A stretch of DNA of 64,000 bases from an uncultured bacterium (lineage in GTDB: Bacteria > Hydrothermota > Tepidihabitantia > CAYHGV01). Position numbers and translations under genes: made by a program. The stretch covers positions 8,179 to 72,178 of the forward strand of contig CAYHGV010000001.1 of NCBI GenBank assembly GCA_964356135.1, read 5' to 3'. Shown here piece by piece: positions 1-64,000 of this stretch. Below the pieces are notes generated by a model. That model had not been told where the DNA came from, made no database searches, and saw only the letters and a program-made list of their open reading frames with translations. Within the stretch, counting starts at the first letter, position 1. The number at the start of each line of letters is the position of its first letter.

Positions 1-68
1 TCCGGCTGTGGACGGTGCATCCGGGGCTGCACTGCCCGCATCGACATCCGAAAGATCATTCAAGCGGT

Positions 69-911
69 ATGATCGACAGACAGAGCAGAGGAGCCGTGAA
101 TCCCTACGAACCGAAGCAGGCGAAACTGCTGACAGTGATTGACGAGACCCCGACGATTAAAACCTTCGGATTAGAGGTTCGGCCGCCGATTGAATTTGAA
201 GCGGGTCAGTTTATTGAACTGACCGTGCCCGGCGTCGGTGAAGCGCCCTTTACCCCTTCATCTTCGCCGTCCGACCGGGATAAACTCGAAGTTACGATCA
301 TGAAGGTCGGCCAGGTTACTTCGAAGTTATTTGAATTAAAACCGGGTGCTTCGTTGGGGATCCGGGGACCGTACGGTAAGCGCTATCCGCTTGAAAAATT
401 CGAGGGCAAAGAGATTCTGATTGTCGGTGGAGGAGTGGGGCTGGCACCGTTACGAGCGCTTTTTTTTGCGTTGATCGCCGAGCCACTGCGGTATAGTAAA
501 ATCGTCGTTCGCTACGGTGCCCGGACGCCGAAGGATATTCTCTTTAAACCGGAGCTGGTCCGGTGGCGAGAACTGGCAGGAGTCGATTTTTTACAGACGG
601 TGGATGTGGCGGATGAGTCCTGGGCGGGAAAGGTGGGAGTGGTGACGACGATTCTCGATGCGGTTCCGATCAAGTCCCTGAACAATAGCGTCGCGGTGGT
701 GTGCGGCCCACCGTTGATGATGAAGTTCGTGACCGAGCGGTTATTAGCGATCGGGTTTCGAGGTTCCAATATTTATTTGTCGATGGAAAAAAACATGTCG
801 TGCGGTGCAGGAAAGTGCGGTCACTGCCGGATGGGAAGTCTGTTTCTCTGTGAAGACGGGCCGGTGGTGACCTGGGATGACGTGAAAGAGATTGAGGACC
901 CGTTCTTATGA
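69..911 (+). CDS. Hydrogenase gamma-subunit-like FAD/NAD(P)-binding oxidoreductase with a C-terminal 2Fe-2S site (HydG/AsrB/PyrK family). The frame is open back to the window edge (ORF track starts at 15), so the true start may lie upstream.
   Basis: Read by eye, it resembles P. furiosus sulfhydrogenase gamma: NPYxP...TFxL near the N-terminus, GIRGPYG, and a C-terminal CGAGKCGHCRMGSLFLCEDGP cysteine cluster. The stop overlaps the first unit of a 14-bp tandem repeat. Confidence 0.7.
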   Translation: MIDRQSRGAVNPYEPKQAKLLTVIDETPTIKTFGLEVRPPIEFEAGQFIELTVPGVGEAPFTPSSSPSDRDKLEVTIMKVGQVTSKLFELKPGASLGIRGPYGKRYPLEKFEGKEILIVGGGVGLAPLRALFFALIAEPLRYSKIVVRYGARTPKDILFKPELVRWRELAGVDFLQTVDVADESWAGKVGVVTTILDAVPIKSLNNSVAVVCGPPLMMKFVTERLLAIGFRGSNIYLSMEKNMSCGAGKCGHCRMGSLFLCEDGPVVTWDDVKEIEDPFL

Positions 912-961
912 AGGTGCCCTTATGAAGGTGCCCTTATGAAGGTGCCCTTATGAAGGTTGCA
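906..961 (+). repeat. 14-bp tandem repeat TTATGAAGGTGCCC: three perfect copies plus one diverged copy. It spans the hydG-like stop codon and the fdhA-like start codon.
   Basis: Direct reading: units at 906-919, 920-933 and 934-947, with a diverged unit at 948-961. Each unit carries an AAGGTG Shine-Dalgarno-like hexamer and an ATG, placed so that the AAGGTG of one unit sits 5 nt upstream of the ATG of the next. Confidence 0.85.
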
Positions 962-2584
962 CCGACGACCTGTCCGTTCTGTCTCTACGGCTGCGAACTG
1001 GGAATCGCCATCGACCAGGGTGCGATCAAAGGGGTTGAGTACCGCAAAGATTCAGAGATAAATCAGGGCCGGCTCTGCGCCCGCGGTAACGGCGCAGCCT
1101 GGCTGTTAGACCATCCCCGGCGGCTGACCGAGCCAATTATTGAAGGACGGAGGACCGATTGGCTGCGGGCGTGGACCGAGATCGAGAAAATTCTCAAAGC
1201 GACCAGGGTGCAGGAGATAGCCGTTACCCTCGATAAAAATCTGACTCAGGAAGAGGCGAGTGTGATTGCAGGATTTGCCCAGGCGTTCGGGATTGAAACC
1301 GTCGGCTCGAGTTATTTAGAACCGGAAGGTTATTTCCAGTATCGGCTGCCAGGGGTCAGATCCGCTCAATTGACTGACATCCGGGAGGCAGACCTTTTTA
1401 TTCTCATCGGCGATGTCCTGAACCAGATGCCGGTGCTGGCAAAGCCGGTGCTCGATGCCCGGTATCGGGAGCGGCAGCACCGGATCGTGGTGATCGATTC
1501 AATTCACACCCGGACCGGTTTTTTTGCAGACCGGTTCATCCGGGTCGAACCCGGCTCCGAGCCGTTGTTGCTGTTAGGGGTTTACGAGCGAGTTCAGGGA
1601 AAGCCCGCGCCGGCGACCGGCGATAAGATTGCCCAGGCATCGGGAGTCCCGATCGAGCAGATCGAAGGACTGTCAGCGATGGTGAATCAAGCCCGGCGGG
1701 TGGTGGTTGCTGCGGGAACGACGCTGGGCAGGGTAGAAATGCCGTTTCTCTTCGCTTTGGCGCCCCAGCTGCTTGCCTCAGTAGCTCCGGGCAAGATTAC
1801 ATTTTTAGCAGCTGGCGAAGCGCGGTGCCTGGTTAGCGGTAAAGGATTCGGGGAGATTATGTCGTTAGTAAAAAACAGAAAGATCAAGGTCCTCTGGAAT
1901 TTTGGCGAATCGTTTCCCTTTGATTATCCCCAGCTGGACCCGATATTGAAAAAATTGGATATGCTGATAACGACCGCAACCTTCATTCCGGGGAAAAAAG
2001 GTGGGGCATTGATTCTACCGGTACCATCCAACCTTGAGAAGACCGGTACGATTCCGACGTTGTGGGGGGAGGGCAGGCTGACCCAGCCGGTGGTGCCGCC
2101 CAGTGGCGTAAAGTCGATCGGCGAGATCCTGAACCAGACCGCTTCCCGGTTGGGCATCGGTTTCAGCCCCCGAGCGACTGAAATGAGCCGGCTGGTTGCG
2201 CCGGACGAGGTCTTGAGGGTTGCGGAGGATTATTTAGATGAACGGTTGAAGCCGAAACGGAGACGAACCTATCCATTTATTCTGGTCGGAGAAAAACCGG
2301 CAATAGAATTTCAGGGATTTTTTGTCGATTCGAAAAATCGGTTGAAGCTGAATCCGGTTGATTGCACCGCTTTAAATCTGAGAACCAGCGAGACGGTAGT
2401 GGTCGATACCGCGGAGGGGACGGAAGAATTCATTGTCGAGCGTTCGCCATCGGTGCCCCGAGCGGTCGTCGCTTGTTCGGTAAACCGGCGAGAGAACCGG
2501 CGGTTATTTGAGCCCGTGATTGACAAGACAACCGGCGATTGTATAATTCCATTCGCCCTTGCTAAGGTATGGAAAAAAATCTGA
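950..2584 (+). CDS. Molybdopterin-oxidoreductase family protein, formate dehydrogenase H (FdhF)-like. It has the N-terminal 4Fe-4S motif but no Cys or Sec at the catalytic position.
   Basis: N-terminal CPFCLYGCEL...C motif (CxxCxxxC...C). The middle domains align to E. coli FdhF by eye (e.g. HRIVVIDSIHTRTG against KIIVCDPRKIETA). There is no Cys and no in-frame TGA between residues 44 and about 290. The protein is 544 aa against about 715 for FdhF. Confidence 0.75.
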   Translation: MKVAPTTCPFCLYGCELGIAIDQGAIKGVEYRKDSEINQGRLCARGNGAAWLLDHPRRLTEPIIEGRRTDWLRAWTEIEKILKATRVQEIAVTLDKNLTQEEASVIAGFAQAFGIETVGSSYLEPEGYFQYRLPGVRSAQLTDIREADLFILIGDVLNQMPVLAKPVLDARYRERQHRIVVIDSIHTRTGFFADRFIRVEPGSEPLLLLGVYERVQGKPAPATGDKIAQASGVPIEQIEGLSAMVNQARRVVVAAGTTLGRVEMPFLFALAPQLLASVAPGKITFLAAGEARCLVSGKGFGEIMSLVKNRKIKVLWNFGESFPFDYPQLDPILKKLDMLITTATFIPGKKGGALILPVPSNLEKTGTIPTLWGEGRLTQPVVPPSGVKSIGEILNQTASRLGIGFSPRATEMSRLVAPDEVLRVAEDYLDERLKPKRRRTYPFILVGEKPAIEFQGFFVDSKNRLKLNPVDCTALNLRTSETVVVDTAEGTEEFIVERSPSVPRAVVACSVNRRENRRLFEPVIDKTTGDCIIPFALAKVWKKI

Positions 2585-3036
2585 TCGTCGATCTCGACTA
2601 CTGCATCGGCTGCCAATCCTGCGAGGCAGCATGTCGGGCTGCGTTTAAAGGTGAGGCGAGAATCCGCTACGGCTGGGTACGGCAGAGCGCATTGATACCT
2701 GCGCCCTGCCGGCACTGCGCAGACCCGCTGTGTGCGAAAGCCTGTCCCGAATCGGCAATGGTAAGAGACGAAACGACCGGTTTCGTCTATCGCCGGAGCT
2801 TTCTCTGTATCGGATGCCATTCTTGTATCTATGCCTGTCCGTTCGGGGTCTTAGAGCCGACGCTGGTGCGGCACGTGGTCATGAAGTGTGACTACTGTAA
2901 AGACCGGCACGAGGGTCCGCGCTGTGCCGCGAGCTGTCCTTCGGGTGCGCTTTCGTTCGTAGCGGCAGAGGAAACTGTCAAGTCACGGGTCGGCGCCCGC
3001 TCTATTTCGCATTCGTCCTTCTGGCGGAGGACCTGA
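2569..3036 (+). CDS. 4Fe-4S ferredoxin-type electron-transfer subunit, like HycB/HyfA/FdhB. It has four CxxCxxCxxxCP-type motifs.
   Basis: The motifs are CIGCQSCEAAC, CRHCADPLCAKACP, CIGCHSCIYACP and CDYCKDRHEGPRCAASCP. The gene overlaps the upstream gene by 16 nt. Confidence 0.8.
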   Translation: MEKNLIVDLDYCIGCQSCEAACRAAFKGEARIRYGWVRQSALIPAPCRHCADPLCAKACPESAMVRDETTGFVYRRSFLCIGCHSCIYACPFGVLEPTLVRHVVMKCDYCKDRHEGPRCAASCPSGALSFVAAEETVKSRVGARSISHSSFWRRT

Positions 3037-3127
3037 TAATGAATCACGGAGGGTCAAGGCGATTGACATGGAGTGACACGGACGAGTGTGCACGGTGGAC
3101 AGTGAACTTTTCATGTGGGGATTCCCG

Positions 3128-4051
3128 ATGGTAGGTTCGGTACTAAAAATACTCTTCTCCTTCCTTATTTTCCCGGGATTTTTATTCGCCGCGATTGTCG
3201 GGTTCTTCTTAACCTGGTTCGACCGGATGGTTTCCGCCCGCATCCAGTGGCGGGTCGGGCCGCCCTGGTTTCAGCCGTTTGCCGATTTTTTCAAGCTGCT
3301 CTTGAAAGAATCGACGATACCGGACGGAGTACCCCGGGTCATTTTTCTCGGTGCACCGATACTCAGTCTTACCGGCATTACGATAGCGGCGGCAATGCTC
3401 GGGTTTATGAATCTCTATCCCCGGAGTTCATTTATCGGGGATCTGGTCGTGGTGGTCTATTTTTTAGCTTTTGTTCCCTTAGGGATAGTTATCGGTGGTT
3501 CAGCTTCCAAGAATCCGTTAGGAGTGGTGGGGGCAATACGGGAGATGAATCTCTATTTCGCCTATGAACTGCCGTTACTGATCTGCGTCGTTCTGGCGAT
3601 AATCAAGACGCACAGCCTCAAAATCGGAGAGATGATTCTCTACCAGCAGGCGCACGGTCCGGTGCTGTATTCAGTATCGGGCGCAATCGCATTCGTTGTT
3701 GTGCTGATAGCGACCCAGGCGAAGCTGGGCTATGCGCCGTTCGATATTCCCGAGGCCGAGCAGGAGATTATGGCCGGACCGTATATTGAGTATTCGGGGG
3801 TGGCGCTGGCGCTGTATAAGCTTACCCGGGCAATCACTTTTTTTGTGATGCCGGTGTTGATGATCACTATTTTCTGGGGCGGCGTGCGCGACCTCTGGGC
3901 AATTCCAAAATTTATTCTCATTGTAGTTCTGGTCATTCTCATAAAAAATACCAATCCTCGACTGCGAATCGACCAGGCACTGAAATTCTTCTGGTTCGGT
4001 TTAGGAACGGCTTCCGCGGTCGGTATGATCCTGGCGTTAACCGGACTATGA
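3128..4051 (+). CDS. Membrane subunit of the NuoH/HycD/MbhM family. The ORF track begins at 3086; the ATG at 3128, which has a GGGGA hexamer upstream, is the more likely start.
   Basis: The protein is polytopic and hydrophobic, with RIQWRVGPPWFQPFADFFKLLLKE, which is the NuoH signature R.GP..G..QP.AD..K. The downstream gene overlaps it by 4 nt. Confidence 0.75.
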   Translation: MVGSVLKILFSFLIFPGFLFAAIVGFFLTWFDRMVSARIQWRVGPPWFQPFADFFKLLLKESTIPDGVPRVIFLGAPILSLTGITIAAAMLGFMNLYPRSSFIGDLVVVVYFLAFVPLGIVIGGSASKNPLGVVGAIREMNLYFAYELPLLICVVLAIIKTHSLKIGEMILYQQAHGPVLYSVSGAIAFVVVLIATQAKLGYAPFDIPEAEQEIMAGPYIEYSGVALALYKLTRAITFFVMPVLMITIFWGGVRDLWAIPKFILIVVLVILIKNTNPRLRIDQALKFFWFGLGTASAVGMILALTGL

Positions 4052-4464
4052 GAGACATCCGACGCTGGGGTTTGAAAAAGTCGCCCTGGGTTTTCCATGT
4101 TTCGGTCAGCTCGTGCAACAACTGCGACATCGAAATTCTCGACGCGCTCACCCCTCGTTTCGACCCGGAACGATTGGGGGTGGTGCTGGTCGGTTCACCC
4201 CGGCATGCGGACGTGCTGTTGGTCACCGGTGTTGTCAATCGGATGTGTGTCGACCGACTGCTGCGGGTTTATACCGAAACGGCAAAACCCTGTCTGGTCG
4301 TTGGGGTTGGAACCTGTGCCTGCGGTATCGGGATTTTCCAGGACGGCTACAATACCGCCGGGCCGTTAGACCGGCATATCCCGGTTGATGTCTACATTCC
4401 GGGCTGTCCCCCAAAACCGGAGGCGATTATTTTAGGGATTGCCAAACTGCTCGCAAAGATATGA
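4048..4464 (+). CDS. [NiFe] hydrogenase small subunit of the NuoB/HycG/MbhJ type, carrying the proximal 4Fe-4S cluster.
   Basis: CNNCDIE...GTCACGIG...CPP(K)P cysteine pattern typical of NuoB-like small subunits; 138 aa. Confidence 0.85.
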   Translation: MRDIRRWGLKKSPWVFHVSVSSCNNCDIEILDALTPRFDPERLGVVLVGSPRHADVLLVTGVVNRMCVDRLLRVYTETAKPCLVVGVGTCACGIGIFQDGYNTAGPLDRHIPVDVYIPGCPPKPEAIILGIAKLLAKI

Positions 4465-4913
4465 TTGTCGAAGAAATCAAACTGCGGTTTCCCGATTTTG
4501 AACTGCATGAGCACGCTGCCCGGCGGCTCTACCTCACCGTTCCCCGGGAACGGCTGGGCGAAGTCGGGCGCTTCCTGTTTCTGGAAAAAGGAGCGCGGCT
4601 CTCGACTGCGACCGGCACCGATACCCGGGCAGGTTTTGAGCTGCTCTACCATTTCTCCTTAGATACCGAGGGGACGTTTGTTTCGGTGCGAACGGTCGTT
4701 CCAAAAGACGATCCGAATGTTGAGTCCCTGGCGAGCTTTATGCCGGCGGCAAACTGGATTGAGCGTGAGATCTTCGACCTCGTCGGCGTGGTTTTTTTGG
4801 GCCATCCGAATCTGAAGCGGCTGCTTTCCGCAGAGGATGTGCCGGAAGACCACCGGCCATTGCGGAGGGATTTTGATGGGAATGACGATAAGATTAAACC
4901 ACCGAGAACATAG
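4461..4913 (+). CDS. NuoC/HycE N-terminal-domain-like subunit (the 30-kDa subunit). Here it is a separate gene rather than fused to the large subunit.
   Basis: NWIEREIFDLVGVVFLGHPNLKRLL matches the NuoC signature ExExxDxxGxxFxGHP. Confidence 0.8.
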   Translation: MIVEEIKLRFPDFELHEHAARRLYLTVPRERLGEVGRFLFLEKGARLSTATGTDTRAGFELLYHFSLDTEGTFVSVRTVVPKDDPNVESLASFMPAANWIEREIFDLVGVVFLGHPNLKRLLSAEDVPEDHRPLRRDFDGNDDKIKPPRT

Positions 4914-5077
4914 AGAAATGGTAATCGAGCAGAGAGAGTCTCCAGGTTATAGGGTAACGGTAACGATGCCCGTCCCGTCAGTCGTTGATGGGCAAGGGTA
5001 TTTACATGCCGTTACCGTAGCCCTGCTCCGAAACGGGCGTCATAACCCTGACCTGGTTATTTATAACTTAAATTCCC

Positions 5078-6268
5078 ATGGAAGTTAGTCGCAGAATCGT
5101 TCCGATCGGACCGTTCCATCCGCTCCAGGAGGAGCCGGAATTTTTCAAGCTGATAGTCGAAGGCGAAAAGGTGGTCGGGCTCGAAATTACTATCGGCTAC
5201 AACCACCGCGGCCATGAGCTGTTATGCCAGAATCGGACCTACGAACAGATTCCCTACGTGGTCGAACGGATCTGCGGGATATGTTCGAACTCCCATCCGT
5301 TGGCGTATGTGCTGGCGGTAGAAGATCTGGCAAAGATTGAGGTGCCGGTCCGTGCCCATTATATCCGAACGGTCATTGATGAGCTCCAGCGTATCCACTC
5401 CCATCTCTTATGGTTGGGTCTGGCCGGACACTTCATCGGCTACAATACGGTCTGGATGTGGTCCTGGCGCTACCGCGAGGATGTGCTCGACATTTTTGAA
5501 CTCATCACCGGTAATCGTCAGAATTATGCGATGAATAAGATCGGTGGTGTGCGCCGGGATATAGTGGAAGAGGATATTCCCAGGATTCATACGATGCTTG
5601 GCGGTCTCGAAGGGAAAATAAAAAGTTTCATCGGGATGGTTCTGGACGACCCGGTTATCCGGGCACGGTTAGAACGGGTTTGCATCCTGACGAAAGAGCA
5701 AGCCCGAGGTTACGGCGTGTTAGGACCGATCGCCCGGGCTTCGGGGATTGCGATTGATGTGCGCCGGGACGACCCCTATGCCGCTTCGGATTGGGTGAAG
5801 TGGGATATGGTGGTTTACAGCGAAGGCGATATTCTGGCGAAGGCAAAGGTCAGGCTGGTCGAGTGTTTGGAGTCAGTGAGAATTGTCAGGCAGTGCCTGG
5901 ACCGGATGGAAGAGGGGCCGATTGAAACGATGGTCACTGAGATCCCGCCGGGCGAAGGTATCGGCCGGGTTGAGGCGCCGCGCGGCGAAGTCTTTCATTA
6001 TGTACGCTCGGACGGTAGCAATATGCCCAGCCGTCATAAGATTCGGGCTCCGAGTTTCATGAATGTTCCTTCCAATGAAGTGGCGGTAGTCGGCTATTCG
6101 ATTGCCGATGCCGCGCTCTGCCTGGCCGCGGTCGACCCCTGCTACTGCTGTACCGAACGGCTGGCGGCATTTGAAAACGGGAACAAGAGATTCAGCTTTC
6201 AGGAGCTGATTAAGCTTTCCTGGGAAAAAACCGAGGAACTTAAAACTAAATTTAGGATATGCAAATAA
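5078..6268 (+). CDS. Group-4 [NiFe] hydrogenase large (catalytic) subunit, HycE/EchE/MbhL-like, with a C-terminal extension of about 35 aa.
   Basis: The N-terminal Ni-binding motif RICGICSNSH is present. The C-terminal motif is DPCYCCTER (DPCxxCxxR). The protein is 396 aa, and the tail after the C-terminal motif implies maturation by a HycI-type protease. Confidence 0.9.
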   Translation: MEVSRRIVPIGPFHPLQEEPEFFKLIVEGEKVVGLEITIGYNHRGHELLCQNRTYEQIPYVVERICGICSNSHPLAYVLAVEDLAKIEVPVRAHYIRTVIDELQRIHSHLLWLGLAGHFIGYNTVWMWSWRYREDVLDIFELITGNRQNYAMNKIGGVRRDIVEEDIPRIHTMLGGLEGKIKSFIGMVLDDPVIRARLERVCILTKEQARGYGVLGPIARASGIAIDVRRDDPYAASDWVKWDMVVYSEGDILAKAKVRLVECLESVRIVRQCLDRMEEGPIETMVTEIPPGEGIGRVEAPRGEVFHYVRSDGSNMPSRHKIRAPSFMNVPSNEVAVVGYSIADAALCLAAVDPCYCCTERLAAFENGNKRFSFQELIKLSWEKTEELKTKFRICK

Positions 6269-6397
6269 TACTAATGACAATGCTACGCGAAGCGTCCGTT
6301 GTTACTCGAAGAGTAGATGCGAGAGCATCACACAGCGAAACGAATGATTCGAATATTACAATATTATTATTCGCTATCATTCGGGTCATTCGCTCAA

Positions 6398-7822
6398 ATG
6401 GATAGACTGCTGGTGCTGCTGATCCTGGTGCCGATTGGCGCCGGGGTGCTGACTCCGCTTTTCGGTAGAATCCATCGGGTCGGCCGGGAAGTATGGGCGC
6501 TCTTGGTGAGCGGTAGCGCGTTCGGACTTTCGATACTGTTGCTGCGCACGGTTTTGATCGGTAAACCGTTATGGGCGTGGCGGCTTCCGGTGATGAGCGT
6601 TCTGCCGGCACCGCTCATGTATATCGACCGGGTGGGCGTATTTTTAGCCGTTCTTTTCAGTTTCGTTTTCTTTTTGACCACGCTCTACTCGACCGGTTAT
6701 CTTAAGGGTTATCCCCACCAGAGCGAGTATTATGGACTGCTCCTGGTTCTGCTGGGCGCGGTCACCGGTATTGTCTTTTCTGCCCATCTTTTGATGCTCT
6801 ATCTTTTTTGGGAACTGGCGACGCTGGGCACCTGGCGGCTGGTTGGATTCTATCGCAACCCCAATGAGATCCGGATTGCGGAAAAGATGTTTCTCTTGAC
6901 TTTTTTCGGGTCGGTTTTGATGCTGTGCGGGTTTGGGGCGTTGTATGTCAAATACCAGACGTTTAACATTTTTGACCTGTCCGGACTGCCGATCGATAGC
7001 TGGGTAGCGTTCTTAATATTAGCCGGAATTTTTGTCAAATCCGCCAGCCTGCCTCTCCATACCTGGCTGGCAGACGCCCATCCCGCCGCACCGTCGCCGA
7101 TGAGCGCGCTACTCTCGGGGATTATCGCCAAGATTGGGTTGGTCGCCTATATCCGAATCTTCATCCAGGGTGTTACGCCCCCTCCTTTTTGGGGCGGGAC
7201 GGTTGCGGCATTGGCAGTTGCCAGCGCAGTCGTGGCAGCGGGCTGTGCGTTGGTCGAAAAAGATTATAAACGGATTCTCGCCTTTTCGACCGTGAGCCAG
7301 TTGGGGTATATCTTTATCGGTTTCAGCCTGGCGACCTACTGGGGGGTGGTGGGCGGGCTGCTCTATCTGGCATCGCATTGCCTGGCAAAAGCCGGGTTGT
7401 TTCTGGCGTTCGGCATTGTCGAGCGGCAAACCCATGAGCGCAATGTCGATCAGCTGGGAGGACTTGTCCATACCTTGCCGGTCACCGGGATTTCGACGTT
7501 TATCCTCGCGTTATCGATAATCGGTATTCCACCGTTGTTTGGATTTTTCAGTAAAGTTGTGGTCGTGATAGCGGCGGCACAAAAGAGCATCATCGTTACC
7601 GCCGGTTTGGTGCTGGTAGCGATTTTCACCCTGCTCTACTTTATTAGAATTTTCAGCAAGGTTTTTTTAGGCCACCCCAAAGGGCGGACGACGGTGCGGG
7701 AGCCGGTGCTCCTGACCAGTGTGGTGGTGGTGCTGGCGGCGGTTTCGCTCGTGTTCGGGCTGGGGATCGGCTATCTGGTCGGTTTCTTTAACCAGGGTCA
7801 GGCGATATGCTCAATGTTCTAA
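6398..7822 (+). CDS. Antiporter-like membrane subunit (NuoN/MrpD/HyfB family). The ORF track begins at 6317; the start at MDRLLVLL (6398) is the more likely one.
   Basis: HTWLADAHPAAPSPMSALLSG motif typical of NuoL/M/N and MrpA/D; polytopic membrane protein. Confidence 0.75.
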   Translation: MDRLLVLLILVPIGAGVLTPLFGRIHRVGREVWALLVSGSAFGLSILLLRTVLIGKPLWAWRLPVMSVLPAPLMYIDRVGVFLAVLFSFVFFLTTLYSTGYLKGYPHQSEYYGLLLVLLGAVTGIVFSAHLLMLYLFWELATLGTWRLVGFYRNPNEIRIAEKMFLLTFFGSVLMLCGFGALYVKYQTFNIFDLSGLPIDSWVAFLILAGIFVKSASLPLHTWLADAHPAAPSPMSALLSGIIAKIGLVAYIRIFIQGVTPPPFWGGTVAALAVASAVVAAGCALVEKDYKRILAFSTVSQLGYIFIGFSLATYWGVVGGLLYLASHCLAKAGLFLAFGIVERQTHERNVDQLGGLVHTLPVTGISTFILALSIIGIPPLFGFFSKVVVVIAAAQKSIIVTAGLVLVAIFTLLYFIRIFSKVFLGHPKGRTTVREPVLLTSVVVVLAAVSLVFGLGIGYLVGFFNQGQAICSMF

Positions 7823-9708
7823 CCTTACCGATTCTGATTCCGACCGCGGCCGCGCTGTTGGGTTTTCTGATCAAGCGGCTGCGGAACGAGTTCGGGTTTG
7901 TCGGCGCTTTATTTACCCTCTACTATGCGGTCCGGCTCTTTTTGGTTTCCCGCTCGGCTACCCTCAGCTACGAGATTGTCCGCATCAAATCCCTCTCCTT
8001 CAGTCTGTTTGTCGATGGGTTCTCGGGTTTGATCATTCTCGCCTGTTCGTTCTTTGGTCTGTTGGTTCTCCTCTATTCATTCCGGTCGATGCGCATCTAT
8101 GCCCGGCTCAAAGGCTATTACGCCTATCTGCTGCTCACCCTTGCCTGCGCCAACGGTGTTAGCCTGGCGCACGATCTTCTGCTGTTACTCTTTTTCTGGG
8201 GGTTCCTCCTGGCACTGCTCTACGGGCTGCTCTCGATCGGCAAGGGTGAAACCGGTGATGCCGCGAATAAGGCGTTTACGGTCATCGGCATTTCCGATTT
8301 TCTTCTGCTCTTTGGCATTGCTCTGCTCGTGGCAAAGACCGGCAAAGCCGATATTGTCCTCGAATCGAAACTGGTGTTCACCGATCCCGTGCTTGTTGCC
8401 AGTTACATTCTGTTAGCCCTCGGGTGTTTCGGTAAAGCCGGGGCATATCCTTTCCATACCTGGATTCCGGAAGCGGCAAAAGTTGCGCCGGCAACAACGA
8501 TGGCGTTCATCCCGGCGAGCCTCGATAAACTGTTGGGGATCTATCTCCTGGCTCGGGTGAGCTACTCGATTTTCGATCTTACCACATCGCTTGCCCTGCG
8601 AATCTTTTTATTGAGCGTCGGTGCGGTCACCATTCTGGCTCCGGTGCTGATGGCGCTGGTGCAGAAGGAAGCGATGCGGCTCTTATCGTTCCATGCAGTT
8701 TCGCAGGTGGGCTACATGATTTTAGGAATCGGCACCGGCACGCCGATCGGTATTGCCGGTGCGATTTTTCATATGCTCAACAATTCGATTTACAAGTGCA
8801 GTTTGTTTTTGACTGTCGGTTCGGTTGAAGACCGGGCCAAGACCACCGACCTGGATAAGCTCGGTGGTCTTGGCCGGCAGATGCCGATTACGCTCTTTTC
8901 TTTTATTATTGCGGCGTTCGCCATCTCCGGGGTTCCTCCCCTCAACGGGTTCTTTTCTAAGTGGATGGTCTATCAGGGGATTTTAGAAACGGCGAAAGAT
9001 GGTAATAAAATTTATCCGATATTTTTAATTGTTGCTCTGTTCGGCAGTGTCCTGACTCTGGCTTCATTTCTCAAGCTGCTTCATTCGCTTTTCTTAGGCG
9101 AGCGGCCGTCCGGGCTGGCACGGGTCCGGGAATCGGGTTTTGTGATGTGGATTGTTACGGTCCTATTGGCGGCGATATGTATCCTCTTTGGCGTTTGGGT
9201 GCGGGTGCCGCTTAACCTGTTCATTTACCCCGCCATCGGATTCATAAAACCCGCGTTTATCGGCTTCTGGTCGCCTTCATTAGCCACCGGCATTATCATT
9301 ATCGGAATTGTGCTCGGGCTCGTCATCTACCTTCTCGGGACGGCATGGAAACCGATGCGCCGTCACGTATTTACCGGTGGCGAGCTGCTCGCACCGGACG
9401 AGGGTCACATTACCGGTCCCCATTTTTATAGTCCGGTAAAGGAACTCTTCGCAAAAAGCTATGAGTTTGGGGAGGGTGGAGCCTTTGACTTTTACAACTA
9501 TTCTACCGGTATCATTCGGGCGGTCAGTATGGTTTTTTCGCGGTTGATTGACCGCGGGTTTGACCGATTCTACGAATTCCTCGCCCGGTTAGGAAATCTC
9601 TTCGGAAGCGCGCTTTCGTTCGTTCATTCCGGAGAATTGCCGACCTATTTAGGCTGGATCTTTTTAGGAATGGCGGTAATTTTGATCGTGCTCATGTTCG
9701 GCGGTTAG
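7807..9708 (+). CDS. MrpA/NuoL-like antiporter subunit with a C-terminal extension.
   Basis: 633 aa, highly hydrophobic, with an HTWIPEAAKVAP...LGGL core. It overlaps the upstream gene by 16 nt. Confidence 0.75.
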   Translation: MLNVLTLPILIPTAAALLGFLIKRLRNEFGFVGALFTLYYAVRLFLVSRSATLSYEIVRIKSLSFSLFVDGFSGLIILACSFFGLLVLLYSFRSMRIYARLKGYYAYLLLTLACANGVSLAHDLLLLLFFWGFLLALLYGLLSIGKGETGDAANKAFTVIGISDFLLLFGIALLVAKTGKADIVLESKLVFTDPVLVASYILLALGCFGKAGAYPFHTWIPEAAKVAPATTMAFIPASLDKLLGIYLLARVSYSIFDLTTSLALRIFLLSVGAVTILAPVLMALVQKEAMRLLSFHAVSQVGYMILGIGTGTPIGIAGAIFHMLNNSIYKCSLFLTVGSVEDRAKTTDLDKLGGLGRQMPITLFSFIIAAFAISGVPPLNGFFSKWMVYQGILETAKDGNKIYPIFLIVALFGSVLTLASFLKLLHSLFLGERPSGLARVRESGFVMWIVTVLLAAICILFGVWVRVPLNLFIYPAIGFIKPAFIGFWSPSLATGIIIIGIVLGLVIYLLGTAWKPMRRHVFTGGELLAPDEGHITGPHFYSPVKELFAKSYEFGEGGAFDFYNYSTGIIRAVSMVFSRLIDRGFDRFYEFLARLGNLFGSALSFVHSGELPTYLGWIFLGMAVILIVLMFGG

Positions 9709-9709
9709 G

Positions 9710-10234
9710 ATGCTGCTCTTTTCGCTCTTTCTGGTTTTTATAATTATTGCCGCGATCGTGGCAATCGAAATCAAAGACCTCCTGGCGGCGACGATTGCAG
9801 TGGGTGCCGTGGGCTTCGGGGTGGCGATTATGTTTATCCTCACCCAGGCTCCGGATCTGGCGATTGTCCAGATTGTCGTCGAGGTTTTAACCGTCATCGT
9901 CTTTGTCGCGGTTGTGCTGCAGACGACCCACGAGGATACGACCGTCGGGATGAATCGAGGAATGATATTCCCCCTCGTTTCCTATCTGGCGTTCGGTTTC
10001 GTTTTTATTACGCTTGTGCTCTATACGTTCAAAGAGCTTCCACGGTTTGGCGAGCCACTGATCAAGGTTGCACAGTTCTACATCGCTGAGGGTCTTGCGA
10101 AAACCGGCGCGGCGAATATCGTTGCGGCGGTGATTCTTGATTTTCGGGGTTATGATACCCTGGGCGAAGCAACGGTGCTGTTCACCGCAGTAATCGGAGT
10201 ACTAACTATATTAAGAAAGGTAGGACGAAAGTGA
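9710..10234 (+). CDS. MrpB/MnhB-related small membrane subunit (N-terminal domain type).
   Basis: A protein of 174 aa with 4-5 transmembrane helices, placed between the MrpA-like gene and the MnhB-domain gene. The assignment rests on position and hydrophobicity. Confidence 0.55.
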   Translation: MLLFSLFLVFIIIAAIVAIEIKDLLAATIAVGAVGFGVAIMFILTQAPDLAIVQIVVEVLTVIVFVAVVLQTTHEDTTVGMNRGMIFPLVSYLAFGFVFITLVLYTFKELPRFGEPLIKVAQFYIAEGLAKTGAANIVAAVILDFRGYDTLGEATVLFTAVIGVLTILRKVGRK

Positions 10235-10268
10235 ACAATCTCCGCGTTCGTCCGCGTCCTTCCTCGCT

Positions 10269-10712
10269 TTGGCAGAAATGAGCGGAATGACCGTGATTGT
10301 TAAAACGATGGCGCGGATTACGAGCGGGCTGATTTTCCTCTTTGGCTGCTATATCGTGCTCCACGGCCACCTGACGCCGGGCGGAGGATTCGCGGGCGGG
10401 GTGATCATTGCTGCGAGTTTTGTTCTTTTGATATTAGCCTTCGGCAGCCGGGAATCGGGCGAGCGGCGTTCGTATACGGTCGCTTCAATTATGGAAAGTG
10501 TCGGCGGAATTCTCTTTTTAGCGATTGCCGTTTTGGGTTTGTTTGTCGGGAGCTGGTTCTTTTTGAATCTGTTGCCCCATGGCACGCCGTTACGCATCTG
10601 GAGTTCGGGGATTATTTTGCCCGCCAATATCGCGATCGGCATCAAGGTCGGCGCAGGCTTGGTTAGTATCTTTCTTGCGTTTGCCGCTACCAAACACGTC
10701 ACGAAGGAGTAG
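10269..10712 (+). CDS. MrpB/MnhB-domain subunit.
   Basis: LHGHLTPGGGFAGG matches the MnhB signature (GH..PGGGFQ.G). Confidence 0.7.
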   Translation: MAEMSGMTVIVKTMARITSGLIFLFGCYIVLHGHLTPGGGFAGGVIIAASFVLLILAFGSRESGERRSYTVASIMESVGGILFLAIAVLGLFVGSWFFLNLLPHGTPLRIWSSGIILPANIAIGIKVGAGLVSIFLAFAATKHVTKE

Positions 10713-10820
10713 CATTGATGAAAACTGAGAACAATCGATGGAGAGGTAAAGAATTCAGTTTACCTCGGTATCTATCTCAGTCTCAATCAATGCTCAATTC
10801 CTTTTTGAGCACGGGATAAG

Positions 10821-11159
10821 ATGCTCTTCTTTGTTGCATGCATTGTGCTGTTTCTGATCGGTCTCTATGCGGTCATAACCAAGAAGAACCTGATCAAGAT
10901 TGCGATCGGGTTCTCGATTATGGAGTATGCGGTCAATCTGCTGTTTGCCCTGATCGGCTTCAAAAAAGGCGCAATCCCTCCGATTATAACCTCGCTCTCC
11001 GCACCGAAGAATTTTGTCGACCCTCTTCCCCAGGCACTGGTCCTGACCGCGATCGTCATCGGTTTGTGCACAACCGCACTGTTGCTTGCGATTGCCCTCC
11101 GGCTCTACCAGCGGTACAAGACATTCGATATCACCGAAATCAAAAAACTACGTGGCTGA
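10821..11159 (+). CDS. MrpC/NuoK-like small membrane subunit.
   Basis: 112 aa with 3 transmembrane helices. The reading is based on position within the Mrp gene order and on NuoK-like hydropathy. Confidence 0.7.
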   Translation: MLFFVACIVLFLIGLYAVITKKNLIKIAIGFSIMEYAVNLLFALIGFKKGAIPPIITSLSAPKNFVDPLPQALVLTAIVIGLCTTALLLAIALRLYQRYKTFDITEIKKLRG

Positions 11160-11326
11160 TAATGGAACCACAGATGCACACAGATAGACACAGATTAAAC
11201 GAAAATGAATAAGGGAAATTCTTACCGATTGACTGTAGATCGAGTACTATTTAACCATTATGGCTCGTGCGGACCGCTTCGGTCCGAGCGAGCCGAACCA
11301 TTTAACCAATTTTTGGACTGTTTTTA

Positions 11327-12823
11327 ATGTCTAATATCTTTCTTCCGCTTTTTATTGCGCTGCCGTTAGCCGGTGCGTTTCTCATTCCGCTCGTAGCCCG
11401 GCTGTGGCATGGGCTGGCCGATATTATCGCCAATCTCATCACCGCCGCCCTGGTCGGGCTCTCGATTTACGCGCTCACGGTCCTCGCCTATCAGCCGATG
11501 GTGGTCTATAAACTCGGCGGCTGGCCGCCGCCGATCGGCATCGTTATGGGTTTTGATGCCCTCTCCGGGCTGATGGTTGTAACGATTGCGGTTATCAGTT
11601 TTGCCGCGAGTCTGTTTTCGATTCGCTATCTCGATTCCTATACCGGGCGCTGGAAGTTCTATACTTTGTTCATGCTGATCATTGCCGGATTGAACGGAGT
11701 CGCCATTACCGGCGATATCTTTAATCTGTTCGTTTTTGTTGAGATTACTTCGGTCGCATCCTATGCCCTGGTTGCATTCGGCACCAGAGACGAGGAGCTC
11801 GAAGCCGGATTTAAGTACATGGTGATCAGTGAGGTTGGCGGTATGACCCTGTTGCTGGCGTTGGCGCTCATCTATGCCAAGGCATCAACCCTGAATATGG
11901 CAGACCTTGCCCGGATAATTAGCCTGCACGGCATGAGCCCGTTCTTCTGGTTTGTGCTTGGATTGTTGGTCATCACGTTCGCGATTAAAGCCGCGTTAGT
12001 GCCGTTCCACTCCTGGCTGCCTGATGCCCACCCCGCCGCACCGACGCCGGTGTCGGCGATTCTCTCCGGGGTTTATATCAAGGTTTTAGGAGTCTATGCC
12101 CTGAGCCGGATTGTTTTCAATGTTTTCGGGCTCCACCGTGCCAATGCTCCGGTCTTCTTCAATCTCCTTTTGATACTCGGGCTGGTTTCAATCGTCGTCG
12201 GGGCATTTCTGGCGTTATCCCAGAAGGATTATAAGCGATTGTTGGCGTATTCGAGCATCAGCCAGGTCGGTTACATTATCGTCGGGTTCGGGATTGGTAA
12301 CTACTGGGGGGTGTTGGGAGCCCTCTTCCATATTCTCGCCCATGCGTTGAACAAAAGCTTGTTGTTTTTGACTTCGGGTTCAGTCGACCGCGCACTGCGA
12401 ACGCGCGACCTGGACAAGATGGGTGGTCTGGAAAAGAAGATGCCCGTAACGGCATGGAGTTTTATTGTCGGTTCGACTTCGCTTGCCGGTTTACCGCCGC
12501 TGGTCGGATTCTTCTCCAAGCTGCTGATCGTGCTCGGAGCACTGGCGGCGAAGATGTATCTGGTGGCGGTGGCGGTGGTTCTGTTGAGTGTCGTCACCCT
12601 CGGCTATTTTCTGAAGATCATCAAACAGGCGTTCTTTGGTAAAGAGGCGACCGAGGGAGCGCACGAAGCGCCACTGGCGATGGCACTGCCGATGATTATG
12701 CTTGCGGTGCTGGCGGTTGCCTGCGGTCTCGGATATTTTTGGCTTACTAAATTCGTAGTCGGTCCAGCCGCCGATGCACTGTTACGGGGAATCGACTATG
12801 CACGACTCATCTTCGGTGGATAA
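11327..12823 (+). CDS. MrpD/NuoN-like antiporter subunit.
   Basis: HSWLPDAHPAAPTPVSAILSG motif; 498 aa, polytopic. Confidence 0.8.
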   Translation: MSNIFLPLFIALPLAGAFLIPLVARLWHGLADIIANLITAALVGLSIYALTVLAYQPMVVYKLGGWPPPIGIVMGFDALSGLMVVTIAVISFAASLFSIRYLDSYTGRWKFYTLFMLIIAGLNGVAITGDIFNLFVFVEITSVASYALVAFGTRDEELEAGFKYMVISEVGGMTLLLALALIYAKASTLNMADLARIISLHGMSPFFWFVLGLLVITFAIKAALVPFHSWLPDAHPAAPTPVSAILSGVYIKVLGVYALSRIVFNVFGLHRANAPVFFNLLLILGLVSIVVGAFLALSQKDYKRLLAYSSISQVGYIIVGFGIGNYWGVLGALFHILAHALNKSLLFLTSGSVDRALRTRDLDKMGGLEKKMPVTAWSFIVGSTSLAGLPPLVGFFSKLLIVLGALAAKMYLVAVAVVLLSVVTLGYFLKIIKQAFFGKEATEGAHEAPLAMALPMIMLAVLAVACGLGYFWLTKFVVGPAADALLRGIDYARLIFGG

Positions 12824-12943
12824 TATGATACCAAATACTGACCGCAGATGGACGCAGATAGACACAGATAAGAATAACACGAAGTGCTTGGTAACCGGGG
12901 GTGGTTTGTTATTTTACCGATTACCATTTAACCATTTTTTAGT

Positions 12944-13426
12944 ATGATTATCGTCTACTTCATCTTCGGCTACGGTCTCTGGCTGCTGCTGACTTGGACG
13001 GTCTACTACCAGTCGCTCATCGCCGGTGTGCTGGTGACCGTTCTCGCGACCGTTGTTTTTGGCAATTACTTCACCGGCAGCCCGAAAAAATTCTTAGACC
13101 CGCGCCGCTATTTCTGGGTGCTGGTTTATATTCCGGTGTTTATCTACTACATGCTCCGGGCAAATCTCGATGTCGCATTCCGGGCGTTGCATCCCCAACG
13201 GCCGATACGTCCCGGGATTGTCAAAATTCGGACCACCCTCAAAACCGATCTGGCAAAGACCTTTTTGGCTAACTCCATCACCCTCACCCCGGGTACGATG
13301 ACGGTCGAGATTGACGGCGAGTATCTCTATATTCATTGGATTTTCGTCGAGACGACCGACATCGAAGAAGCGTCGAAGGTAATTGCCCGACCATTTGAAC
13401 CGTATCTCCGGAGAATATTCGAATGA
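12944..13426 (+). CDS. MrpE/MnhE-like subunit.
   Basis: SITLTPGTMTVEIDGEYLYIHW resembles the MnhE family, and the gene sits in the MrpE position. It overlaps mrpF by 4 nt. Confidence 0.65.
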   Translation: MIIVYFIFGYGLWLLLTWTVYYQSLIAGVLVTVLATVVFGNYFTGSPKKFLDPRRYFWVLVYIPVFIYYMLRANLDVAFRALHPQRPIRPGIVKIRTTLKTDLAKTFLANSITLTPGTMTVEIDGEYLYIHWIFVETTDIEEASKVIARPFEPYLRRIFE

Positions 13427-13677
13427 CCGGTTTAATGGTGGTCTTGGCGGTTGCGGCATTTCTCTGTTTGTACCGGATTTTCCAGGGGCCGACCATTTCC
13501 GACCGGTCAGTCGGAGTCGATATTATGGGGATTATTTTCGTCGGCATTACCGCGCTCACCGCCGTGATCTTTAACCTCTCCTATTTATTGGATTTAGCGA
13601 TTGCCCTGGCGATGCTCAGTTTTATCGGCGTTCTGGCACTCGCAAAATATTTGGAAAAGCGGAATTTAGATGATTAA
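13423..13677 (+). CDS. MrpF/MnhF-like subunit.
   Basis: 84-aa two-helix membrane protein in the MrpF position. Confidence 0.65.
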   Translation: MTGLMVVLAVAAFLCLYRIFQGPTISDRSVGVDIMGIIFVGITALTAVIFNLSYLLDLAIALAMLSFIGVLALAKYLEKRNLDD

Positions 13678-14023
13678 ATTCTTCGGCTGGTTTTTTATCT
13701 GGCTGGGTGTGTTTTTCGACCTCTTGGGCTGTATCGGCTTGGTCCGCTTCCCGGATGTCTATAACCGGCTCCAGGCAGCGACGAAATCCGTAACCCTGGG
13801 GACCTTAGGGATCATGTTCGGGATTTTTCTCCTGCATGGTTTCAGTCCGATGGGAATCAAGGCTCTGATCTGCGGTATGTTTATCCTGTTGACCGCGCCG
13901 GTTTCAGCGCACGCGTTAGCCCGGGGTTCGCTCATCTTCCGGTCGAAGATGTGGAAAGGTTCAACGGTCGATAGGTTCGGTGAAGATAAACTCGGCGGCC
14001 CGCAAATCGAGGATAAGGAATGA
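13670..14023 (+). CDS. MrpG/MnhG-like subunit.
   Basis: A 117-aa protein with LLGCIGLVRFPDVYNRLQAATKS..LG, which resembles the MnhG family. Confidence 0.7.
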   Translation: MIKFFGWFFIWLGVFFDLLGCIGLVRFPDVYNRLQAATKSVTLGTLGIMFGIFLLHGFSPMGIKALICGMFILLTAPVSAHALARGSLIFRSKMWKGSTVDRFGEDKLGGPQIEDKE

Positions 14024-14052
14024 AACCTTTAATTGTAAGATTGAACCACAAA

Positions 14053-14073
14053 TCCGCCAAGATTCATGGCGGA
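14053..14073. promoter_or_regulatory. Palindrome TCCGCCA-N7-TGGCGGA, copy 1. Other copies lie at 14841-14861, 24802-24822 (degenerate), 35155-35175, 44244-44264 and 44316-44336.
   Basis: Read directly: 7-bp perfect inverted arms with an invariant 7-nt spacer length, in six copies, all in non-coding DNA. Confidence 0.6.
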
Positions 14074-14164
14074 CACAAAAAGCACAAAGAAGATAATTAT
14101 TTAGGTGTCAAAGAAATTTTCTTAAACTTTGTGTCCTTTGTATCCTTTGTGGTAAAAATTTCAA

Positions 14165-14773
14165 ATGAAAAAACCTAAACTCCGTGAGTTAGCCGAAGCT
14201 CTGCGGGCGATCTTCACCGGTCCCTATACCCGGAAGTTTCCCAGGGAGCCTTCACCCGCATTCCCCCGCTATCGGGGAATAATCGCCTTTGATAAAGATA
14301 AGTGTCTTGGCTGCGGCGCATGCGTTGAGGTCTGCCCGGCTTTAGCCCGGGAAATGGTCGACGATAAAAAAAAGAAAATCAGGAGGAATATCCACTATCA
14401 GGACCGGTGCGTCTACTGCGGTCAGTGTGTCGCCTACTGCACCAATAAGTATGCCATCGTTCATACGCCGGAATACGATCTGGCAAATCTCGACCGCAGC
14501 CACTACGATAATTCTATCGAATTAGAGCTGGTGATGTGCGAGGTCTGCGGAGGGGTGATAACCACCCGGAATCACCTGCGCTGGATCGCCAACAAGGTCG
14601 GTGAACTGGCGTATGCCAATCCGACGTTGATGTTAATAAAATTGGGCGAGCTGGGTTTAGTCGAGGAAACTGTACCCCGAACCGAACCCGCGCCCTACCG
14701 TTCCGACACCCAGAGATTGCTCTGCCCCCGATGCCGCCGGGAGATTCATCTCACCGAGGTATGGGGGTATTGA
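14165..14773 (+). CDS. 2x[4Fe-4S] ferredoxin subunit (NuoI/HycF/MbhN-like).
   Basis: The motifs are CLGCGACVEVCP and CVYCGQCVAYC, with extra Cys pairs (CEVCGG, CPRCRRE). The protein ends EVWGY*, and the last codons are duplicated at 18598-18630. Confidence 0.75.
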   Translation: MKKPKLRELAEALRAIFTGPYTRKFPREPSPAFPRYRGIIAFDKDKCLGCGACVEVCPALAREMVDDKKKKIRRNIHYQDRCVYCGQCVAYCTNKYAIVHTPEYDLANLDRSHYDNSIELELVMCEVCGGVITTRNHLRWIANKVGELAYANPTLMLIKLGELGLVEETVPRTEPAPYRSDTQRLLCPRCRREIHLTEVWGY

Positions 14774-14861
14774 CGTTTTTTTCCCGAGAGATAAAATAAT
14801 ACCAGCGAACTAACATAGAACTTGAATTCTGACATAACCATCCGCCACGAGGTATGGCGGA

Positions 14862-15045
14862 CACACGAAGAAACACGAACGGGCACGAAAGGAATATTGG
14901 TAGTGAGCGAAATTCAATTTTCACCAATGAGGTGGAAAACAAAGAATGGTTGGTGGCGCTTCGCTCCACCTACTCTTCGAGTTTCGTGTCAATTCGCAAT
15001 CGTTCGTGTAAATTCGTGGTTTCTTATTTTAGGACTTGGGATAAA
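14862..15045. repeat. CACGAA-box element: a left arm with several ACACGAA/GCACGAA repeats and a right arm with matching TTCGTG repeats. Related copies lie at 23800-23910, 24620-24680, 44040-44200, 16640-16700 (partial) and 14074-14140 (a CACAAA variant).
   Basis: Read directly. The copies at 23800 and 44040 share a core of about 45 nt: GAAATTCG.AGAATAGAG.GA.TG.AAGGA.CTCAAA. Their termini are inverted (TTATCACG...CGTGATAA). Confidence 0.55.
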
Positions 15046-15065
15046 ACTTTAACTACAGGAGGCAG

Positions 15066-16551
15066 TTACATGAAACGAGTTTTTTTCGGATTGGCGATAG
15101 TAGTGGTTTCGCTTTTCGCCCAGACCGCGATCGAAGGTGCCTGGGAAGGAACAATTGTCGTTCTCGAGCAAGAGCTTGCGACCACGGTCAGTTTTTCAAA
15201 ATCGGGAGATAGCCTAACCGCAACCATCGATATTCCGCAGCAGAACGCAAGCAATCTCAAACTTGAGAAGGTGAGTTTTGATGGAACCAGGGTCCATTTC
15301 GAGCTTGCTGCTCAAACCAGGGTTATTTTTGACGGTAAGCTCGATACGGGAAAGATAACCGGTGATTTTACCCAGGCAGGGTTCAAGGGAACATTCGAGC
15401 TTGCGCCAGCCAAAAGAGTGGCAACCGGACCACCGCCGTATCGGGAAGAAGAAGTTTCGATAAAAGTAAACGCAGAAGTTACTCTTGCCGGGACGCTATC
15501 GCTGCCGCCCGATTCGGCGAAGCACCGGGCGGTGATACTTATCACCGGCAGCGGCCAGCAGGATCGCGATGAAAACGTCTTCGGGTTCAAAGTGTTCAAG
15601 GTTCTGGCAGACAGTCTTACCCGCGCCGGCATCGTAGTTCTGCGTTGCGACGACCGCGGCTTCGGCAAGTCGAAGGGCGGCGAAGGAGGGTGGAACAAGA
15701 ATACCTCCCGGGATTTTGCTCAGGATGTGCTTGCCCAGGTCGATTACTTGAAGACCCGTCCGGAGGTTGATACCGTTCAGCTCGGACTGCTCGGTCACAG
15801 CGAAGGTGCGCTCATTGCCGGTATGGTTGCGGTTGCTTCTCCGAGCGTTGCTTTTGTTGTTTTAATGGCGGGGTCGGCGGTTCGCGGTGACCAACTGCTG
15901 CTTGCCCAGCTTGAAGCGGTGATGCGGGCGGATAGTGTTTCCGAGAAAAAAATCGCTCGCCAGCGTGATATCCAGCGACGGATATTTGAGTTTGCTCGCA
16001 CCGGCAAAGGCGAAGAGGCGCTGCGCAAGGATATCGGCACATTGATGCTCGCCGATATCAGCGAGCTGCCCGCGGAGCAGCGCAAGGTAATAAGTAATAC
16101 GGAAGAGATTGTGAAAAAACAGGTCGATGGCCAGATTGCGGCCGTCACCAGCCCCGGTTTTCGGTTCTTTCTCGATTACGACCCCCGGTCCGACCTCGGC
16201 CGGATGCAGACTCCGATGCTGGCACTGTTCGGGAAGTTCGATGTTCAGGTTCCGGCCGAGATGAACGCCCGGGCGATGGAGGAGACGTTCAAAAAGGCGG
16301 GGAAGATCAACTACACCATCAAGACCTGCTGCCAGGCGAATCATCTGTTCCAGTCGGCGAAGACCGGCGGTATCTCGGAATACGGCAAGCTGCCGAAAGA
16401 GTTCACTCCCTGTTTCCTGCCGACCATCATCAACTGGATTCTGGGAAAGCCGATTCCGGAGAAGTGCGAGGGGGAGCAAGGTAATCCCCACGAGGGCTGT
16501 CCGAAGGCAGAGACCGGTAACTGCGCCGGCTGCCCGTATCACCAGAAATAG
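15066..16551 (+). CDS. Secreted alpha/beta-hydrolase (GHSEG nucleophile elbow) with a Cys-rich C-terminal tail.
   Basis: There is a signal peptide (MKRVFFGLAIVVVSLFAQTAIEG), then GLLGHSEGALIAG (GxSxG) with later Asp and His. The ORF track begins at 14854, but that upstream stretch is a repeat element and not coding. Confidence 0.7.
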
Positions 16552-16595
16552 ATTCGGGTTGTTATATTGAAATTTGTAAATGCGAATTAAAGAAA

Positions 16596-16625
16596 CCAAC
16601 AGGTTTTATTTTACACCTGTTTGGT
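16596..16625 (+). terminator. Hairpin (ACCAACAGGT...ACCTGTTTGGT) followed by a weak T-tract, lying 45 nt after the hydrolase stop.
   Basis: Inverted repeat read directly. Its core AACAGGT/ACCTGTT is the same palindrome found at 16797 and 18767. Confidence 0.4.
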
Positions 16626-16796
16626 GAATTTCGGAGTTGCTTAATTCTAAAATTCCCTTCGTGCCTATTCGGGTCTCTTCGTGTCAATTCGTGGTTAAGA
16701 CTGGATTCGGGTTGAACTAAGGATACTGAGTAGGTTCTCCAAGCGTTTTTTTGTCATTGCGCGCAATCTCAAGTGTAAATATCTCAAGACGATTGT

Positions 16797-16818
16797 AGCA
16801 ACAGGTCTTTAGACCTGT
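16797..16818. promoter_or_regulatory. Near-perfect 20-bp palindrome AACAGGTCTTTAGACCTGTT, about 75 bp upstream of the -35 box of the 16952 operon. A degenerate second copy lies at 18767-18788, upstream of the HNH gene.
   Basis: Read directly. Both copies sit within a conserved ~40-nt context (TGTAG.AACAGGTCTTT(T)AGAC.TGT...). Confidence 0.5.
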
Positions 16819-16951
16819 TGATGAGTTTGTAGGGTTAGAACGCGTCGCCAACTTTGTTTAATTTCACTAGGCTGTGCGTCGTCTTGACAAAAAGAGAAAA
16901 ATGGGTTATTAGTTAGTATGGGGTTAAAAGAAGGCCTGCCGAGAGGCGAAT

Positions 16952-17389
16952 ATGAATAGACCAAATCTAAAAAACAGAGCTCACGACCGGCAGGACAGGG
17001 TCGCGGTCTGGAGGATTACGGTCGATGAGAAACTGTCCGAGGATTATATCCGGCTGTTAGTCAGTCCATTAGACTCCGGCGTAAAAGACTTTTCCGACGA
17101 GAAGGATAATTGGGGTAGAGAGACGATAATGTTTGTCCAGTCCGAAAATTACGCCCAGATAATGAAAATACCGGCAAAATTTTCTAAAAAGATTCTGTGG
17201 TCGGACTTATGGGAAGGGCAGGTCTTTCTTGCTGGCAGATTCCGAATCGTGGGTAATAAAAAAACACCAGTGAAGTTTAGGGTTGACTCAAAACAGCAAA
17301 ATTTTCTTTCAATTTATGAATTGGCGAAGAAACAGATGAAACGCATCTATTTCCGCACGCTCGAGGGGAAGAGTGATGTCCCGAGTTAG
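16952..17389 (+). CDS. Hypothetical 145-aa protein encoded immediately upstream of, and overlapping, the MBL-fold gene.
   Basis: ORF with a sigma70-like promoter upstream (TTGACA at 16884). It overlaps the next gene by 17 nt, which suggests translational coupling. No recognisable motif. Confidence 0.5.
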   Translation: MNRPNLKNRAHDRQDRVAVWRITVDEKLSEDYIRLLVSPLDSGVKDFSDEKDNWGRETIMFVQSENYAQIMKIPAKFSKKILWSDLWEGQVFLAGRFRIVGNKKTPVKFRVDSKQQNFLSIYELAKKQMKRIYFRTLEGKSDVPS

Positions 17390-18461
17390 AATTGAGCCCC
17401 AAGACTTGGTCATTCATATCCTCAATGTCGGTTTCGGTGATACGATCCTGATCGGATTTCCAGCTCAGAACCTGAGCGCGCGGGCATACGGCTTGGTCGA
17501 TTGTAACGATGCCCGGAAGACGCTCGGCTATTTAAATAATTTGATACCGAAGCCAACCGAGAGGAAGCATCTGGCGTTTGTCTGTGCCACCCACCCGCAT
17601 ATGGACCATATCAGCGGTATCCAGGAAGTGCTTAAAGACCCTACGTATAAACCGTCTGAGTTCTGGGACAGCGGTTTCCGGCATAATTCACTCACTTATC
17701 GGGATAGCTTACTTGCAGTTTCAAGTGAAGGGATTAAGATGATTCAGGTTTCTTCAGGAATGGAATGGTATTTTGGCAGTGTTCGGATAACGGTATTGTC
17801 GCCGTCGGTGGCGCTTCGTAACCGATATGCGACCTATGGTGTTGATATGAATAACGCTTCGGTCGTTCTCCGGCTTGAGCATCACAGCGATGATATTTTG
17901 CTCACGACCTCGAGAGAATATAGCGGTAAGGCAAGCGAGGCGGTGGAACGGAATGCCGGTCAGTCGGTCGTTATACTCGCGGGTGACGCAGAATTCGACA
18001 GTTGGGCACAGATAGCTCAGGATTTTCCCAGGCTCGAACGGACGAGCGGTCATGACCCGCTCGTGAAGAAGATGATTAACTACCTCGCATGTTCGGCGGT
18101 GAAGGTTGCACATCACGGCAGCATGCACAGCGCACCCCTCGATATATATGAAAAGATGAAGCCCCAAACCGCAATTATATCGACCAAACAGGAAGTTAGT
18201 ACGAAACGAGGAACGGAGCAGGACTTACGTCGAGGATTATTTCCTCATTCCGCAACTACCATTGCCTTAGAAGAGTGCGATGCTCGGGTATTGACGACCG
18301 ACGGTAGTCATGAAGGGGAAGAAATCGGCGGCAAAATGAGGGCGCAGGAATTGAGCCATGAGGGGAGTGTCATACTGGTGGTGCCGCCGGCAGGCAAACT
18401 GCGCTGGTGCAAGCTCAATGATAAAGCCGATGAGATTCCTGAGCCGCCGACCGAGGTCTAA
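17373..18461 (+). CDS. Metallo-beta-lactamase-fold hydrolase of the ComEC/Rec2 type.
   Basis: ILNVGFGDTILI...VDCNDA...ATHPHMDHISG (HxHxDH)...VKVAHHGS are characteristic of the ComEC-type MBL domain. There is no membrane domain. Confidence 0.75.
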   Translation: MMSRVRIEPQDLVIHILNVGFGDTILIGFPAQNLSARAYGLVDCNDARKTLGYLNNLIPKPTERKHLAFVCATHPHMDHISGIQEVLKDPTYKPSEFWDSGFRHNSLTYRDSLLAVSSEGIKMIQVSSGMEWYFGSVRITVLSPSVALRNRYATYGVDMNNASVVLRLEHHSDDILLTTSREYSGKASEAVERNAGQSVVILAGDAEFDSWAQIAQDFPRLERTSGHDPLVKKMINYLACSAVKVAHHGSMHSAPLDIYEKMKPQTAIISTKQEVSTKRGTEQDLRRGLFPHSATTIALEECDARVLTTDGSHEGEEIGGKMRAQELSHEGSVILVVPPAGKLRWCKLNDKADEIPEPPTEV

Positions 18462-18836
18462 ATATGGACTGCGACTCATTTATTTAGAGATTTGATTCCA
18501 CTTTTGCGAAAAAGTGAAACAGGGAAGCTGAAAGTACAGAGGGCGGTGATGTAGGATGGTTCAGCATCAGCGATTATTGTATCCTCCGCTACCGGAGCGA
18601 AATTCACCTAACCCAGGTATGGGGGTATTAGGTTTCCGAGTTTGATAATTTTGAGTAAGGTAGCGGTGCGCTCGGACTGCTACAGTCCGCTATCGCACAC
18701 AGTAAAAGCAAATCTTGGTTTTTTCTCTTTCGTTAGGCGGTGGGAACTCTTCCAGAAAGCTGTAGAAACAGGTCTTTTAGACTTGTAGATTGTTTTGGGT
18801 ATCGTTTGGCTTGACAAATCTCCGATTCAAGGGTAA

Positions 18837-19616
18837 ATGTTACCTATGGAGGCTGAAGTAAAAGCTCCAAAAGAAGAAAAAGAAAACTGGTCAGAGCAAG
18901 AACTCGTTGTCGCCTTTAATTTGTACTGCAAGCTTCCTTTTGGTCAGTATCATAAACACAATAAAAAGGTAATTGAAATTGCTAAAATTCTTGGAAGAAC
19001 ACCGAGTGCGGTTGCGCTAAAATTATGTAATTTTGCAAGACTCGACCCGGTTCATCAAAAGCGTGGTATCAGGGGAATGAAACACGGGAGCAAACTTGAT
19101 GAGAAAATCTGGAATGAATTCAATCAAAACTGGGGTGGACTTTCATATCAGAGTGAAATTGCACTTGCCCAATTAAAAGGTCTTAAACATTACGGTTTGA
19201 TAAAAGACACGGAGAAGTTTCCCCCAGGTAAAGAAAAAGAAGCACTTGTTAAGGCGAGGATAAATCAGAATTTTTTTCGTGAGATGATATTGGCAGGTTA
19301 CAGAAATAGGTGCGCGATATGTTCTTTACCTGAAGTAAATTTATTAGTGGCTAGCCATATTATACCATGGTCTGAGAATGCGGATTTACGAATGAATCCA
19401 AGAAACGGAATTTGTATGTGTGTTTTACATGATAAAGCTTTCGATAAGGGTTTAATCACGATCAATGGTGATTATAAATTATTACTTTCGAAAATACTCA
19501 AAAGACTTTCTAAAGAACCAGCTATTCAAAGGGGATTCATTTTTTACGAGAGTTTTAAAATAAGACTACCTGATAAATTTATTGAATTCCATCGAAATGA
19601 GGTATTTATCGGATGA
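18837..19616 (+). CDS. HNH endonuclease-domain protein (restriction-enzyme-like HNH_2 type) with an N-terminal domain of unknown function.
   Basis: C-terminal RCAICSL...LVASHIIPWS...NGICMCVLHDKAFDKG (Cys pair plus the H-N-H core). Confidence 0.7.
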   Translation: MLPMEAEVKAPKEEKENWSEQELVVAFNLYCKLPFGQYHKHNKKVIEIAKILGRTPSAVALKLCNFARLDPVHQKRGIRGMKHGSKLDEKIWNEFNQNWGGLSYQSEIALAQLKGLKHYGLIKDTEKFPPGKEKEALVKARINQNFFREMILAGYRNRCAICSLPEVNLLVASHIIPWSENADLRMNPRNGICMCVLHDKAFDKGLITINGDYKLLLSKILKRLSKEPAIQRGFIFYESFKIRLPDKFIEFHRNEVFIG

Positions 19617-19763
19617 TAATCAGTACTTAACAATTCGATGCTGATTGAAGAGGAAGATATGAGGCAAGGTGGTCTTGACGAGATGTTGTTTTTAATTACA
19701 CTTATATCTAAGGAAACAAGTAATGAATTCCTATGCCTGTCGAAATGATTTCAAAGGATTATT

Positions 19764-20771
19764 ATGACAAAATTTGAGGTTAACCTGAACGAGAAATTTG
19801 CTTTGATTGCTGTCAGTACGTATGTTGACCGTGAATTACCATCTGAAAGACAGTATGCTCATGACCTTTGGGCAGTAAAGCTGCTACCTATCGGTGTCGG
19901 TAATCTCTGGGAGAAATGGCTGGGAAGTATCCTGATGGATCGATTAAAAAAAAGCAGTTTGTTTTTTATTGCCAAAGGCCCTTCGACCAATCCGGAACTT
20001 CTTGATGGAGACAACAAGAAATATATGAATCGAGTTTTTAATTTTTATAGGGGTTTGTTACTAAGTGGATTTCATATCGTAGATTCACCTATTCAATTAA
20101 CAGGGGTCAATAATGACCAAATAATAGATGTCCGAGAGATTGGCGAGCTTCCGAATCCTCGTTCTATCAGTGGTGAACATAACCAAAATGTCGATTCCAT
20201 ACAACTTATAGATGCTGCAAAGGTTGCCGATGCCATCAGGGATTTGCCAGGTCGAGGGAAGCTCTCGCGGTTTAAACGGATTTTGAATGCCTTTTTAGGC
20301 GGTATTGAAAGTTATTATGTGGAAGACAAAATTCATCAATTCTGTCGATGTATCGAAGGTTTCATCTACCCAGAGGTAGGGAAGACAAAGAGCCGATTCT
20401 GTTCACGAACTGAGTTGTTTCTCGGCCCACGCAATCATACGCTGATGGATCATTTGTATGATATTCGCAGTGCGGTAGAGCATATGCATAACCCACTGGA
20501 TGCAATTAGTGGCAGAAGTGGGAAGGAAAAGCGTCTTCTACTGTTACAGCGAAGCATCGAGGCAGAAGCGGTCGCTCGCTATTGCATTCGTCATCTGTTG
20601 CTGAATCGAAATTTATGGCAATATTTTGAAAATGAAAGCACACTAAATGACTTTTGGAAGAATAAGACAAATGCTGAACGGCAAAATATTTGGGGTGAGC
20701 CGTTTGATATCGGTGCTGTCTCAACCGGGTTCGATCCTACTATTTATAATGATGCGGACCTTGGTTTTTAA
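19764..20771 (+). CDS. Hypothetical protein with an Rx4H motif (RSAVEH); possibly a HEPN-like abortive-infection or RNase-type effector.
   Basis: The ORF contains YDIRSAVEHMHN (Rx4H), lies between the HNH and methyltransferase genes, and has lower GC than the flanking core genes. Confidence 0.45.
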   Translation: MTKFEVNLNEKFALIAVSTYVDRELPSERQYAHDLWAVKLLPIGVGNLWEKWLGSILMDRLKKSSLFFIAKGPSTNPELLDGDNKKYMNRVFNFYRGLLLSGFHIVDSPIQLTGVNNDQIIDVREIGELPNPRSISGEHNQNVDSIQLIDAAKVADAIRDLPGRGKLSRFKRILNAFLGGIESYYVEDKIHQFCRCIEGFIYPEVGKTKSRFCSRTELFLGPRNHTLMDHLYDIRSAVEHMHNPLDAISGRSGKEKRLLLLQRSIEAEAVARYCIRHLLLNRNLWQYFENESTLNDFWKNKTNAERQNIWGEPFDIGAVSTGFDPTIYNDADLGF

Positions 20772-20836
20772 AGGGAGCTTAGTAGGTGAGGGTGAAGAGT
20801 AAATGGATAATTTTGTGAATATTGAATTTAATAGGA

Positions 20837-22120
20837 ATGAATACATTACATAAAATAATCATCGGGGATTCGAGGGTAATGAAAGAGGTGGTGGATGAGT
20901 CGGTTCATCTGATCGTTACCTCTCCGCCTTACTGGCAGCTTAAGGATTATGGCAATGGGAAGCAGATAGGGTTTAATGATACCTACGAGGAATATATCAA
21001 TAATCTCAATCTTGTCTGGAATGAATGCCATCGGGTTCTGCATAAGGGCTGTCGTTTGTGTGTGAATATCGGCGACCAATTTGCCCGTTCGGTTTATTAT
21101 GGAAGATATAAGGTTATTCCAATAAGAACTGAAATAATCAAGTTTTGCGAAACGGCCGGTTTTGATTATATGGGTGCAATCATCTGGCAGAAGGTGACGA
21201 CCTGTCACACTACCGGCGGAGCAACGGTGATGGGTTCTTTTCCTTATCCAAGAAGTGGAATTCTTAAGCTTGATTATGAGTTTATTTTAATTTTAAAAAA
21301 ATATGGGGGTGGTCCGAAAGTTGGCAAAGAAGTCAAAGAACAATCGAGGTTAACACAAGAGGAATGGAATCAGTATTTTACTGGCCACTGGAATTTTGCC
21401 GGTGAAAAGCAGGATAAACACCTGGCGATGTTCCCGGAAGAACTGCCGAGGCGGCTTATCAAGATGTTTAGCTTTGTCGGAGATACCGTTTTAGACCCAT
21501 TTCTCGGCAGCGGCACGACCTCTTTAGCTGCTAAAAAGCTGAATCGTAATTCTATCGGCTACGAAATAAACGGCAGTTTTCTCAAAGTCATTAAAGAAAA
21601 GTTGGAAATAAGGCAGGGGTTAATCTTTCAAAACTCTCAATCTGAGATAATCGAGCAAGCGAAGTCTAAAACAGATTTCGCTGAAAGGATAAAAAGACTG
21701 CCCTATATCTTTAAGGACCCGATTAAATTCGATAAAATGGTTGACCCAAGAAAGTTAAAATTTGGCTCAAAGATTGATAATACCCATGCTGAACGGGAAA
21801 AGTATTATACGGTTAAAGAGATTGTCAGCCCGGAAATACTGGTTTTAAGCAACGGTTTAAAAATCAGGTTGATTGGAATAAGAGCGAAATCGGCAAAGAA
21901 TGAAGAAGCGATTCAATTTTTAAGAGAAAAAACCCGAGGGCAAAGGGTATTTATGAGGTTCGACGCTGTCAAATATGACGATAAAAATAACTTGTTGTGT
22001 TATTTGTACTTATGGAATAAAACCTTCATAAATGCTCACCTGATTAAAAATGGTCTGGTTGATGTCGATACGACTTTTGACTATAAATATAAGGCAAAAT
22101 TTTTATCGAAAGGAATGTAA
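20837..22120 (+). CDS. Beta-class DNA methyltransferase (N4-cytosine or N6-adenine) with a C-terminal degenerate SNase/OB-like domain.
   Basis: Motif IV (IVTSPPY) precedes motif I (VLDPFLGSGTT), which gives the beta-class order. The C-terminal ~150 aa fit the thermonuclease fold pattern (KIRLIGI...VFMRFD...NAHLIKNGLVDVD) but lack the DGD and D-PE catalytic residues. The ORF track begins at TTG 20822. Confidence 0.8.
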   Translation: MNTLHKIIIGDSRVMKEVVDESVHLIVTSPPYWQLKDYGNGKQIGFNDTYEEYINNLNLVWNECHRVLHKGCRLCVNIGDQFARSVYYGRYKVIPIRTEIIKFCETAGFDYMGAIIWQKVTTCHTTGGATVMGSFPYPRSGILKLDYEFILILKKYGGGPKVGKEVKEQSRLTQEEWNQYFTGHWNFAGEKQDKHLAMFPEELPRRLIKMFSFVGDTVLDPFLGSGTTSLAAKKLNRNSIGYEINGSFLKVIKEKLEIRQGLIFQNSQSEIIEQAKSKTDFAERIKRLPYIFKDPIKFDKMVDPRKLKFGSKIDNTHAEREKYYTVKEIVSPEILVLSNGLKIRLIGIRAKSAKNEEAIQFLREKTRGQRVFMRFDAVKYDDKNNLLCYLYLWNKTFINAHLIKNGLVDVDTTFDYKYKAKFLSKGM

Positions 22121-22122
22121 TA

Positions 22123-22827
22123 ATGCCAAAGGAATGGATAAAAGGCGTTGAGGGCTGCGCTCTAAAGTTCAAAAGAGAGGGTTTGTTAAACGCTGCGATG
22201 AACCGTTGGGGTCTTAATAAGGCGCACAGCGTTGATACGACTTCAGAACTGATACGACAATGTTCTCCTCGATCTTTTGCAGAATGGGAAAGGTTTTATT
22301 TTAGCAATGCGAAACAAAAGAAGCGGGACGGGGTTAGGATTACAAAAAAATATTTGAAAGATTTAGGAAGGAAGCTCTATATTAAATTAACGGAAGTTGT
22401 TCAGAGTGAAATAGAATCTATTACAGAGGAAGAATGCATAGATTATGTTTTTAATCTTGTATTGAATCGAACATTTGAGGGTTATCGGTCTGAAATCCGG
22501 ACCGTTTATGGACAATTGCAGGATGCCTTGGGAGTCAGTGTCGAACCCGCTCCCGATGAGTGGGATCGGGGTTATAATGTGGATTTTTTCATTAAGGTTA
22601 AGGATAAATACATTGGCCTTCAGATCAAGCCCGCAGGATTCGCTTACATTCCGCAAATCATTAATGAATTGGGGTTTCAGAAAAAGACCCATGAAAAATT
22701 TATTGCTAAATATGGTGGTAAAGTATTCTATATAATTTCAGTCAAGGAGGGTAAACAGAAAAAAATCCATAATACCGAAGTTATTGAAAAAATTAGGAAA
22801 GAGATTCAGAGGTTGGAAAAATTATAA
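22123..22827 (+). CDS. Hypothetical protein; candidate PD-(D/E)xK-type restriction endonuclease partner of the adjacent methyltransferase.
   Basis: It begins 3 nt after the methyltransferase stop, is 234 aa, and contains GYNVDFFIKVKDKYIGLQIKP, which may be a D...K/ExK-like core. There is no firm family match. Confidence 0.4.
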   Translation: MPKEWIKGVEGCALKFKREGLLNAAMNRWGLNKAHSVDTTSELIRQCSPRSFAEWERFYFSNAKQKKRDGVRITKKYLKDLGRKLYIKLTEVVQSEIESITEEECIDYVFNLVLNRTFEGYRSEIRTVYGQLQDALGVSVEPAPDEWDRGYNVDFFIKVKDKYIGLQIKPAGFAYIPQIINELGFQKKTHEKFIAKYGGKVFYIISVKEGKQKKIHNTEVIEKIRKEIQRLEKL

Positions 22828-22892
22828 TATTACCACTTCGCTTAGGGAGGTATAGCGGGTTACAAAGCCCTCAACCAAAAGGAGGCTATTCT

Positions 22893-23768
22893 ATGGTCAG
22901 AATTAAGCTGGTAGCCGTTGTGCTAATTTTACTGCTCAATGCCGGGTTGTGTGCCAAGCCGGCTCAGGATATTTCGGTGATAACCAAGCAGTTGGAGAAA
23001 TACGACTTGACCGATGTCAATTCGATCGGGACGGCGCTGGAGTTTGTCAAGAGTACCATCAACCGGTTGTCGCCGGCAGACCGGGATTCGGCGTTTTTCG
23101 CATTCTCCACCTTTTACTATACGACCATGAATGAGTTTAATGAAAAACAACTCTGGAGTAACGATAGTCTTACGAATAAGCTCTATGCCGATACGCTCAA
23201 TACTGACCCGGCAGTAAAGGCGCTCAAGCAGAAACTGGCAGCCAACGGCCTCGGTCTCTATATGACCGAAGGCAATTACTATGTCGATGCCCTGCCCGAT
23301 TACCTGTACGATAACTTTTCGCGCTCGGTTTCTCCTTCGGTTAAGGAATTTCTTCGAATCAGAAAAGGCGAACTGGCAGCCGGTTTCTCGGAGGATGCCG
23401 GTCTGGTAATCAGTTTCGAGGAGTTGGGGAAACGGGTCATTGCCTGGGAAAATTTTATTGATACCTTCCCCGATTCCCCATTAGTCGGCGAAGCAAAATC
23501 GAACTGGGATTTATATCTGTCAACCTTGCTCTCGGGAATGGACAATTCGAGGATTTTTGATTTTGACAGCAACCAGTTGATACCGGCAGTAAAGCAAGTC
23601 TATAATACCTTCCTTGAGAAATATCCGCAAACCAGGAGCGGGAAATTAATAGCAAAATTCTATAACTTCCTGAAAGAAAATAATTTCGAATATTCGGAGG
23701 CGGTGGAGGAGTTTTATGAAACAAATAAAATCCATTCAATGTTAGGAGTCCAGCCGCCGACGCGATAG
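22893..23768 (+). CDS. Secreted hypothetical protein.
   Basis: N-terminal signal peptide (MVRIKLVAVVLILLLNAGLCA); 291 aa. Confidence 0.5.
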   Translation: MVRIKLVAVVLILLLNAGLCAKPAQDISVITKQLEKYDLTDVNSIGTALEFVKSTINRLSPADRDSAFFAFSTFYYTTMNEFNEKQLWSNDSLTNKLYADTLNTDPAVKALKQKLAANGLGLYMTEGNYYVDALPDYLYDNFSRSVSPSVKEFLRIRKGELAAGFSEDAGLVISFEELGKRVIAWENFIDTFPDSPLVGEAKSNWDLYLSTLLSGMDNSRIFDFDSNQLIPAVKQVYNTFLEKYPQTRSGKLIAKFYNFLKENNFEYSEAVEEFYETNKIHSMLGVQPPTR

Positions 23769-23995
23769 CCGGACAAATTTGAGTAAGAAAAAGATTTCAT
23801 CACGAAAGTTATGAAATCACGAAAACACGAAATTCGTAGAATAGAGCGACTGGAAGGAGCTCAAATTCGCCAAGAAGTATTGCTGATTTCGTGGTAATTT
23901 TTATACTCGTCAGGGCTGTCCTTGAGCACTTGACAATCGACTTTTAAAGGGCACAATGGATTAATGAAACCACAAATAAAAAATTTTAAGGAGGT

Positions 23996-24592
23996 ATGAA
24001 AATGAAACTACGGTTCATAACAGCTGCGCTCCTCTTGGTCGGTTTGGTTTTCTTCGCCGGCTGCGGCGGCAGCAAAGCAAAACAGGAACAGTCGGCAACA
24101 CCGAAACCGGAGATACTCGAGATGCCGGCGCAAACGATGGCGGTGGCTTACACGAAAGGCGACCCGAATATGGTCGCCGGGCAGGCAGCGGCGGCGCTTT
24201 ACGCCTCGGTTTCGGCTTTGAGCGGTGAGCTTAAAAAGAAAGGTATCGATTTCCCGGTCGGAGTTTTGCGTGCACGCTGGCCGGATGTCGCGGGTACACC
24301 GAAAGACCAGTGGACCGGTATCTGGGGGCTGCCGATTCCGGATGATGTCGATTCGATTCCCAAAAAAGTTCCGGGCGTGGATGTTACGATCGAACGGTGG
24401 AACTACGGCACGATCGCGCAGATTCTCCACATCGGGCCCTATGATGCTGAACCGGCTACGATCCAGCGGTTGATGGATTTTATTGCCAAATCGGGATACG
24501 AAATCGCAGGCAGTCACGAAGAAGAATATCTGACGCCACCCGGGGTTCCGGAACAAAAGACGATGATTCGGTATCCGGTCCGAAAGAAGTAG
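23996..24592 (+). CDS. Lipoprotein with a GyrI-like small-molecule-binding domain.
   Basis: AAGGAGG ribosome-binding site, lipobox FFAGCGG, and a C-terminal HIGPYDAEPATIQRLMDFIAKSGYEIAGSHEEEYLT stretch typical of the GyrI-like fold. Confidence 0.6.
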   Translation: MKMKLRFITAALLLVGLVFFAGCGGSKAKQEQSATPKPEILEMPAQTMAVAYTKGDPNMVAGQAAAALYASVSALSGELKKKGIDFPVGVLRARWPDVAGTPKDQWTGIWGLPIPDDVDSIPKKVPGVDVTIERWNYGTIAQILHIGPYDAEPATIQRLMDFIAKSGYEIAGSHEEEYLTPPGVPEQKTMIRYPVRKK

Positions 24593-24885
24593 GATAATGT
24601 AAACTCGAATCCAGACGTAACCACGAATGGGCACGAAGAGAAACGAAGTAACACGAACGCCTCGTTTCGAGGCGAAATATTAGACTTGAAATGCGAAGCA
24701 TAAGTGGAGTGAAACGATACCTGCAAAACCCGATATTGACTAAATAGGTGAAAAATAAAAAATATTTTTCTTTAATTCGCAATCATTCGAGTAATCTGTC
24801 ACTCGCCATACAGAGTGGCGGGTAAGGCGGACGTGGTTTTTTATCGCTGGATTGAGGGTAAATAATAATTAAGGAGGTGTTGAAT

Positions 24886-25203
24886 ATGGCTTTTAAAGTC
24901 GCTTTTATCGCTCATGCGCCGGATGCCGAGCCGGATAAGCACCGATGCGTGATCGAAACCGGGAAATATAAACTGACGGTGGTGGTCGTCTCGAGCCAGG
25001 CACAAGCGGTGCTGGTTTGTAAAAACCTCGTCCAAACCGAAGGTGTGCACTCAATTCTCCTCTGCCCGGGTTTTACCCACAACGATGTCGCCGAAATAGC
25101 GGCGGCGGTTGGACCGGACGTCGGGGTGACGGTCGCACGCGGCGATGGCCCGTCGAGCCGGGCAACGAGTGAAGTAATGAAACGCGAAGGGTGGTTTTCA
25201 TGA
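24886..25203 (+). CDS. Hypothetical 105-aa protein.
   Basis: AAGGAGG lies 8 nt upstream of the ATG at 24886. The stop overlaps the next start (ATGA). Confidence 0.45.
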   Translation: MAFKVAFIAHAPDAEPDKHRCVIETGKYKLTVVVVSSQAQAVLVCKNLVQTEGVHSILLCPGFTHNDVAEIAAAVGPDVGVTVARGDGPSSRATSEVMKREGWFS

Positions 25204-25766
25204 ACACTAAGAGAATCGTCGATTTTTTTGTTGCCGGCTCAGGATTGTTGCTGGGTATCGTTCTGGGTGCGGGCTGCATCGGCAGAGGACCCCAACCGGC
25301 TAAAATTCGAGAGCCGATGCCGGCGGATTATCCGACGAGAATTGATCAGTTCGTTCACAACGGCTGGAATTTTAAAATGGGGAAAACGGCTGCCGAAATC
25401 AAAAAGAATTTAGGTCGACCGCTTCTGTCTTCAAGAAGAGCAGTCGAAAATATTCACTACCCGGAACGGACCGATGAAATTTATGAATTGGGTTACAGCG
25501 GTCTCGCGGTGACGATCTATAGAGTAACCGAAACACAGAAAGAAATCATAACCGATGTTGCTGTTACCAGTGGTCGGTATCGTTTAAAATGGGGAATAAA
25601 GGTAGGTAGTCCAATCGAGGATATCCAGAAAAATTTCGGCTATCCGACCGAAGAGCACGAGGGTGTTATCAGCTATGAAACCGGTGAAGAGGCACCGAGC
25701 TCGGTCAGTTTCTTTTTTAGAAACGGCGTCGTCTATAAAATCAGCTGGAGTTTTTACATCGATTGA
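25200..25766 (+). CDS. Hypothetical lipoprotein.
   Basis: Signal peptide plus lipobox LGAGC; 188 aa. Confidence 0.5.
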   Translation: MNTKRIVDFFVAGSGLLLGIVLGAGCIGRGPQPAKIREPMPADYPTRIDQFVHNGWNFKMGKTAAEIKKNLGRPLLSSRRAVENIHYPERTDEIYELGYSGLAVTIYRVTETQKEIITDVAVTSGRYRLKWGIKVGSPIEDIQKNFGYPTEEHEGVISYETGEEAPSSVSFFFRNGVVYKISWSFYID

Positions 25767-25798
25767 TATCGAGCCGGTGGAAGGAGGGGAAACGCCTG

Positions 25799-26827
25799 AT
25801 GGTTTACTGGTGGCAACAGGTAGCAGATGAATCAACGACCGAGACCATGAAGCACCGGGAAAAGAAGAACGAACCAGTGGCTTCGGAAGATGAGGCGGCA
25901 GTGCTCGATGCCTATTCACAGGTCGTGGTCGGGGTAGCCGAAAAGCTCAGCCCGGCGGTGGTGCATATCAATGTTAGCCAGCGCGACCGGGAACAGCGGG
26001 GAAGCGGTTCGGGGCTGATTGTTACACCCGACGGCTATGTGCTCACCAACCGGCATGTGGTTCATAACGCAAAAATCATCGAGGTCAATCTTAACGACGG
26101 CCGGGCATTTCCCGCCGAGCTGGTAGGCGAAGACGCCGCAACCGACGTCGCGGTGATCAGAAGTTCAGGTTCCGACCTTCCTGTCGGCAAACTGGGTGAT
26201 TCACAGACTTTAAGGGTTGGACAGCTGGTGGTGGCAATTGGTAATCCGCTGGGATTCCAGTGCACGGTAACCGCCGGGGTGATTAGTGCCGTCGGGCGTT
26301 CGATGCGCACCGAATCCGGTCGTCTGATTGAAAATATTATTCAGACCGATGCGGCGCTCAATCCGGGCAGTTCGGGAGGACCCTTGGTGAATTCACAAGG
26401 GTTGGTGATCGGAATCAACACGGCAATCATCTACCCGGCGCAAGGTCTCTGCTTTGCCATTCCGGTTAACACGGTCAAACGGGTGGCAGGGATGCTGATC
26501 ACCGTGGGCAAGGTCAGACGCGGCTACCTGGGTATCACCGCGCAGGTCGTTTCGCTTCATCCCCGCATCATCCGGGCATTGGAGCTCGCGCAGGCAGGCG
26601 GTATCGGGGTAGGGGATGTGGTCAGAGAGAGTGCGGCAGACCGAGCCGGTCTTCAGTCACGGGATATTATTTTGAAAATTGGCGGCAATCCGATTGCGAG
26701 TGTCGACGACCTGTACCGGTTTTTGGATGAACATCCAGTCGGCGAGCGTTACGAGATGGTCGTTCTGCGGAGTGGGTCGGTGAAGACACTCGTCGTCCAA
26801 CCGGACGAGGCGCCGACTTCGGAGTAA
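25799..26827 (+). CDS. HtrA/DegP-family trypsin-like serine protease with a PDZ domain.
   Basis: The catalytic triad appears in the contexts TNRHVV, ATDVAV and GSSGGPL. The PDZ-like domain reads GIGVGDV...ILKIGGNPI. GGAGG sits upstream of the ATG at 25799; the ORF track starts at TTG 25763. Confidence 0.8.
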   Translation: MVYWWQQVADESTTETMKHREKKNEPVASEDEAAVLDAYSQVVVGVAEKLSPAVVHINVSQRDREQRGSGSGLIVTPDGYVLTNRHVVHNAKIIEVNLNDGRAFPAELVGEDAATDVAVIRSSGSDLPVGKLGDSQTLRVGQLVVAIGNPLGFQCTVTAGVISAVGRSMRTESGRLIENIIQTDAALNPGSSGGPLVNSQGLVIGINTAIIYPAQGLCFAIPVNTVKRVAGMLITVGKVRRGYLGITAQVVSLHPRIIRALELAQAGGIGVGDVVRESAADRAGLQSRDIILKIGGNPIASVDDLYRFLDEHPVGERYEMVVLRSGSVKTLVVQPDEAPTSE

Positions 26828-26866
26828 AGAGTGGACAATTATACTATAAAGAGGAGGGGGTTATAA

Positions 26867-28621
26867 ATGAAGGATCGAAACCTGGTTATCAAGGTTTTCA
26901 TGGTGATATTTTTTATTGCGGGGGGTTCTTTTATCTACGCCGCCAGACGAAGCGACGAGCGGCCGGTCAGATTTGCGATTATCGGCGACCGAACCGGCAG
27001 TCATGTATCAGGAATTTACGAACAGATCATCGCCGAGGTCGAACGGCTGAAACCGGATTTTGTTATCACGGTCGGCGATATGATCGAAGGCTACACCGGC
27101 GATACGGTTGAGCTCGGTCGGCAGTGGAGAGAATATAAATCACTCGTCGCTCCGCTGACGATGCCTATCCATTTAACGCCGGGCAATCACGATATTACAA
27201 CCGACTCGGCACTTTCTTCCTATCAGCAGTATGCCGGCAAACCGTATTATTCATTTGATTACGGTACTCTCCATTTGATTGTTCTCGATGTCAGCCGTTG
27301 GGAGGCGAGTGATTCTCTCCCTGGAAAACAGCTGGAGTGGCTGATAACGGATCTGAAAAATAATCGACGAGCTACCTCTACCTTTGTTTTTTTTCACAAG
27401 CCTTTCTGGTTCGGAACGGTTGCCAATAACCAACCGGATACTCTGCACAGTTTATTTCGAAATTTCGGCGTCGATGCGGTGTTTAACGGCCATGTCCATA
27501 GCTATTTCAGCGGAAACTATGAGGGTATCGTCTATACCGCAGTGGGGAGTTCAGGCGGAGGCGCCGATCCCGGCATAACCGGTGTGCAGTACCATTTTAC
27601 CTGGGTAACGGTCGATAAGGATGGTATTTCGATTGCACCGATAAAGATCGGCAGCGTCTTATCCTGGGATGAGGTGACCGCAGCCGATATAAAAACGGTT
27701 AATAGAATCTATCTTACCGGAGTAGACTTTTCAAAATCGGTGCCGGTGGATGAAGATCTTATGCTGGGAGACACTACGGTTGCTTTAAAATTGAGAAATC
27801 TCAGTACGGAGATTGGAATTGAGGATACGGTGCACTGGGAAGTTCCGACGGGCTGGGCGGTGGAGCCAAATATTGTCCCGGTAAAAATCGAGCCGGGCGA
27901 CAGCAGCGAGATGAGATTTCGGGTAAAAAGAACCGGAAGTCTCTATCCGACACCGACGCTTGCAGTTCGTCTGCCCTATGCACAGGGTAAAAAATACGAG
28001 ATTAAGAAACCGCTGCCGATTGAGCGTCAAGTGGTATGTCAGCGAGCGAATGTGAAGCCGGTTATTGACGGCACCATAACCGAATCGTTCTGGCAGCATC
28101 CGGTTTCTCTGCTTTTCGCACCCGACGGCAGCCTAAGGAGCATTGATTCGGTCAGTTTTTACTTCGCCTACGATGAGCAGAATCTTTATCTTGCTGTCTA
28201 TTGTCGAGAATCGAAAATCGACTCGGTTGTAGCAAAGGTTACTGAACCGGACGGACCGGTTTATGGCGAAGACTGCGTCGGATATTTCCTCCAGCCAGAC
28301 CCCGGGCAAAGGATTTTCTATCAGATTTATTTTAATCCGTTAGGCACACCGTTCGACATGAAAATAACGATCGACCCGAAAGATCAAATTAATGCCGACC
28401 GAGCCTGGAACGGAAATTACGATGTCAAGACGACCAAAGGCGGCAACTTCTGGAGTATCGAAGCACGGATTCCGCTCGATCAATTCGGTATAATCGCACA
28501 ACCCGGACAGGAATGGAAGCTCAATTTCCGGCGAAAGCAGAAGCGGCTCAACAGTTCGGCCGACTGGCAAGTTCCGATCAGTTATGACCCCAAGCTGTTC
28601 GGGGTTTTGAAAATGAAATAA
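26867..28621 (+). CDS. Calcineurin-like metallophosphoesterase with a C-terminal CBM9-like domain.
   Basis: The phosphoesterase motifs are GDRTG, GDMIEG, GNHD and GHVHSY. The C-terminal VKPVIDGTITESFWQ stretch is typical of the CBM9/DOMON-like fold. There is a membrane anchor or signal peptide. Confidence 0.7.
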   Translation: MKDRNLVIKVFMVIFFIAGGSFIYAARRSDERPVRFAIIGDRTGSHVSGIYEQIIAEVERLKPDFVITVGDMIEGYTGDTVELGRQWREYKSLVAPLTMPIHLTPGNHDITTDSALSSYQQYAGKPYYSFDYGTLHLIVLDVSRWEASDSLPGKQLEWLITDLKNNRRATSTFVFFHKPFWFGTVANNQPDTLHSLFRNFGVDAVFNGHVHSYFSGNYEGIVYTAVGSSGGGADPGITGVQYHFTWVTVDKDGISIAPIKIGSVLSWDEVTAADIKTVNRIYLTGVDFSKSVPVDEDLMLGDTTVALKLRNLSTEIGIEDTVHWEVPTGWAVEPNIVPVKIEPGDSSEMRFRVKRTGSLYPTPTLAVRLPYAQGKKYEIKKPLPIERQVVCQRANVKPVIDGTITESFWQHPVSLLFAPDGSLRSIDSVSFYFAYDEQNLYLAVYCRESKIDSVVAKVTEPDGPVYGEDCVGYFLQPDPGQRIFYQIYFNPLGTPFDMKITIDPKDQINADRAWNGNYDVKTTKGGNFWSIEARIPLDQFGIIAQPGQEWKLNFRRKQKRLNSSADWQVPISYDPKLFGVLKMK

Positions 28622-28649
28622 AAACCGGGAGGGTAGCTTTCATACGAAG

Positions 28650-29552
28650 ATGAAACTCTCGGGCGTGCATCTCCTTGTGACCTACCGGTGTGACCTTGAG
28701 TGCGACCACTGTTTTGTTTTTGGTAGCCCCGGGCAGAGCGGCACGATGACGCTTGACCAGATCCGACAAATGCTGGGGCAGGCTAAAAAATTGGGAACGG
28801 TCGAATGGATTTACTTTGAAGGCGGCGAGCCTTTTCTTTTTTATCCGGTTATGCTCCGGGGAGTGGAAGAAGCCGCCCGCTTAGGTTTTAAAGTCGGAAT
28901 CGTTTCGGATTGTTACTGGGCGACAACGGTGGAGGATTCCCTCGAATGGCTGAAACCTTTTAGTGGATTGATTCATGACCTTGCACTGAGCGGTGATTGG
29001 TATCACGGGAATGAAGAGCCCAAGCCGGAAGTGAAAAACGCTTGTATGGCTGCAGAAAAACTGGGTATACCGGTCGGGGTCATCAGTATTGCTCGGCCGG
29101 AAAGAGGGGCAGCATCGGTGGTTGGGCAGCTGCCTCCGGGCAAATCCCGGGTTATGTACCGGGGACGGGCGGCAGAGAAACTCGTTTGCAGTGCAGTGCT
29201 TCGTCCCTGGACCGAGTTCACCGAATGTCCTTATGAAGACCTGCGCTCTCCAAAGCGGGTGCACATTGACCCGTTTGGAAATCTGCATATCTGCCAGGGG
29301 ATTGTGCTGGGAAATGTATTTGAACAAAGTTTGAGCGAGGTCTGCGCTGCGTATAACGCAGATACGCATCCCATTATCGGGCCGCTGCTTAAAGGCGGAC
29401 CAGCTGAGCTGGTGCGTTTGAATGGATTGGGTCACGAAGAAAAACATGCTGATGCCTGTCATTTGTGCTATGAAGCGCGCCGGATTTTACGGAGTCGATT
29501 CCCCGAAATCCTCAAACCCGACCAGATGTATGGGGTCACGGAACAACAGTGA
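28650..29552 (+). CDS. Radical SAM protein with an N-terminal CDLECDHC (Cx3Cx2C) motif and extra C-terminal cysteines.
   Basis: YRCDLECDHC at residues 13-21, plus further Cys residues (CPYE, CQG, CHLCYE) that could be an auxiliary cluster. Confidence 0.65.
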   Translation: MKLSGVHLLVTYRCDLECDHCFVFGSPGQSGTMTLDQIRQMLGQAKKLGTVEWIYFEGGEPFLFYPVMLRGVEEAARLGFKVGIVSDCYWATTVEDSLEWLKPFSGLIHDLALSGDWYHGNEEPKPEVKNACMAAEKLGIPVGVISIARPERGAASVVGQLPPGKSRVMYRGRAAEKLVCSAVLRPWTEFTECPYEDLRSPKRVHIDPFGNLHICQGIVLGNVFEQSLSEVCAAYNADTHPIIGPLLKGGPAELVRLNGLGHEEKHADACHLCYEARRILRSRFPEILKPDQMYGVTEQQ

Positions 29553-29577
29553 GATGGTTCAACGGACTTGACAAAAT

Positions 29578-29606
29578 TAAAAATTGTTTTATATTTCTGA
29601 CATGCA
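29578..29606 (+). promoter_or_regulatory. Sigma70-like promoter (TTGACA, 16-17 nt, TATATT) upstream of the nuoE-like gene.
   Basis: Read directly: cTTGACAaaattaaaaattgtttTATATTtc. Two direct CGGTTAAT repeats follow at about 29640 and 29690. Confidence 0.5.
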
Positions 29607-29674
29607 GAATCCTGATTACGTCTTAAAAATTCGATGCCGGTTAATCGACTTCGAGTTACATAAACTAAAGGTCA

Positions 29675-30151
29675 TTGTTGGACGCATCGGTTAATATATC
29701 CCAGATCAGGGAATTAGAAAAAACCCTCGGTAAATACAAAAACCCGAGTTCGAGTATTATTCAGATATTACAGGATATTCAGGCGGAATACAATTATCTA
29801 CCTCTCGAAGGATTAGAGTATCTTAGTTGGAAATTGCACATTCCGTTAAGCCATATTTACAGCATCGCTACTTTCTATTCCGCATTCAGCCTCAAACCGA
29901 AAGGTAAGCACATTTGCACGATATGCATGGGAACCGCCTGCCATGTCCGCGGTGCGCCGACAATCCTGAATGAATTTGAACGTCGCCTCGGCATTACCGC
30001 CGGTGAGAATACCGCGGATATGGAATATACCCTGGAAACCGTCAACTGCCTCGGCTGCTGTGCAGTCGGACCGATTGTGGTCTTTGACGGGACCTATCAC
30101 GGCGAATTCGAGCTCAAAGATGTGCCGCGGTTGTTAAAGGGTGAGCGATGA
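29675..30151 (+). CDS. NuoE/HoxE/HndA-like thioredoxin-fold 2Fe-2S subunit.
   Basis: CTICMGTAC...CLGCCAVGP cysteine pattern of the 24-kDa subunit family. Confidence 0.85.
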   Translation: MLDASVNISQIRELEKTLGKYKNPSSSIIQILQDIQAEYNYLPLEGLEYLSWKLHIPLSHIYSIATFYSAFSLKPKGKHICTICMGTACHVRGAPTILNEFERRLGITAGENTADMEYTLETVNCLGCCAVGPIVVFDGTYHGEFELKDVPRLLKGER

Positions 30152-31959
30152 AACCGACACTCATCATCTCGGCCGGAACCTGCGGATTGGCACGCGGGGC
30201 AGGGGCGATTGTCAAAACCGCCCGGAGTTACCAGCGAGAGAAACGACTAACCGATAAATTCAGCATTAAAATCACCGGCTGTCACGGCCTGTGCGAAGCG
30301 GAACCAAACATTGTCGCGGTCGTAGACAAGAAAAAAATATTCTACCAGAAGTTAAAGCCGGATGATGTAAAAGAGATTATCGATGCGACCATGCTCGAGG
30401 GTAAGATCGTCGAGCGATTGCTGTACCGTGACCCAAAGACCGACACAAGCTATACCGAGATTGACGAGGTGCCGTTTTATCGGAAACAGAAACGGCTCTT
30501 ACTCGGCAACAATCTCTGGGTTGACCCGAAATCAATCGGCGATTATCTTGCGATCGACGGCTATCAGGGTTTGAAAAAGGTGCTGAACGGGCTCGCACCG
30601 GAAGCGGTGATCACGCTGATAAAAGATTCGGGTTTGCGCGGTCGGGGCGGAGCGGGCTTTCCCGCCGGGAAAAAATGGGAGCTGTGCCGTCAGGCACGAT
30701 CGGATATAAAATATATTATCTGTAATGCGGATGAAGGAGACCCGGGTGCGTACATGGACCGGAGTCTGCTCGAAGGTAATCCGCACAGCGTGATCGAAGG
30801 CATGATTATCGGCGGCTATGCAATCGGTGCCGGCGAAGGCATTATCTATGTCCGCAACGAGTATCCGCTGGCGGTAGAGAATGTTGGCCAGGCGCTTGAG
30901 CAGGCATACAAAAAGGGATTTTTGGGTAAGAATATTCTGAAGAGTAAATTTAGTTTCGATATCCGGGTGGTGCGGGGGGCGGGTGCCTTCGTGTGCGGCG
31001 AGGAAACGGCACTGATCGCTTCGATTGAAGGGTCGGTCGGCAGACCGAGGCCGCGGCCGCCGTATCCGGTGGAGAAGGGTTTGTGGAACAAGCCGACGAA
31101 TAACAATAACGTCGAAACCTGGGCGAATGTACCGCTGATCGTCAACCAGGGTAATGATTGGTATCGTCAGATCGGAACCGCGGGAAGCAAAGGAACAAAG
31201 ATATTTTCGCTCGTCGGTAAGATCAGAAATACCGGTCTGGTTGAGGTGCCGATGGGGATTACGCTCCGAGAGATAATTTACGATGTCGGCGGCGGGATTC
31301 CGGGCGATAAAGAGTTCAAAGCGGTCCAGACCGGCGGGCCGTCGGGCGGTTGTATTTCGAAGGATTTTCTCGACCTGCCGATCGATTACGAAAGCCTGGC
31401 GGCAGCGGGTTCGATCATGGGGTCAGGGGGAATGATCGTGATGGATAACGAAACCTGCATGGTCGATGTCGCACGATACTTTTTGAATTTCACCCAGCAG
31501 GAATCATGCGGCAAATGTCCGCCCTGCCGCCTCGGAACCAAGCAGATGGTCGAGGTTCTCAATCGAATTACCGGCGGCAGCGGGAAGGCGGGCGATATCG
31601 AGATTTTGGAGGAGATGGGAATGAATATCAAGGAAGCGTCGCTCTGCGGCTTGGGCCAGACCGCACCCAATCCGGCATTGACCACCATCCGTTATTTCCG
31701 GGATGAGTATGCCGCCCATATCGAAGAGAAGCGCTGTCCGGCGCTGGTCTGCAAAAACTTGATTTCGTATGTCGTTATACCCGAGCGCTGCACCGGCTGC
31801 GTCGTCTGCGCCAAGAATTGTCCGACCGGTGCGATCGTCGGTGAACCGAAAAAGATCTATGCCATCCACCAGGATAAGTGTATCAAGTGTGGGATTTGCA
31901 TCTCGGTCTGCCCGCCGAAATTTCGGGCGGTAGCAAAGGTATCACCGGTAATACAATGA
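30148..31959 (+). CDS. NuoF/HoxF/HndC-like NAD(P)H- and FMN-binding 51-kDa subunit with C-terminal 2x[4Fe-4S] ferredoxin domains.
   Basis: GRGGAGFPAGKKWE; ESCGKCPPCRLG (the N3 cluster); C-terminal CTGCVVCAKNCP and CIKCGICISVCP. Confidence 0.9.
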   Translation: MKPTLIISAGTCGLARGAGAIVKTARSYQREKRLTDKFSIKITGCHGLCEAEPNIVAVVDKKKIFYQKLKPDDVKEIIDATMLEGKIVERLLYRDPKTDTSYTEIDEVPFYRKQKRLLLGNNLWVDPKSIGDYLAIDGYQGLKKVLNGLAPEAVITLIKDSGLRGRGGAGFPAGKKWELCRQARSDIKYIICNADEGDPGAYMDRSLLEGNPHSVIEGMIIGGYAIGAGEGIIYVRNEYPLAVENVGQALEQAYKKGFLGKNILKSKFSFDIRVVRGAGAFVCGEETALIASIEGSVGRPRPRPPYPVEKGLWNKPTNNNNVETWANVPLIVNQGNDWYRQIGTAGSKGTKIFSLVGKIRNTGLVEVPMGITLREIIYDVGGGIPGDKEFKAVQTGGPSGGCISKDFLDLPIDYESLAAAGSIMGSGGMIVMDNETCMVDVARYFLNFTQQESCGKCPPCRLGTKQMVEVLNRITGGSGKAGDIEILEEMGMNIKEASLCGLGQTAPNPALTTIRYFRDEYAAHIEEKRCPALVCKNLISYVVIPERCTGCVVCAKNCPTGAIVGEPKKIYAIHQDKCIKCGICISVCPPKFRAVAKVSPVIQ

Positions 31960-32094
31960 TTACTATAAATTCTAAATTCGAAGTTCGAAATTCGAAACAA
32001 GCACGCATAATCAAAATACAAAATTCAAAACTGCACTATTCAAATTTTGAGCACTTAGAATTTGGGTATTGTTCTGAATTGAACAGAGCGAGAA

Positions 32095-34266
32095 ATGGTT
32101 ACATTAAAAATTGACGATAAAGAGATAACCGCCCAGACTGGCGAGACGGTTTTAGCGGTCTGCGAGCGGGAAGGTATCTATATACCGAAGCTCTGCTATC
32201 ATAAAGAACTCGAACCCTACGGCGGCTGTCGGCTGTGCCTGGTGGAAGTGGCGGGGATGAAGAATCCGTTAGCGGCCTGCACCCTTTTTGTTCGAGATGG
32301 AATGGTGATAAAAACCGATACCCCCGAGCTTAAGCGGCTGCGCACGTTCAGTTTACAATTGATTTTATCCGAGCATCCCCATGCCTGCCTCGTCTGTACC
32401 AAAAAGGATGAGTGCGCTCAGTACCAGGAATGTATCCAGAAGTCGGCAGTCACCGTCGGATGTAAATTCTGCACCCGGAACGGCAACTGCGAATTGCAGA
32501 AATTAGTGGAGTATTTGGGCATTAAAGAAATTTCGGTTGCGGTCAGCTACCGCGGTCTCGGGGTTGAACGGTCAGACCCGTTCTTTGACCGGGACTACAA
32601 CCTCTGTATTCTCTGCGGCCGCTGTGTGCGGATGTGCGAGCAAGTGCGAGGGGCGGCAGTCCTGGCCTTCAGCAGTCGGGGTCCGGAAACCCGGGTCGGA
32701 ACCGCGTTCGGGCTCGACCATCTCGATGCCGACTGCCAGTTCTGCGGTGCCTGTGTTGATGTCTGCCCGACCGGTGCCTTGAGCGAGCGGTTCAACCGCT
32801 GGGAAGGGGCTGCGGATAGTTCGGTCAATACTGTCTGTCCTTTGTGCAGTATTGGCTGTGCGATCAATCTTAATATTAAAGAAAAGAAGGCGGTCAGCGT
32901 AACTCCGAATGAAAACCATATCTGTGTGCGGGGACGATTTGGTGTGGTTCCGCTCATCTATCATCCGAAACGGGCGACCACGCCATTATTGAAAAAAGCT
33001 AACCGCATGGTCTCGGTTGGCTGGGACGAGGCTCTCGGTTTTGCCCGAACAACCCTGAATGAAAACAGGGAAAAAACTGGCATCATCGTATCACCCCAGG
33101 TGACGGCGGAAACAATTGATGGACTTGTGAGACTGGCGCAGACGCTCGGCTGTGCAATAGCTTCTACCGGCACGAGTCACGGTACTCCGCTCCGGGTCGA
33201 ACAACTGGACCGGGATGGTGTTTATCTTTGTGTCAATACCGACATGGTCAGTGATTACTCGGTGCTCTGGTTGCAACTTCGGCACAAAGGCGGAAACCCG
33301 AAACTGGTCGTGATCGATTCGGTCGCGAACCGGAGTGCAAAGAAAGCCGACCTCTGGTTACGGCCGAAACCCGGCCAGGCAGCGGTGCTGGTCGAGTTGA
33401 TCATGAGCCGGCAAGAGAAGGTCAATAAAACCGGGGTGGCAAAAACCGATATTGAACGAGCCAAAAAATTGTTAGCCGGAAAAAAAATCTATCTCGTCAG
33501 TGATCCCGAGACGGCAGCCGGGATCAAGCTGCCAAAAACGGTTGAGCGTGTTTCCCTGGTCAGCCACATTAACGCATTTAAGATCGAACAGTCCGGCATC
33601 ACGGCGACGGTTGATGAACTGTTGAACAACCGGTCGATCAACTGTCTCTACGTGGTGGGAGGGATGCCGAAACTGAGACGACCGTACCCGACGGTCATTG
33701 TTCAGGACCTGTTTCCCGACGCCGGCCAGTGTGATCTGTTTCTGCCGGCGGCAAGCTTTGCCGAAGTGAACGGCAGTTTCGTCGATATGACCGGTGGGTC
33801 AAAAAAGCTCAGCCCGGCGATTGACCCGAGAGGTAACGTCAAGCCGGACGACTGGATAGTTAATGAAATCGCCAAGGGGCTCGGCACCAAACCGACTGAG
33901 ACCCGCATCGAAAAAAAGAAACGGACTACCCAGGCTGCACCGGTGGCGATTAAGCCCACGAAGAAATTTCCCTTTTATCTTGTGGTTCGGCCCAATGCGT
34001 ATAGCTATCGGAACCGACCGCTCGCTTCTCTGCTTCGAGGGTTTTCCCGGCTCCGTAACGATGACCGGCTCTGGATGAGCCCCAGGGATGCAAAAAAACT
34101 GGGCGTCAAGGATGGAGACCGGGTGACGGTCGAGAACGGTACTCTTAATTGCGTGCTGCCGGTAAAAATAACTGATGCGGTTTTGGAAGGAATGCTCCGT
34201 GCCGGCGAAGATGTAACGCTGGGGCTGACGCATGACGCAGCGGTGAGGGTGAAATGTATCGGGTGA
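32095..34266 (+). CDS. NuoG-like subunit. It has an N-terminal 2Fe-2S site, a His-ligated 4Fe-4S site and further 4Fe-4S sites, followed by a molybdopterin-oxidoreductase-like domain with no Cys or Sec at the active-site position.
   Basis: The iron-sulfur motifs are CYHKELEPYGGCRLC, HPHACLVCTKKDEC, CILCGRCVRMC, CQFCGACVDVCP and CPLCSIGCAINLN...CVRGRF. No [FeFe] H-cluster motifs are present. The position of the FdsA active-site Cys reads TSHG here. Confidence 0.75.
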   Translation: MVTLKIDDKEITAQTGETVLAVCEREGIYIPKLCYHKELEPYGGCRLCLVEVAGMKNPLAACTLFVRDGMVIKTDTPELKRLRTFSLQLILSEHPHACLVCTKKDECAQYQECIQKSAVTVGCKFCTRNGNCELQKLVEYLGIKEISVAVSYRGLGVERSDPFFDRDYNLCILCGRCVRMCEQVRGAAVLAFSSRGPETRVGTAFGLDHLDADCQFCGACVDVCPTGALSERFNRWEGAADSSVNTVCPLCSIGCAINLNIKEKKAVSVTPNENHICVRGRFGVVPLIYHPKRATTPLLKKANRMVSVGWDEALGFARTTLNENREKTGIIVSPQVTAETIDGLVRLAQTLGCAIASTGTSHGTPLRVEQLDRDGVYLCVNTDMVSDYSVLWLQLRHKGGNPKLVVIDSVANRSAKKADLWLRPKPGQAAVLVELIMSRQEKVNKTGVAKTDIERAKKLLAGKKIYLVSDPETAAGIKLPKTVERVSLVSHINAFKIEQSGITATVDELLNNRSINCLYVVGGMPKLRRPYPTVIVQDLFPDAGQCDLFLPAASFAEVNGSFVDMTGGSKKLSPAIDPRGNVKPDDWIVNEIAKGLGTKPTETRIEKKKRTTQAAPVAIKPTKKFPFYLVVRPNAYSYRNRPLASLLRGFSRLRNDDRLWMSPRDAKKLGVKDGDRVTVENGTLNCVLPVKITDAVLEGMLRAGEDVTLGLTHDAAVRVKCIG

Positions 34267-35078
34267 TCGAACGGCGAGAGCTGGTTCCCAATATCCATCT
34301 TTTGGTTATCGAATCGGGATTTATTCATGCCAATGCCCGGGCGGGTGAGTTCGTGGTGGTGCGGGCAGATGAGCCGGGCGAACGCATTCCCCTTAATCTG
34401 GTCGATTGGAATGATACGAGCGTGAGTACGGTTTTTATGGAGGTTGGAACATCAACCCGCAAGCTCGCCAGTCTCAATCCGGGTGATGCGATTCCGACGC
34501 TGGTCGGTCCGTTGGGTAAACCGACCGAGATTCCCGAGGGGAAGAACATTGTCTGCGTGGGGGGTTGCTACGGGATTGGAGCTCTCGCGCCGGTGGTTCG
34601 TGCTTTCAAAGAGAAAGGGAATCGAGTGAGGACGGTCATTGAAGCGAGAAGCAAATTCCTTCTCTATTGGCAGGACAAGCTGAAAAAATCCAGCGACGAG
34701 TTTTACGAAATTACCCGCGATGGTTCCGCCGGCAGGAAAGGGCATATCGACAGCTTTTTGACCGAGTATCTTTCTCGCGAGCAAACTGATCTGGTCTATG
34801 CCCAGGGCTGTACCTATCTTACCTACCTTGTTTCCGAGACGACCCGGCCGCTGAATGTCAAAACGATCGTCGGCTTGAACCCGGTGATGGTTGATGCTAC
34901 CGGTATGTGCGGGGTCTGCCGGGTGGTTGTTGACGGTCAGTTAAAATTTGCCTGCGTTGACGGTCCGGAATTTAACGGTCATCAGGTTGACTGGCCGAAT
35001 CTGCTTGCCCGGCGGCACACGTATATTGACGAAGAACGGATTTCATTAAGTTTCTACGAGTGTGAGCGCTATGGCTAA
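34254..35078 (+). CDS. NfnA/SudB-like FAD plus 2Fe-2S subunit (PyrK family).
   Basis: C-terminal MCGVCRVVVDGQLKFACVDGPEF cysteine cluster with a ferredoxin-reductase-type FAD/NAD fold. It overlaps the nuoG-like gene by 13 nt. Confidence 0.8.
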   Translation: MYRVIERRELVPNIHLLVIESGFIHANARAGEFVVVRADEPGERIPLNLVDWNDTSVSTVFMEVGTSTRKLASLNPGDAIPTLVGPLGKPTEIPEGKNIVCVGGCYGIGALAPVVRAFKEKGNRVRTVIEARSKFLLYWQDKLKKSSDEFYEITRDGSAGRKGHIDSFLTEYLSREQTDLVYAQGCTYLTYLVSETTRPLNVKTIVGLNPVMVDATGMCGVCRVVVDGQLKFACVDGPEFNGHQVDWPNLLARRHTYIDEERISLSFYECERYG

Positions 35079-35206
35079 GCATACTATAAAAACCACGGAA
35101 TACACTGAAAGCACTGAACAACAGATTCGGATAGTTCATTATTTTCCTTCCGTGTCCGCCATAGATCGTGGCGGATCCGTGGTTACATTATTTGTCCGGG
35201 GACTTG

Positions 35207-36607
35207 ATGGCTAACATCGTTCCGAAAAAGACCGCGATGCGGGAACAGCCGGCCCAGGAACGGGTCAAAAACTTCGAAGAGGTTCCGTACGGCTACAGCC
35301 CGGAGGAGGCAATATTCGAAGCCAAGCGGTGTCTGTTGTGCAAGCGGTCAACCTGTATTGGAGGCTGTCCGGTAGAAATTGATATTCCCGGTTTTATTCA
35401 ATTGATTGCCGAAGGGGATTTCAAAGGCGCGATCAAGAAATTGAAGGAAAAGAATGTCCTGCCGGCGGTGTGCGGGCGGGTCTGTCCGCAGGAGGACCAG
35501 TGTGAAAAGGTCTGCGCCCTGGCAAAAAAATTCGAACCGGTTGCCATTGGTCGATTAGAACGATTCGCCGCGGACTGGGAAGCTGCCCAGGGCGAGTCGC
35601 CCGTTCCTGAAAAGCCGGCCCCCACCGGGAAAAAGGCGGCGGTGATCGGCGCAGGTCCGGGCGGTTTGACGGTTGCCGGCGATTTAATCCGACTCGGACA
35701 TGCAGTAACTATTTTCGAAGCTCTGCACAAACCGGGCGGGGTGCTGGTGTATGGCATCCCCGAATTCCGTCTGCCCAAGGCGATCGTCTACCGGGAAGTA
35801 GATTACCTCGTTCGGTCCGGGGCGAAGCTCGTCCTCGATTTTGTCGTCGGCAAAACGGCGACGATTGACCAGCTGTTAAAAGAATTCGACGCGGTCTATA
35901 TCGGTACCGGTGCCGGCCTTCCCTGGTTTATGAATATTCCGGGTGAAAACCTGAACGGAGTCTATTCGGCAAATGAATACCTGACCCGCTCCAATTTGAT
36001 GAAAGCCTATCTCTTTCCGGAGTATGATACTCCGATTGTGCGCGGAAAGAATGTCGCAGTGGTCGGCGGCGGAAATGTAGCGATGGACTGTGCTCGGACG
36101 GGATTGCGGCTCGGTGCGGATGAAGTCCGGATAGTCTATCGCCGCTCGAAAACCGAGATGCCGGCTCGGATCGAGGAGATTCACCATGCGGAAGGAGAAG
36201 GAATAATCTTTGAATGGTTAACGTTACCGGTGAAATACTTCGGCGATGAAAAAGGCTGGATCAAGAGGATGGAGTGCATCAAGATGGAGCTGGGTGAGCC
36301 CGATTCATCGGGTCGAAGAAGGCCGGTGCCGATTGAAGGTTCCAATTTCATAACCGAGGTGGATACGGTGGTGTGTGCAATCGGCCAGAGTCCTAATCCA
36401 CTCATTCCCCAAACGACTCCGGATTTGAAGATTGGCAAATGGGGTAATATTGAAGTTGATCCAAAGACCAACCGCACGGCTAAAAAGGGTTGCTTTGCCG
36501 GTGGTGATGTTGTGCGGGGTGGGGCGACGGTGATTCTGGCAATGGGTGATGCCCGAGTCGCGGCGCGGTCAATGGATGAGTATATGAGAACCGGTATCTG
36601 GAAATAG
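35207..36607 (+). CDS. NfnB/SudA/GltD-like NAD(P)H-dependent FAD oxidoreductase with an N-terminal 2x[4Fe-4S] domain.
   Basis: CLLCKRSTCIGGCP and CGRVCPQEDQCEKVC motifs. The dinucleotide-binding sites are AAVIGAGPGG and VAVVGGGNVAMDCART. The ORF track begins at GTG 35168, inside a palindrome; the ATG at 35207 is the more likely start. Confidence 0.85.
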   Translation: MANIVPKKTAMREQPAQERVKNFEEVPYGYSPEEAIFEAKRCLLCKRSTCIGGCPVEIDIPGFIQLIAEGDFKGAIKKLKEKNVLPAVCGRVCPQEDQCEKVCALAKKFEPVAIGRLERFAADWEAAQGESPVPEKPAPTGKKAAVIGAGPGGLTVAGDLIRLGHAVTIFEALHKPGGVLVYGIPEFRLPKAIVYREVDYLVRSGAKLVLDFVVGKTATIDQLLKEFDAVYIGTGAGLPWFMNIPGENLNGVYSANEYLTRSNLMKAYLFPEYDTPIVRGKNVAVVGGGNVAMDCARTGLRLGADEVRIVYRRSKTEMPARIEEIHHAEGEGIIFEWLTLPVKYFGDEKGWIKRMECIKMELGEPDSSGRRRPVPIEGSNFITEVDTVVCAIGQSPNPLIPQTTPDLKIGKWGNIEVDPKTNRTAKKGCFAGGDVVRGGATVILAMGDARVAARSMDEYMRTGIWK

Positions 36608-36707
36608 GCTCAACAAAAACAATCGGCAGTTTTATCCACGAAGTGCTTTTAGAAAAACCCGGATTAAAAAATTAAATATCCCCGCGCCGACGCCGGGCGG
36701 AACTTTT

Positions 36708-37826
36708 CTACGATCCTCCTGCCCGTCCGGAATTCCTGTTATCGCGGCGGAATTTAGGCCAGGGACTCGAGGCGAGGGTGCCTGACCCGACCAGAGCGTA
36801 GAGGTAACTATCATACGAGCCGACATAGACGGTTCCATCCAGACCGAGAGCTGGTGACGACCAGATTTCATCGCCCGTTTTGTGTTTCCATTTCAGGCTG
36901 CCATCCGATTTGAGTGCATAGAGGTAGGTATCGCCGGACCCGACATAGATGGTGCCATCCGAACCGACCGCCGGTGATGACCAGATCGAACCACCGGTCG
37001 CATATTTCCACTTGAGCGTGCCGGTCGGGTTTATTGCATACAGGCAGTTATCCTCAGAGCCGACATAGATGGTTCCATCCGGACCAATCGAAGGAGCAGA
37101 CCAGATCCCTTTGCCGGTTGCGAAGCTCCATTGTAAGGTGCTGTCCGGGTTGAGCGCATAGAGGTTTTTATCCTCCGAGCCGAAATAGATGGTTCCAGCC
37201 GAGCCGATTGCGGGCGAAGAGATCAACTTATCGCCGGTTTGATATCGCCATTTCAAGTATCCGTCGGGCTGAAGGGCATAGAGACAGCTGTCCTCGGAGC
37301 AAAAATAAATTGTTCCATCCGAACCGATTGCCGGCGAAGACCGTATCCAGCCATTGGTTCTGAATTTCCATTTGGGACTCCCATCACCGGCTATGGCATA
37401 GAGGGCGTTATCAAGTGAGCCGAAATAGACGGTGCCGTCAGGACCGAGGGCGGGCGATGAACGGACCCAGCCGCCGGTTTTGTATTTCCATTTCAGTGTG
37501 CCGTTGGGGTTGAGCGCATAGAGGTAATCATCATCCGAACCGATATAAATCGTTCCATCCGGTCCGATGAGCGGAGAAGAGACGATCGAATAGTTTGTCC
37601 CGTATTCCCATAGTTTATTTCCGTCAGCCTTCAGTGCATAGAACTTGGAATTGATCGAGCCCACATAGACCGATCCATCGGGCGCGATTGCGGGAGATGA
37701 CGAAACCTGCCCGACTGTCCAGAATCTCCACTTCAGCTTCGATGATTTTTCCGTGCAGCCGAACATAAAAACTCCTGCCATCAAGATTCCGATGCAGGAG
37801 CCAACGAACAATTTATGCCTCAACAC
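36708..37826 (-). CDS. Lipoprotein with about 8 PQQ-like beta-propeller repeats (BamB-like fold).
   Basis: Lipobox MFGCTEK, then repeats of the form G.LKWKY.TGG.I.SSPA.G.DGTIY.GS.D..LYA. Confidence 0.75.
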   Translation of the reverse strand: MLRHKLFVGSCIGILMAGVFMFGCTEKSSKLKWRFWTVGQVSSSPAIAPDGSVYVGSINSKFYALKADGNKLWEYGTNYSIVSSPLIGPDGTIYIGSDDDYLYALNPNGTLKWKYKTGGWVRSSPALGPDGTVYFGSLDNALYAIAGDGSPKWKFRTNGWIRSSPAIGSDGTIYFCSEDSCLYALQPDGYLKWRYQTGDKLISSPAIGSAGTIYFGSEDKNLYALNPDSTLQWSFATGKGIWSAPSIGPDGTIYVGSEDNCLYAINPTGTLKWKYATGGSIWSSPAVGSDGTIYVGSGDTYLYALKSDGSLKWKHKTGDEIWSSPALGLDGTVYVGSYDSYLYALVGSGTLASSPWPKFRRDNRNSGRAGGS

Positions 37827-37996
37827 GCACCCCCTTTGGATAGTTTTTATAGATGCCCATAATCGAATTAAAATTACTAAAACCTCCTAAAATAGGTACA
37901 ATACACATTGTAAAATATATTATGTTATTTGTTCTGGTTTGTCAAGGGAGAAAATTGAAAGGTTCTATTTGAAGTAGCGCCTACCAAGGGTAGGCG

Positions 37997-38563
37997 CTAT
38001 CTGCGGTAGGTGGCTTTAATTACTCCCCAATCGGTAGTATCTTCTTTTAAATCTTCCCAGACCCGGATATACCAGAAATTATCAATTTTGACCAGGCTGA
38101 GCTTTAACTTGCCGGTGGCATATTGATAGACCGAAAGGTCCAGTCGGAGTTCGTACTGCTGATAAAAACTGGCACTGTCCGAGGACGAATCCTGGGAAAC
38201 AGGCGAGAGCTGCAAAAATAAAGGGGGTAGCAGCGAGGAAGTATCCAGAGCGGAAAAGATAGAGAGCGTGACCGATTCCTCGGCGGCAAAATTCCAATTG
38301 CGCAACCGACTGCCAAGATTGGGATCTAAAGTATCAACCGGATCGGCGTAGAAGACAAAAAGTTCCCGGTCAAAGCAGTCCCGATAGTTGTCGATGTTCC
38401 GGGCATTGTAGGCGGAGACGAAATTCTTAATGACAATGCCGGGGGATATCGGGGCTTGGAAATCGCCACCGCCACCTCCAGGTTGGGGCTCGCGAGGTCT
38501 AAAAAAGTCGCAGCTAAAAACGGTAATTAATAGAAATATTGACCAGCCAGTTTTCTTCGCCAT
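37997..38563 (-). CDS. Hypothetical lipoprotein.
   Basis: Signal peptide with a VFSCDF lipobox after the MAKKTG start, and a Gly-rich linker. It overlaps the upstream outer-membrane protein gene by about 50 nt. Confidence 0.45.
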   Translation of the reverse strand: MAKKTGWSIFLLITVFSCDFFRPREPQPGGGGGDFQAPISPGIVIKNFVSAYNARNIDNYRDCFDRELFVFYADPVDTLDPNLGSRLRNWNFAAEESVTLSIFSALDTSSLLPPLFLQLSPVSQDSSSDSASFYQQYELRLDLSVYQYATGKLKLSLVKIDNFWYIRVWEDLKEDTTDWGVIKATYRR

Positions 38564-40187
38564 AGCTCCTCCTGACATTTTTGATATCTCCGACTAATTC
38601 ACTCTGGTTGCCGGGTTTCCAGTTGATAGAAATTCCACCCGTCTTGTCCCACCAGGGTAACCGGCCCTGGGTATAGGGGTTGTAGTTTTCATTTTGAGAG
38701 AGTTCAAAGCTGGGCGTCAGTGAAAGATGCTGGGTCGGCAGATAGAGGATTGAGACGCCGAGTTGCTTTCTCAAAACTCCCAAGCTGAGTGCATACCGTC
38801 CCTCCTCGTGGCTGAAATAGTCTTCCCAGATTGCTCCGACCGTCAATTTGGGTAAGAGTATCGGATTGTCTTCGTAGATGGTGGTGAGACTGTAATCCTG
38901 AATTTGGGAATAGCTGTTACGTCTCGAACTAAACCGAAAGAAAAGGTAATCGAATTTACTTGAGAGGTTAGCAATAAATCGCACCGGTGACAAACCCCAG
39001 TCTACTTCCCCGTCCAGATTGTAAAAACGAGTGGTTCGGGTATTGCCGCTCATAAAACGTTCGACATAGATGAGGTCTTCGCTTGAACTCGAGAACTGGA
39101 GCCGGGACGAGAGATTGTTGCGAACGTTAAGTTGGAAATCAAGGTTCATCCGGTCGGTGAGAATATCGCGGTCATTTTTATTCAACGCATAGGGAGTGAC
39201 GACCGTTTCGAGCGAAAGGCTGCGCTTGAACGAGAGATGACCGCGGCGATACTGATAGTTGAACAGAGCGTTGAAGAGTTTTTTGTCCCGATTTTCGTCG
39301 CCGCGCCCCACCATCTTCGCTTCCAGGGTATAACTCCGCTCTAAATTTAATTTCAATTCGGTATGGGCAGACGGGTTTAAGTGGAGGCCGGTGCGCAACC
39401 GCCGATTGTTCGATGCGATATCATTCGAGGTAATGAGCCGATAGCGGGCATTGGAGAACGATGTTGCTTCTTCAAAATTGATGCTGCCGATATTGAAGAT
39501 CGGGTACTGGAGTTTAACGGAGCCGGCTAACCCAGCGAGGTTTTTATCCTCAAGATTTTGAGCTAACGGATAGGATTCGCGGTTTGTCTCGCCGTTAACC
39601 GTGAAACCGAGTCGGAGTTTTTCCCAGCTGATTTCCTGGACCGGTTCGATGCCGAAATAAGCTCTTCGGTTCATCGACTGGGCAAGGGAGTAATTGGTCA
39701 ACCCGCCGATGAAGAGAACATTACCGAACTGACCCTTCAGCTCGTGTTCTTCTTCAATCCCGCTGCCCGGGATGTCGAGAGCTTTGAAGATCCGCTGGCC
39801 AAGGCTGTTTCGAAAATAAAAATTCTGGTTCTGGAGGATGAGTTCGCCGGCTAAGAGACTATTTTCGGTTTTGAGGAGATAGGCGCCAGCCTGATAGCGA
39901 TTCAAACCGCCGTTGGAGACGAGATTAAAACTGAGGAACGGCAGCGGATTGAAATAGAATTTCAAATTATAACCGGAATCTTTTATTAGCTGATTGAAAA
40001 CTCGATTCTCCCGGTCGGTCCGAATAATCTCCACATCGAGGCGGTGTTTGCCGATTTTGAATCCGGAGAGATAGAAATGATGGTTTAAGAAGGCGACATC
40101 TCTATATGATGAATAGGAAGAAGTGAAATTTCCTAATCCCCAAACGCTGCTATAAACGGAGACGAGCCAGAGCGTCAGCGAGCGCAC
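38514..40187 (-). CDS. Putative outer-membrane beta-barrel protein.
   Basis: N-terminal signal-like sequence, alternating beta-strand pattern, and a C-terminal aromatic residue (..INYRF), which is the outer-membrane-protein signature. Confidence 0.5.
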   Translation of the reverse strand: MRSLTLWLVSVYSSVWGLGNFTSSYSSYRDVAFLNHHFYLSGFKIGKHRLDVEIIRTDRENRVFNQLIKDSGYNLKFYFNPLPFLSFNLVSNGGLNRYQAGAYLLKTENSLLAGELILQNQNFYFRNSLGQRIFKALDIPGSGIEEEHELKGQFGNVLFIGGLTNYSLAQSMNRRAYFGIEPVQEISWEKLRLGFTVNGETNRESYPLAQNLEDKNLAGLAGSVKLQYPIFNIGSINFEEATSFSNARYRLITSNDIASNNRRLRTGLHLNPSAHTELKLNLERSYTLEAKMVGRGDENRDKKLFNALFNYQYRRGHLSFKRSLSLETVVTPYALNKNDRDILTDRMNLDFQLNVRNNLSSRLQFSSSSEDLIYVERFMSGNTRTTRFYNLDGEVDWGLSPVRFIANLSSKFDYLFFRFSSRRNSYSQIQDYSLTTIYEDNPILLPKLTVGAIWEDYFSHEEGRYALSLGVLRKQLGVSILYLPTQHLSLTPSFELSQNENYNPYTQGRLPWWDKTGGISINWKPGNQSELVGDIKNVRRSYGEENWLVNISINYRF

Positions 40188-41001
40188 AGAATTCCTGTAT
40201 GGAAAGGGTTTCCGCCCGGCGGCTTAAACTGATGCCGGTCGCCGATTCGACCTCGACAAGCTTCGATTTATCGATTGCCAGGTTTCGGGCGAGACTGTTG
40301 GCTAAGGTCTTACGCCGCTGAGCAAATGAAGCCCGGACGACGCGGAAGAAAAAATCTTCGTTCGCGGGGATCGTCGGACTTTTCGTTCTTTCCACCCGGA
40401 TGGCGGCAGATGAAACCTTAGGACGAGGCGAGAAAAACCGGGGCGGAATTGAGAAGAGCGGTTTCCGCCGGGTATAGAGCTCAAAAACAACCGTAATTGA
40501 GCCGTACTCCTTGGTTCCCGGCCGGGCACAGAGCCGCCGGGCGAATTCTCTTTGCAGGGTTAAGACGGCACAATCCCAGTAATCCCGATAGTGCAAGAGG
40601 TGAAAGAGAATCGGGGTCGACAGGGAATAGGGGAGATTGCCGATAATTTTTAGCGGTCCAAAGGTCGAGAGGTCAACCTTCAGTATATCTTCATTTATAT
40701 TTAGAACATTTGCAAACTCTTCGGTCGCATCGATGAGGGCGGCGAACAAGAACCGGTCAATTTCGACCGCATAGACCTGCTTCGCTTTTCTGGCTAAGCG
40801 CCGGGTAAGCATCCCTTTGCCGGCACCAATTTCTAACACAACATCATCGGATTCAATCCCCACTGCTTCGACCAAACGGTCGGCAATTCGATTCGAAGTG
40901 AGAAAAACCTGACCCCAGCGCTTCTTGGGATGGAATTTAACCCCGATTTCCCGGACTCGCGCTTCACCAGCCGGCACAGCACCAGGGTAAGGGTAGTTCA
41001 T
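40150..41001 (-). CDS. rsmA: 16S rRNA (adenine1518/1519-N6)-dimethyltransferase.
   Basis: WGQVFL (the FGQNFL motif), LEIGAGKGMLT, and IIGNLPYSLSTPILF. Confidence 0.9.
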   Translation of the reverse strand: MNYPYPGAVPAGEARVREIGVKFHPKKRWGQVFLTSNRIADRLVEAVGIESDDVVLEIGAGKGMLTRRLARKAKQVYAVEIDRFLFAALIDATEEFANVLNINEDILKVDLSTFGPLKIIGNLPYSLSTPILFHLLHYRDYWDCAVLTLQREFARRLCARPGTKEYGSITVVFELYTRRKPLFSIPPRFFSPRPKVSSAAIRVERTKSPTIPANEDFFFRVVRASFAQRRKTLANSLARNLAIDKSKLVEVESATGISLSRRAETLSIQEFCALADALARLRL

Positions 41002-41061
41002 GTGAATTACTGGTTAAATTCCGCAGTTATCGAAACCCCGATCGGCGATGAATACTCGGGG

Positions 41062-41838
41062 TTAACTGATGCTGAAGCACCGTTTGCCATTTTCACAGGT
41101 AACCTGCGCAAGTTCGCCGCTCGCGATCCCACGTGCCTGCGCCATCGCCTCCACGACAAAGCTGACAAACCGGGGTTCATTCCGTTTGCCGCGCTCGGGT
41201 TGGGGTACGAGATAGGGGCAGTCGGTCTCGGCAAGAAGCCGGTCGATGGGCGCAGTTTTAATAATTGATTTGAGTTCCAGACCGTTGAATGTTATCGAAC
41301 CGGAAAAGGAAAGGAAGAAGCCGAGGTTGAGAGCTTCCCGGGCAAACGGCTGGTCGCCGGAGAAGCAGTGCATTACGCCGCTACAATAGTTTTCCGCTTT
41401 CAAGATCTTGAGCGCTTCACTGTGGCCGTTGCGGATGTGGATAATGAGCGGCAGGTTCAATTCTTGGGCTAACCGAATCTGGTGTGTGAATGCCCGGTGC
41501 TGGTTTTCCGGTTTTGAATAGTTGCGATAGAAGTCAAGGCCGGTCTCGCCAATCGCTTTGACCTTCGGATGGCGGGCAAGCTTTTTCAGGTCTTCGATAG
41601 TTTCTTCGGTCCAGGAATCGGCGTCATGGGGGTGAACCCCGACTGCGCCGTAGATCTGAGGATACCGGCTGGCGAGTTCAATCGCGCTCCGGCTCGTTGG
41701 CAGGTCATAGCCGACACAGAGGATATAGGCGATTCCTTGTTCAAGGGCTCGATTGATGACCGCATCCCGGTCATGGTCGAATGCTCGGTCGGTTAGATGG
41801 GCGTGAGTGTCGAAAAGGCAGGGATCAGGGGTGAGCAT
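41062..41838 (-). CDS. tatD: TatD-family metal-dependent DNase/hydrolase.
   Basis: N-terminal LFDTHAHL, an internal GETGLD stretch, and a C-terminal ETDCPYL stretch. Confidence 0.85.
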   Translation of the reverse strand: MLTPDPCLFDTHAHLTDRAFDHDRDAVINRALEQGIAYILCVGYDLPTSRSAIELASRYPQIYGAVGVHPHDADSWTEETIEDLKKLARHPKVKAIGETGLDFYRNYSKPENQHRAFTHQIRLAQELNLPLIIHIRNGHSEALKILKAENYCSGVMHCFSGDQPFAREALNLGFFLSFSGSITFNGLELKSIIKTAPIDRLLAETDCPYLVPQPERGKRNEPRFVSFVVEAMAQARGIASGELAQVTCENGKRCFSIS

Positions 41839-41992
41839 TTAGGAGTTAGGAGACATCAGTAAGATGCAGTGTATCCGCGTTATTCAGTGTCAAACTCCGT
41901 GGTTATCTGCGTTTTCGATAAAGTTGTGGGATTTTCTACTTCGTGAGACATAGATGTCGAAGAAACAGGAAGTTGAGTTTCAACATTGAGGG

Positions 41993-43978
41993 TCAGGAGA
42001 CCGGGGTGCCGGGTGGTGCCTCTCGATCCAGTGTCACCAGGGAGATATCTTTGCCATCGGTTGCAGCCAAGAGCATGCCGTGCGAAACCAGGCCGCGGAT
42101 CTTTGCCGGTGCGAGATTGGCAACGAGGACAATGCTTCTGCCGACCAGACTTTCCGGGCTGTAAGCCTGTGCGATACCCGCGACGATCTCGCGCGTTTCC
42201 GTGCCCAGGTCGACCTCGAGGTGCAGCAGCTTGTCCGCGCCTTCGACCTTTACCGCCGAGATGATTTTGGCGACCTTGAGTTCTAACTTTTTGAATTCGT
42301 CAAACGATAGTTCCACCGTTACCTCCTGCGGTTTAGTTAATTTGGCGATCTGGACGTCGATTTTTTCGTCGTCAATTTTATTAAAAAGAATTTTTATCGG
42401 ACCGACCTCGGTGGGCAGAGCCGGGTCTTCGGACTGGTCCCAGTTCCGCTTGCCGAAACAGAGCATCTCGTTGATTGTCCCGGCGGTAAAAGGGAGATAG
42501 GGTTGGGCAAGAATGCCGAGCGCAGAGATTAATTTGAAACAGCAGCTGATCGTCCGCTCACAGGCTTCGGGGTCGGTCTTGATCGTCGACCAGGGCGCCT
42601 GGTAATCGAAGTAGCGGTTGCCCTCCGCCGCAAGCTTCATAATTTCTTTCAAGCCGTTTTTCAATTCGAAGCGCTCAATCAGGGTAGTGAGATTTTTTGA
42701 CGTCTCTCGAATCATGCCCGTAATCCGCTGGTCGACCTCACGGTCGGGATGATGCTTTGGTACTCTGCCGCCGTAGTATTTCTTGGTAAAAAGCACTACC
42801 CGGTTGATAAAATTGCCCAGGATATCGGCAAGCTCATTATTGTTGCGGGCTTGAAAATCCTTCCAGGTGAAATCGACATCCCGGTTTTCGGGGAGGTTTG
42901 CCGCCAGGGTGTAGCGCAGCGGGTCGGGTTCAAATTCGGTTAAATACTCCGGCAGCCAGACCGCCCAGTTACGGGAGGTGGAAAGCGGTCGGCCCTCAAG
43001 GTTCAAAAACTCGTTAGCGGGGATCTCGGCGGGCAATATATAGTCGCCATACGCCATCAGCATTGCCGGCCAGACCATGGCATGAAAGACGATATTGTCC
43101 TTACCGATAAAATGGACGAGCTTTGTGTCCGGGCTCTGCCAGTATTCCTTCCATGCATCCGGTGTGCCCCTTTTTTCCGCCCACTCGATGGTCGACGAGA
43201 TATAACCGATGGGTGCGTCAAACCAGACATACAAAACTTTACCCCGGGCTTCGGCTAACGGCACCGGTACGCCCCAGTTCAGGTCCCGGGTTATCGCTCG
43301 CGGCTCTAATCCTTCTTTGAACCATCCGGCACAGAATTTTAAGACATTATCTTTCCAATCGGTTTTGGTCTGTAGCCAGTCGGCTAACGGTTTCTGGAAT
43401 CGGTCTAAGAGGAAAAACCAGTGGGTGGTCTCGCGTTTTTCCGGGGTGGTCGAGCAGATTTTGCAGCGGGGGTCTTTCAGCTCGAAAGGCTCGAGCCACC
43501 TTCCGCAGGTTTCGCACTGGTCGCCCCGGGCACCGGCTGTTTCACAATGGGGACAGGTCCCTTCGACGTAGCGGTCGGGCAGGAATCGGGAACATTTCGG
43601 GCAGTAGAACTGGGTGAGGGTTTTCGGTTGAATGTAACCTTTCCCGTAGATTTTAAGAAAGAAATCTTGGGCGAGTTTATAGTGGAGGGCGAGGGTGGTG
43701 CGGGAGAAATTGTCGAAGCTGATGCCGAACCGCTCAAAGCTTTCTTTGATGCTCTTATGATAGCGGTCGACGACTGCGCGCGGGGTTGTCTTTTCGGCTT
43801 CGGCTTTTAAGGTTGCGGGTACGCCGTGTTCGTCGGTGCCGCCGATATGAATTACCTCCCGTCCTTTCAGTCGTTGATAGCGGGTATAGATGTCGGCGGG
43901 TAGGTAGCAGCCGGCAAGGTGTCCTAAGTGGATTTCGCCATTGGCATAGGGTAAGGCGCTCGTAACGAGAATTTTCAT
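41993..43978 (-). CDS. metG: Methionyl-tRNA synthetase with a C-terminal EMAP/tRNA-binding domain.
   Basis: N-terminal PYANGEIHLGHL (the HIGH motif), a Zn knuckle CPKC...CPHC, and a C-terminal AKIRGLVSHGMLLAA tRNA-binding domain. Confidence 0.9.
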   Translation of the reverse strand: MKILVTSALPYANGEIHLGHLAGCYLPADIYTRYQRLKGREVIHIGGTDEHGVPATLKAEAEKTTPRAVVDRYHKSIKESFERFGISFDNFSRTTLALHYKLAQDFFLKIYGKGYIQPKTLTQFYCPKCSRFLPDRYVEGTCPHCETAGARGDQCETCGRWLEPFELKDPRCKICSTTPEKRETTHWFFLLDRFQKPLADWLQTKTDWKDNVLKFCAGWFKEGLEPRAITRDLNWGVPVPLAEARGKVLYVWFDAPIGYISSTIEWAEKRGTPDAWKEYWQSPDTKLVHFIGKDNIVFHAMVWPAMLMAYGDYILPAEIPANEFLNLEGRPLSTSRNWAVWLPEYLTEFEPDPLRYTLAANLPENRDVDFTWKDFQARNNNELADILGNFINRVVLFTKKYYGGRVPKHHPDREVDQRITGMIRETSKNLTTLIERFELKNGLKEIMKLAAEGNRYFDYQAPWSTIKTDPEACERTISCCFKLISALGILAQPYLPFTAGTINEMLCFGKRNWDQSEDPALPTEVGPIKILFNKIDDEKIDVQIAKLTKPQEVTVELSFDEFKKLELKVAKIISAVKVEGADKLLHLEVDLGTETREIVAGIAQAYSPESLVGRSIVLVANLAPAKIRGLVSHGMLLAATDGKDISLVTLDREAPPGTPVS

Positions 43979-44470
43979 AGATGAGAGTAACGGTTTTTAT
44001 CACAACTGTCAAGTTAAGCCATTGAGAGCTCTGCGAAACTACAAAAATTATCACGAAAGCACGAAAGGACGAAATTCGAAGAATAGAGTGATTGCAAGGA
44101 ACTCAAAGCCACGAAAAAATAAGCGTAGTATTTTCAAAAAGTTAGAACCTTTCGTGTTTTCCGGATTTCGTGGTTCACGTGATAAAAAGGACTTTTTCAG
44201 GGGTCTCCCATTAGAACTATGATTAACCACAGAAGACACTGAATCCGCCATAGTGCGTGGCGGAACGGAAGGGTAATTGTTTGTATTTCATTATAATTAT
44301 TCGGTGAGTTCCGTGTCCGCCATGTTGCGTGGCGGATCAGTGGTTAAAAATGATTTTTCCAGGGTGGCCATTTGTTTCGCAGCGTGTAGCAGAAGCAAGA
44401 ATCTACGAGTTCGTATAATCAGTCTTATCAGGACTGGATAAAAATCAGGTCTGTCCCGTGCAACGAGGGA

Positions 44471-45151
44471 TTACTTAAAAACTATAACCTTCTTCACGCT
44501 CCTTAACTTTCCGGCAGTAAGGTTGATAAAATAGACCCCCTGCGCATTACCGGTCATATCCAGTTGGAGATGATAATTTCCGCGTTCCTGCACGCCATCC
44601 GCCAGCCTCTTGATTTCTCGTCCGGCTATATCGTAGACGCTTAATGCAACCTCACCTCTTGCAGGTATTTGATAGCTGATTGTCGTTGTCGTGGAGGTTG
44701 GATTTTGACCAAGACGCAGATTTGGACTCTCTACTGTGAGATTTGAATTTTCCTCCACACCTCCTTCCGGACCTAATCTGATGAGATAAACATCAGCCCC
44801 ACCTGCCCCGTAAGAAGTAGTCATGCCTGCGATGATATAACCGCCATCATCGGTCTGCACCACTGAATTGCCCCTATCTCCACCACTGCCGCCACAGGCT
44901 TTTGTCCAGAGTGTATCGCCATTGGCATCAGTCCTGATGAGATAAACATCACCACTACCTTTGGTGTAATACCCGATCATACCCGCTATAATATATCCAC
45001 CATCACCCGTCTGCGCCACTGAATGGCCTGCATCCCAATCACCGCCGCCATATGTTTTTGTCCAGAGCGTATCTGGTGGTTGGGCAGGTACCGTGTTCGG
45101 AAATAGCACTGCTACCATTACCACTAAACCTAATATTTTTATTCTCTTCAT
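44471..45151 (-). CDS. Secreted beta-propeller-repeat protein with a type IX secretion C-terminal sorting domain. It is a paralogue of 49403..50392.
   Basis: Signal peptide MKRIKILGLVVMVAVLF. Repeats of the form DTLWTKTYGG..D.G.SV.QT.DGGYIIAG. A C-terminal NPTSTTTTISYQIP...GVYFINL...KKVIVFK, which is typical of the T9SS sorting domain. The ORF track extends to 45328, but that stretch is unlikely to be coding. Confidence 0.7.
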   Translation of the reverse strand: MKRIKILGLVVMVAVLFPNTVPAQPPDTLWTKTYGGGDWDAGHSVAQTGDGGYIIAGMIGYYTKGSGDVYLIRTDANGDTLWTKACGGSGGDRGNSVVQTDDGGYIIAGMTTSYGAGGADVYLIRLGPEGGVEENSNLTVESPNLRLGQNPTSTTTTISYQIPARGEVALSVYDIAGREIKRLADGVQERGNYHLQLDMTGNAQGVYFINLTAGKLRSVKKVIVFK

Positions 45152-45552
45152 TTTTCCTCCATGTTTTTGCTCATTTTGGTTATTGCCCATTAAGTGCGGT
45201 GTTCCCCTGAGACCTTCCTTTGAATCCTCTGTTTGGGACAAACCATCATCACCGATACTTGTTCTGTAACCCATATAATTCCTTGCCTTACGACAAATTA
45301 AGCCGTAAAGCGGTTTTGCCAAGCACAATATTTGGTAGGTTTTTCAATGGCTTTTTTATAACTTCCTGGTTATAGACGGCTACCTCAACCTCAACCGGTA
45401 AGTCTTTTTACGGAATATTTGACATAGTGCGAATCGAGCCCTAGATTAGAGCGCAGGACGTCAAATAGATTACCTACAATTTAATGAGAAAATTCTCAGG
45501 AACTTTTTCCGAGTTGTGGCTTCAGCGCAATCTTAAATCTGTCAATTAAATT

Positions 45553-45757
45553 TTAAGCAATCTGTACTACTGATGCTGAAACAAGACAATTGCCGGAAAT
45601 ATCGTAGGTCTTCAAGGAAACCGTCGTCGCAGTCGGAGGCTGATACTCGAGGGTGGTCGTCGTGAAGAACGGATTGGGCGCGATTCCGTTAATGCCAAAG
45701 GTAAAAAAGGGGACCGCCTGGATAAACTCCACGCGGCCCCCGGAATTTAAAAATTCG
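45553..45757 (-). pseudogene. Orphan, truncated T9SS C-terminal-domain fragment, out of frame and downstream of the 1066-aa gene.
   Basis: The translation ...APNPFFTTTTLEYQPPTATTVSLKTYDISGNCL matches the start of a T9SS sorting domain, but it ends after about 45 aa and there is no upstream body in frame. Confidence 0.4.
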
Positions 45758-48700
45758 TCAGCGAATAAGAGTGAACTTTCTTGTGGCAGTATAGTGCGAC
45801 GTCTCCATCCGAACGAAGTAAATGCCCATTGCCACCGCTTGCCCCTTGTCATCAATACCACTCCAGGTGATGGTTCTATAACCCGGGTCGTGATTGATTC
45901 CCTCCTCCAAAGTTCGAACCTGTTTACCGGTGATGTCATAAATCCCGAGCCGCACCACGGTTCGATGAGGCAACCCATAGCGAATCTCAACCGTGCCCGG
46001 GCTTGGGTTAGACTGAAGCAAAGTCATAGAGAAACTTTTCGGGACCTCGTCGCTCTGCTCCTCTACGCCCACAGCAGTCAACCAGACCGACTTCGAATCG
46101 TTCGCCGAAGCTGTATCGCCACTCCACTGAGTTGTGACGGTCATCTGGAATAACCCCCGACCGGATACAGTCCAATTTGGAAAAGAAATCTTCTGAGTTG
46201 TATCAGCACCGAGTGTAGCTACTGAAACAGTGTCGTCATAAACCGATGTTACGCCTTTGACAATTTTACACGTAACATCGAAACTGACTGGGGAGGTACC
46301 GTAGTTTTTAACCGTTGCTTGTGGAATATAACTACGGTTAACCTGGACTGGTGAAGTGGGGACGTCAATCGAAACAACCCCCACATCGCCTTTATTGTCT
46401 ACCGCAACGACATCCCATGATAGTTGGTCATCACTCGCGTCCTGGTCATTGGGCAGTGAAGTCCAGGCGGTGATGATATAGGTCGTGCCTGCCGGCGGCT
46501 CGACCGTCCACGTTTCGAAGCTCTGGCTTTTCACTTCGCTTCCGTTCAATCCAGCACAGTCCTCGCTCACGAGGTAGATGACCGTGCTGCCGTCTTCTAT
46601 CTTCAACGAACACGGAAAACTTTCGGTCGCACCCGGTGTCATATTAGTCAATTCGACTGTCGGCGTATAGTCATTGCCGACAACGACTGTGTCCAGGGGC
46701 TCAAGCGGATTTGTAACCGCAACCCCGCCCGTCGTATAGTAAGTTTTCGCCTGCCAATTATTACTCGGGTCGACATCGTTGGTGATGGTCGTGTAGACCG
46801 AATCACGATAGATGACACCGATGCGCTTAAATGTTGTCCACGGAGAAAAAGTAACTTCCCGGCTTTCGCCTGGAGCGAGGTTTTTGACGAGAGTTGGAAA
46901 CCTATGCACGGACACGCTGTTAGTATCGACCTGCCAAATTAGAGTAAAACTCTGGGGAGTCGTGCCGAGATTCACAACAGTCGCCTTCGGGTCATACTTA
47001 TAACCGGTCCAGAGGGTATCCTTGGTGGGATTAGTGATAGCGGTCACGGCGATATCGATCGGTGGAGCCGCCCCAGTAAAGCGCAGTACCCAGAGTCCAG
47101 CATGCCCGGCCGCGAGGTAGATTAAGGTATCCTGCACCACATCAATCCCCCAAGCATGATCGGTTGTTATATAAAAACCGGCGCCGAGAAACGAACCCGG
47201 TGTCGTGACATCAAAAACAAACAATCCATTGTATGCTGCCAGGTAAGCATAATCTCCCGCGACAATAACATCATGAGCAGGGCCGGTGCCTTCACTCCCG
47301 ACATCCGAAGGGCTCGCTGGATTAGAGACATCGAAGCAATGGATGCCGGTCGCTCCTCCATAGTCCGCGATATACGCGTAGTTGCCACTAACCCAGACCC
47401 CTTGCGCATCATCTAATCCGCTGCCTGAGCCCACCAGCGTCGGACTCGCCGGGTTAGCCATATTTAGAATCTCGAGTCCGCCGGTGCCGTCCGCGACATA
47501 GAGCAGCGTATCCCGGCAAAACAGCCCGGATGCCTGACCGGGCGTGTCATAAAAACCAATTTCGGTGAATGGCGCCCGGTAATCAATCACCCGTACGCCG
47601 TTATCGCCTGCCGCCACAATCATGAGCGAGTCATTGTAGTGAATTACATCGTTTGCCCGACCCGCCGTTACCAGACGACCCAATTCCAGTGGCACCCCTG
47701 GGATGGTAATATTGTAAGTCGCAACCCCGGAATCTCCATCCGCGGCAAAGAGCGTATCTAAGTAGGTATTGACACCAGTGAGGTCACCCGGGGTATTCGA
47801 ATAACTATAGATAGGCAGGTTTACCGGGTCCGAGCCATCAAATATAACCAAACCGTAAACCCCGTCCGCCAAGCACGCCAAGGGTGGCGAAAAAGCGGTT
47901 TCGACTGTAACATCCCTGGCAATATCCGGTGTTACATGGACTCCTACTTGAACAGGATAACCAGGGTTCGACATGACATCGAAAATTCGCAGCCCCCCTT
48001 CTTCGGCTGCGACATAACCATAATTGGCATCAGCCCACACCCGGTCTGCACTCCCGACCGTCGCAACGGTAGAAACCACCGAAGGATTGGAGGGATTCGA
48101 TACATTGACCGTAACCAGCCCGGCCGTTCCATCGGCGACATAGGCAAGTGAGCCGACTACATAGATATCGTTCACCCCTGCGGTCAGGGTAGTACGCCCT
48201 ACCCGAGTGGGTGCGGTCGGGTCGGAAATATTGATAACATCGAAAGTCTGGGAACCAAATGGCACATACCCACCAGTGTAAGCATAATTACCCGAAACAA
48301 AAATACAAGAGCTGTTATCACTATAAGTCCCGACTTTAGTGGGAGCTGCTGGGTTTGAGATGTCAAAAATAACGAGACTGGTGGGACCTGCCACATAGAC
48401 ATAATTACTCTGGACAGCAACCCCGATTGCTTCGACGGGCTCGGTTGTCGAAGCGACCTCGGTCGGGTTCGTAGGGTCCGAAATATCGACGACCCGGAGA
48501 TGGCCAGACTTATCGGCAATATACGCGTAGTTGCCGGCGATATCAATTCCTACTGCTTCCCCCGGTGTATCGAGTCCCCCAAGCACCACCGGATTCGACG
48601 GCGTTGAGATATCGTAAATAACAATCCCATTCAATCCGTCAGCCAAAAAGGCAGTATTGCCAACGACCTTGAGGTCATATATCACACCCGATGTTGGCGA

Positions 48701-48958
48701 TTGCCCGGTTAGCGTCGGGCTCGCTGGATTGGATACATTGACCGCCTGAAATCCACCCCAGGCTCCAGTATAGGCATAACCGTTGGCTGCCCAGACTGAA
48801 CGACAAGGGCCGTAAGACCATCGACCAATCGAATAGACATTCAAGGAATCCGCGCCGACGGTCCAGAAGAGCGCCGAGGAGAAAACCATACCCACCATTA
48901 ACGCCATCTCTCCCCAACTCTTTTTTATAATATTATTTTTCTTCATTCGATCGATCAT
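45758..48958 (-). CDS. Large secreted T9SS cargo protein with N-terminal LVIVD beta-propeller repeats, CARDB-like domains and a T9SS C-terminal sorting domain.
   Basis: The protein is 1066 aa. It carries repeated blocks of the form YAY(I/V)AD..GL.I(F/V)DISNP..P. The C-terminal ...GIYFVRMETSHYTATRKFTLIR is the sorting domain. Confidence 0.7.
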   Translation of the reverse strand: MIDRMKKNNIIKKSWGEMALMVGMVFSSALFWTVGADSLNVYSIGRWSYGPCRSVWAANGYAYTGAWGGFQAVNVSNPASPTLTGQSPTSGVIYDLKVVGNTAFLADGLNGIVIYDISTPSNPVVLGGLDTPGEAVGIDIAGNYAYIADKSGHLRVVDISDPTNPTEVASTTEPVEAIGVAVQSNYVYVAGPTSLVIFDISNPAAPTKVGTYSDNSSCIFVSGNYAYTGGYVPFGSQTFDVINISDPTAPTRVGRTTLTAGVNDIYVVGSLAYVADGTAGLVTVNVSNPSNPSVVSTVATVGSADRVWADANYGYVAAEEGGLRIFDVMSNPGYPVQVGVHVTPDIARDVTVETAFSPPLACLADGVYGLVIFDGSDPVNLPIYSYSNTPGDLTGVNTYLDTLFAADGDSGVATYNITIPGVPLELGRLVTAGRANDVIHYNDSLMIVAAGDNGVRVIDYRAPFTEIGFYDTPGQASGLFCRDTLLYVADGTGGLEILNMANPASPTLVGSGSGLDDAQGVWVSGNYAYIADYGGATGIHCFDVSNPASPSDVGSEGTGPAHDVIVAGDYAYLAAYNGLFVFDVTTPGSFLGAGFYITTDHAWGIDVVQDTLIYLAAGHAGLWVLRFTGAAPPIDIAVTAITNPTKDTLWTGYKYDPKATVVNLGTTPQSFTLIWQVDTNSVSVHRFPTLVKNLAPGESREVTFSPWTTFKRIGVIYRDSVYTTITNDVDPSNNWQAKTYYTTGGVAVTNPLEPLDTVVVGNDYTPTVELTNMTPGATESFPCSLKIEDGSTVIYLVSEDCAGLNGSEVKSQSFETWTVEPPAGTTYIITAWTSLPNDQDASDDQLSWDVVAVDNKGDVGVVSIDVPTSPVQVNRSYIPQATVKNYGTSPVSFDVTCKIVKGVTSVYDDTVSVATLGADTTQKISFPNWTVSGRGLFQMTVTTQWSGDTASANDSKSVWLTAVGVEEQSDEVPKSFSMTLLQSNPSPGTVEIRYGLPHRTVVRLGIYDITGKQVRTLEEGINHDPGYRTITWSGIDDKGQAVAMGIYFVRMETSHYTATRKFTLIR

Positions 48959-49141
48959 TTAATTCAACTCGGCTTGCCATAAAACCATTATTGTCAAATT
49001 AAACAAAGTTAACTTTTTGTCAAGGTGCAAAATGTGCGGTGTCCAAGACATACTATACACTTTATGAGATTTGGGTATTCATAATATGTCAGAAAAGCCT
49101 TACAATTGGCACGGGTTGGCTAATCCAGGAGGTGAAACACC

Positions 49142-49387
49142 GTGCAGTGTGGAACCCGTATCAGTTATAAGCAGCTCCGAAAGATCAATCCCGAGGCGGC
49201 CCGGCTGGCAGTCAGGGAGTACCTCAGGACCAATGGTCATAACATCGCACACACGGCTCGGGCCTTCGGCATTACCCGGCCGGTCATCTATGATATCATC
49301 AGGAAAGAGCACGAAGGCAATTACGAGATCGCTCCAGCGTTCCCCATCACCAACCCCGCAAGACATACAACCTTTCAAGCAAATTAG
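49142..49387 (+). mobile_element. Remnant of an IS481-family transposase N-terminal helix-turn-helix domain (81 codons, no catalytic domain).
   Basis: Compared by eye with IS481 transposase N-terminal HTH domains: KINPEAARLAVREYLRTNGHNIAHTARAFGITRPVIYDIIRKEHEG resembles ARLTP.GR..LV.R....G.SV..AA..FGVS..TVYKW. It lies between two paralogous minus-strand genes. Confidence 0.4.
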
Positions 49388-49402
49388 CAATCAGAAATTC
49401 AA

Positions 49403-50392
49403 CTACTGCAAAACTATAACCTTCTTCACGCTCCTTAACTTTCCGGCAGTAAGGTTGATAAAATAGACCCCTTGAGCATAACCGGTCAGATTTAGTTGCA
49501 GATGATAATCACCACGCTCCTGCACATTAGCCACCAACCTCTTGATTTCACTTCCGCTTATATCGTAGACGCTTAATGAAACCTCGCTCCTTACAGGTAT
49601 TTGATAACTGATTGTCGTTGTCGTGGAGATTGGATTTTGACCGAGACGCAGATTTGGACTCTCTAATGTGAGATTTGAATTTTCCTCAACGCCTGTTTCA
49701 GGGCCTAACCGGATGAGATAAACATCCCGATCACCTGCTCCGAAAGACTCGGTATAGCCTGCAATGATATAACCCCCATCACTGGTCTGGGCCACTGAAC
49801 GGCCCCCATCATTATCACTCCCGCCGTAGGTTTTTGTCCAGAGCGTGTCGCCATTGGTATCGGTCCTGATGATATAAACATCAACATCCCCTGCCCCGAA
49901 AGAACCGGTCTCGCCAGCGATGATATAGCCGCCATCATCAGTCTGCACCACAGACCAGCCATATTCATCGCCCTCACCGCCATAGGTTTTTGTCCAGACG
50001 GAATCGCCATTGCCATCGGTCTTGATGAGATAAACATTTCCGTTATTTTCTACGTAAGGCCGAGTCCGACCAGCAATGATATAGCCTCCATCACTTGTCT
50101 CGACCATTGAGTATGCCTTATCTATATAACTACCACCATAGATTTTTGTCCAGCACATGTCTCCAAGGCTATCGGTCTTGATTAGATAAATATCACTACC
50201 CTCTGCCCCGTAAGATGTATAACCTGCGATGATATAGCTGCCATCTGCGGTTACTTCCACTGTATACCCCATATCATTTGCGCTACCTCCGTAGGTTCTT
50301 GTCCAGAGCGTGTCCGGTGGTTGAGCAGGGGCCATGTTCGATAATAGCACCACTGCCAATACCACTAACCCTAATATTTTTATTCTCGTCAT
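49403..50392 (-). CDS. Secreted beta-propeller-repeat protein with a T9SS C-terminal sorting domain (5 repeats). It is a paralogue of 44471..45151.
   Basis: Signal peptide MTRIKILGLVVLAVVLL; five repeats; a sorting domain that is nearly identical at the nucleotide level to that of the 44471 gene (about 85 nt around 49403-49490 against 44471-44560). Confidence 0.7.
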   Translation of the reverse strand: MTRIKILGLVVLAVVLLSNMAPAQPPDTLWTRTYGGSANDMGYTVEVTADGSYIIAGYTSYGAEGSDIYLIKTDSLGDMCWTKIYGGSYIDKAYSMVETSDGGYIIAGRTRPYVENNGNVYLIKTDGNGDSVWTKTYGGEGDEYGWSVVQTDDGGYIIAGETGSFGAGDVDVYIIRTDTNGDTLWTKTYGGSDNDGGRSVAQTSDGGYIIAGYTESFGAGDRDVYLIRLGPETGVEENSNLTLESPNLRLGQNPISTTTTISYQIPVRSEVSLSVYDISGSEIKRLVANVQERGDYHLQLNLTGYAQGVYFINLTAGKLRSVKKVIVLQ

Positions 50393-50822
50393 TTTTTCCT
50401 CCCTTCCCTGCACATTTTGGGTCTTAAACATTGATTGTGGAGTTGCGTTGAGGTCGTCGCATAAATTCCCCACTTTCGATAATCCAATACTCCCTGTAGT
50501 TTTTCTGTAACCCATTTCGCTCCTTACGACAAAATAAGCTATAAAACGGTTGTGTCAAGTGCAAATTATTATCTTAATGGCTCGTCTGTTAATGAATGGT
50601 GGAGATTGACTTTGAGAACACAAAAATCAAAAAGTTATGAGTTCGTATAATCCCTCTTATCAGGACTGGATAAAATTCTTTCAATAGACCGCTCTGCTCC
50701 ATTCTCTATCCGGTCCAGGGCGTGGACATGGGTCGAGTGGTGGTCAATCGGATTTATTCGACTTTCCCGGCTATTGGTTTAACATTGACAAGGCCAGTAT
50801 TTTCAATGAGAATGTAATCACA

Positions 50823-51803
50823 ATGATTAAAATAATGGCAGGGTTGCTCTTGATACTATTGTTGATGCCGAATTGCAGCAAAAAAGAAGATATCGATTAC
50901 GAACAGGCGATGGTTGATTTTGTCGTCGGCATCGCCGATTCAGCACGTGCTCAAAATCTGGATTTCGGCATCTTCCCCCAGAATGGTTCGGCATTGGGAA
51001 GTCATCCTGAGTATTTGTCGGTCGTAACCGGCATCGGCCAGGAGGATGTATACTATGGCTACGATGGCGATGGTATCGCTACTCCGGCAGCGGTAACGGC
51101 TGAGCTTGAAACCAATCTCGATGTTTTTCACAACGCCGGGAAATTGGTGCTAACGATTGACTATCCTTTTCCGCCGGGTTCACACTTCCCGGTTTTTGAT
51201 GCGCCGACCCGGGCGAAAATCGATAGTGCCTATTCCCGGGCCGAGACCAAAGGGTATGTCTCTTACTGCACGGTTCGGGATTTGGATTATCTTGTGGTTA
51301 ATCCCGGCCATGAGCCTACCTCCAACATTCCTGCCGTCACTCAATGGGATGAAGTCAAAGAATTTGCCTACCAGCTACAACCGACCGAAGGGGTGAGCCG
51401 GCAGGCACACCTTGCCGCCTTAGCCCAGTCGAAATTCGATTTGATTGTTATCGATTATTCGTTCGATGGGTCGGATGAGCAGGCATATACGAACGGCGAG
51501 ATTGCCTCGCTGAAACAGAGTCTGGGTGGAAAGATTCTCGCTTATCTTTCGATTGGCGAAGCGGAGAATTATCGCTGGTTCTGGCAGGAGAGCTGGGATG
51601 AAAACCAGGACGGAAAACCGGATGCCGGCGCGCCGGACTGGCTTCGTAACCAGAATCCGGACTGGCCGGGTAATTATAAAGTGCAATACTGGGAGCCGGA
51701 ATGGCAGGCTATCATCTTTCAGTATCTTAATAAAATCATTGATGCCGGTTTTGACGGAGTCTATTTAGACCTGATTGATGCCTACGAATACTTCGCCCAA
51801 TAA
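50823..51803 (+). CDS. Lipoprotein of the GH114/TM1410-like TIM-barrel glycosidase family.
   Basis: Lipobox LMPNCSK. LAYLSIGEAENYRWFW and DGVYLDLIDAYEYF resemble the GH114 (PelA-like) family. Confidence 0.6.
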   Translation: MIKIMAGLLLILLLMPNCSKKEDIDYEQAMVDFVVGIADSARAQNLDFGIFPQNGSALGSHPEYLSVVTGIGQEDVYYGYDGDGIATPAAVTAELETNLDVFHNAGKLVLTIDYPFPPGSHFPVFDAPTRAKIDSAYSRAETKGYVSYCTVRDLDYLVVNPGHEPTSNIPAVTQWDEVKEFAYQLQPTEGVSRQAHLAALAQSKFDLIVIDYSFDGSDEQAYTNGEIASLKQSLGGKILAYLSIGEAENYRWFWQESWDENQDGKPDAGAPDWLRNQNPDWPGNYKVQYWEPEWQAIIFQYLNKIIDAGFDGVYLDLIDAYEYFAQ

Positions 51804-51968
51804 TAAGTTATTATACACAGAGAGATACAGAGGATTAAATTCTAAATCCCAAATTCTATACCCTAAACAATTTTTAAATCTCAATTTCTTAAATTCCAAA
51901 AGGGTTTGGATATTGATAATTTTTGATTTGTTTAGGATTTCGGATTTAGAAATTAGAATTTATTAAAG

Positions 51969-52766
51969 ATGTATTTAGTCGATTGCCACATCCATTCCCA
52001 GTTCTCCAAGGACTCGAAAATGTCGGCGGAAGAGGTCTGTGAAACGGCCAAACGGATTGGGATAAAAGAACTCTGTTTCCTGGAGCACCTGGATTTTGAC
52101 CCCAACGATGTCAGCTACGGTTATTACAATTACGAAAAGGCGATGGCGGAAACGGAACGGTTGAAGACCGTCTATAAAAATTCGTTAAAAATCTACGGCG
52201 GCGTGGAGGTGAGCTATCAAGAGGAATATTACGACCAGATCACAGATTATTTAAAAAATAAGGTTTTTGACCTGATCGTCGGGTCGGTTCATTTCGTTCA
52301 AAGAACGTTTCTTGCCGATTGGATTCCTGCAAGAGAATCCTCAAATCAGGAGAAACCTTATCTGCCCTATTTCCAGGAGTTAAAAAAGACGGCGGCGAGC
52401 GGAATCTTCGACGTTATCGGCCATTTCGATTACTTCCGGCGCTATTCGACAAACCCGGGTACGATCAAGCTCAACGATTATTACGGCGAGATTGCCGACA
52501 TTTTAGATGTTATGGTCGAAAACAATATCGGGCTTGAGGTCAACACCTCGGGCCTGCGCCATCCCAATCAGACGATTTTTCCGGAAGCGGAGGTTGTCAG
52601 AAAATTTAAAGAACGCGGCGGCACAATCGTGACGATCGGTTCAGATGCCCACCGTACCTCCCACCTCGGCATCGGTTTCACCCAGGCGTTTGCGCTGCTC
52701 AAACAGGCAGGCTTTAATTCAATCGCAGTCTTCGAGAGGCGAAATCCGAGATTTGTTAAGTTGTAA
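51969..52766 (+). CDS. PHP-family histidinol-phosphatase (HisK-type).
   Basis: DCHIHSQFSKDS N-terminal metal site, with GSVHF and GSDAHR motifs. Confidence 0.8.
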   Translation: MYLVDCHIHSQFSKDSKMSAEEVCETAKRIGIKELCFLEHLDFDPNDVSYGYYNYEKAMAETERLKTVYKNSLKIYGGVEVSYQEEYYDQITDYLKNKVFDLIVGSVHFVQRTFLADWIPARESSNQEKPYLPYFQELKKTAASGIFDVIGHFDYFRRYSTNPGTIKLNDYYGEIADILDVMVENNIGLEVNTSGLRHPNQTIFPEAEVVRKFKERGGTIVTIGSDAHRTSHLGIGFTQAFALLKQAGFNSIAVFERRNPRFVKL

Positions 52767-52779
52767 AAAAATAGAACCT

Positions 52780-52808
52780 TGACAACTATTTTCAAAATCG
52801 TTAAACTT
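52780..52808 (+). promoter_or_regulatory. Sigma70-like promoter (TTGACA, 17 nt, TAAACT) for the vapBC operon.
   Basis: Read directly; an AAGGAGG ribosome-binding site follows at 52826. Confidence 0.5.
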
Positions 52809-52838
52809 TTTTAATATTTGTAAAACTAAGGAGGAATT

Positions 52839-53093
52839 ATGGCAGTAGTCAAGGTATCATCTAAGGGTCAGGTCGTTATCCCAAAGGAACTCCGGAAAAA
52901 GTATGGAATAAAACCTGAGACCGAAGTCCTGATTTCGGACGTCAACGGAAAGATTGTTGTCGCTCCGTTGTTGGAAGACGCGGTCCGCCAGTCGAAAGGA
53001 GTTTTAAAAGGTGGAAGGTCTTTGACTAAGGCATTGCTTGCAGCAAGAAAATTAGAGCGCGAACAGGATGGGAAAAAGATACGTTATAGATAG
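52839..53093 (+). CDS. vapB: AbrB/MazE/SpoVT-type antitoxin.
   Basis: SKGQVVIPKELRKKYGIKP swapped-hairpin motif. It overlaps vapC by 26 nt. Confidence 0.8.
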   Translation: MAVVKVSSKGQVVIPKELRKKYGIKPETEVLISDVNGKIVVAPLLEDAVRQSKGVLKGGRSLTKALLAARKLEREQDGKKIRYR

Positions 53094-53460
53094 CTTTGCT
53101 TTGCTTGCCTATCTTCAAGGCGAAGCCGGAGCTGAGTTGGTGGAAAAAGTCCTTAAGGATAAAGATTGCGAGGTGTTCCTGTGCACTATCAATTTAGGCG
53201 AGGTCTATTATGTCATCGCTAAAGAGCGGGGTGAGGACGAGGCTGAAAAGGCGCTTCTGATTATCGAGCAGCTGCCCATAAGACAAGAGGATTCGACCAA
53301 AGAATTGACTTTGAAGGCGGCAAGGATTAAAGCGAAATTCCCAGTTGCGTATGCCGATGCGTTTGTAGCAGCAATGGCGCAAGAGAAGGGTGCTGTCATT
53401 CTTACCGGTGACCCGGATTTTGAGAAAATCGAAGGGATTAAAATTGAATGGCATAGGTGA
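53068..53460 (+). CDS. vapC: PIN-domain ribonuclease toxin.
   Basis: YVIDSFALLAYL (D4), E..., ADAFVAA and GDPDF acidic residues of the PIN fold. Confidence 0.85.
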   Translation: MGKRYVIDSFALLAYLQGEAGAELVEKVLKDKDCEVFLCTINLGEVYYVIAKERGEDEAEKALLIIEQLPIRQEDSTKELTLKAARIKAKFPVAYADAFVAAMAQEKGAVILTGDPDFEKIEGIKIEWHR

Positions 53461-53503
53461 CAGGCGCCAGTTGACAAATCGATAAAAACCGGTAGATTTA
53501 ATC

Positions 53504-54805
53504 ATGCAACGGATTTTAACATCCCAGGTTAAAGATTTCGTCGGTAAAGAGGTGTTCCTCCAGGGCTGGATTCATCAGATCCGCGCTCTGGGCAAGATGA
53601 CGTTTATCCTCCTGCGCGACCGTGCCGGCATCGCCCAGGGGATCGTGCTTGACCCGAATATCAAAACAGCGGATTTGGAACGGGAAACGGTGGTCGGCAT
53701 TCGGGGACTGGTAAAAGCCGAACAGCAGGCGCGGGGTGGGGTGGAAGTTGAAATTAAAGAGATTCAATCTATCTCCCGGCCGGTGGCACCGGTTCCGTTC
53801 GAGGTGAATCGGAGTCTGGAGAAACTAAATATCAAGCTCGACACGATTCTCAATCACCGTGCGTTCTCGCTGCGCCATCCTGAAATCGGTAAGGTTTTCA
53901 AAGTTCAGGCAGAGATTGTTAATGCCTTCCGGGAATACCTGCGCACGAACGGTTTTTTAGAAATCCACACCTCGAAGATTGTCGCAACCGGCACCGAAGG
54001 CGGGACCGCTCTCTTCCCGATTCAGTATTTTGACGAGAAGGCATACCTGGCGCAGAGTCCCCAATTCTACAAAGAGATGCTGGTCGGCGCCGGCTATGAG
54101 CGGGTGTTCGAAATCGGTTTCGTCTATCGGGCGGAAGACCATGCCACCGCCCGGCACATCAACGAGTATCTAAGCCTCGACTACGAAATGGGATTCATCG
54201 ATTCGGTCCAGGACGTGATTAAGATGGAAATCGGGTTTTTGAAATATCTATTTGAAGTGCTCAGACAAAACTGCGCGGATGAGCTTGCCCAATACAAGGT
54301 TACGCTGCCCGAGATAAAAACCGTTCCCCAGCTTACGATCAGCGAGGCAAAGGCGATCTTAAAAAAAGAGTTTAATAAAGAACTGGCGATGGATGATGAC
54401 CTCGACCCGGAAGGCGAGCGGCTGATCTGCGAATATTCGAAGAAGACCTTCGATTCCGATTTTATCTTTATTACCCACTATCCGACTGCGGTGCGGCCGT
54501 TTTATACGATGGCCGACCCGACCGACGGCAGGTTCACCCTGAGCTTCGACCTTTTATATAAAGGTCTGGAAGTGACGACCGGCAGCCAGCGTATCCATGA
54601 TTATGAGATGCTCGTGAATAATATTAAAAAAGCGGGATTGAATCCGGAGAATTTCGAATTCTATGTAGAGATTTTCCGGTATGGGATGCCGCCCCACGGC
54701 GGTCTGGCGATCGGCACCGAACGGTTGACCCAGCAGATTCTGGGATTAAAGAATGTCCGCGAGGCGAGCTTTTTCCCGCGCGACCGGTTTCGGCTGACAC
54801 CCTGA
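53504..54805 (+). CDS. aspS: Class IIb aspartyl- (or asparaginyl-) tRNA synthetase, short archaeal/non-discriminating type.
   Basis: N-terminal OB-fold domain, FRAEDHATARHINEYLSLDYEM (motif 2) and GMPPHGGLAIGTERL (motif 3). Confidence 0.85.
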   Translation: MQRILTSQVKDFVGKEVFLQGWIHQIRALGKMTFILLRDRAGIAQGIVLDPNIKTADLERETVVGIRGLVKAEQQARGGVEVEIKEIQSISRPVAPVPFEVNRSLEKLNIKLDTILNHRAFSLRHPEIGKVFKVQAEIVNAFREYLRTNGFLEIHTSKIVATGTEGGTALFPIQYFDEKAYLAQSPQFYKEMLVGAGYERVFEIGFVYRAEDHATARHINEYLSLDYEMGFIDSVQDVIKMEIGFLKYLFEVLRQNCADELAQYKVTLPEIKTVPQLTISEAKAILKKEFNKELAMDDDLDPEGERLICEYSKKTFDSDFIFITHYPTAVRPFYTMADPTDGRFTLSFDLLYKGLEVTTGSQRIHDYEMLVNNIKKAGLNPENFEFYVEIFRYGMPPHGGLAIGTERLTQQILGLKNVREASFFPRDRFRLTP

Positions 54806-54840
54806 GAACAACCATCATATTCGGACTACTCGTTCTACCG

Positions 54841-55215
54841 ATGGTATTTTCGAATTGCTGCCTGATTCCGGAGCCATCCTCTTGTATACTGGGTTGCTGT
54901 CTTACGAGCGGGGTTGGTATTGGGGGAACCAGCTACGGCTACGCCACCTGGTATGGCAGAGAGTTCAACGGCAGGAAAACCGCTTCCGGTGAAATCTACG
55001 ATATGCACGGATTGACCGCCGCCCACCGGACTTTGTCGTTTGGGTCCAAGGTAAAAGTCACCAATTTAGAGAACAATCGGAGCGTTACCGTGCGCATCAA
55101 CGACCGCGGTCCGGTGCCGAGAAAATACTGCATCGATTTATCCTACGGTGCGGCAAAGCAAATCGGCTTGGTCGAGCGGGGAGTGGTGAAAGTCCGACTG
55201 GAGATTCTGCCGTAG
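54841..55215 (+). CDS. rlpA: RlpA-like double-psi beta-barrel lytic-transglycosylase-domain protein.
   Basis: YATWYGREFNGRKTASGEIYDMHGLTAAHRTLSFGSKVKVTNLENNRSVTVRINDRGP matches the RlpA family. Confidence 0.75.
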   Translation: MVFSNCCLIPEPSSCILGCCLTSGVGIGGTSYGYATWYGREFNGRKTASGEIYDMHGLTAAHRTLSFGSKVKVTNLENNRSVTVRINDRGPVPRKYCIDLSYGAAKQIGLVERGVVKVRLEILP

Positions 55216-55344
55216 AGTAATGCCCGCTGAAAATCGGAGCGGGATCACAATCGGGCTCGCGAGATTTCATTGATAATTTATAGCCAATTAACCTATCTTG
55301 ACAGACAATTATTTCTCCCGTATAACTAAAACAAGGGGGTGTAT

Positions 55345-56172
55345 ATGGAAATAAAGCCATTAAGTGAGAGAGCATTATTGAATGAAGCTTTGTGCGGGAG
55401 CGGTGAGCTGCTCGTTAAATCCAAACTGACCAACCAGGAACAAATGAGACTGAGTGCGGCAGAAATAAAAGTAAAATGGCTCAAAAAGATGATGCCCGAA
55501 GGGCTTGCCGCTCAAATCGCCTATGATGGAGGAACGCAGATCGGCTTCATCGAATATATGCCGATCGAGCTGTCAAGCTTTTATAAAGGAAAAGACCTCT
55601 ATATCCTAAACTGTCTGGATGCACCCCACACCCCGCCGTGGGCGAAAACCAAGAGCAGGAGAATGCCCGGTTGTGGGAGTGCGTTAGTCAACGCAATGAT
55701 CGATGATATCAAGAATAAATGCAACGGGATTGTAGGAGCTTACGCCATCGCCTACACCAGCAATCTTCAAAAGTTTTTTGCTAAATTCGGATTTGAAGAA
55801 TTTGAGAGCAAAGGAATAAAAAAATTAATTAAAAAATTTGCACCGTTTGAATTCCCGGAACGGGTAGAATACGAAAACAAATACCGGTTCCAACCGGTCC
55901 CGGGTAAAGTAGTTGTCGATGCGTTCTGGCGTTCGTTCTGTCCGTCCGGTCCTCTCTCCTTGCTCAATCTGCGGGAAGTATGCAAGGAGTTCGGCGAGCG
56001 GGTCGTTTTAAACGAATTTAGCGTCGATGATACAAAGGAATTGGAGAAGAATGGGGTGGAGGGTGTAACCTATTTTGATGGTTCAACTGCTAAGTATTCG
56101 TATGAACTGCATGAAAAGGAAAATGTTCGGGAGATTCTGAGAAATTGCCTGGAAGAATGTCCTGAATGTTAA
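55345..56172 (+). CDS. Hypothetical protein with a possible GNAT-like N-terminal half and a Cys-containing C-terminal half.
   Basis: AAGGGGG ribosome-binding site 6 nt before the ATG at 55345. Low-confidence GNAT-like stretch (GTQIGFIEY...GSALVNAMI). Confidence 0.4.
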   Translation: MEIKPLSERALLNEALCGSGELLVKSKLTNQEQMRLSAAEIKVKWLKKMMPEGLAAQIAYDGGTQIGFIEYMPIELSSFYKGKDLYILNCLDAPHTPPWAKTKSRRMPGCGSALVNAMIDDIKNKCNGIVGAYAIAYTSNLQKFFAKFGFEEFESKGIKKLIKKFAPFEFPERVEYENKYRFQPVPGKVVVDAFWRSFCPSGPLSLLNLREVCKEFGERVVLNEFSVDDTKELEKNGVEGVTYFDGSTAKYSYELHEKENVREILRNCLEECPEC

Positions 56173-56205
56173 GCCTGACTCCATTCCTACAATGTAAGTG
56201 TTGGG

Positions 56206-56676
56206 TTATCGATGTAATTCTTCAACGAATTTTTTTGCCTTTTCCGAATAATTTTCTCCGAGAACTTCTTTGTTGGTCAGTCCGAGTAAAGCGAGGGGCT
56301 TTTTCCCGCAGAAATCTTCCATGTCGGCGAGCAGTCCCTCGTGGTTCGAACCGCCCGAGGTGCAGAAGAGCGCTATTTTTTGAAAACGGTCTTTATTTTT
56401 AGCAATGTAGGTCCGGGTCGCGGCAGCCATCTTCGAACCGAAGTTCGGCGTTCCAAGGATGACGATATCGTACCGCGCCGGGTCGAGCTGTGTTTCTTTG
56501 ATGACGGTCAACCGTTTACGCATCGCATCCCGGCCGGAGGTCAACCAGCCCCACAGACCTTTCCGATTTTTGGTATCGATGATTTCTTCGCTGTCGCATT
56601 TGAGTGCAGCGGAAATTGTTTCCGCGACTTTTTTTGTCGTTCCGCTTCGGGAATAAAATGCAACTAATGCTTTCAT
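56206..56676 (-). CDS. Flavodoxin-like fold FMN-binding protein (NADPH-dependent FMN reductase/WrbA-like).
   Basis: N-terminal KALVAFYSRSGTTKKVAE (FMN phosphate-binding loop) and LGTPNFG. Confidence 0.7.
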   Translation of the reverse strand: MKALVAFYSRSGTTKKVAETISAALKCDSEEIIDTKNRKGLWGWLTSGRDAMRKRLTVIKETQLDPARYDIVILGTPNFGSKMAAATRTYIAKNKDRFQKIALFCTSGGSNHEGLLADMEDFCGKKPLALLGLTNKEVLGENYSEKAKKFVEELHR

Positions 56677-56721
56677 TGATATTCCTCCTTGGTCAAAGTT
56701 ATTCGATTATTTCTTATATTG

Positions 56722-56982
56722 TCAAATACTTTCAGTCTCGGGTTCGAGATTATAGTAGTTTGTCCAGAAAACGACGGTTTTGTGTGCTAACCCACGTTTG
56801 GCTTTAACCACCTGTTTCAGGTTAGTATCGGAATAGGTCCGGCGCAACCAGTTGAGTGCACGCACATCACCGAAATCGAGCACCCGCCGGATGATGAATT
56901 GAGAATGGCGGTCGATGTCAACCGTTTCCTTTCGGACATCCCAGAAGAGACGCTGGACATAGGAGGGGATGAGCCGTTTCAT
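56722..56982 (-). CDS. Hypothetical 86-aa protein. It is about 90% identical to the product of 57703..57969.
   Basis: ORF. The paralogue pair was noted by direct comparison. No family is recognised. Confidence 0.45.
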   Translation of the reverse strand: MKRLIPSYVQRLFWDVRKETVDIDRHSQFIIRRVLDFGDVRALNWLRRTYSDTNLKQVVKAKRGLAHKTVVFWTNYYNLEPETESI

Positions 56983-56985
56983 TAA

Positions 56986-57207
56986 TTAAATGCTCAGTTC
57001 CACCATTTCTGCATTTGGTTTTGCCCGGATGAAACCTGCCAGAACTTCACCGAGGAACCTACTCGCATTTAATATCTCAACTTCGATCGGTTGGTTTTTG
57101 TCGTCATAGTTGATGATTATTTGACCGAAGTCTTCGCCGTGGTGAATTTGTCCATCGTTTAAAAGGAGATCTAATGTATCTCCTTGAGCGTCATATCTTA
57201 TCTTCAT
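56986..57207 (-). CDS. DUF2283-family small protein (putative antitoxin partner of DUF4258).
   Basis: MKIRYDAQGDTLDLLL...IIINYDDKNQPIEVEILNAS matches the DUF2283 pattern. Confidence 0.7.
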   Translation of the reverse strand: MKIRYDAQGDTLDLLLNDGQIHHGEDFGQIIINYDDKNQPIEVEILNASRFLGEVLAGFIRAKPNAEMVELSI

Positions 57208-57447
57208 ATCTCCTCCTTTCAGCTGGATATAATGTTACTATAATTTTATCACCAGCCTTCTCTTCGTATATTACTCTTAATACCAAATCATCAGTCAGTA
57301 CAGTTTGGGCAATCTTGCGCCCCAAGTAGCCATCGGCAATCTTCTCTGGTTTTTCAATTACCTTGACGACCTTCTCCTTCGTAATCCCGATTTCCTTCAG
57401 ACGAGATAGTTTATCTTCGGCATGGGGGGGGTAAATTTAACAGCCAT
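57191..57447 (-). pseudogene. DUF4258-family (toxin-like) gene interrupted by a C8 homopolymer tract (G8 on the plus strand at 57424-57431). Adding one C restores an 85-codon ORF.
   Basis: Minus strand: ATGGCTGTTAAATTTACC then C8 then ATGCCGAAG... With 9 C's it reads MAVKFTPPHAEDKLSRLKEIGITKEKVVKVIEKPEKIADGYLGRKIAQTVLTDDLVLRVIYEEKAGDKIIVTLYPAERRRYEDKI*. With 8 C's it reads MAVKFTPPMPKINYLV*. Confidence 0.55.
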
Positions 57448-57702
57448 TGAACAATGGTAACTAAAGACAAATAGGTGTCAAGTTTTGGTTTAAAAACTGG
57501 CCGGTGCATAGGAATTCAAAAATAAATAAGTGATTTGGTCTTTATTGCGCCGATCCGTTTCTGCGGTGCCGACCTCCTGCCCGTGTCAACTCGATACTCG
57601 TTCAAGGTGATATAGAACCAACTCTTGGGCGAAAAGCGGTATTACTTCTTTACTTATGCCTGACCCCATTAACCTGACCCTGGTTCTTGGGAAAGGACTT
57701 CG

Positions 57703-57969
57703 TCAAACACTTTGGGTTTCGGGTTCGAGGTTATAGTAGTTTGTCCAGAAGACAACGGTTTTGTGTGCTAACCCGCGCTTGGTTTCGACAATGTTTTTTA
57801 ACTTAGTATCAGAATAGGTCCGGCGAAGCCAGTTGAGTGCACGCGCATCACCAAAATCGAGCACCCGCCGGATGATGAATTGAGAATGGCGGTCCGGGTC
57901 AACCGTTTCTTTGCGGACATCCCAGAAGAGACGCTGGACATAGGAGGGAATTGACCGTTTCATAGCCAC
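57703..57969 (-). CDS. Hypothetical 88-aa protein, paralogue of 56722..56982.
   Basis: ORF with about 90% amino-acid identity to the 86-aa paralogue. It is preceded by a ~120-bp repeat that is also found at 57545-57665. Confidence 0.45.
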   Translation of the reverse strand: MAMKRSIPSYVQRLFWDVRKETVDPDRHSQFIIRRVLDFGDARALNWLRRTYSDTKLKNIVETKRGLAHKTVVFWTNYYNLEPETQSV

Positions 57970-58261
57970 ACTATAAATCGGATATCACCAAAGTCAAGTT
58001 TTCGATCGGTTTTTGACCGTTTACTGAATTTGGGTCAAAAAAAGGGGAGTTTATTCTACCGATCCGTCCTTATGGCACCGATCGGTTGCCCGTGTCCACC
58101 CGATACTCATTCAAGGCGGTTTAGACCCACCTTTTGGGCGAAAAGTTGTTATATTTCTTTACTTGTCCTGCCACAGGATTTCCCTTGGGAAAAAAGGTCG
58201 CTTTTCCCATTTTCCTGTCCCAAAAAATAGTCACTGCTTCCTATCAGCCCCAAAGTCAAAA

Positions 58262-59290
58262 CTATTTCTGTGATTTAATAAGTTTGAGCGAACGATTCAA
58301 CTGTAAAAGGAGAATAGCTTGAATCCCTTTGGGAGTTATGTAAAAATGATTAGCAACTTTCGCTAAAAACTCTAATTCACAGGCATAATTTGAGAAAATA
58401 TAAGTAGCAGTCTCTCGTGCTCTGTCTGTTTTCCAGGTTTCACCTTTACCGACGGATTTCACGAAATAATCTTGGACGGCATCCTTGGGTACTGGATAAA
58501 CGTTTTTCGCTAATACAAAGACAGACTCAACAATGGAAAAAATGGTATAAGTTATTGAAGAATGGAATGGATTTTCTTTTACAAAATCTGATAATAATTC
58601 AATCTGTTTATCATTTAATCTATCATCTACCATTCCACCACCTGCGTCTAAAAGGGCATTCCCAAGATCTGTTAAAAAATATTCCTGCTTAAATTTAGCG
58701 ACAAGGCCCAGTAATGTCGCTACTGATAAACGATTTCTGACAGTCTTTTCTGATCTGTTTTCAATGGTGCAAATATCTTTAATGTTTTTGCCTTGAGCCA
58801 ATATTTGTAATATAGGATTAAGTAGACCGAGTCTGACCATACCATAGTCGCCAGATTGTATTTTCAGAAAATACGAAAGCTCTTTGAAATTTTCATAGTA
58901 TTTCGAGAGAACGAATTCGGGTTTATAGGTTAGAAGTGTAATAGAGTTTTCTTTACATCTTTCAATATCTTCAGTTCTAGCCTCTGTTACCAGTATAAAT
59001 TTTCTGATTTCTACATTTATTAATTTATGTTGGGTTTGTAAATCTTGTAGATCCTTGAAATACGCGTTAATTTGACAAATTATATCACTGCAAAAAGCAC
59101 CGATTTTCAATTCAATGAGAAGTAATTCATCTTCATGCAGATAGATTAGGTCAAGTTTCCCAGTTTTTAAGATTTTTTGACGGGCTATAAAACTTAAGTT
59201 AGCAGGATTTGCCGAAAGAATTTCCGCTAAAATGGATTTATCGGCGCTCAAAATATCCTCAATCATTTTTTCTGAAATCAAATCATTCAT
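58262..59290 (-). CDS. Hypothetical protein with an N-terminal PD-(D/E)xK nuclease-like motif, encoded in an AT-rich island.
   Basis: GKLDLIYLHEDELLLIELKIG (D...ExK). GC content is about 33%, against about 55% for the flanks. Confidence 0.55.
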   Translation of the reverse strand: MNDLISEKMIEDILSADKSILAEILSANPANLSFIARQKILKTGKLDLIYLHEDELLLIELKIGAFCSDIICQINAYFKDLQDLQTQHKLINVEIRKFILVTEARTEDIERCKENSITLLTYKPEFVLSKYYENFKELSYFLKIQSGDYGMVRLGLLNPILQILAQGKNIKDICTIENRSEKTVRNRLSVATLLGLVAKFKQEYFLTDLGNALLDAGGGMVDDRLNDKQIELLSDFVKENPFHSSITYTIFSIVESVFVLAKNVYPVPKDAVQDYFVKSVGKGETWKTDRARETATYIFSNYACELEFLAKVANHFYITPKGIQAILLLQLNRSLKLIKSQK

Positions 59291-59511
59291 TCTTCGATAT
59301 ATGGGTAAAAATTTTGCTCGTCGGTAATTTTAAGCCCTTCGACTAACCATTCTCTTATTATATCTCTAATCTCTCCAATCATTTCTATGTCCCATTCGAT
59401 ATTTTTCTTGGTAGGATTTACCATTAGAATAAGTTGATAAATAGCATTATCAACAAAATCTTGTCTATCAATTTGTTCACGCGTCAATTTTTTCATGTCG
59501 TTTCTACTCAT
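59287..59511 (-). CDS. Hypothetical 74-aa protein. It overlaps the start of the PD-(D/E)xK gene (ATGA) within the same AT-rich island.
   Basis: ORF with a 4-nt overlap to the downstream gene and matching low GC. Confidence 0.4.
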   Translation of the reverse strand: MSRNDMKKLTREQIDRQDFVDNAIYQLILMVNPTKKNIEWDIEMIGEIRDIIREWLVEGLKITDEQNFYPYIEE

Positions 59512-59846
59512 AGGTAGAGAATTGCTTTGCTGTTAGGGTCCAATTTCGCCGAATTTCTTTAAGCCAAGTTGACCTCACATTCTCTGTTTCATCAATCTGG
59601 TTCATTATTCAGTCCCTTTTTTAACTCTCATAGCTGTAATATACAGAAAACATCTGAGTTGTCAACTAAAAAAATGGGGATTTCTGAAAAAGTCATCAGA
59701 AATCTTGATTACTCGGCACCAAAGGTGCCGCGCGATTATATGACGATGCCGGTGATACAATCCCTTGAATTTCCATCGCTGCAATCGTTTCCCTCATCGC
59801 CGGAATCAATGAGAGCGAGTTTTTCAGAGCTCTCGAAGGTTTCCCT

Positions 59847-59874
59847 TGACAAAATTCTTGAATTTGCTATACTT
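59847..59874 (+). promoter_or_regulatory. Sigma70-like promoter (TTGACA, 16 nt, TATACT) for the cold-shock protein gene.
   Basis: Read directly; an AAGGAGG ribosome-binding site follows at about 59914. Confidence 0.55.
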
Positions 59875-59931
59875 AGTTAAGTCTGAACCTTATGGTTAAA
59901 TCTTAGGCTTGCAAGGAGGATTGATAATCCT

Positions 59932-60132
59932 ATGTTTGGTAAAGTCAAATGGTTCGATGGAAAGAAGGGCTATGGTTTCGTCGAACTGGAAGACGGTAGT
60001 GGCGATGTATTCGTTCACTTTCAGGATATAGTGGGTGAAGGATATAAAACCCTTAATGAAGGCGAAAAAGTTAGTTTTGATATAACTGACAGCCCGAAAG
60101 GTAAGAAAGCCACAAACGTTGCACGGGCGTAA
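59932..60132 (+). CDS. cspA: Cold-shock protein (CspA family, S1-like cold-shock domain).
   Basis: GKVKWFDGKKGYGFVELEDGSGDVFVHF contains the RNP1 and RNP2 motifs. Confidence 0.9.
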   Translation: MFGKVKWFDGKKGYGFVELEDGSGDVFVHFQDIVGEGYKTLNEGEKVSFDITDSPKGKKATNVARA

Positions 60133-60153
60133 AAAACCCAGTTAGCCCACAAT

Positions 60154-60187
60154 GCCCCTCTGCTCAAAGCGGAGGGGCTTTCTTTTT
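60154..60187 (+). terminator. Rho-independent terminator (GCCCCTC...GAGGGGC plus TTTCTTTTT).
   Basis: 7-bp GC-rich stem with an 11-nt loop, followed immediately by a T-tract, 22 nt after the cspA stop. Confidence 0.7.
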
Positions 60188-60257
60188 ACCGGTAGTGATA
60201 GAGGCAAGACATAGGTTGCTTCACGACCGATAGCTTAACCCGCCTCCCCGACTTTCT

Positions 60258-60590
60258 TTAACCATAGATAACATTCCCTTCGTCTTTAGCCGCGTTGATT
60301 ATTATAGAATCGCCTTGCTCCCATTCGGTATCCGAATAATACATAATGTCAAACGGTTTTTCGGTCTTTTTTACCAGTTCTCTATTTACGCCGGTTGTCA
60401 TATCCACCCTTTCAAATATGTCTTTATTCCGAAAATCTTTAGAAACAATTATTATATCGATATCACTATTTTTGTTATGATTGCCTTTTGCGTATGAGCC
60501 GAAAACGATTATCTTTGAAACCCGGATGCTTCGGTCTTTGAGCAATTTTAATAAGAGGTCGGTTATTTTTATCTTCTTTGTTCTAACCAT
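60258..60590 (-). CDS. Minimal nucleotidyltransferase (MNT-type, Pol-beta superfamily) without an adjacent HEPN partner.
   Basis: IIVFGSYAKGNHNKNSDIDIIIV shows the GS...DxD nucleotidyltransferase motif. Confidence 0.7.
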   Translation of the reverse strand: MVRTKKIKITDLLLKLLKDRSIRVSKIIVFGSYAKGNHNKNSDIDIIIVSKDFRNKDIFERVDMTTGVNRELVKKTEKPFDIMYYSDTEWEQGDSIIINAAKDEGNVIYG

Positions 60591-60646
60591 GAAAGCAACT
60601 CCTTTGTTTCAATATCAAAATTCAAACCTGACCGCTGTGACCTCGC

Positions 60647-62770
60647 TCAAAAATAAACGAGGTATTTTATCTTTATCGCTCCAACCTGGTTCTGGAGTGC
60701 GAGCCGACCGTCGGAGGCTTGCTGCCGGTAGTCGGTAATGGCTATGTAGAACCAGGACTTAGGTCGAAAGTTCCATGAAAAGAGCAGACCGAAACGGTTG
60801 GCGGTAAAATCGACCTCGCCTAAGTTGGTTTGGGGAATGGAAAAGACGAGCTGGTCAAAGATGCCGATACTCATCGTATTGGTTATAATAAAATCGACCC
60901 GCGGAGTCGCGGTCGGGGTCAGCGCCAGAACTGAATTCAGTGTATCCCACTCAACCCAGAGGTTGGAAGCGAGGGAAAGGTTCAACAGCGAGATTGTGTA
61001 ATTCATCGATAACCACTGTGAACCCTGGTAGGCAAGAAATCCCCGGAGCCAGTTGTAACCGTACCACACGGTGCCACCAAAATTGGCATTAAATTTTGAG
61101 CTGCTTGCCCAGACTACCAGATTGGCGCTGCGGCTCACGTAATGGGTGTCCGCTTCATAATAATCGCCTGCCCCGCCATCGAGATTGAAACCCCAGTTGC
61201 TGCGGAAATTGACATTGACCACACCAAAAGCCGTTTTCGACCAGTTCGCCGAGCCCGGTTCTTGAACGATTCCGGCACCCGGACCGAACCAGAAACTCCG
61301 GACTGCGCCCTGGGGGTAGATGGTGAACGGTCCGGTTAATGTCTTAAACGTTTTTCTTCCTGCCCAGGGAACATAACCGATATCGCTGACGTCAAAGGAA
61401 TCGTCGATAACTTCAGCACTCGCCATCAAGAGAAAGTTCTTGATGAAACCATTGTAGCCGGATGAGAACGCCCAGCCGGGTTTACGGTTTTTATCGCTCA
61501 CCGCCGCCTGGGCAATGAGCTGGTTCGCACCGGAATGGTAGACACCATCCAGACCGAGGGCGTAATTGTAGTTGTCCCGGTCAACCGCAGTAGCGCTGGA
61601 TAAAAGCCCGAGGTCGAGTGTCGGCAGAAGCTTGTGCCGGGCACGGACAACGGCAAACGCCCGTTCGGGTTCGACCGTTGTCTGTAAGGTATCGTCAATC
61701 AATTCATGAACCCGACCGGTGTAAGCGCCGAAGCCGCCGAGATTCCAGGTTTCGGTTTTACCCGTGATTTTAAGGCCTCCAATGATCGGTACCGCGGAAT
61801 TACCAATCGACTTTCCGATCCGGCGCGAATAGAAAATTGACAGCGGTGAATAGAATTCGCTTTCGTCGCCAAAATCTGACATTCGGAAGATGTCTTTTCC
61901 CTCAAGAAAGAATGGACGCCGTTCAGAAAGGTAGGTTTCGTAGCGCGACAGGTTGATGGTGTAGGGGTCGGATTCGATCTGGGCAAAATCAGGCAAAACG
62001 GTGCCGTTAAGGGTGACCTCGGGGGTTATATCCCATTTGACATTTAAACTTGCGCTTGCTTTAACCTTGCCCCGTTGTTCTTCTATTCGGTCAGCGCGCA
62101 CAAAACCTTCGGGGTAGAGTTCAAAATAGTAACCGGTGGATTGGGGTTGTATCGACCGCAGGACTCCAAATTTTGAGACCAGGAATCCTTCTTTTTGGTC
62201 GTATTCGGTCCAGAAGGTATTCTCCTGGTTCTCGGCAAAATACCGGCGAAAATTTATTCCCCATTCGGACAGGTTCTTTTTATAACGGATCGACTTGAAC
62301 GGAATTTTGAATTCGACTTCATACCGGTCATCATAGACCTTGACCGCATAGAACCATACCCCATCCCAGGAATCATCCGAAGTCCGGCCATCGTCCAGTA
62401 TCCAGCCATCCTGAGCGCAGCCGGTCGGGGTTAATCGAAAGTAGTAGGCGGTTGTCTTGCTGCCAAAGGGGTCAATGAAGAGGACTACCCGGTCTTCATA
62501 CGCGCTGAGCGAGACGACCGGTTTGAGCTTCTTCGCCCAGCATCGGAATGCGACATAGAGATTGTGCCTGTCCTGTAAGAGATAGACGACGGTTGGGTCA
62601 GAGGCTGGGACCTTTTCATACGGTTGGTGCTGGATAAAATCGAACGCCGAGTCCGCTGCCTGCCAGATTTCTTCAATAAAGCCATCGATGACGGGCGGCG
62701 TGTCGGCAATCCGCATCTCGACCGATTTGGGACTGCCTATAATGAAAAAACACAGTGCTAAATAATTCAT
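60647..62770 (-). CDS. Outer-membrane protein with an N-terminal CBM9/DOMON-like domain and a C-terminal beta-barrel (DUF5916-like).
   Basis: TPPVIDGFIEEIWQ resembles the CBM9-like fold. The protein is 707 aa and ends KYLVYF, a C-terminal aromatic. Confidence 0.6.
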   Translation of the reverse strand: MNYLALCFFIIGSPKSVEMRIADTPPVIDGFIEEIWQAADSAFDFIQHQPYEKVPASDPTVVYLLQDRHNLYVAFRCWAKKLKPVVSLSAYEDRVVLFIDPFGSKTTAYYFRLTPTGCAQDGWILDDGRTSDDSWDGVWFYAVKVYDDRYEVEFKIPFKSIRYKKNLSEWGINFRRYFAENQENTFWTEYDQKEGFLVSKFGVLRSIQPQSTGYYFELYPEGFVRADRIEEQRGKVKASASLNVKWDITPEVTLNGTVLPDFAQIESDPYTINLSRYETYLSERRPFFLEGKDIFRMSDFGDESEFYSPLSIFYSRRIGKSIGNSAVPIIGGLKITGKTETWNLGGFGAYTGRVHELIDDTLQTTVEPERAFAVVRARHKLLPTLDLGLLSSATAVDRDNYNYALGLDGVYHSGANQLIAQAAVSDKNRKPGWAFSSGYNGFIKNFLLMASAEVIDDSFDVSDIGYVPWAGRKTFKTLTGPFTIYPQGAVRSFWFGPGAGIVQEPGSANWSKTAFGVVNVNFRSNWGFNLDGGAGDYYEADTHYVSRSANLVVWASSSKFNANFGGTVWYGYNWLRGFLAYQGSQWLSMNYTISLLNLSLASNLWVEWDTLNSVLALTPTATPRVDFIITNTMSIGIFDQLVFSIPQTNLGEVDFTANRFGLLFSWNFRPKSWFYIAITDYRQQASDGRLALQNQVGAIKIKYLVYF

Positions 62771-62943
62771 ACCAGACCTCCCCGGCTATGCCGGTTTTAG
62801 CGATGAATCTACGATAACTGGTTTTAGTGATAATAATGTAATTATTGTGAAGGTCAAGAAAAAATTAATGGCGGTGTTACGTTTAATTCCTTTTTACCGT
62901 TCTTCGGTTTTTGTCCTTGGGAAATAAATTTTACGAGATCCGT

Positions 62944-62971
62944 TTGACATCTTCGGCTCAGCGTCTATAAT
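62944..62971 (+). promoter_or_regulatory. Consensus sigma70 promoter (TTGACA, 16 nt, TATAAT).
   Basis: Read directly. An AAAGGAGG ribosome-binding site at 62984 precedes the ATG at 62996. Confidence 0.6.
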
Positions 62972-62995
62972 AATTGGAACCTTAAAGGAGGCATC

Positions 62996-64000
62996 ATGAA
63001 TAACCCAAATGATTTGCGTACATCGAAGAAACTCTTCCAAATGTCGGGCTGTTTGCTTCCATTGGTGCTGCTCATCATCGGAATTTTTTGCACCAAAGCC
63101 TACGGCATTGAAATGGAACGGGCTGCGGTCATGGAAATGGGATATGTCGGTGTTGGGACTGTCCCGTTTGAAAAAGAAGGGATAAAGGCAGTGCAGATAA
63201 TGACAATAAGACCAGGGAGTCCTGCCGAAAAAGCCCGGTTCCAGGTTGACGATATCGTCCTTGAAATCGATGGCCAGGGTATTGACAGCCCGGCTGCATT
63301 CACCGAATACATGAACCAGACCAAAGCCGGACAAAAATTGACCTTTACAATCCTGCGGGACGGCAAAAAGAAAAAAATCAGTGTCGTTCCATCCCGGCTG
63401 GCGCCCGTATCCCTGCGGGCTAAGCTAAGAAACCGACTCGGGGTTTCGCTGCGGGACCAAGCAGAAGCGGCACGTGCAAAAAAAGAATTCGACCGTGCGA
63501 TTGAATATTACCAGCAGTGGTTGGCTGCCGACCCCTTGGATAAGAACTCCTGGTATAACCTTGCCTGTGCCTATGCGCAAAAAGGAGAAACGGATAAAGC
63601 CCTTGAAGCATTCGAGAGTGCGGTCGATGCCGGCTGGGATGATGTCAGCCGGTTCCAACAAGACAGCAGCCTTGTTTTGATCCGGGTAGAAAAGAGGTTC
63701 AAAGCAGCTCTGGAGCAGGCTGCTGAAAACAAAGCTTTCGACGAACCCGAAGGATATACCCGGCACTTCATCCAGATGAACAGCCTGGGGACGTACATCG
63801 TTATGCTCCCGCCCGATTATGAAACATCCGAAAAAAAATATCCGCTGTGTTTAATTCTCCACGGGCACGGGTCAACTGAAACCAGTCATGGGAAACTGGC
63901 AGACGAATTGAACCGGGAGGGTGTTATTTATGTTGCGCCGCGCGATCCCTACCCGCACACCGAAGTCTTCATGGATATGCGACAACCGGGCTGGACCGCA
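62996..64000 (+). CDS. Partial CDS running off the window: signal-anchored PDZ-domain, TPR and alpha/beta-hydrolase (esterase/S9-like) protein.
   Basis: Open frame from the ATG at 62996 to the window end, translated by eye: signal/TM; PDZ-like (GIKAVQIMTIRPGSPAEKARFQVDDIVLEIDG); TPR-like (YYQQWLAADP...YNLACAYAQKGE); esterase (LCLILHGHGS). It is absent from the ORF track because no stop falls inside the window. Confidence 0.6.
   Translation, partial: MNNPNDLRTSKKLFQMSGCLLPLVLLIIGIFCTKAYGIEMERAAVMEMGYVGVGTVPFEKEGIKAVQIMTIRPGSPAEKARFQVDDIVLEIDGQGIDSPAAFTEYMNQTKAGQKLTFTILRDGKKKKISVVPSRLAPVSLRAKLRNRLGVSLRDQAEAARAKKEFDRAIEYYQQWLAADPLDKNSWYNLACAYAQKGETDKALEAFESAVDAGWDDVSRFQQDSSLVLIRVEKRFKAALEQAAENKAFDEPEGYTRHFIQMNSLGTYIVMLPPDYETSEKKYPLCLILHGHGSTETSHGKLADELNREGVIYVAPRDPYPHTEVFMDMRQPGWTA

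Follow-up and report, generated by a model that had tools for sequence, protein, structure and literature searches.

Gene content and organization of the locus

Positions 1-14773 of the window, the whole 64,000-nucleotide stretch analysed here, hold on the + strand an operon, real and intact, that encodes a membrane-bound nickel-iron hydrogenase together with a sodium/proton antiporter. By Pfam and NCBIfam it comprises 17 complete co-oriented genes and the 3′ end of an 18th, which together encode HydB/AsrA-like (tail only), HydG/AsrB-like, molybdopterin-fold, HycB-like, NuoH, NuoB and NuoC subunits, the [NiFe] large subunit, three antiporter-like subunits, MbhD/E, MnhB/C/E/F/G and a NuoI-like subunit. 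The initial annotation had listed these gene types correctly but counted 18 genes, one of which is present only as a 72-nt tail.

1..72, +, 3′ end of HunA (HydB/ShyB/AsrA-like Fe-S subunit), first operon gene, cut by the window edge (frame 1, L001 orthologue)
69..911, +, HunB, HydG/AsrB-like FAD, NAD(P)-binding and [2Fe-2S] subunit, 280 aa (Pfam, NCBIfam)
905..957, +, perfect 14-bp tandem array, CTTATGAAGGTGCC x3.8 (TRF, 100% matches), overlapping both the HunB stop and the start of the following gene
950..2584, +, molybdopterin-fold subunit, 544 aa, one N-terminal [4Fe-4S] site (Pfam, alignments, AF2 model)
2520..2547, +, putative internal sigma-70 consensus promoter, TTGACA-16-TATAAT, 12/12 (sequence match), within the 3′-terminal part of the molybdopterin-fold gene
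2569..3036, +, HunC, HycB/CooF-like ferredoxin, 16 Cys in four 4-Cys motifs (Fer4_11 and related domains)
3086..4051, +, HunD, NuoH/MbhM/HycD-like membrane subunit (PF00146, 6.6e-68)
4048..4464, +, HunE, NuoB-type hydrogenase small subunit (PF01058; cluster cysteines conserved)
4461..4913, +, HunF, NuoC-like subunit (PF00329)
4914..5077, +, strongly structured 164-nt spacer between the NuoC-like and large-subunit genes (MFE -57.6 kcal/mol)
5078..6268, +, HunG, group-4 [NiFe] hydrogenase large subunit, 396 aa (PF00346, PF00374)
6317..7822, +, antiporter-like subunit 1, HyfD/NuoM-like, 501 aa (PF00361), beyond the 16-subunit Hun set
7807..9708, +, antiporter-like subunit 2, MrpA N-terminal/NuoL/HyfB-like with a C-terminal extension, 633 aa (PF00361; full-length NuoL and HyfB model matches)
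9710..10234, +, fused MbhD+MbhE, equivalent of the MrpA C-terminal domain (PF13244, PF20501; matches MrpA residues about 600-790)
10269..10712, +, MnhB/MrpB-like subunit, likely start ATG at 10278 (PF04039)
10821..11159, +, MnhC/MrpC (NuoK-like) subunit (PF00420; MrpC models)
11327..12823, +, antiporter-like subunit 3, MrpD-like, 498 aa (PF00361, 2e-74)
12944..13426, +, MnhE/MrpE-like subunit (PF01899)
13423..13677, +, MnhF/MrpF-like subunit (PF04066)
13670..14023, +, MnhG/MrpG-like subunit (PF03334)
14165..14773, +, HunP, NuoI/HycF/MbhN-like 2x[4Fe-4S] subunit, last operon gene (Fer4 families; HycF, NuoI and HyfH models)

All open reading frames are intact, with lengths in agreement with those of orthologues, and the operon edges are set by unrelated flanking genes in two related loci (L084 and L085). 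Start and stop codons overlap at seven junctions, and the tight spacing first described holds at most junctions but not at five gaps of 108-167 nt, which are occupied by structured or repeat elements; a related WOR-3 chromosome is devoid of these elements and its genes abut. The spacer at 4914-5077 has no Rfam match and no second copy within the window, and in L084 the NuoC-like and large-subunit genes adjoin directly. The 14-bp array yields three mini-ORFs of 5 codons each, linked to one another by ATGA overlaps, and is absent at the locus of the closest relative, L001. Promoter-like or terminator-like sites are absent from the Mrp junctions, in agreement with the earlier view that the Mrp genes are encoded together with the hydrogenase. 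A promoter-like site at 14770-14797, after HunP, would serve the next, unrelated hydrolase gene.

In the hydrogenase core, both motifs originally quoted for the large subunit are located in HunG, where residues 64-73 read RICGICSNSH and residues 353-361 DPCYCCTER. C66, C69, C355, C357, C358 and R361, the four Ni-Fe cysteines among them, are invariant in 82-83 orthologues, and the closest solved relatives are MbhL (6CFW_L, 4e-82) and then HycE (7Z0S_E, 2e-73), which bears out the group-4 placement. HunG extends 35 aa past Arg361, whereas the MbhL chain stops at the residue aligned to it. HunC matches the HydN, DmsB and FDH-beta-like NCBIfam models, and its Cys motifs are conserved, as are those of HunP, which features an extra, likewise conserved C-terminal Cys4 site. 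HunD likely starts at the ATG at 3128; its L001 orthologue has 307 aa.

In the membrane arm, the Mrp set is complete as initially proposed, except that MrpA is not one gene: its function is split between the 633-aa NuoL/HyfB-like subunit and the fused MbhD+MbhE, and three antiporter-like subunits are therefore present in total. The first, missing from single-antiporter and L081/L082 variants, retains the Glu of TM5 and the Lys residues of TM7/8/11/12; in the second, the lysines are kept and the TM5 Glu is Gly or Asn family-wide; in the MrpD-like third, E139, K221, K252, K343 and K398 are invariant among 43 orthologues.

Relation to the Hun-type hydrogenases

The same architecture has already been named Hun (Glass et al., bioRxiv 10.1101/536078) and appears elsewhere in the literature as the 'enigmatic' Saganbacteria hydrogenase. 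The initial annotation overlooked both. The published Hun description features a CGIC-CYCC signature in HunG, a large subunit assigned by HydDB to group 4g, and an optional molybdopterin-domain gene (bioRxiv 10.1101/536078). Since both architecture and signature agree with it, the operon is a window-truncated copy of an 18-gene Hun-type operon, with a group-4 (HydDB 4g-like) [NiFe] hydrogenase module (NuoB, NuoC, large-subunit, NuoI and NuoH homologues) on an Mrp/Mbh-type ion-translocating arm. Canonical Hun has 16 subunits and no molybdopterin-fold gene, whereas the operon presented here includes that gene as well as the additional antiporter-like subunit 1.

The gene content is definite, the metal-binding motifs are intact, and the unit as a whole is conserved in many WOR-3 and related genomes: all 18 genes occur in identical order in 31 fetched loci, mostly from WOR-3 genomes, with most loci beyond these complete ones interrupted by contig ends, and gene order is kept in the genomes of dozens of WOR-3, Stahlbacteria and Latescibacterota species. 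This conservation, together with a G+C content equal to that of the surroundings, lends no support to the horizontal acquisition suggested at first; the operon is no recent archaeal import.

The molybdopterin-fold subunit

The gene at 950-2584 had been read as FdhA-like and the whole system as a formate hydrogenlyase, in which this subunit would oxidise formate and feed the hydrogenase via HycB, the arrangement known from E. coli FHL-1 or Thermococcus Fdh-Mfh-Mnh. The order of FdhA-like, HycB-like, hydrogenase and Mrp genes indeed mirrors that of formate hydrogenlyase operons, and the AF2 model (pLDDT 92) predicts a full four-domain Mo-bisPGD fold, with a TMq of about 0.8 to real formate dehydrogenases at 14-17% identity (0.80 for FdhH). 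Pfam gives a strong Molybdop_Fe4S4 and a weak Molybdopterin match, and the cluster cysteines C8, C11, C15 and C43 are invariant. The top NCBIfam match, Fdh-alpha, however, reaches 84 bits vs. a cut-off of 666 and covers residues 6-211 only, with scores far under every formate dehydrogenase family cut-off. Family-wide, the Sec/Cys140-His141 pair is lacking, C-A-R-x-U/C-H being replaced by YxEPE (YLEPE here), and the Arg333 loop is deleted; there are large deletions around the substrate funnel, and the subunit is 171 residues shorter than FdhH. Its gene is the least conserved of the operon (median identity to orthologues 33.5% vs. 70% for the large subunit) and is missing from canonical Hun and from the otherwise syntenic L081 and L082, where AsrA and AsrB directly precede HycB. 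Moreover, Pfam finds no formate-transporter gene within the operon, and two independent papers were unable to place such sequences among formate dehydrogenases. The YLEPE replacement, the lost Arg333 loop, the lowest conservation and the absence from two related operons rule out formate dehydrogenase identity for the subunit, and a true formate hydrogenlyase is extremely improbable.

Because the four-domain fold is kept and a number of polar positions (E124, D183, E204 and E363) are invariant, the modelled subunit may possibly bind a cofactor or ligand. One could thus envisage a new catalytic site with a non-Cys ligand and another substrate, e.g. sulfur or another oxyanion compound, whose half-reaction rather than that of NAD(P)H would be coupled to H2: at the metal-ligand position of a confidently modelled fold, E124-P125 never varies and Y122 hardly does, and AsrA/HydB relatives are tied to sulfite or sulfur reduction. 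We consider this very unlikely in view of the low conservation, the deletions near the funnel and the gene's dispensability in related operons. The subunit's only long single-stretch matches among solved proteins, furthermore, are to Fdh/NuoG-like domains, namely those of NfnA (9bov_A) and of 7t2r_A, a NiFe hydrogenase chain that we take to be NuoG-like. In NfnA this domain has been shown to contain no pterin (PMC11829005). The molybdopterin-fold subunit is probably a NuoG-like electron-transfer connector.

Electron input and direction of the reaction

The other two genes of the input module lie upstream of this probable connector. Frame 1 of positions 1-72 translates to SGCGRCIRGCTARIDIRKIIQAV*, identical in 20/23 residues to the C-terminus of a 346-aa Fer4_22 protein of L001, whose best NCBIfam matches are sulfhydrogenase beta ShyB/HydB and AsrA. 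An off-window partner had been predicted and does exist; it is HydB/ShyB/AsrA-like and not GltD-like. An ATGA at the junction combines its stop with the start codon that follows. The HydG-like gene is part of the operon and not of an unrelated upstream one, and its start is the ATG at 69 instead of the GTG at 15 given previously. HunB combines FAD_binding_6, NAD_binding_1 and DHODB_Fe-S_bind domains; it matches the AsrB, hydrogenase gamma and HydG models of NCBIfam, all under their equivalog cut-offs, with a median identity to orthologues of 61%, and across 63 orthologues the conservation of its GGGVGLAP, APF-SS and C-x4-C-x2-C...C motifs is 95% or higher.

These conserved FAD- and NAD-binding domains, and a partner closest to sulfhydrogenase beta, make NAD(P)H a more likely fuel than formate. 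The best explanation, which we hold somewhat more probable than all others combined, would be a Hun-type complex for NAD(P)H-linked, ion-coupled and reversible H2 production. HunB would bind NAD(P)H and pass electrons via its [2Fe-2S] cluster to the HydB/AsrA-like subunit with its Fe-S clusters, then to the one [4Fe-4S] cluster in the molybdopterin-fold subunit, which would be a formate-dehydrogenase relic devoid of catalytic activity and act as a connector like the NuoG C-terminal domain in complex I, and onward through the four HycB-like clusters, the NuoI-like and the NuoB-like subunits to the Ni-Fe site, where protons would be reduced to H2. Going by synteny only, the input module would be physically associated with the membrane complex. 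H2 formation from NAD(P)H requires +18 kJ/mol under standard conditions and is exergonic only at very low H2; being this close to equilibrium, the reaction is most likely rendered reversible by the membrane arm, where an H+/Na+ gradient would push H2 release or energy would be stored at low H2 or during H2 oxidation. Three or four ion-translocating units do seem many for a reaction of so little free energy. The sequence does not tell NADH from NADPH as the donor.

The same enzyme could instead work physiologically in H2 uptake, reducing NAD(P)+ with ion export and thus acting as a hydrogen-driven primary pump that resembles complex I and supplies NAD(P)H. By textbook potentials that direction is exergonic under standard conditions, the charged residues of the antiporter-like subunits are kept, and 15 kb downstream of the operon there is an Nfn/NuoEFG-like cluster that would redistribute reducing power. 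Sequence does not reveal direction, but characterised group-4 enzymes evolve H2 (HydDB scheme) and WOR-3 organisms are inferred to be fermenters, leaving uptake unlikely.

A further candidate donor, proposed by the authors who named Hun in place of NAD(P)H (bioRxiv 10.1101/536078), is reduced ferredoxin, delivered to HunA, HunB and HunC or straight to the HycB-like or NuoI-like subunits, with H2 evolution pumping H+/Na+ as in Pyrococcus Mbh and the AsrB-like flavoprotein serving as a relay or side entry. Electron transfer from ferredoxin to H2 is exergonic enough for several ion-translocating units and suits the large membrane arm, and the closest solved large subunit is MbhL. Mbh, however, accepts ferredoxin without HydB/HydG-like subunits; AsrA and AsrB persist in every operon variant, including those that have lost Mrp genes or the molybdopterin-fold gene; and the AsrB-like subunit, whose NAD(P)-binding domain and motif are strongly conserved, has the pyridine-nucleotide enzymes HydG, ShyC, AsrB and PyrK as relatives. 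We therefore regard a ferredoxin-driven complex as somewhat unlikely.

Also bearing on this point is the predicted promoter at 2520-2547, which ends 21 nt ahead of the HycB-like start. The perfect consensus recurs at the same position in 10/68 operons, the window's included, and a match of at least 10/12 in 22/68, with no comparable consensus promoter at 15 other operon junctions; this predicted conserved internal promoter is new here. From it, the HycB-to-NuoI core would be expressed independently of the three genes of the input module, and would then resemble Mbh with a polyferredoxin, as a ferredoxin-driven complex would have it. Speaking against the favored NAD(P)H-linked complex, it suggests that the core is able to work without its NAD(P)H module.

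Gene content and affiliation of the operon

ORF listing and translation, combined with Pfam and NCBIfam scans, gave 17 complete plus-strand genes at 69-14773, preceded by the 3' end of one more (Hun names follow the published 16-subunit hydrogenase-Na+/H+ antiporter type):

1-72, +, 3' end of a further gene (HunA, AsrA/HydB-like), reading ...CGRCIRGC..., its stop overlapping the ATG at 69
69-911, +, HydG/AsrB-like FAD/NAD/[2Fe-2S] protein (HunB)
950-2584, +, molybdopterin-fold protein, 544 aa, N-terminal 4Fe-4S domain
2569-3036, +, HycB-like protein, 16 Cys in four 4-Cys motifs (HunC)
3086-4051, +, NuoH homologue
4048-4464, +, NuoB homologue
4461-4913, +, NuoC homologue
5078-6268, +, [NiFe] large subunit, 396 aa (HunG)
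6317-7822, +, antiporter-like subunit, extra relative to published Hun
7807-9708, +, antiporter-like subunit, full-length, NuoL/HyfB/MrpA-N-like
9710-10234, +, fused MbhD+MbhE
10269-10712, +, MnhB
10821-11159, +, MnhC
11327-12823, +, MrpD
12944-13426, +, MnhE
13423-13677, +, MnhF
13670-14023, +, MnhG
14165-14773, +, NuoI/HycF-like protein (HunP)
14854, next gene after the operon, unrelated alpha/beta hydrolase with its own promoter-like site upstream

The same ORF translation and domain scans bear out the gene list and both large-subunit motifs of the initial annotation, with two corrections: its 18 genes are 17 complete ones plus the fragment at 1-72, and the HydG-like gene, which it began at 15, starts at the ATG at 69. 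A GltD/HydB-like partner of that gene had been predicted just outside the window; its existence and HydB-like nature are confirmed, its GltD-like character is not. L001, the closest retrievable locus (large subunit 87% identical to the window's), carries the whole operon, laid out as a divergent MarR gene, a 346-aa Fer4_22 protein, an AsrB-like gene and then the window's genes in the window's order. The translation of 1-72 matches the C-terminus of this Fer4_22 protein at 20 of 23 residues, and the protein is itself closest to sulfhydrogenase beta (ShyB/HydB) and AsrA in NCBIfam.

The large subunit carries RICGICSNSH at 64-73 and DPCYCCTER at 353-361, with the Ni-Fe ligands C66, C69, C355 and C358 invariant among 82-83 orthologues and the extra cysteine of DPC-Y-C-C, C357, invariant in 82. 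Among solved structures it is closest to P. furiosus MbhL (6CFW_L, 4e-82) and E. coli HycE (7Z0S_E, 2e-73), which outrank every complex I NuoD chain, while group-3 enzymes reach just 1e-16. With MbhL and HycE closest and the Ni-Fe cysteines intact, the group-4 [NiFe] assignment holds and nothing places the subunit outside that group; the Pfam scan adds a NuoB-type small subunit, NuoC, NuoI and NuoH homologues and at least one antiporter-like subunit. In the alignment the solved MbhL chain terminates precisely opposite Arg361, so the C-terminal tail of 35 residues beyond it is probably a protease-removed extension. Hydrogenase maturation genes (hyp, hycI) were not found within the 64-kb window. 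A 75.9-kb NCBI contig encodes an identical large subunit (P0001), and relatives at 69-87% identity come mostly from candidate division WOR-3, with a few from Latescibacteria and TA06.

A single scan using one genome per species returned a relative in 442 species genomes, the best 80 of which were fetched. All 18 genes occur in identical order in 31 of 82 loci (tblastn with the window's proteins), most of the remaining loci ending at contig edges; in a closed WOR-3 chromosome (L084) the 18 genes follow one another directly between unrelated flanks. Variant operons have 16 genes with a single antiporter-like subunit, or lack the Mrp genes (L003), or lack both the molybdopterin-fold gene and the first antiporter-like gene (L081, L082); AsrA and AsrB are kept in every variant, whereas the molybdopterin-fold gene and membrane arm vary. 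Three loci considered as natural truncations (L033, L044, L061) were dropped as assembly artefacts because their breaks fall at 100-N scaffold gaps.

Hun has been described as a 16-subunit hydrogenase-Na+/H+ antiporter supercomplex in MAGs of Atribacteria, Firmicutes, Omnitrophica, Elusimicrobia and Bacteroidetes and in Kosmotoga isolates, with a HunG that falls in HydDB class 4g yet is distant from other 4g sequences and bears a CGIC-CYCC signature; a protein with a 4Fe-4S molybdopterin domain lies between HunB and HunC 'in some MAGs', and ferredoxin was proposed as the donor (Glass et al., bioRxiv 10.1101/536078). Compared by this published description, the window operon has the AsrA/AsrB-like HunAB, the HunC Fe-S protein, and the NuoH/B/C/D/I and Mnh-like subunits in the same order, along with the CGIC...CYCC signature, its first gene lying just partly inside the window. 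It differs in having 18 genes rather than 16, through the molybdopterin-fold insert and the extra antiporter-like subunit (6317-7822), in its WOR-3-like host, and in that we read its input as NAD(P)H where the authors of Hun read ferredoxin. Since the Hun features match, the window operon belongs to this type as a WOR-3 representative that has both the molybdopterin-fold insert and a further antiporter-like subunit, and its architecture has thus already been described. Experimental work on Hun-type complexes was not found in the literature.

Set side by side by description, the 'enigmatic' group-4 hydrogenase of Saganbacteria RX5A, whose donor is unknown (Matheus Carnevali et al. 2019, PMC6349859, Suppl. 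Note 5), likewise has asrA-, asrB- and cooF-like genes, NuoB/C/D/H/I homologues, Mrp antiporter-like subunits and, as a counterpart of the window's molybdopterin-fold protein, a molybdopterin oxidoreductase that has just one 4Fe-4S domain and defied classification as a formate dehydrogenase (FDH); it belongs to another phylum and apparently has fewer membrane subunits (two plus two Mrp antiporters). P. furiosus Mbh (6CFW, group 4d) is represented in the window by homologues of all of MbhA-H and MbhJ-N in Pfam (MNHE, MrpF, PhaG, MbhD, MbhE, MnhB, Oxidored_q2, Proton_antipo_M, Oxidored_q6, Complex1_30kDa, Complex1_49kDa, NADHdh, Fer4), with no MbhI equivalent identified in the operon, and shares the probable cleavage of the tail after the DPCxxCxxR arginine. 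However, Mbh takes electrons directly from ferredoxin, possesses a single antiporter-like subunit and lacks counterparts of the HydB/HydG-like, molybdopterin-fold and HycB-like subunits, whereas the window has three antiporter-like and four extra soluble subunits and so departs from the 14-subunit Mbh composition.

The molybdopterin-fold subunit

E. coli FHL-1 (7Z0S, group 4a) and T. onnurineus Fdh2-Mfh2-Mnh2 (4b) are wired from an FdhH-like through HycB-like, NuoI-like and NuoB-like subunits to the Ni-Fe site, as in the window, and the Thermococcus cluster also resembles it in its extra antiporter-like subunits and full Mrp set. The HycB-type four-cluster ferredoxin of formate hydrogenlyases (FHLs) is likewise present, its 16 cysteines in four motifs being conserved. 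The window operon differs from FHLs in an FdhH-like subunit devoid of Sec/Cys140, His141 and Arg333, in the added NAD(P)H-type flavoprotein pair and in having no formate transporter gene, the formate/nitrite transporter domain being absent from all 17 operon genes in Pfam; the hyc/foc and Thermococcus clusters do include a formate channel or transporter gene.

The case against formate chemistry can be made at residue level. The NCBIfam Fdh-alpha model covers just residues 6-211 of the molybdopterin-fold subunit at 84 bits against a cut-off of 666, and the NuoG and cofactor-less QrcB models match as well. Across 40 orthologues, invariance is limited to the four cluster cysteines and a handful of further positions. 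In profile-to-PDB alignments a conserved Y-x-E-P-E stands where solved FDHs have C-A-R-x-(Sec/Cys)-His, and in direct alignment CCARVUHGPS of E. coli FdhH (NC_000913.3) pairs with VGSS----YLEPEG of the window subunit. Both kinds of alignment also show deletion of the FdhH loop PVRGQNNVQG, which carries Arg333; four further deletions contribute to a length of 544 versus 715 residues. The catalytic set of Sec/Cys ligand, adjacent His and Arg333 is therefore missing by both the FdhH and the profile alignments, and the formate hydrogenlyase assignment of the initial annotation is not supported.

An AlphaFold model (pLDDT 92) retains the Mo-bisPGD fold: it reaches a TMq of about 0.8 against FdhH, Nap and other FDHs, whose sequence identity to it is 14-17%, and 0.73 against NuoG. 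A match in a single long stretch was obtained with just two solved proteins, chain A of the bifurcating NiFe hydrogenase 7T2R and the Fdh/NuoG-like domain of NfnA (9BOV), the latter profile match spanning 687-1154 of 9bov_A; in that NfnA domain the pterin site is incomplete and no pterin density is seen (PMC11829005). NuoG of complex I and NfnA of NfnABC resemble the window subunit in combining a molybdopterin fold lacking catalytic residues with one N-terminal Fe-S cluster, but are counterparts embedded as domains in larger subunits, whereas the window protein is free-standing. Its median identity to orthologues, 33.5%, is the lowest in the operon (large subunit 70%, AsrB-like 61%). Two papers, one of them PMC6349859, were independently unable to place such molybdopterin sequences among FDHs. 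Database names for its relatives range from 'hypothetical' to 'selenocysteine-containing dehydrogenase'.

We conclude that the subunit is a relic serving as an Fe-S connector, with residual ligand binding possible, and infer that the cofactor is absent. The residue-level case for a catalytically dead FDH-like subunit is new here, and such a subunit offers a concrete, testable model for the origin of complex I NuoG. It also bears on annotation, where HMM names such as 'anaerobic selenocysteine-containing dehydrogenase' and 'formate hydrogenlyase subunit 5' mislead, and where reconstructions routinely label the molybdopterin-fold gene 'formate dehydrogenase' and the complex 'FHL' or 'Mbh'.

Electron input and ion translocation

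The HydB/HydG module proposed initially is supported by domain content and by the L001 partner: the AsrB-like protein has FAD- and NAD-binding domains (Pfam) and a [2Fe-2S] site and adjoins the Fer4_22 Fe-S subunit, as in HydB/HydG- or AsrA/AsrB-type pairs. In 63 orthologues its GGGVGLAP, APF..SS and [2Fe-2S] motifs show conservation of at least 95%; the Cys motifs of the AsrA-like, HycB-like, NuoI-like and NuoB-like proteins are conserved too. The pair scores far below equivalog cut-offs (AsrB 214 vs 289, HydG 190 vs 650, ShyB 143 vs 690, AsrA 96 vs 323) and shares its domain content and best family matches with the diaphorase pair of group-3b sulfhydrogenases (HydB/HydG, ShyB/ShyC) and with anaerobic sulfite reductase AsrA/AsrB; unlike these, it is joined to a membrane-bound group-4 rather than a soluble group-3 enzyme, and AsrC is missing.

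On the simplest reading, NAD(P)H would donate at the AsrB-like protein, wired via Fe-S clusters to the Ni-Fe site. With potentials of -320 mV for NAD(P)H and -414 mV for H+/H2 the reaction lies near equilibrium, and coupling to an ion gradient would set its direction. Electron bifurcation was rejected because the sole flavoprotein belongs to the PyrK/NfnA/HydG type, and in known systems bifurcation does not take place at flavoproteins of that type.

The membrane arm contains the complete Mrp set that had been claimed for it, with MrpA split into 7807-9708 and 9710-10234 and B, C, D, E, F and G as single genes. Alignment of the antiporter-like subunits against E. coli NuoL, NuoM and NuoN shows that the extra subunit (6317-7822) and the MrpD-like subunit retain the TM5 Glu and the TM7, 8, 11 and 12 Lys. 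The MrpA/NuoL-like subunit (7807-9708) keeps all lysines but has Gly132 in place of the canonical TM5 Glu, a position where 54 of 57 sequences, that of the window among them, have Gly or Asn.

We tentatively propose, at somewhat less than an even chance, that Hun-type enzymes are NAD(P)H-coupled ion-translocating group-4 hydrogenases, and that the WOR-3 variant arose from an FHL-like ancestor that kept FdhH solely as a cofactor-less Fe-S connector and gained a pyridine-nucleotide flavoprotein module. If so, they would form a physiological class outside the current HydDB scheme. The WOR-3 variant, its Ni-Fe site having stayed active, would then be an extant analogue of the transition proposed to have led from FHL/Mbh-like enzymes to complex I, with NuoG as the relic and an NADH module added. 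Hun-type operons are spread over many uncultured anaerobic lineages, and Hun may be the main energy-converting redox complex in WOR-3; a donor of NAD(P)H rather than ferredoxin or formate would change the metabolic reconstructions of its carriers, tying re-oxidation of NADH to H2 to an ion gradient with no formate cycling. New here are the argument for NAD(P)H over ferredoxin or formate, the map of operon variants and the two-promoter structure described below.

Two further redox features were noted. The NuoI-like subunit (14165-14773) has, beyond its two ferredoxin motifs, a conserved C-terminal CxxC...CxxC (C125, C128, C186, C189) that may be a zinc or additional Fe-S site. A second plus-strand cluster at 29675-36607 encodes NuoE/HoxE-like (158 aa), NuoF-like (603 aa), NuoG-like (723 aa), NfnA-like (274 aa) and NfnB/GltD-like (479 aa) proteins, the last two both exceeding NCBIfam cut-offs and the NuoG-like one having another short molybdopterin-fold domain; the cluster resembles an NAD(P)H-ferredoxin module of the Bfu/NfnABC-related kind and is relevant to the hydrogenase's supply of reducing power.

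Transcription, intergenic elements and flanks

A perfect TTGACA-16-TATAAT lies at 2520-2547, within the end of the molybdopterin-fold gene. Perfect consensus promoters precede the HycB-like gene in 10 of 68 operons, the window's included, and the AsrA-like gene in 16 of 53, where, ending about 8 nt ahead of the start codon, they imply a leaderless mRNA; the same survey found none at the 15 other operon junctions, so the Mrp genes are not a separate unit. No convincing plus-strand terminator was found in any operon gap, all terminator-scan matches falling within coding sequence. Separate transcription of the Mrp genes with their own terminators, which would have told against the original single-operon reading, is thus not indicated. 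Judged from promoter positions, the HycB-to-NuoI core could probably be transcribed without the three input genes.

Loci with a perfect TTGACA-N16-18-TATAAT upstream of the AsrA-like gene are L009, L017, L027, L030, L031, L034, L042, L043, L045, L049, L053, L055, L059, L060, L061, L066, L076, L077 and L084, and in these the same element also precedes neighbouring genes, which suggests that transcription in these WOR-3-type bacteria relies on textbook sigma-70 promoters and yields leaderless mRNAs.

A perfect 14-bp tandem array (CTTATGAAGGTGCC, 3.8 copies) occupies 905-957, precisely where HunB stops and the next gene starts; through it a single ATGA overlap becomes a series of three 5-codon mini-ORFs, each sharing ATGA with its successor. 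Missing in L001, the array could be a slippage-prone junction affecting translational coupling or an assembly artefact. Strongly folding gaps with short 9- or 10-mer repeats (CACAGAT, CTTTGTGTC) lie at 4914-5077, 10713-10820, 11160-11326, 12824-12943, 14024-14164 and 14774-15066. A 25-nt CACAGAT-type repeat recurs in two gaps, at 11171 and at 12845, and the two gaps on either side of the NuoI-like gene have a 40-nt element in common, at 14052 and 14840; apart from these, spacer elements are not multi-copy within the window, and Rfam gave no match in 1-17000, structured spacers included. L001 and L002 have the 108-nt MnhB-MnhC spacer at 92% identity, and the structured gap elements are missing from related genomes. 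Between the MnhG-like and NuoI-like genes, L001 (19005-19490) and L002 (9412-9852) have a PDDEXK_3 nuclease-family gene where the window has a 141-nt structured spacer.

The initial annotation had also suggested horizontal acquisition. Recent transfer was rejected in view of an operon G+C of 0.50-0.55, equal to that of the flanks, and of gene order kept across the lineage; an ancient inter-phylum transfer is possible. Just downstream, a low-G+C island at 18800-23800 (0.41 vs ~0.52) encodes an HNH endonuclease, an N6/N4 DNA methylase and an MjaI-type restriction endonuclease and is likely a mobile restriction-modification cassette. Farther along on the minus strand, two proteins with Por_Secre_tail domains (type IX secretion sorting; 44474-45328 and 49406-50515) flank a 1066-aa LVIVD-repeat protein (45761-48958), and these domains are consistent with an FCB-superphylum (WOR-3) host.

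Follow-up and report, generated by a model that had tools for sequence, protein, structure and literature searches.

A tandemly repeated stop/start overlap between two genes of a hydrogenase operon: a likely slippage product whose geometry may preserve translational coupling

Genes on either side of the junction

The junction described here lies on the forward strand of the window, i.e., the whole 64-kb stretch of DNA that was analysed, between a gene at 69..911 and a gene at 950..2584. Judged from the ORF list and from Pfam and NCBIfam matches, the upstream gene encodes an AsrB/HydG-like FAD/NAD-binding and 2Fe-2S electron-transfer subunit of 280 aa. Its Pfam domains are FAD_binding_6, NAD_binding_1 and DHODB_Fe-S_bind, and its best NCBIfam matches are AsrB (214 bits) and HydG, i.e., sulfhydrogenase gamma (190 bits), both of them under the cut-off. 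The start codon of this gene, ATG 69, overlaps the TGA of the previous gene as ATGA, while its own stop codon is TGA 909-911; the C-terminus of the protein (...EDPFL) agrees with those of its homologues.

The downstream gene encodes a short protein (544 aa) of the molybdopterin-oxidoreductase family that is Fdh-alpha-like in its N-terminal third. Pfam reports Molybdop_Fe4S4 and a weak Molybdopterin domain. The best NCBIfam match, Fdh-alpha, scores 84.5 bits against a cut-off of 666 and covers the N-terminal 211 residues only, and all of the NCBIfam matches fall far under their cut-offs. Matches in the PDB are to formate dehydrogenases, again in the N-terminal part only, with E-values no better than 1e-14. 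At the N-terminus, MKVAPTTCPFC can be aligned with MAILKTTCPFC of P0001, and the protein has 35 homologues at 31-65% identity, those that are named coming from MAGs of candidate division WOR-3. With matches of this kind, the names "hydG-like" and "fdhA-like" for the two genes are acceptable as loose labels only.

The remainder of the operon continues behind the junction on the same strand (2569..6268). Pfam and NCBIfam matches indicate a 4Fe-4S HycB-like protein (2569-3036), a NuoH/HycD-like membrane subunit (3086-4051), a hydrogenase small subunit (4048-4464) and a 30-kDa subunit (4461-4913), followed by a [NiFe] group-4-type large subunit (5078-6268) that carries the cysteine ligand motifs RICGIC and DPCYCC. 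This gene order is common to seven of the related loci (L001-L007). Overlaps of the ATGA type are habitual in the operon, being found at ATG 69, 4048 and 4461. Both of the genes that flank the junction are intact and in register with their homologues. Recoding of TGA at the junction was considered and ruled out: the upstream protein ends where its homologues end, and TGA closes other genes of the window.

Anatomy of the tandem array

The two genes are joined by a perfect tandem array of 53 nt (905..957, forward strand), which TRF called with a period of 14, 3.8 copies, 100% matches and 0 indels. The region 881-980 reads ...GAGGACCCGTTC TTATGAAGGTGCCC TTATGAAGGTGCCC TTATGAAGGTGCCC TTATGAAGGTTGCACC GACGACC..., and sequences flanking the array include, e.g., GAGATTGAGGACCCGTTCTTATGAAGGT and GGTTGCACCGACGACCTGTCCGTTC. 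A scan for exact matches placed the perfect 14-nt unit, TTATGAAGGTGCCC, at starts 906, 920 and 934, i.e., unit 1 at 906..919, with units 2 (920..933) and 3 (934..947) having the same sequence. Behind these stands a diverged terminal unit of 16 nt, TTATGAAGGTTGCACC (948..963), which bears the real start of the downstream gene, ATG 950, and which has two extra single nucleotides relative to the perfect unit (GGT-GC-CC, i.e., …GGTGCCC, against …GGTTGCACC). The earlier note had described three perfect tandem copies and a diverged fourth unit with the real ATG, the hydG-like stop in the first unit, and an AAGGTG element 5 nt before each following ATG. All of this was borne out: TRF and the exact matches agree on the copies, TGA 909-911 falls within 906-919, and AAGGTG can be read directly at 911..916, 925-930 and 939-944, in each case 5 nt before the next ATG (922, 936 and 950, respectively).

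At equal base composition, a perfect array of this length would be expected by chance about 1e-17 times per 64 kb. In 0.94 Mb (the window plus 149 related loci), only two perfect arrays reach both 30 nt and 2.5 copies, and the junction array is one of the two. When up to two mismatches were allowed, the 14-mer had no further match elsewhere in the 64-kb window, while the related loci contained four scattered single matches with one or two mismatches (L006, L007, L008 and L017), none of them repeated. Being confined to one locus and not repeated in others, the 14-mer is therefore neither a dispersed nor a conserved element. The unit is a copy of the junction itself and not of the other array motifs of these genomes.

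Unit 1 contains the TGA 909-911 of the upstream gene overlapping ATG 908, i.e., an ATGA junction of the ancestral type. This ATG opens a mini-ORF of five codons, MKVPL-stop (908..925), whose TGA at 923-925 overlaps ATG 922. A second (922..939) ends in TGA 937-939, which overlaps ATG 936, and a third (936..953) ends in TGA 951-953, which overlaps the real start, ATG 950. The three mini-ORFs, all on the forward strand, are identical, and the chain contains four consecutive ATGA (-4) overlaps (908-911, 922-925, 936-939 and 950-953). The ORF list has no ORFs on the minus strand across the array. Two mini-ORFs, at 922 and 936, had been reported in the earlier note; both are present, and the count rises to three with the identical ORF opened by ATG 908. 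The overlap of the TGA of each mini-ORF with the next ATG was absent from that account, and finding it strengthens the anatomy proposed there.

The arithmetic of the unit accounts for this layout. Because 14 ≡ 2 (mod 3), each ATG meets the TGA of the next unit in frame 15 nt on, and for the same reason the gap between the two genes would be tiled by ATGA-joined cistrons of five codons at any copy number. Since the insertion of 42 bases is divisible by three, ATG 908 and ATG 950 lie in one frame, which is closed by TGA 923-925.

The array also carries elements resembling Shine-Dalgarno (SD) sequences. Codons 2-3 of each unit, AAG GTG, are the source of the AGGUG that precedes the next ATG, and AGGUG can form 5 bp with the canonical anti-SD (-6.3 kcal/mol). 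A further SD-like element, GAGGA, lies at 894..898 within the last codons of the upstream gene, 9 nt before ATG 908, and its duplex with the canonical anti-SD has an energy of -5.9 kcal/mol. For both values the anti-SD of the host is an assumed one, the window being without a 16S gene; some genes of the window make use of strong canonical SDs.

Between the stop of the HydG-like gene (TGA 909-911) and ATG 950 there is a gap of 38 nt (912-949). Overlap coupling is associated with co-directional cistrons whose stop and start codon share 4 nt (ATGA) or 1 nt (TGATG/TAATG), and an overlap of this type is found at all four ATGA sites. It is also associated with real genes lying a few nt apart at most; the two real genes here are 38 nt apart, and coupling between them would need the mini-ORFs.

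The RNA of 880-990 is predicted to fold with an energy of -37.8 kcal/mol, which is better than shuffled sequences (z = -3.7) because the units pair mutually (AAGG/CCUU and GGUGCC/GGUGCC). Through such pairing between units, entry might become dependent on upstream ribosomes reaching the array; alternatively, the pairing might be a mere by-product of repetition.

Orthologous junctions and bridge ORFs in related loci

A comparison with related genomes had been named in the earlier note as a check. Both the stop of the upstream gene and the start of the downstream gene were placed in 104 related loci, giving 81 distinct junctions, mostly from WOR-3 MAGs. The two genes overlapped by 4 nt in 52 of the 81 and by 1 nt in 10, and in most of the others they lay within a few nt of each other. 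A perfect tandem repeat at the junction is confined to the window (1/81), the other 80 distinct junctions having none. In L003-L007, the upstream gene ends ...EDPFL-stop with an ATGA overlap, the DNA reading ...TT(A/C)TTATGA, and the window is equal to these at 894-911. When 42 nt are taken out, the junction of the window reads ...CCGTTCTTATGAAGGTTGCACCG..., which is a canonical ATGA overlap with both proteins unchanged. Because the canonical ATGA is common in the orthologues and is restored by removal of 42 nt, the array can be read as an expansion of the ancestral junction. Judged on these alignments, it is an expansion of the ancestral stop/start overlap that is private to this lineage.

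Scans of contigs in genome and metagenome collections yielded about 140 related loci, the best with 45% identity, and there was no conspecific contig in the collections scanned. Exact-protein look-ups with both flanking genes returned nothing on record, and a homology search of the protein collection returned nothing above 65% identity. In the nearest relative (L001/L002), the two genes are separated by a spacer of 85 nt in which, by eye, there is no recognisable similarity to the array, and which gives no hint of where the array came from.

Spacers in some other relatives are bridged by ORFs of their own. In L011, a 20-codon ORF runs from an ATGA at the upstream stop and ends 2 nt short of the real ATG; in L013, a 13-codon ORF opens in TAATG and ends 3 nt short of the ATG. 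Diverged 20-codon ORFs in L028, L083 and L084 open at or beside the stop and close in ATGA or GTGA at the real start, and in L073 a distance of 459 nt is spanned by a 135-aa ORF plus a 15-codon ORF. Under a strict relay rule, by which each hop from stop to start must measure -4 to +5 nt, there was a complete relay path in seven of ten spacers, compared with 0.9 expected after full shuffling and 2.6 expected when the relic start was kept fixed. Counted by lineage, the path was present in 5/7 (P about 1e-4); without the window and L073, it was present in 3/5 (P = 0.036, conservative null); and when the real start was chosen by an algorithm, the path was present in 6/12 (1.0-2.35 expected). When the spacer of the window was taken by itself, 9-24% of its shuffled versions also gave a strict relay path, and the prior for the mod-3 geometry is 1/3; the relay layout of the window is thus by itself no evidence of selection. 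Across the spacers, the pattern of bridge ORFs is suggestive, being a post hoc one that depends on start assignment and comes from few independent lineages.

Origin and possible role of the array

The explanation that we favour, and consider somewhat better than evens, is that a real tandem expansion took place in this lineage alone, most likely by replication slippage, and that the array has been tolerated because its geometry preserves translational coupling. Slippage would have expanded a 14-bp unit holding the ATGA overlap between the HydG-like and molybdopterin-oxidoreductase genes, moving the real start 42 nt downstream and opening the 38-nt gap at 912-949. By itself, a gap of this size should break coupling by termination and reinitiation. 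Of 14 pairs overlapping as ATGA or TGATG that were tested, 13 showed strict coupling (PMC6728339), and in E. coli reinitiation falls by 80-90% or is lost altogether when the genes stand +38 nt apart (PMC10666635); with 38 nt between TGA 909-911 and ATG 950, direct coupling should therefore be lost. The MKVPL cistrons of five codons would link the upstream gene, each other and the real start through successive ATGA overlaps. Ribosomes that end translation of the upstream gene would then be passed on stepwise (908→922→936→950); reinitiation needs no more than the final 15 nt of the upstream ORF (PMC10666635). Alternatively, or in addition, fresh 30S subunits could load on the SD-like element borne by the repeat. 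By either route, the downstream hydrogenase module would stay translated, and the array itself would be near-neutral rather than selected. Of this account, the repeat with its frames and overlaps, the complementarity to the SD, the ancestral junction and the uniqueness of the array are direct observations, and the origin by slippage, the relay and near-neutrality are inferences.

Taking the anatomy together with the literature, the most likely mechanism is that terminating ribosomes are passed from one start to the next, perhaps with some de novo loading at the SD-like elements. A link with translational coupling had been put forward in the earlier note: what we find at the ATGA site of this gene family is a self-contained mini-cistron anatomy, and the coupling role itself is a reasonable inference from it, in keeping with the published dependence of reinitiation on distance (PMC10666635). 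Counting against the tolerated-expansion explanation is the pairing of the units in RNA (z = -3.7), which could hinder initiation. There is also a possible cost in the mini-ORFs, since very short minigenes, studied at 3-8 codons, can cause accumulation of peptidyl-tRNA (PMC2490762).

Two other routes to the array were rejected. For a one-step, microhomology-mediated duplication from the present flanks, worked through by hand, GTT...GTT would give a period of 12 and CCC...CCC a period of 18, neither of which fits. Given the two indels between the units, a single duplication of the flanking sequence as it now stands would not suffice, and the history of the array would take at least three mutational steps. 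An origin from a mobile element or a target-site duplication was ruled out, there being at least three head-to-tail copies with nothing between them and a unit that is not dispersed.

As the earlier note suggested, the array might instead be a slippage-prone VNTR selected for tuning. On this account it would act as a rheostat: copy number would vary within the population and would set the flow of ribosomes from the HydB/HydG-like module to the molybdopterin/hydrogenase module, tuning stoichiometry without knockout of a gene. Three identical units imply expansion or homogenisation that is recent or ongoing; the flanking ORFs and the ATGA chain survive any copy number; perfect arrays are rare (two per 0.94 Mb); and the relatives appear to retain bridge ORFs over their spacers. 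However, the repeat occurs in no other of the 81 junctions, with no sign that the lineage uses such a device, and a neutral product of slippage predicts an identical sequence. We rate a tolerated slippage product above a selected tuning role, which is possible but rather improbable. A broader version would have the array act as a copy-number-adjustable coupling relay of mini-cistrons that dials the ribosome flux, and with it the subunit ratio, between the NAD(P)H side and the molybdopterin/[NiFe]-hydrogenase module while leaving every gene active, and would add a wider rule for this WOR-3 operon family, by which bridge ORFs are selected wherever an ATGA junction is pulled apart. This version we regard as improbable.

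Two further explanations were considered. The array might contain fewer perfect units than appear in the contig (e.g., one), having been inflated during assembly or amplification; the source is uncultured, its close homologues are all metagenomic or from MAGs, and in small-k de Bruijn graphs short-period repeats can form loops. However, the difference of two indels between the perfect and terminal units is beyond stutter or a loop. Since neither could create it, the terminal unit and at least one perfect unit must be genuine, which leaves the count of perfect units (one to three) as the only possible artefact. Moreover, at 53 nt the array is shorter than a typical read and than the longest k-mers used by common assemblers; ordinary single reads should therefore span it, and the flanking genes are both intact and in register with their homologues. 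An inflated count is thus unlikely. The possibility of an assembly artefact, as raised in the earlier note, is narrowed by these considerations: at least two units are genuine by the two-indel difference, while an inflated number of perfect units is viable.

The array might also be a regulatory element of another sort, e.g., a leader peptide (MKVPL) that stalls ribosomes or senses a signal, an RNA switch, a set of protein-binding sites or an internal promoter. The RNA does fold better than shuffled sequences (z = -3.7), and there are many short-period intergenic arrays in WOR-3 genomes. However, the fold follows automatically from repeating a unit that is partly self-complementary, the unit copies the junction rather than other array motifs of the genome, and with the array in 0/80 of the other distinct orthologous junctions nothing is conserved. 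Leader peptides and attenuators are recognised by a conserved peptide and RNA structures, neither of which was found here (0/80 junctions; no match to Rfam in the whole window), and a scan of 600-1300 found no promoter- or terminator-like sites. We consider explanations of this type very unlikely indeed.

We compared the array with the closest known systems. In mechanism, it would work like termination-reinitiation at ATGA and TGATG overlaps (Huber et al., 2019, PMC6728339; Huber et al., 2023, PMC10666635). The window likewise has a TGA-ATG overlap at 908-911, which is repeated in each unit and at the real start, and the class of genes enriched for such overlaps, subunits of one complex, is that to which the window genes also belong. 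However, the known systems have a single overlap between real genes, whereas here there are four, with cistrons of five codons between them.

As a natural structure, the nearest analogue of the array, by analogy of layout, is the MIRU. MIRUs (mycobacterial interspersed repetitive units; Supply et al., 1997, as summarised in PMC12548453 and PMC3184786) are intercistronic repeats with small ORFs that overlap the flanking stop and start codons. Like a MIRU, the array is a repeat between co-transcribed operon genes, with small ORFs coupled at -4 nt to their neighbours; MIRUs would thus provide a natural precedent for a short ORF that brings ribosomes to a downstream gene, and their tandem copy number is variable, as used in MIRU-VNTR typing. 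There are also differences. The MIRU unit measures about 40-100 bp, while that of the array is 14 bp; MIRUs occupy about 40-50 loci per genome, while the array is found at one locus in the 64-kb window and the related loci; and MIRUs may be mobile insertions, while the unit of the array copies the junction itself. Apart from MIRUs, the literature searched yielded no tandem repeat in which a stop/start junction is duplicated.

We know of no test of serial reinitiation across ORFs as short as these. If the relay works, the array would provide a natural test both of serial reinitiation by ribosomes passing through very short cistrons and of graded subunit stoichiometry set by an intercistronic repeat. 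If it is merely a tolerated slippage product, it would still show that duplication of an ATGA junction need not have polar effects, since repeats of length 3n+2 restore the chain of overlaps automatically. Either way, a single uncultured WOR-3-like genome is concerned, and the importance of the array is modest. The questions of serial reinitiation and of graded stoichiometry bear on the design of synthetic couplers, and on the debate as to whether overlaps are a requirement for coupling or gaps can be bridged (PMC10666635).

Engineered bicistronic couplers of the BCD type, which with MIRUs are the closest parallels known, have a first SD before a short leader cistron, a second SD within the leader, and a leader stop at the start codon of the gene of interest (summarised in bioRxiv 10.1101/2023.02.09.527918 and PMC12548453). 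The array has counterparts of all of these, with GAGGA before ATG 908 as SD1, AAGGTG as SD2, and ATGA as the stop/start site. However, it is natural and three-fold iterated, and its leaders have five codons only.

The array also resembles contingency simple sequence repeats (SSRs) in that a perfect tandem repeat lies beside a translation start, where changes in copy number by slippage are expected, and in consisting of near-perfect units placed head to tail, as in a VNTR (3.8 copies, 100% identity). However, contingency repeats usually have units of 1-9 nt, lie in an ORF or a promoter and act as ON/OFF switches, whereas the array lies outside both ORFs, which are in frame at every copy number, and away from any promoter-like site; it is not a contingency locus of the classical type. 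Because no copy number would shift the frame of either gene, only graded effects are possible. Lastly, minigenes that sequester tRNA or modulate translation nearby (PMC2490762; axe-txe, PMC8708949) are likewise very short ORFs with an SD-like element of their own inside an operon; those known are single and have been studied for toxicity or regulation, whereas the mini-ORFs of the array are arranged in tandem.

Small ORFs bridging the junction spacers of relatives

At most orthologous junctions the upstream and downstream genes overlap. In relatives that instead carry a spacer, small ORFs of 13-32 codons, which we term bridge ORFs, link the upstream stop to the real downstream start. They begin at -4, -1 or 0 nt relative to the upstream stop and end at -4 to +3 nt relative to the real start; examples were found in the loci L011 (2921-2986), L013 (2941-2986), L028 (2942-3004), L083 (2927-2989), L084 (1080-1142), L102 (2935-3001) and L001 (2915-3013). 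Bridging was observed in 7 of 10 spacers, compared with 0.9-2.6 expected from shuffled spacers, and, when starts were assigned by an algorithmic rule, in 6 of 12, compared with 1.0-2.35 expected. The bridge ORFs of L028, L083 and L084 are each exactly 20 codons long, although their sequences have diverged.

In L028, L083, L084 and L102, which represent one WOR-3 subclade, the spacers extend about 58 nt beyond the upstream stop and consist of loosely repeated CGAATG(G/C/T) heptamers/octamers, every one with an ATG. In L098, another relative, repeats of the CACAGATGAACAC type (2769-2868) take their place, and both types resemble the intergenic arrays of the window.

At the junction of one further relative (L073), the two genes are separated by an inserted 135-aa ORF (2523-2930) that belongs to the 23S_rRNA_IVP family (PF05635, E = 4e-26). 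This ORF begins inside the ATGA of the upstream stop and has AAAACTC/TTTTGAG heptamer repeats on either side, with a 15-codon ORF 3' of it adjoining the real start.

The conserved operon

The operon (window 1-6268) is conserved in WOR-3 (loci L001-L007), and its members are a Fer4_22 protein, a HydG/AsrB-like flavoprotein, a short molybdopterin-family protein of about 545 aa, a HycB-like ferredoxin and a group-4 [NiFe] hydrogenase. The molybdopterin-family protein scored well under all curated Fdh, NuoG and Fwd models (84 bits, where the cut-off is 666).

Other repeats in the window and in relatives

In the 0.94 Mb scanned, the only perfect tandem array besides that at the window junction was AGTTGGTCGTG x 4.3, in the locus of a distant, non-WOR-3 relative (L144:1163-1209). 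Intergenic DNA of the window carries further heptamer arrays, of AAATTCG type (31967-31997, 4.4 copies), CAAAATA type (32012-32030) and TTTAGGA type (51931-51962, 4.6 copies). The TTTAGGA-type array stops 6 nt short of the ATG at 51969, recalling the TAACTGA heptamer arrays that precede start codons in Beggiatoaceae (PMC4679880). A longer repeat at 36910-37202 (120-nt period, 2.4 copies, 72% identity) falls within a minus-strand ORF (about 36707-37781), and probably represents a repeated protein domain.

The window also contains six clusters (11170-11204, 12844-12869, 14127-14150 on the minus strand, 14865-14890, 24623-24658 and 44053-44074), each made up of 3-4 direct repeats at a period of 8-10 nt, against 0.035 clusters expected from shuffles. 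Their common cores are CACGAA(A/G), CACAGAT or CACAAAG and, on a crude gene map, three are intergenic, one lies across a gene start and two are within ORFs.

Follow-up and report, generated by a model that had tools for sequence, protein, structure and literature searches.

Operon layout

The window, the whole 64-kb stretch of DNA that we analyzed, opens within an operon that joins a sulfhydrogenase-type flavoprotein module, a formate dehydrogenase (Fdh)-like protein of the MopB superfamily, a HycB-like ferredoxin, and a group-4 [NiFe] hydrogenase with a Mrp-type membrane arm (Table 1). Frame 1 of the partial gene at the window edge reads SGCGRCIRGCTARIDIRKIIQAV followed by a stop codon and matches the C terminus of the Fer4_22 protein encoded immediately before the operon in the closest orthologous locus, L001; this SHI-beta gene is complete in 42 of the 44 orthologous loci. 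The likely start of the SHI-gamma gene is the ATG at position 69, because its orthologues are 271–272 aa long, and this ATG overlaps the beta stop codon as ATGA. The original prediction spoke of a HydG-like module adjacent to the MopB-like gene, and the upstream neighbor is indeed HydG/AsrB-like: it matches the NCBIfam families AsrB (1.7e-63) and sulfhyd_HydG (5e-56), both under their equivalog cut-offs. This subunit is presumably the NAD(P)H site. The tandem repeat at the gamma/MopB junction yields three overlapping mini-ORFs (MKVPL followed by a stop) before the true start of the MopB-like gene, and it is absent at L001.

Table 1. Features of the operon, with positions counted from the first base of the window
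Feature	Position	Strand	Evidence and remarks
SHI-beta / AsrA-like (Fer4_22) iron-sulfur subunit, last 23 codons	1..72	+	Start lies beyond the window edge
SHI-gamma / HydG / AsrB-like subunit	69..911	+	Predicted FAD, NAD(P), and [2Fe-2S] binding (NAD_binding_1, FAD_binding_6, DHODB_Fe-S_bind)
Perfect 14-nt tandem repeat, 3.8 copies, at the gamma/MopB junction	905..957	+	TRF period 14, 100% match
MopB-fold, Fdh-derived protein, 544 aa	950..2584	+	N-terminal [4Fe-4S] site; no Sec/Cys-His pair and no catalytic Arg loop
HycB/CooF/FdnH-like ferredoxin	2569..3036	+	Pfam Fer4_11 1e-17; NCBIfam HydN, FDH-beta type
NuoH/MbhM-like membrane subunit	3086..4051	+	Pfam NADHdh 6.6e-68
NuoB/MbhJ-like hydrogenase small subunit, proximal [4Fe-4S]	4048..4464	+	Pfam Oxidored_q6 1.2e-25
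NuoC/MbhK-like subunit	4461..4913	+	Pfam Complex1_30kDa 1.6e-28
[NiFe] hydrogenase large subunit, group 4 (candidate HydDB subgroups 4b and 4d)	5078..6268	+	Both metal-binding motifs
Two MrpA/MrpD (NuoL/M)-like antiporter subunits	6317-7822, 7807-9708	+	Pfam Proton_antipo_M; NCBIfam
Remaining Mrp/Mbh membrane subunits	9710..14023	+	Pfam
MbhD/E-like	9710-10234	+	Pfam
MnhB	10269-10712	+	Pfam
NuoK/MrpC-like	10821-11159	+	Pfam
MrpD-like	11327-12823	+	Pfam
MnhE	12944-13426	+	Pfam
MrpF	13423-13677	+	Pfam
MrpG	13670-14023	+	Pfam
NuoI/MbhN-like 2x[4Fe-4S] ferredoxin subunit, last gene of the operon	14165..14773	+	Pfam Fer4 families

The HycB-like ferredoxin has 16 cysteines and four CxxCxxCxxxC-type motifs, from which four [4Fe-4S] clusters are predicted. 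In the hydrogenase large subunit, the metal-binding motifs read RICGICSNSH and DPCYCCTER, which agree with RxCGxCxxxH and DPCxxCxxR, and the closest solved chains are Pyrococcus furiosus MbhL (6cfw_L, 4e-82) and Escherichia coli HycE (7z0s_E, 2e-73). Both motifs are intact in every orthologous locus that extends to the large-subunit gene. NuoB-, NuoC-, NuoH-, and NuoI-like subunits and the Mrp subunits lie together in the one operon, and the NuoI/MbhN-like gene is found at the equivalent position in L004, L005, and other loci. Comparison of the orthologous clusters, a check proposed with the original prediction, came out in its favor: the order beta-gamma-MopB-HycB-NuoH-B-C-NiFeL-Mrp was kept in all 44 loci examined. 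The hydrogenase of the operon is a bona fide group-4 [NiFe] enzyme, and the MopB-like gene is strictly syntenic with it and with the beta/gamma module. Elsewhere, the window encodes an Nfn/Stn-like NuoEFG-GltD cluster, and no Moco-biosynthesis or hyp genes were seen among the ORFs scanned within it.

The catalytic residues of formate dehydrogenase are lost

The frame of the MopB-like gene is open throughout, its sole in-frame stop being the terminal TGA. The cysteines of the protein are, in full, at positions 8, 11, 15, 43, 293, 472, 509, and 531, and the first four make up a CxxCxxxC...C motif recognized by Pfam Molybdop_Fe4S4 with an E-value of 9e-12. The original prediction had described such an N-terminal 4Fe-4S motif, a stretch from residue 44 to about 290 with neither a cysteine nor an in-frame TGA, and a length about 170 aa below that of E. 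coli FdhF, and these points hold: the next cysteine after the motif is residue 293, the frame is uninterrupted, and the protein is 171 aa shorter than FdhF (715 aa).

Family-profile alignments to FdhF, 7bkb_D, and 7qv7_S place Tyr122-Leu123 of the MopB-like protein opposite the Sec/Cys140-His141 pair of FdhF and Pro125 opposite FdhF Pro143. HHalign puts a gap at FdhF Sec140, and the alignment to 9t1s_L, alone among these, is shifted in register by two so that Glu124 lies opposite Sec. An AlphaFold2 (AF2) model has a strand at 117–120 and a helix starting from Pro125, so that the ligand loop would be about two residues shorter than that of FdhF. At the FdhF ligand site we find no Cys, Sec, or Asp followed by His in any alignment register. 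The segment that carries FdhF Arg333, a P-x-R-G-x-N-N-V-Q-G loop, has no counterpart in the MopB-like protein, where it is deleted rather than alignable, and none of the candidate columns 288–292 of the family holds a conserved Arg. Profile alignment to FdhF, the check proposed with the original prediction, therefore finds neither the Cys/Sec-His pair nor the Arg333 loop, and we conclude that the residues for formate oxidation have been lost while the Fe-S site and the fold have been kept.

These residues bear directly on whether the operon encodes a genuine formate hydrogenlyase (FHL), with an Fdh whose ligand went unrecognized or whose selenocysteine is recoded. The neighborhood of a MopB protein, a HycB-like subunit, a group-4 hydrogenase, and Mrp genes is that of a Thermococcus-type FHL, and the best sequence matches of the MopB-like protein are formate dehydrogenases. 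However, selenocysteine recoding was rejected, as the reading frame has no internal UGA and all the orthologues, 520–570 aa long, are colinear; both the Cys/Sec-His pair and the Arg333 loop are missing; and the curated Fdh-alpha family, NCBIfam TIGR01591, gives 84.5 bits, over residues 6–211 only, against a cut-off of 666. As far as sequence can tell, a genuine FHL is refuted, and we regard it as highly improbable. The original prediction suggested that the complex may be no true formate hydrogenlyase, and this reading has good support.

Automatic annotation calls the cluster a formate hydrogenlyase, an "anaerobic selenocysteine-containing dehydrogenase," or NADH dehydrogenase. Other identities were rejected on curated models. 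FwdB/FmdB, the JGI label on the relative P0003, scores 27.9 bits with TIGR03129 against 327.8, and the ligand Cys is absent; QrcB scores 44 against a cut-off of 440. Because the Fe-S motif begins at residue 8, there is no room for a Tat signal. With the model for NuoG itself (TIGR01973), the score is 56 bits where 470 are required, the N-terminal 2Fe-2S/4Fe-4S domains of NuoG are absent, and the neighbors are SHI-beta/gamma.

Variation within the orthologue family

The MopB-like protein has about 45 species-level orthologues, nearly all of them from candidate division WOR-3. Scores within this family are at least 578 bits and fall to 124 bits for P0039 and P0040, distant ligand-less relatives that also adjoin SHI-beta/gamma and a group-4 hydrogenase. 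All 45 sequences that reach the N terminus have the four Fe-S cysteines as well as Arg45, which takes the place of FdhF Lys44.

The ligand loop is a mixture of constancy and change. Y/H122-x-E124-P125 is highly conserved, with Glu124-Pro125 near-invariant, and across the family position 120 may be C, R, S, or A, position 122 Y or H, and position 124 E, H, or D. In 33 of the 45 species-level relatives position 120 is a cysteine, in the motif C-G-H/Y-I-E-P-E, whereas it is Ser in the 544-aa protein of our window and Arg or Ala in other lineages. We considered this Cys120 as a displaced Mo ligand, but it is probably dispensable: the operon and the remaining family motifs are also kept in lineages that have Arg, Ala, or Ser there, our protein among them. 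More generally, since 120, 122, and 124 all vary while the operon and the other family motifs persist, no single residue capable of serving as ligand is required.

The MopB-like protein is also the least conserved subunit of the operon, with a median identity of 34% compared to 62% for gamma, 55% for the HycB-like subunit, 67% for NuoB, and 68% for the NiFe large subunit. It is thus the fastest-evolving subunit, at about twice the rate of its neighbors.

Fold and cofactor-binding domains

The four-domain fold of the MopB (DMSO reductase) superfamily is present, and the protein can be superposed on full-length FDH and Nap over about 510 residues. The Pfam Molybdopterin and Molydop_binding scores drop from enzymes (337 and 96 bits for FdhF, 263 and 81 for a true FDH) through the ligand-less relatives (232 and 82 for P0040, 135 and 42 for P0039) and cofactor-free E. 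coli NuoG (64 and 31) to 29 and 19 bits for the MopB-like protein, the 19-bit match being below the Pfam cut-off. That match covers only the core of the Molydop_binding model and misses both ends, as it does in NuoG. The analogy to NuoG drawn in the original prediction fits these observations, as the Pfam scores lie below those of E. coli NuoG and the subunit is the least conserved of its operon. When the family was aligned with hmmalign against a profile of true FDH/Nas enzymes, only the N-terminal half could be matched, so motifs in domains II and IV were compared through the pairwise alignments of HMMER and HHalign; at the dinucleotide-binding positions of real enzymes, G154-D155, D183, E363-K364, and G447 are invariant or nearly so. 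Taken together, the sequence features suggest that the MopB-like protein most likely no longer binds Mo/W-bisPGD.

The retained motifs could instead mean that the Fdh-like protein is still an enzyme, with a pterin or other nucleotide cofactor held by a noncanonical ligand at Glu124, Tyr/His122, or Ser/Cys120. In that case H+/H2, NAD(P)+/NAD(P)H, and an unidentified substrate would meet in a three-way membrane enzyme that might work by bifurcation or confurcation. Such an arrangement was proposed from AlphaFold complex models of related group 4b clusters (PMC13582414, section 16), in which the Fe-S network branches three ways with the Fdh-like protein as one terminus, and a third substrate of unspecified identity is put forward. 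The near-invariant Glu124-Pro125 and the Tyr or His at 122 could provide a noncanonical metal ligand, the dinucleotide-binding positions are kept, and all four MopB domains are present in contrast to truncated ElpA. The more conservative relative P0040 retains its high Pfam scores though it is Cys-less, and most relatives, the 544-aa protein excepted, have Cys120-Gly-His/Tyr122, reminiscent of a Cys-His pair with a spacer. Against this, no MopB enzyme with Glu, Tyr, or His as ligand is known; positions 120, 122, and 124 are each replaced in some lineages; and in the superfamily at large the ligand loop differs greatly from member to member. The protein has lost the Arg333 loop, neither end of Molydop_binding can be detected, as in NuoG, and evolution about twofold faster than that of the neighbors is unusual for a catalytic metalloenzyme. 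We therefore consider a surviving enzyme, and likewise its three-way form, unlikely. The narrower proposal that Y/H122-x-E124-P125 and the dinucleotide motifs mark a pterin-type cofactor, bound through a Glu, Tyr, or His ligand unprecedented in the superfamily and serving a third half-reaction, is more doubtful still. If it were true, the WOR-3 complex would be a membrane-bound, ion-coupled, three-way (bifurcating/confurcating) hydrogenase.

Discussion

The explanation that we favor, with moderate confidence, is that the MopB-like protein is a catalytically dead Fdh relic that acts as an Fe-S scaffold in an NAD(P)H-linked, ion-coupled hydrogenase. Its ancestor would have been the formate dehydrogenase catalytic subunit of a Mrp-linked complex of the formate-hydrogenlyase type, and the descendant would have kept the fold and the N-terminal [4Fe-4S] cluster after loss of the Sec/Cys-His pair and the Arg333 loop. 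Its role would be analogous to that of the NuoG C-terminal domain or ElpA, and it is most likely an electron carrier or only a scaffold. Together with the four-cluster HycB-like subunit, it may attach the beta/gamma module, a flavoprotein unit of the sulfhydrogenase type, to the hydrogenase arm.

From the homology of the beta/gamma module, NAD(P)H would be the physiological partner. On this scheme, electrons would enter from NAD(P)H through the FAD and [2Fe-2S] of gamma and the [4Fe-4S] clusters of beta, and then pass along the four HycB-like clusters, which they might reach by way of the MopB cluster, and along the NuoI-like and NuoB-like clusters to [NiFe], while the Mrp-type membrane arm would couple this flow to H+/Na+ movement. 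At standard potentials, the formation of H2 with electrons from NAD(P)H is unfavorable. Either H2 would be evolved at the expense of an ion gradient, with NAD(P)H as donor, or NAD(P)+ would be reduced by H2 with ion pumping; we infer both the path and the possible directions.

A different division of labor would make the complex mainly a ferredoxin-dependent Mbh-type hydrogenase, in which the beta/gamma-MopB-HycB arm is a second outlet to NAD(P)+. It would be an ion-pumping hybrid of Fd:NAD(P)+ oxidoreductase and hydrogenase, passing electrons from reduced ferredoxin to protons or NAD(P)+, with the MopB relic as scaffold only. The large subunit is nearest to MbhL of the ferredoxin-dependent P. 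furiosus enzyme, the operon has a complete Mrp/Mbh set with an MbhN/NuoI-like subunit, and the Nfn/Stn-like cluster of the window suggests active Fd/NADH/NADPH balancing. However, no ferredoxin gene or ferredoxin-docking feature was found in the operon, and the HycB-like subunit probably extends the arm away from the MBH ferredoxin-docking site, as judged from the FHL structure (PMC9474812). The sequence agrees with this reading and with the favored one alike, and we consider a mainly ferredoxin-dependent hydrogenase unlikely.

The scaffold that we favor can be compared with several known systems. The E. coli FdhF-HycB pair (7z0s/7z0t; PMC9474812) shares its fold and the feeding of a group-4 [NiFe] enzyme by a MopB protein with one [4Fe-4S] cluster and a four-cluster HycB-type subunit. 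FdhF, however, has Sec140-His141, Arg333, and Mo-bisMGD and oxidizes formate, whereas the MopB-like protein lacks those three residues, and E. coli FHL has neither a beta/gamma flavoprotein nor a Mrp module, both of which are in the WOR-3 operon. The likeness to the NuoG/Nqo3 C-terminal domain is that of a MopB fold from an Fdh-like ancestor, cofactor-free in NuoG and probably so here, beside a flavoprotein that oxidizes or would oxidize NAD(P)H, with low, truncated Pfam scores, and NuoG cluster N7 occupies the position of FdhF cluster A1 (PMC9474812). NuoG has additional N-terminal 2Fe-2S (N1b) and 4Fe-4S (N4, N5) domains and NuoE/F (FMN) partners, whereas the MopB-like protein stands alone and its flavoprotein is of the unrelated SHI-gamma/AsrB type (FAD). 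[quoted passage not shown] P. furiosus MBH (6cfw) is closest to the hydrogenase core and Mrp-type membrane arm, but it takes electrons directly from ferredoxin and lacks MopB, HycB-like, and beta/gamma subunits. P. furiosus soluble hydrogenase I has SHI-gamma/HydG, homologous to the gamma subunit here, but there the beta/gamma pair belongs to a soluble enzyme of group 3b rather than a membrane group-4 enzyme.

Clusters built in this basic way have been described before, although they have never been studied experimentally. An "enigmatic" group-4 hydrogenase cluster was described in Saganbacteria RX5A (Matheus Carnevali et al. 2019, PMC6349859), a phylum other than WOR-3, with no analysis of the active-site residues. 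Group 4b [NiFe]-hydrogenase clusters with a Cys/Sec-less Fdh and SHI-beta/gamma were reported by Takano et al. (2026, PMC13582414), and WOR-3 is not mentioned in the text of that article. As in the clusters of these two papers, the Fdh-like protein here, which is Cys/Sec-less, adjoins SHI-beta (AsrA-like), SHI-gamma (AsrB-like), and a CooF/HycB-like ferredoxin. The ligand-less Fdh-like MopB, SHI-beta/gamma, ferredoxin-like and antiporter subunits, and group-4 [NiFe] hydrogenase are common to the PMC13582414 clusters and ours, and P0039 and P0040 show the layout of that article. As seen in P0039 and P0040, the order in that layout is MopB-beta-gamma, whereas the WOR-3 form is beta-gamma-MopB-HycB. 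The P0039/P0040 clusters have a fused NuoC-NuoD large subunit of the HycE type, whereas in WOR-3 NuoC and NuoD are separate and the Mrp set is full. Their MopB proteins are 640–700 aa long with 135–232 bits to Pfam Molybdopterin, compared to 544 aa, 29 bits, and a deleted Arg loop in WOR-3. The WOR-3 form is thus more degenerate, and what our analysis adds is a detailed case for degeneration of the MopB subunit in the WOR-3 lineage.

If the favored explanation is true, the membrane hydrogenase of WOR-3 bacteria is NAD(P)H-linked and translocates ions, and models of their fermentative redox balance and H2 production would change. A step proposed for the origin of complex I would then have an independent counterpart in living bacteria. 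In that step, the Fdh subunit of an FHL-type membrane hydrogenase became an Fe-S scaffold devoid of cofactor, like NuoG, and a pyridine-nucleotide-oxidizing flavoprotein was added; the relationship of FdhF to NuoG is discussed in PMC9474812. Because the flavoprotein is AsrB/SHI-gamma and not NuoF, the resemblance would be one of convergence. Natural intermediates on the way from molybdoenzyme to scaffold would be available in the graded series that leads from FdhF by way of P0040 and P0039 to the WOR-3 family.

An Fe-S site and MopB fold without the formate dehydrogenase catalytic residues

The gene for the MopB-fold, Fdh-like protein (the query) is a single unbroken ORF of 544 codons ending in TGA. 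Its cysteines lie at residues 8, 11, 15, 43, 293, 472, 509 and 531, the first four forming a MopB-type [4Fe-4S] motif (Pfam Molybdop_Fe4S4, E 9e-12). The original prediction described this motif, with no Cys from residue 44 to about 290 and no in-frame TGA, and all of this is present in the sequence. It also correctly put the query about 170 aa short of Escherichia coli FdhF (NC_000913.3), which has 715 aa and UGA as codon 140. All four MopB domains are retained, and the protein is shorter through loop deletions with no domain missing.

To place the former active site, we used an alignment of the query and 35 relatives, whose profile was run against solved structures and FdhF. Tyr122-Leu123-Glu124-Pro125 falls opposite Sec/Cys140-His141-Gly/Ala142-Pro143 in the comparisons with FdhF, Methanospirillum hungatei FdhA (7bkb_D) and HDCR FdhF (7qv7_S). 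When HHalign was run on a small profile built from true FDHs, Sec140 faced a gap and Pro125 was still opposite Pro143. A two-residue register shift that puts Glu124 opposite Sec arose only with the F420-dependent FDH 9t1s_L, where Pro is missing at the position of FdhF Pro143. In the AF2 model of the query (pLDDT 92.4, pTM 0.92), residues 117-120 form a strand and a helix begins at Pro125, so the ligand loop is about two residues shorter than that of FdhF. FdhF 318-413, which holds Arg333 within P-V-R-G-Q-N-N-V-Q-G, has no HMMER match in the query and is mostly deleted by HHalign, and no conserved Arg was found in the candidate columns for Arg333. Thus, the profile alignment proposed with the original prediction never gave a ligand, Arg and His together at the active site.

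The family is sharply delimited, with members scoring at least 578 bits and the next match 124 bits, and scanning a single genome for each species gave about 45 members. Nearly all carry the label candidate division WOR-3, apart from one Latescibacterota and several labelled "uncultured bacterium". Among 45 species-level sequences, the Fe-S cysteines, Arg45, G154-D155, D183 and E363 are constant. Position 120 is C in 33, R in 6, S in 4 and A in 2; position 121 is G in 30 and S in 13; position 122 is Y in 29 and H in 16; and position 124 is E in 42, H in 2 and D in 1. Since positions 120-122 and 124 vary, no single ligand-capable residue is indispensable. The loop reads C-G-H-I-E-P-E or C-G-Y-(I/L/V)-E-P-(D/E) in most WOR-3 species, S-S-Y-L-E-P-E in the query lineage and R-S-Y-L-E-P-E in others. 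The Cys-Gly-His form, resembling a spaced Cys-His pair, may mark a less degenerate sub-clade.

A conserved operon with an intact hydrogenase

The comparative genomics suggested earlier bore out a conserved operon: all 44 orthologous loci tested, scored as far as each contig extends, share the order SHI-beta (Fer4_22/AsrA-like), SHI-gamma (AsrB/HydG-like), MopB-like, HycB-like, NuoH, NuoB, NuoC, [NiFe] large subunit and Mrp subunits. A pyridine-nucleotide flavoprotein module is encoded directly upstream of the query. The mechanically called HydG-like ORF (15-911) starts at GTG 15 and encodes 298 aa; since its orthologues have 271-272 aa, ATG 69 is the likelier start.

Features of the window
Feature	Positions	Strand	Remarks
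SHI-beta C-terminus	1-72		last 23 residues/codons; remainder outside window
SHI-gamma (HydG-like)	69-911		probable start ATG 69, overlapping SHI-beta stop as ATGA
14-nt tandem repeat	905-957		3.8 copies
MopB-like protein (query)	950-2584	+	544 aa
[NiFe] large subunit	5078-6268		both nickel-iron motifs, also in all orthologues
NuoI-like ferredoxin	14165-14773		operon end
Restriction-modification island	18837-22827	+	HNH endonuclease, N6/N4 DNA methylase, MjaI-family restriction endonuclease
Second redox cluster	29675-36607	+	five genes
NuoE-like	29675-30151	+	
NuoF-like	30148-31959	+	extra ferredoxin domains
NuoG/HydA-like	32095-34266	+	723 aa
NfnA/DHODB-type small subunit	34254-35078	+	
GltD/NfnB-like subunit	35168-36607	+	

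Among solved structures, the [NiFe] large subunit is closest to Pyrococcus furiosus MbhL, followed by E. coli HycE. The 16 Cys of the HycB-like protein make up four cluster motifs; in this it resembles HycB of E. coli formate hydrogenlyase (FHL), which bears clusters B1-B4 (PMC9474812). The complex is a genuine hydrogenase; its electron-input arm is FHL-like, with an Fdh that has lost its active site. The reading that it is a true FHL is essentially excluded. The large subunit extends 35 residues beyond DPCYCCTER, which suggests C-terminal processing of the HycI type, like that of HycE; the ORFs scanned within the window included no maturation protease or hyp gene.

Precisely between the SHI-gamma stop and the MopB start lies a perfect tandem repeat of CTTATGAAGGTGCC. 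It yields three successive mini-ORFs (ATG AAG GTG CCC TTA TGA = MKVPL) upstream of the real start, each stop overlapping the following ATG, and L001, the closest orthologous locus, lacks it. Possible explanations are slippage, an assembly artefact, or a device for attenuation or translational coupling. A few kb past the end of the operon comes the restriction-modification island. The second redox cluster resembles Stn/NfnABC-type electron-bifurcating transhydrogenases in its matches (8oh5_C, 9n5u_A, 7t2r_A), and inspection by eye found no Cys-His motif in the C-terminal MopB domain of its 723-aa protein. The window thus holds two different degenerate MopB proteins, each beside a pyridine-nucleotide module.

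Is the pterin cofactor still bound?

Four observations lead us to lean towards loss of the cofactor from the query. The query scores barely above threshold for Pfam Molybdopterin (29.3 bits, cut-off 24) and below it for Molydop_binding (18.7 bits, cut-off 26.8). For these two models the bits form a graded series: 337/96 in FdhF, 263/81 in the true FDH P0050, and 232/82 and 135/42 in P0040 and P0039, distant ligand-less relatives linked to beta/gamma genes; at the lower end are cofactor-free E. coli NuoG (64/31), the NuoG-like protein of the window (58/45) and the query (29/19). The Molydop_binding match of the query covers the model core only (positions 30-77 of 110, both ends unmatched), as in NuoG and P0039, and is end to end in FdhF, P0040 and P0050. 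The query is also the least conserved subunit across the orthologous loci, with a median identity of 34% (gamma 62%, HycB-like 55%, NuoB 67%, [NiFe] 68%), and it is 65% identical to its closest relative where other subunits reach 72-94%. The variable loop residues described above, none of them indispensable as a ligand, point the same way. Finally, among the MopB-like proteins of 450-615 aa from the exhaustive search (191 representatives with E values up to 1e-30), the ligand loop is highly variable and the G-D-x-F...P, I-D-S/P and L-E-K-x-G-T motifs are kept.

Many diverse proteins in that size range (P0082-P0199; for example, a "V-Y-L-P-P-x-D" group) match the family profile end to end without a Cys-His ligand motif, and keep G-D-x-F...H/x-P, I-D-S/P and (L/F)-E-x-x-G-(T/S).

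Three features count against loss: these conserved motifs sit where real enzymes bind dinucleotides, Glu124-Pro125 is almost invariant, and C120-G-H/Y122, like a spaced Cys-His pair, occurs in most relatives, not in the query. They bear on a rival reading, in which the query is still catalytic, with a third substrate and a ligand that is non-canonical; AlphaFold models of related complexes led to such a proposal for their clusters (PMC13582414).

Discussion

The query is most likely a relic Fdh serving as an Fe-S scaffold, and the original prediction of a non-catalytic electron-transfer subunit outside a true FHL is the best-supported reading, with the absence of the cofactor probable. In this reading, the query and the four-cluster HycB-like ferredoxin would together join the hydrogenase arm of an Mrp-linked group-4 enzyme to the beta/gamma NAD(P)H-oxidoreductase, and interconversion of NAD(P)H and H2 would be coupled to ion translocation. 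The sequences show that the catalytic residues are gone, that the fold and cluster are kept, that synteny is strict, that the hydrogenase is intact and that this subunit evolves fast; the electron path, nucleotide specificity and direction are inferred. H2 formation from NAD(P)H is uphill at standard potentials (about -320 mV versus -414 mV), so either direction is conceivable: an ion gradient might push H2 production when H2 pressure is low, or ion export might be powered by H2 oxidation. As a rival, with MbhL the nearest solved relative of the large subunit, the complex could be a ferredoxin-dependent Mbh that has NAD(P)+ as a side outlet.

NuoG is the classical precedent for an Fdh-like protein without molybdopterin. 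An experimental precedent is ElpA, an FdhA homologue without molybdopterin that has a flavoprotein partner (PMC12350162), and FdhF cluster A1 superposes on Nqo3 N7 (PMC9474812). Membership tests placed the query in the MopB fold and in the "Fdh-like plus SHI-beta/gamma group-4 cluster" type; as FdhF, NuoG, FwdB or QrcB, it failed all four.

The architecture is already described in two papers. Matheus Carnevali et al. 2019 termed the Saganbacteria RX5A cluster "enigmatic" (PMC6349859), and Takano et al. 2026 reported that about half of group 4b cluster Fdh subunits are without Cys/Sec and occur together with homologues of SHI-beta/gamma (PMC13582414), with no mention of WOR-3 in the main text. 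P0039 and P0040 share the latter published layout; compared with the WOR-3 form, their genes are in another order, their large subunit is a fused HycE-type one and their MopB protein is far better preserved. The phenomenon is not new in kind: the query belongs to a noted, experimentally untouched class, of which it is a more degenerate and WOR-3-specific member. It is of value mainly because it parallels, in nature, the transition from Fdh to NuoG and because it corrects routine annotation.
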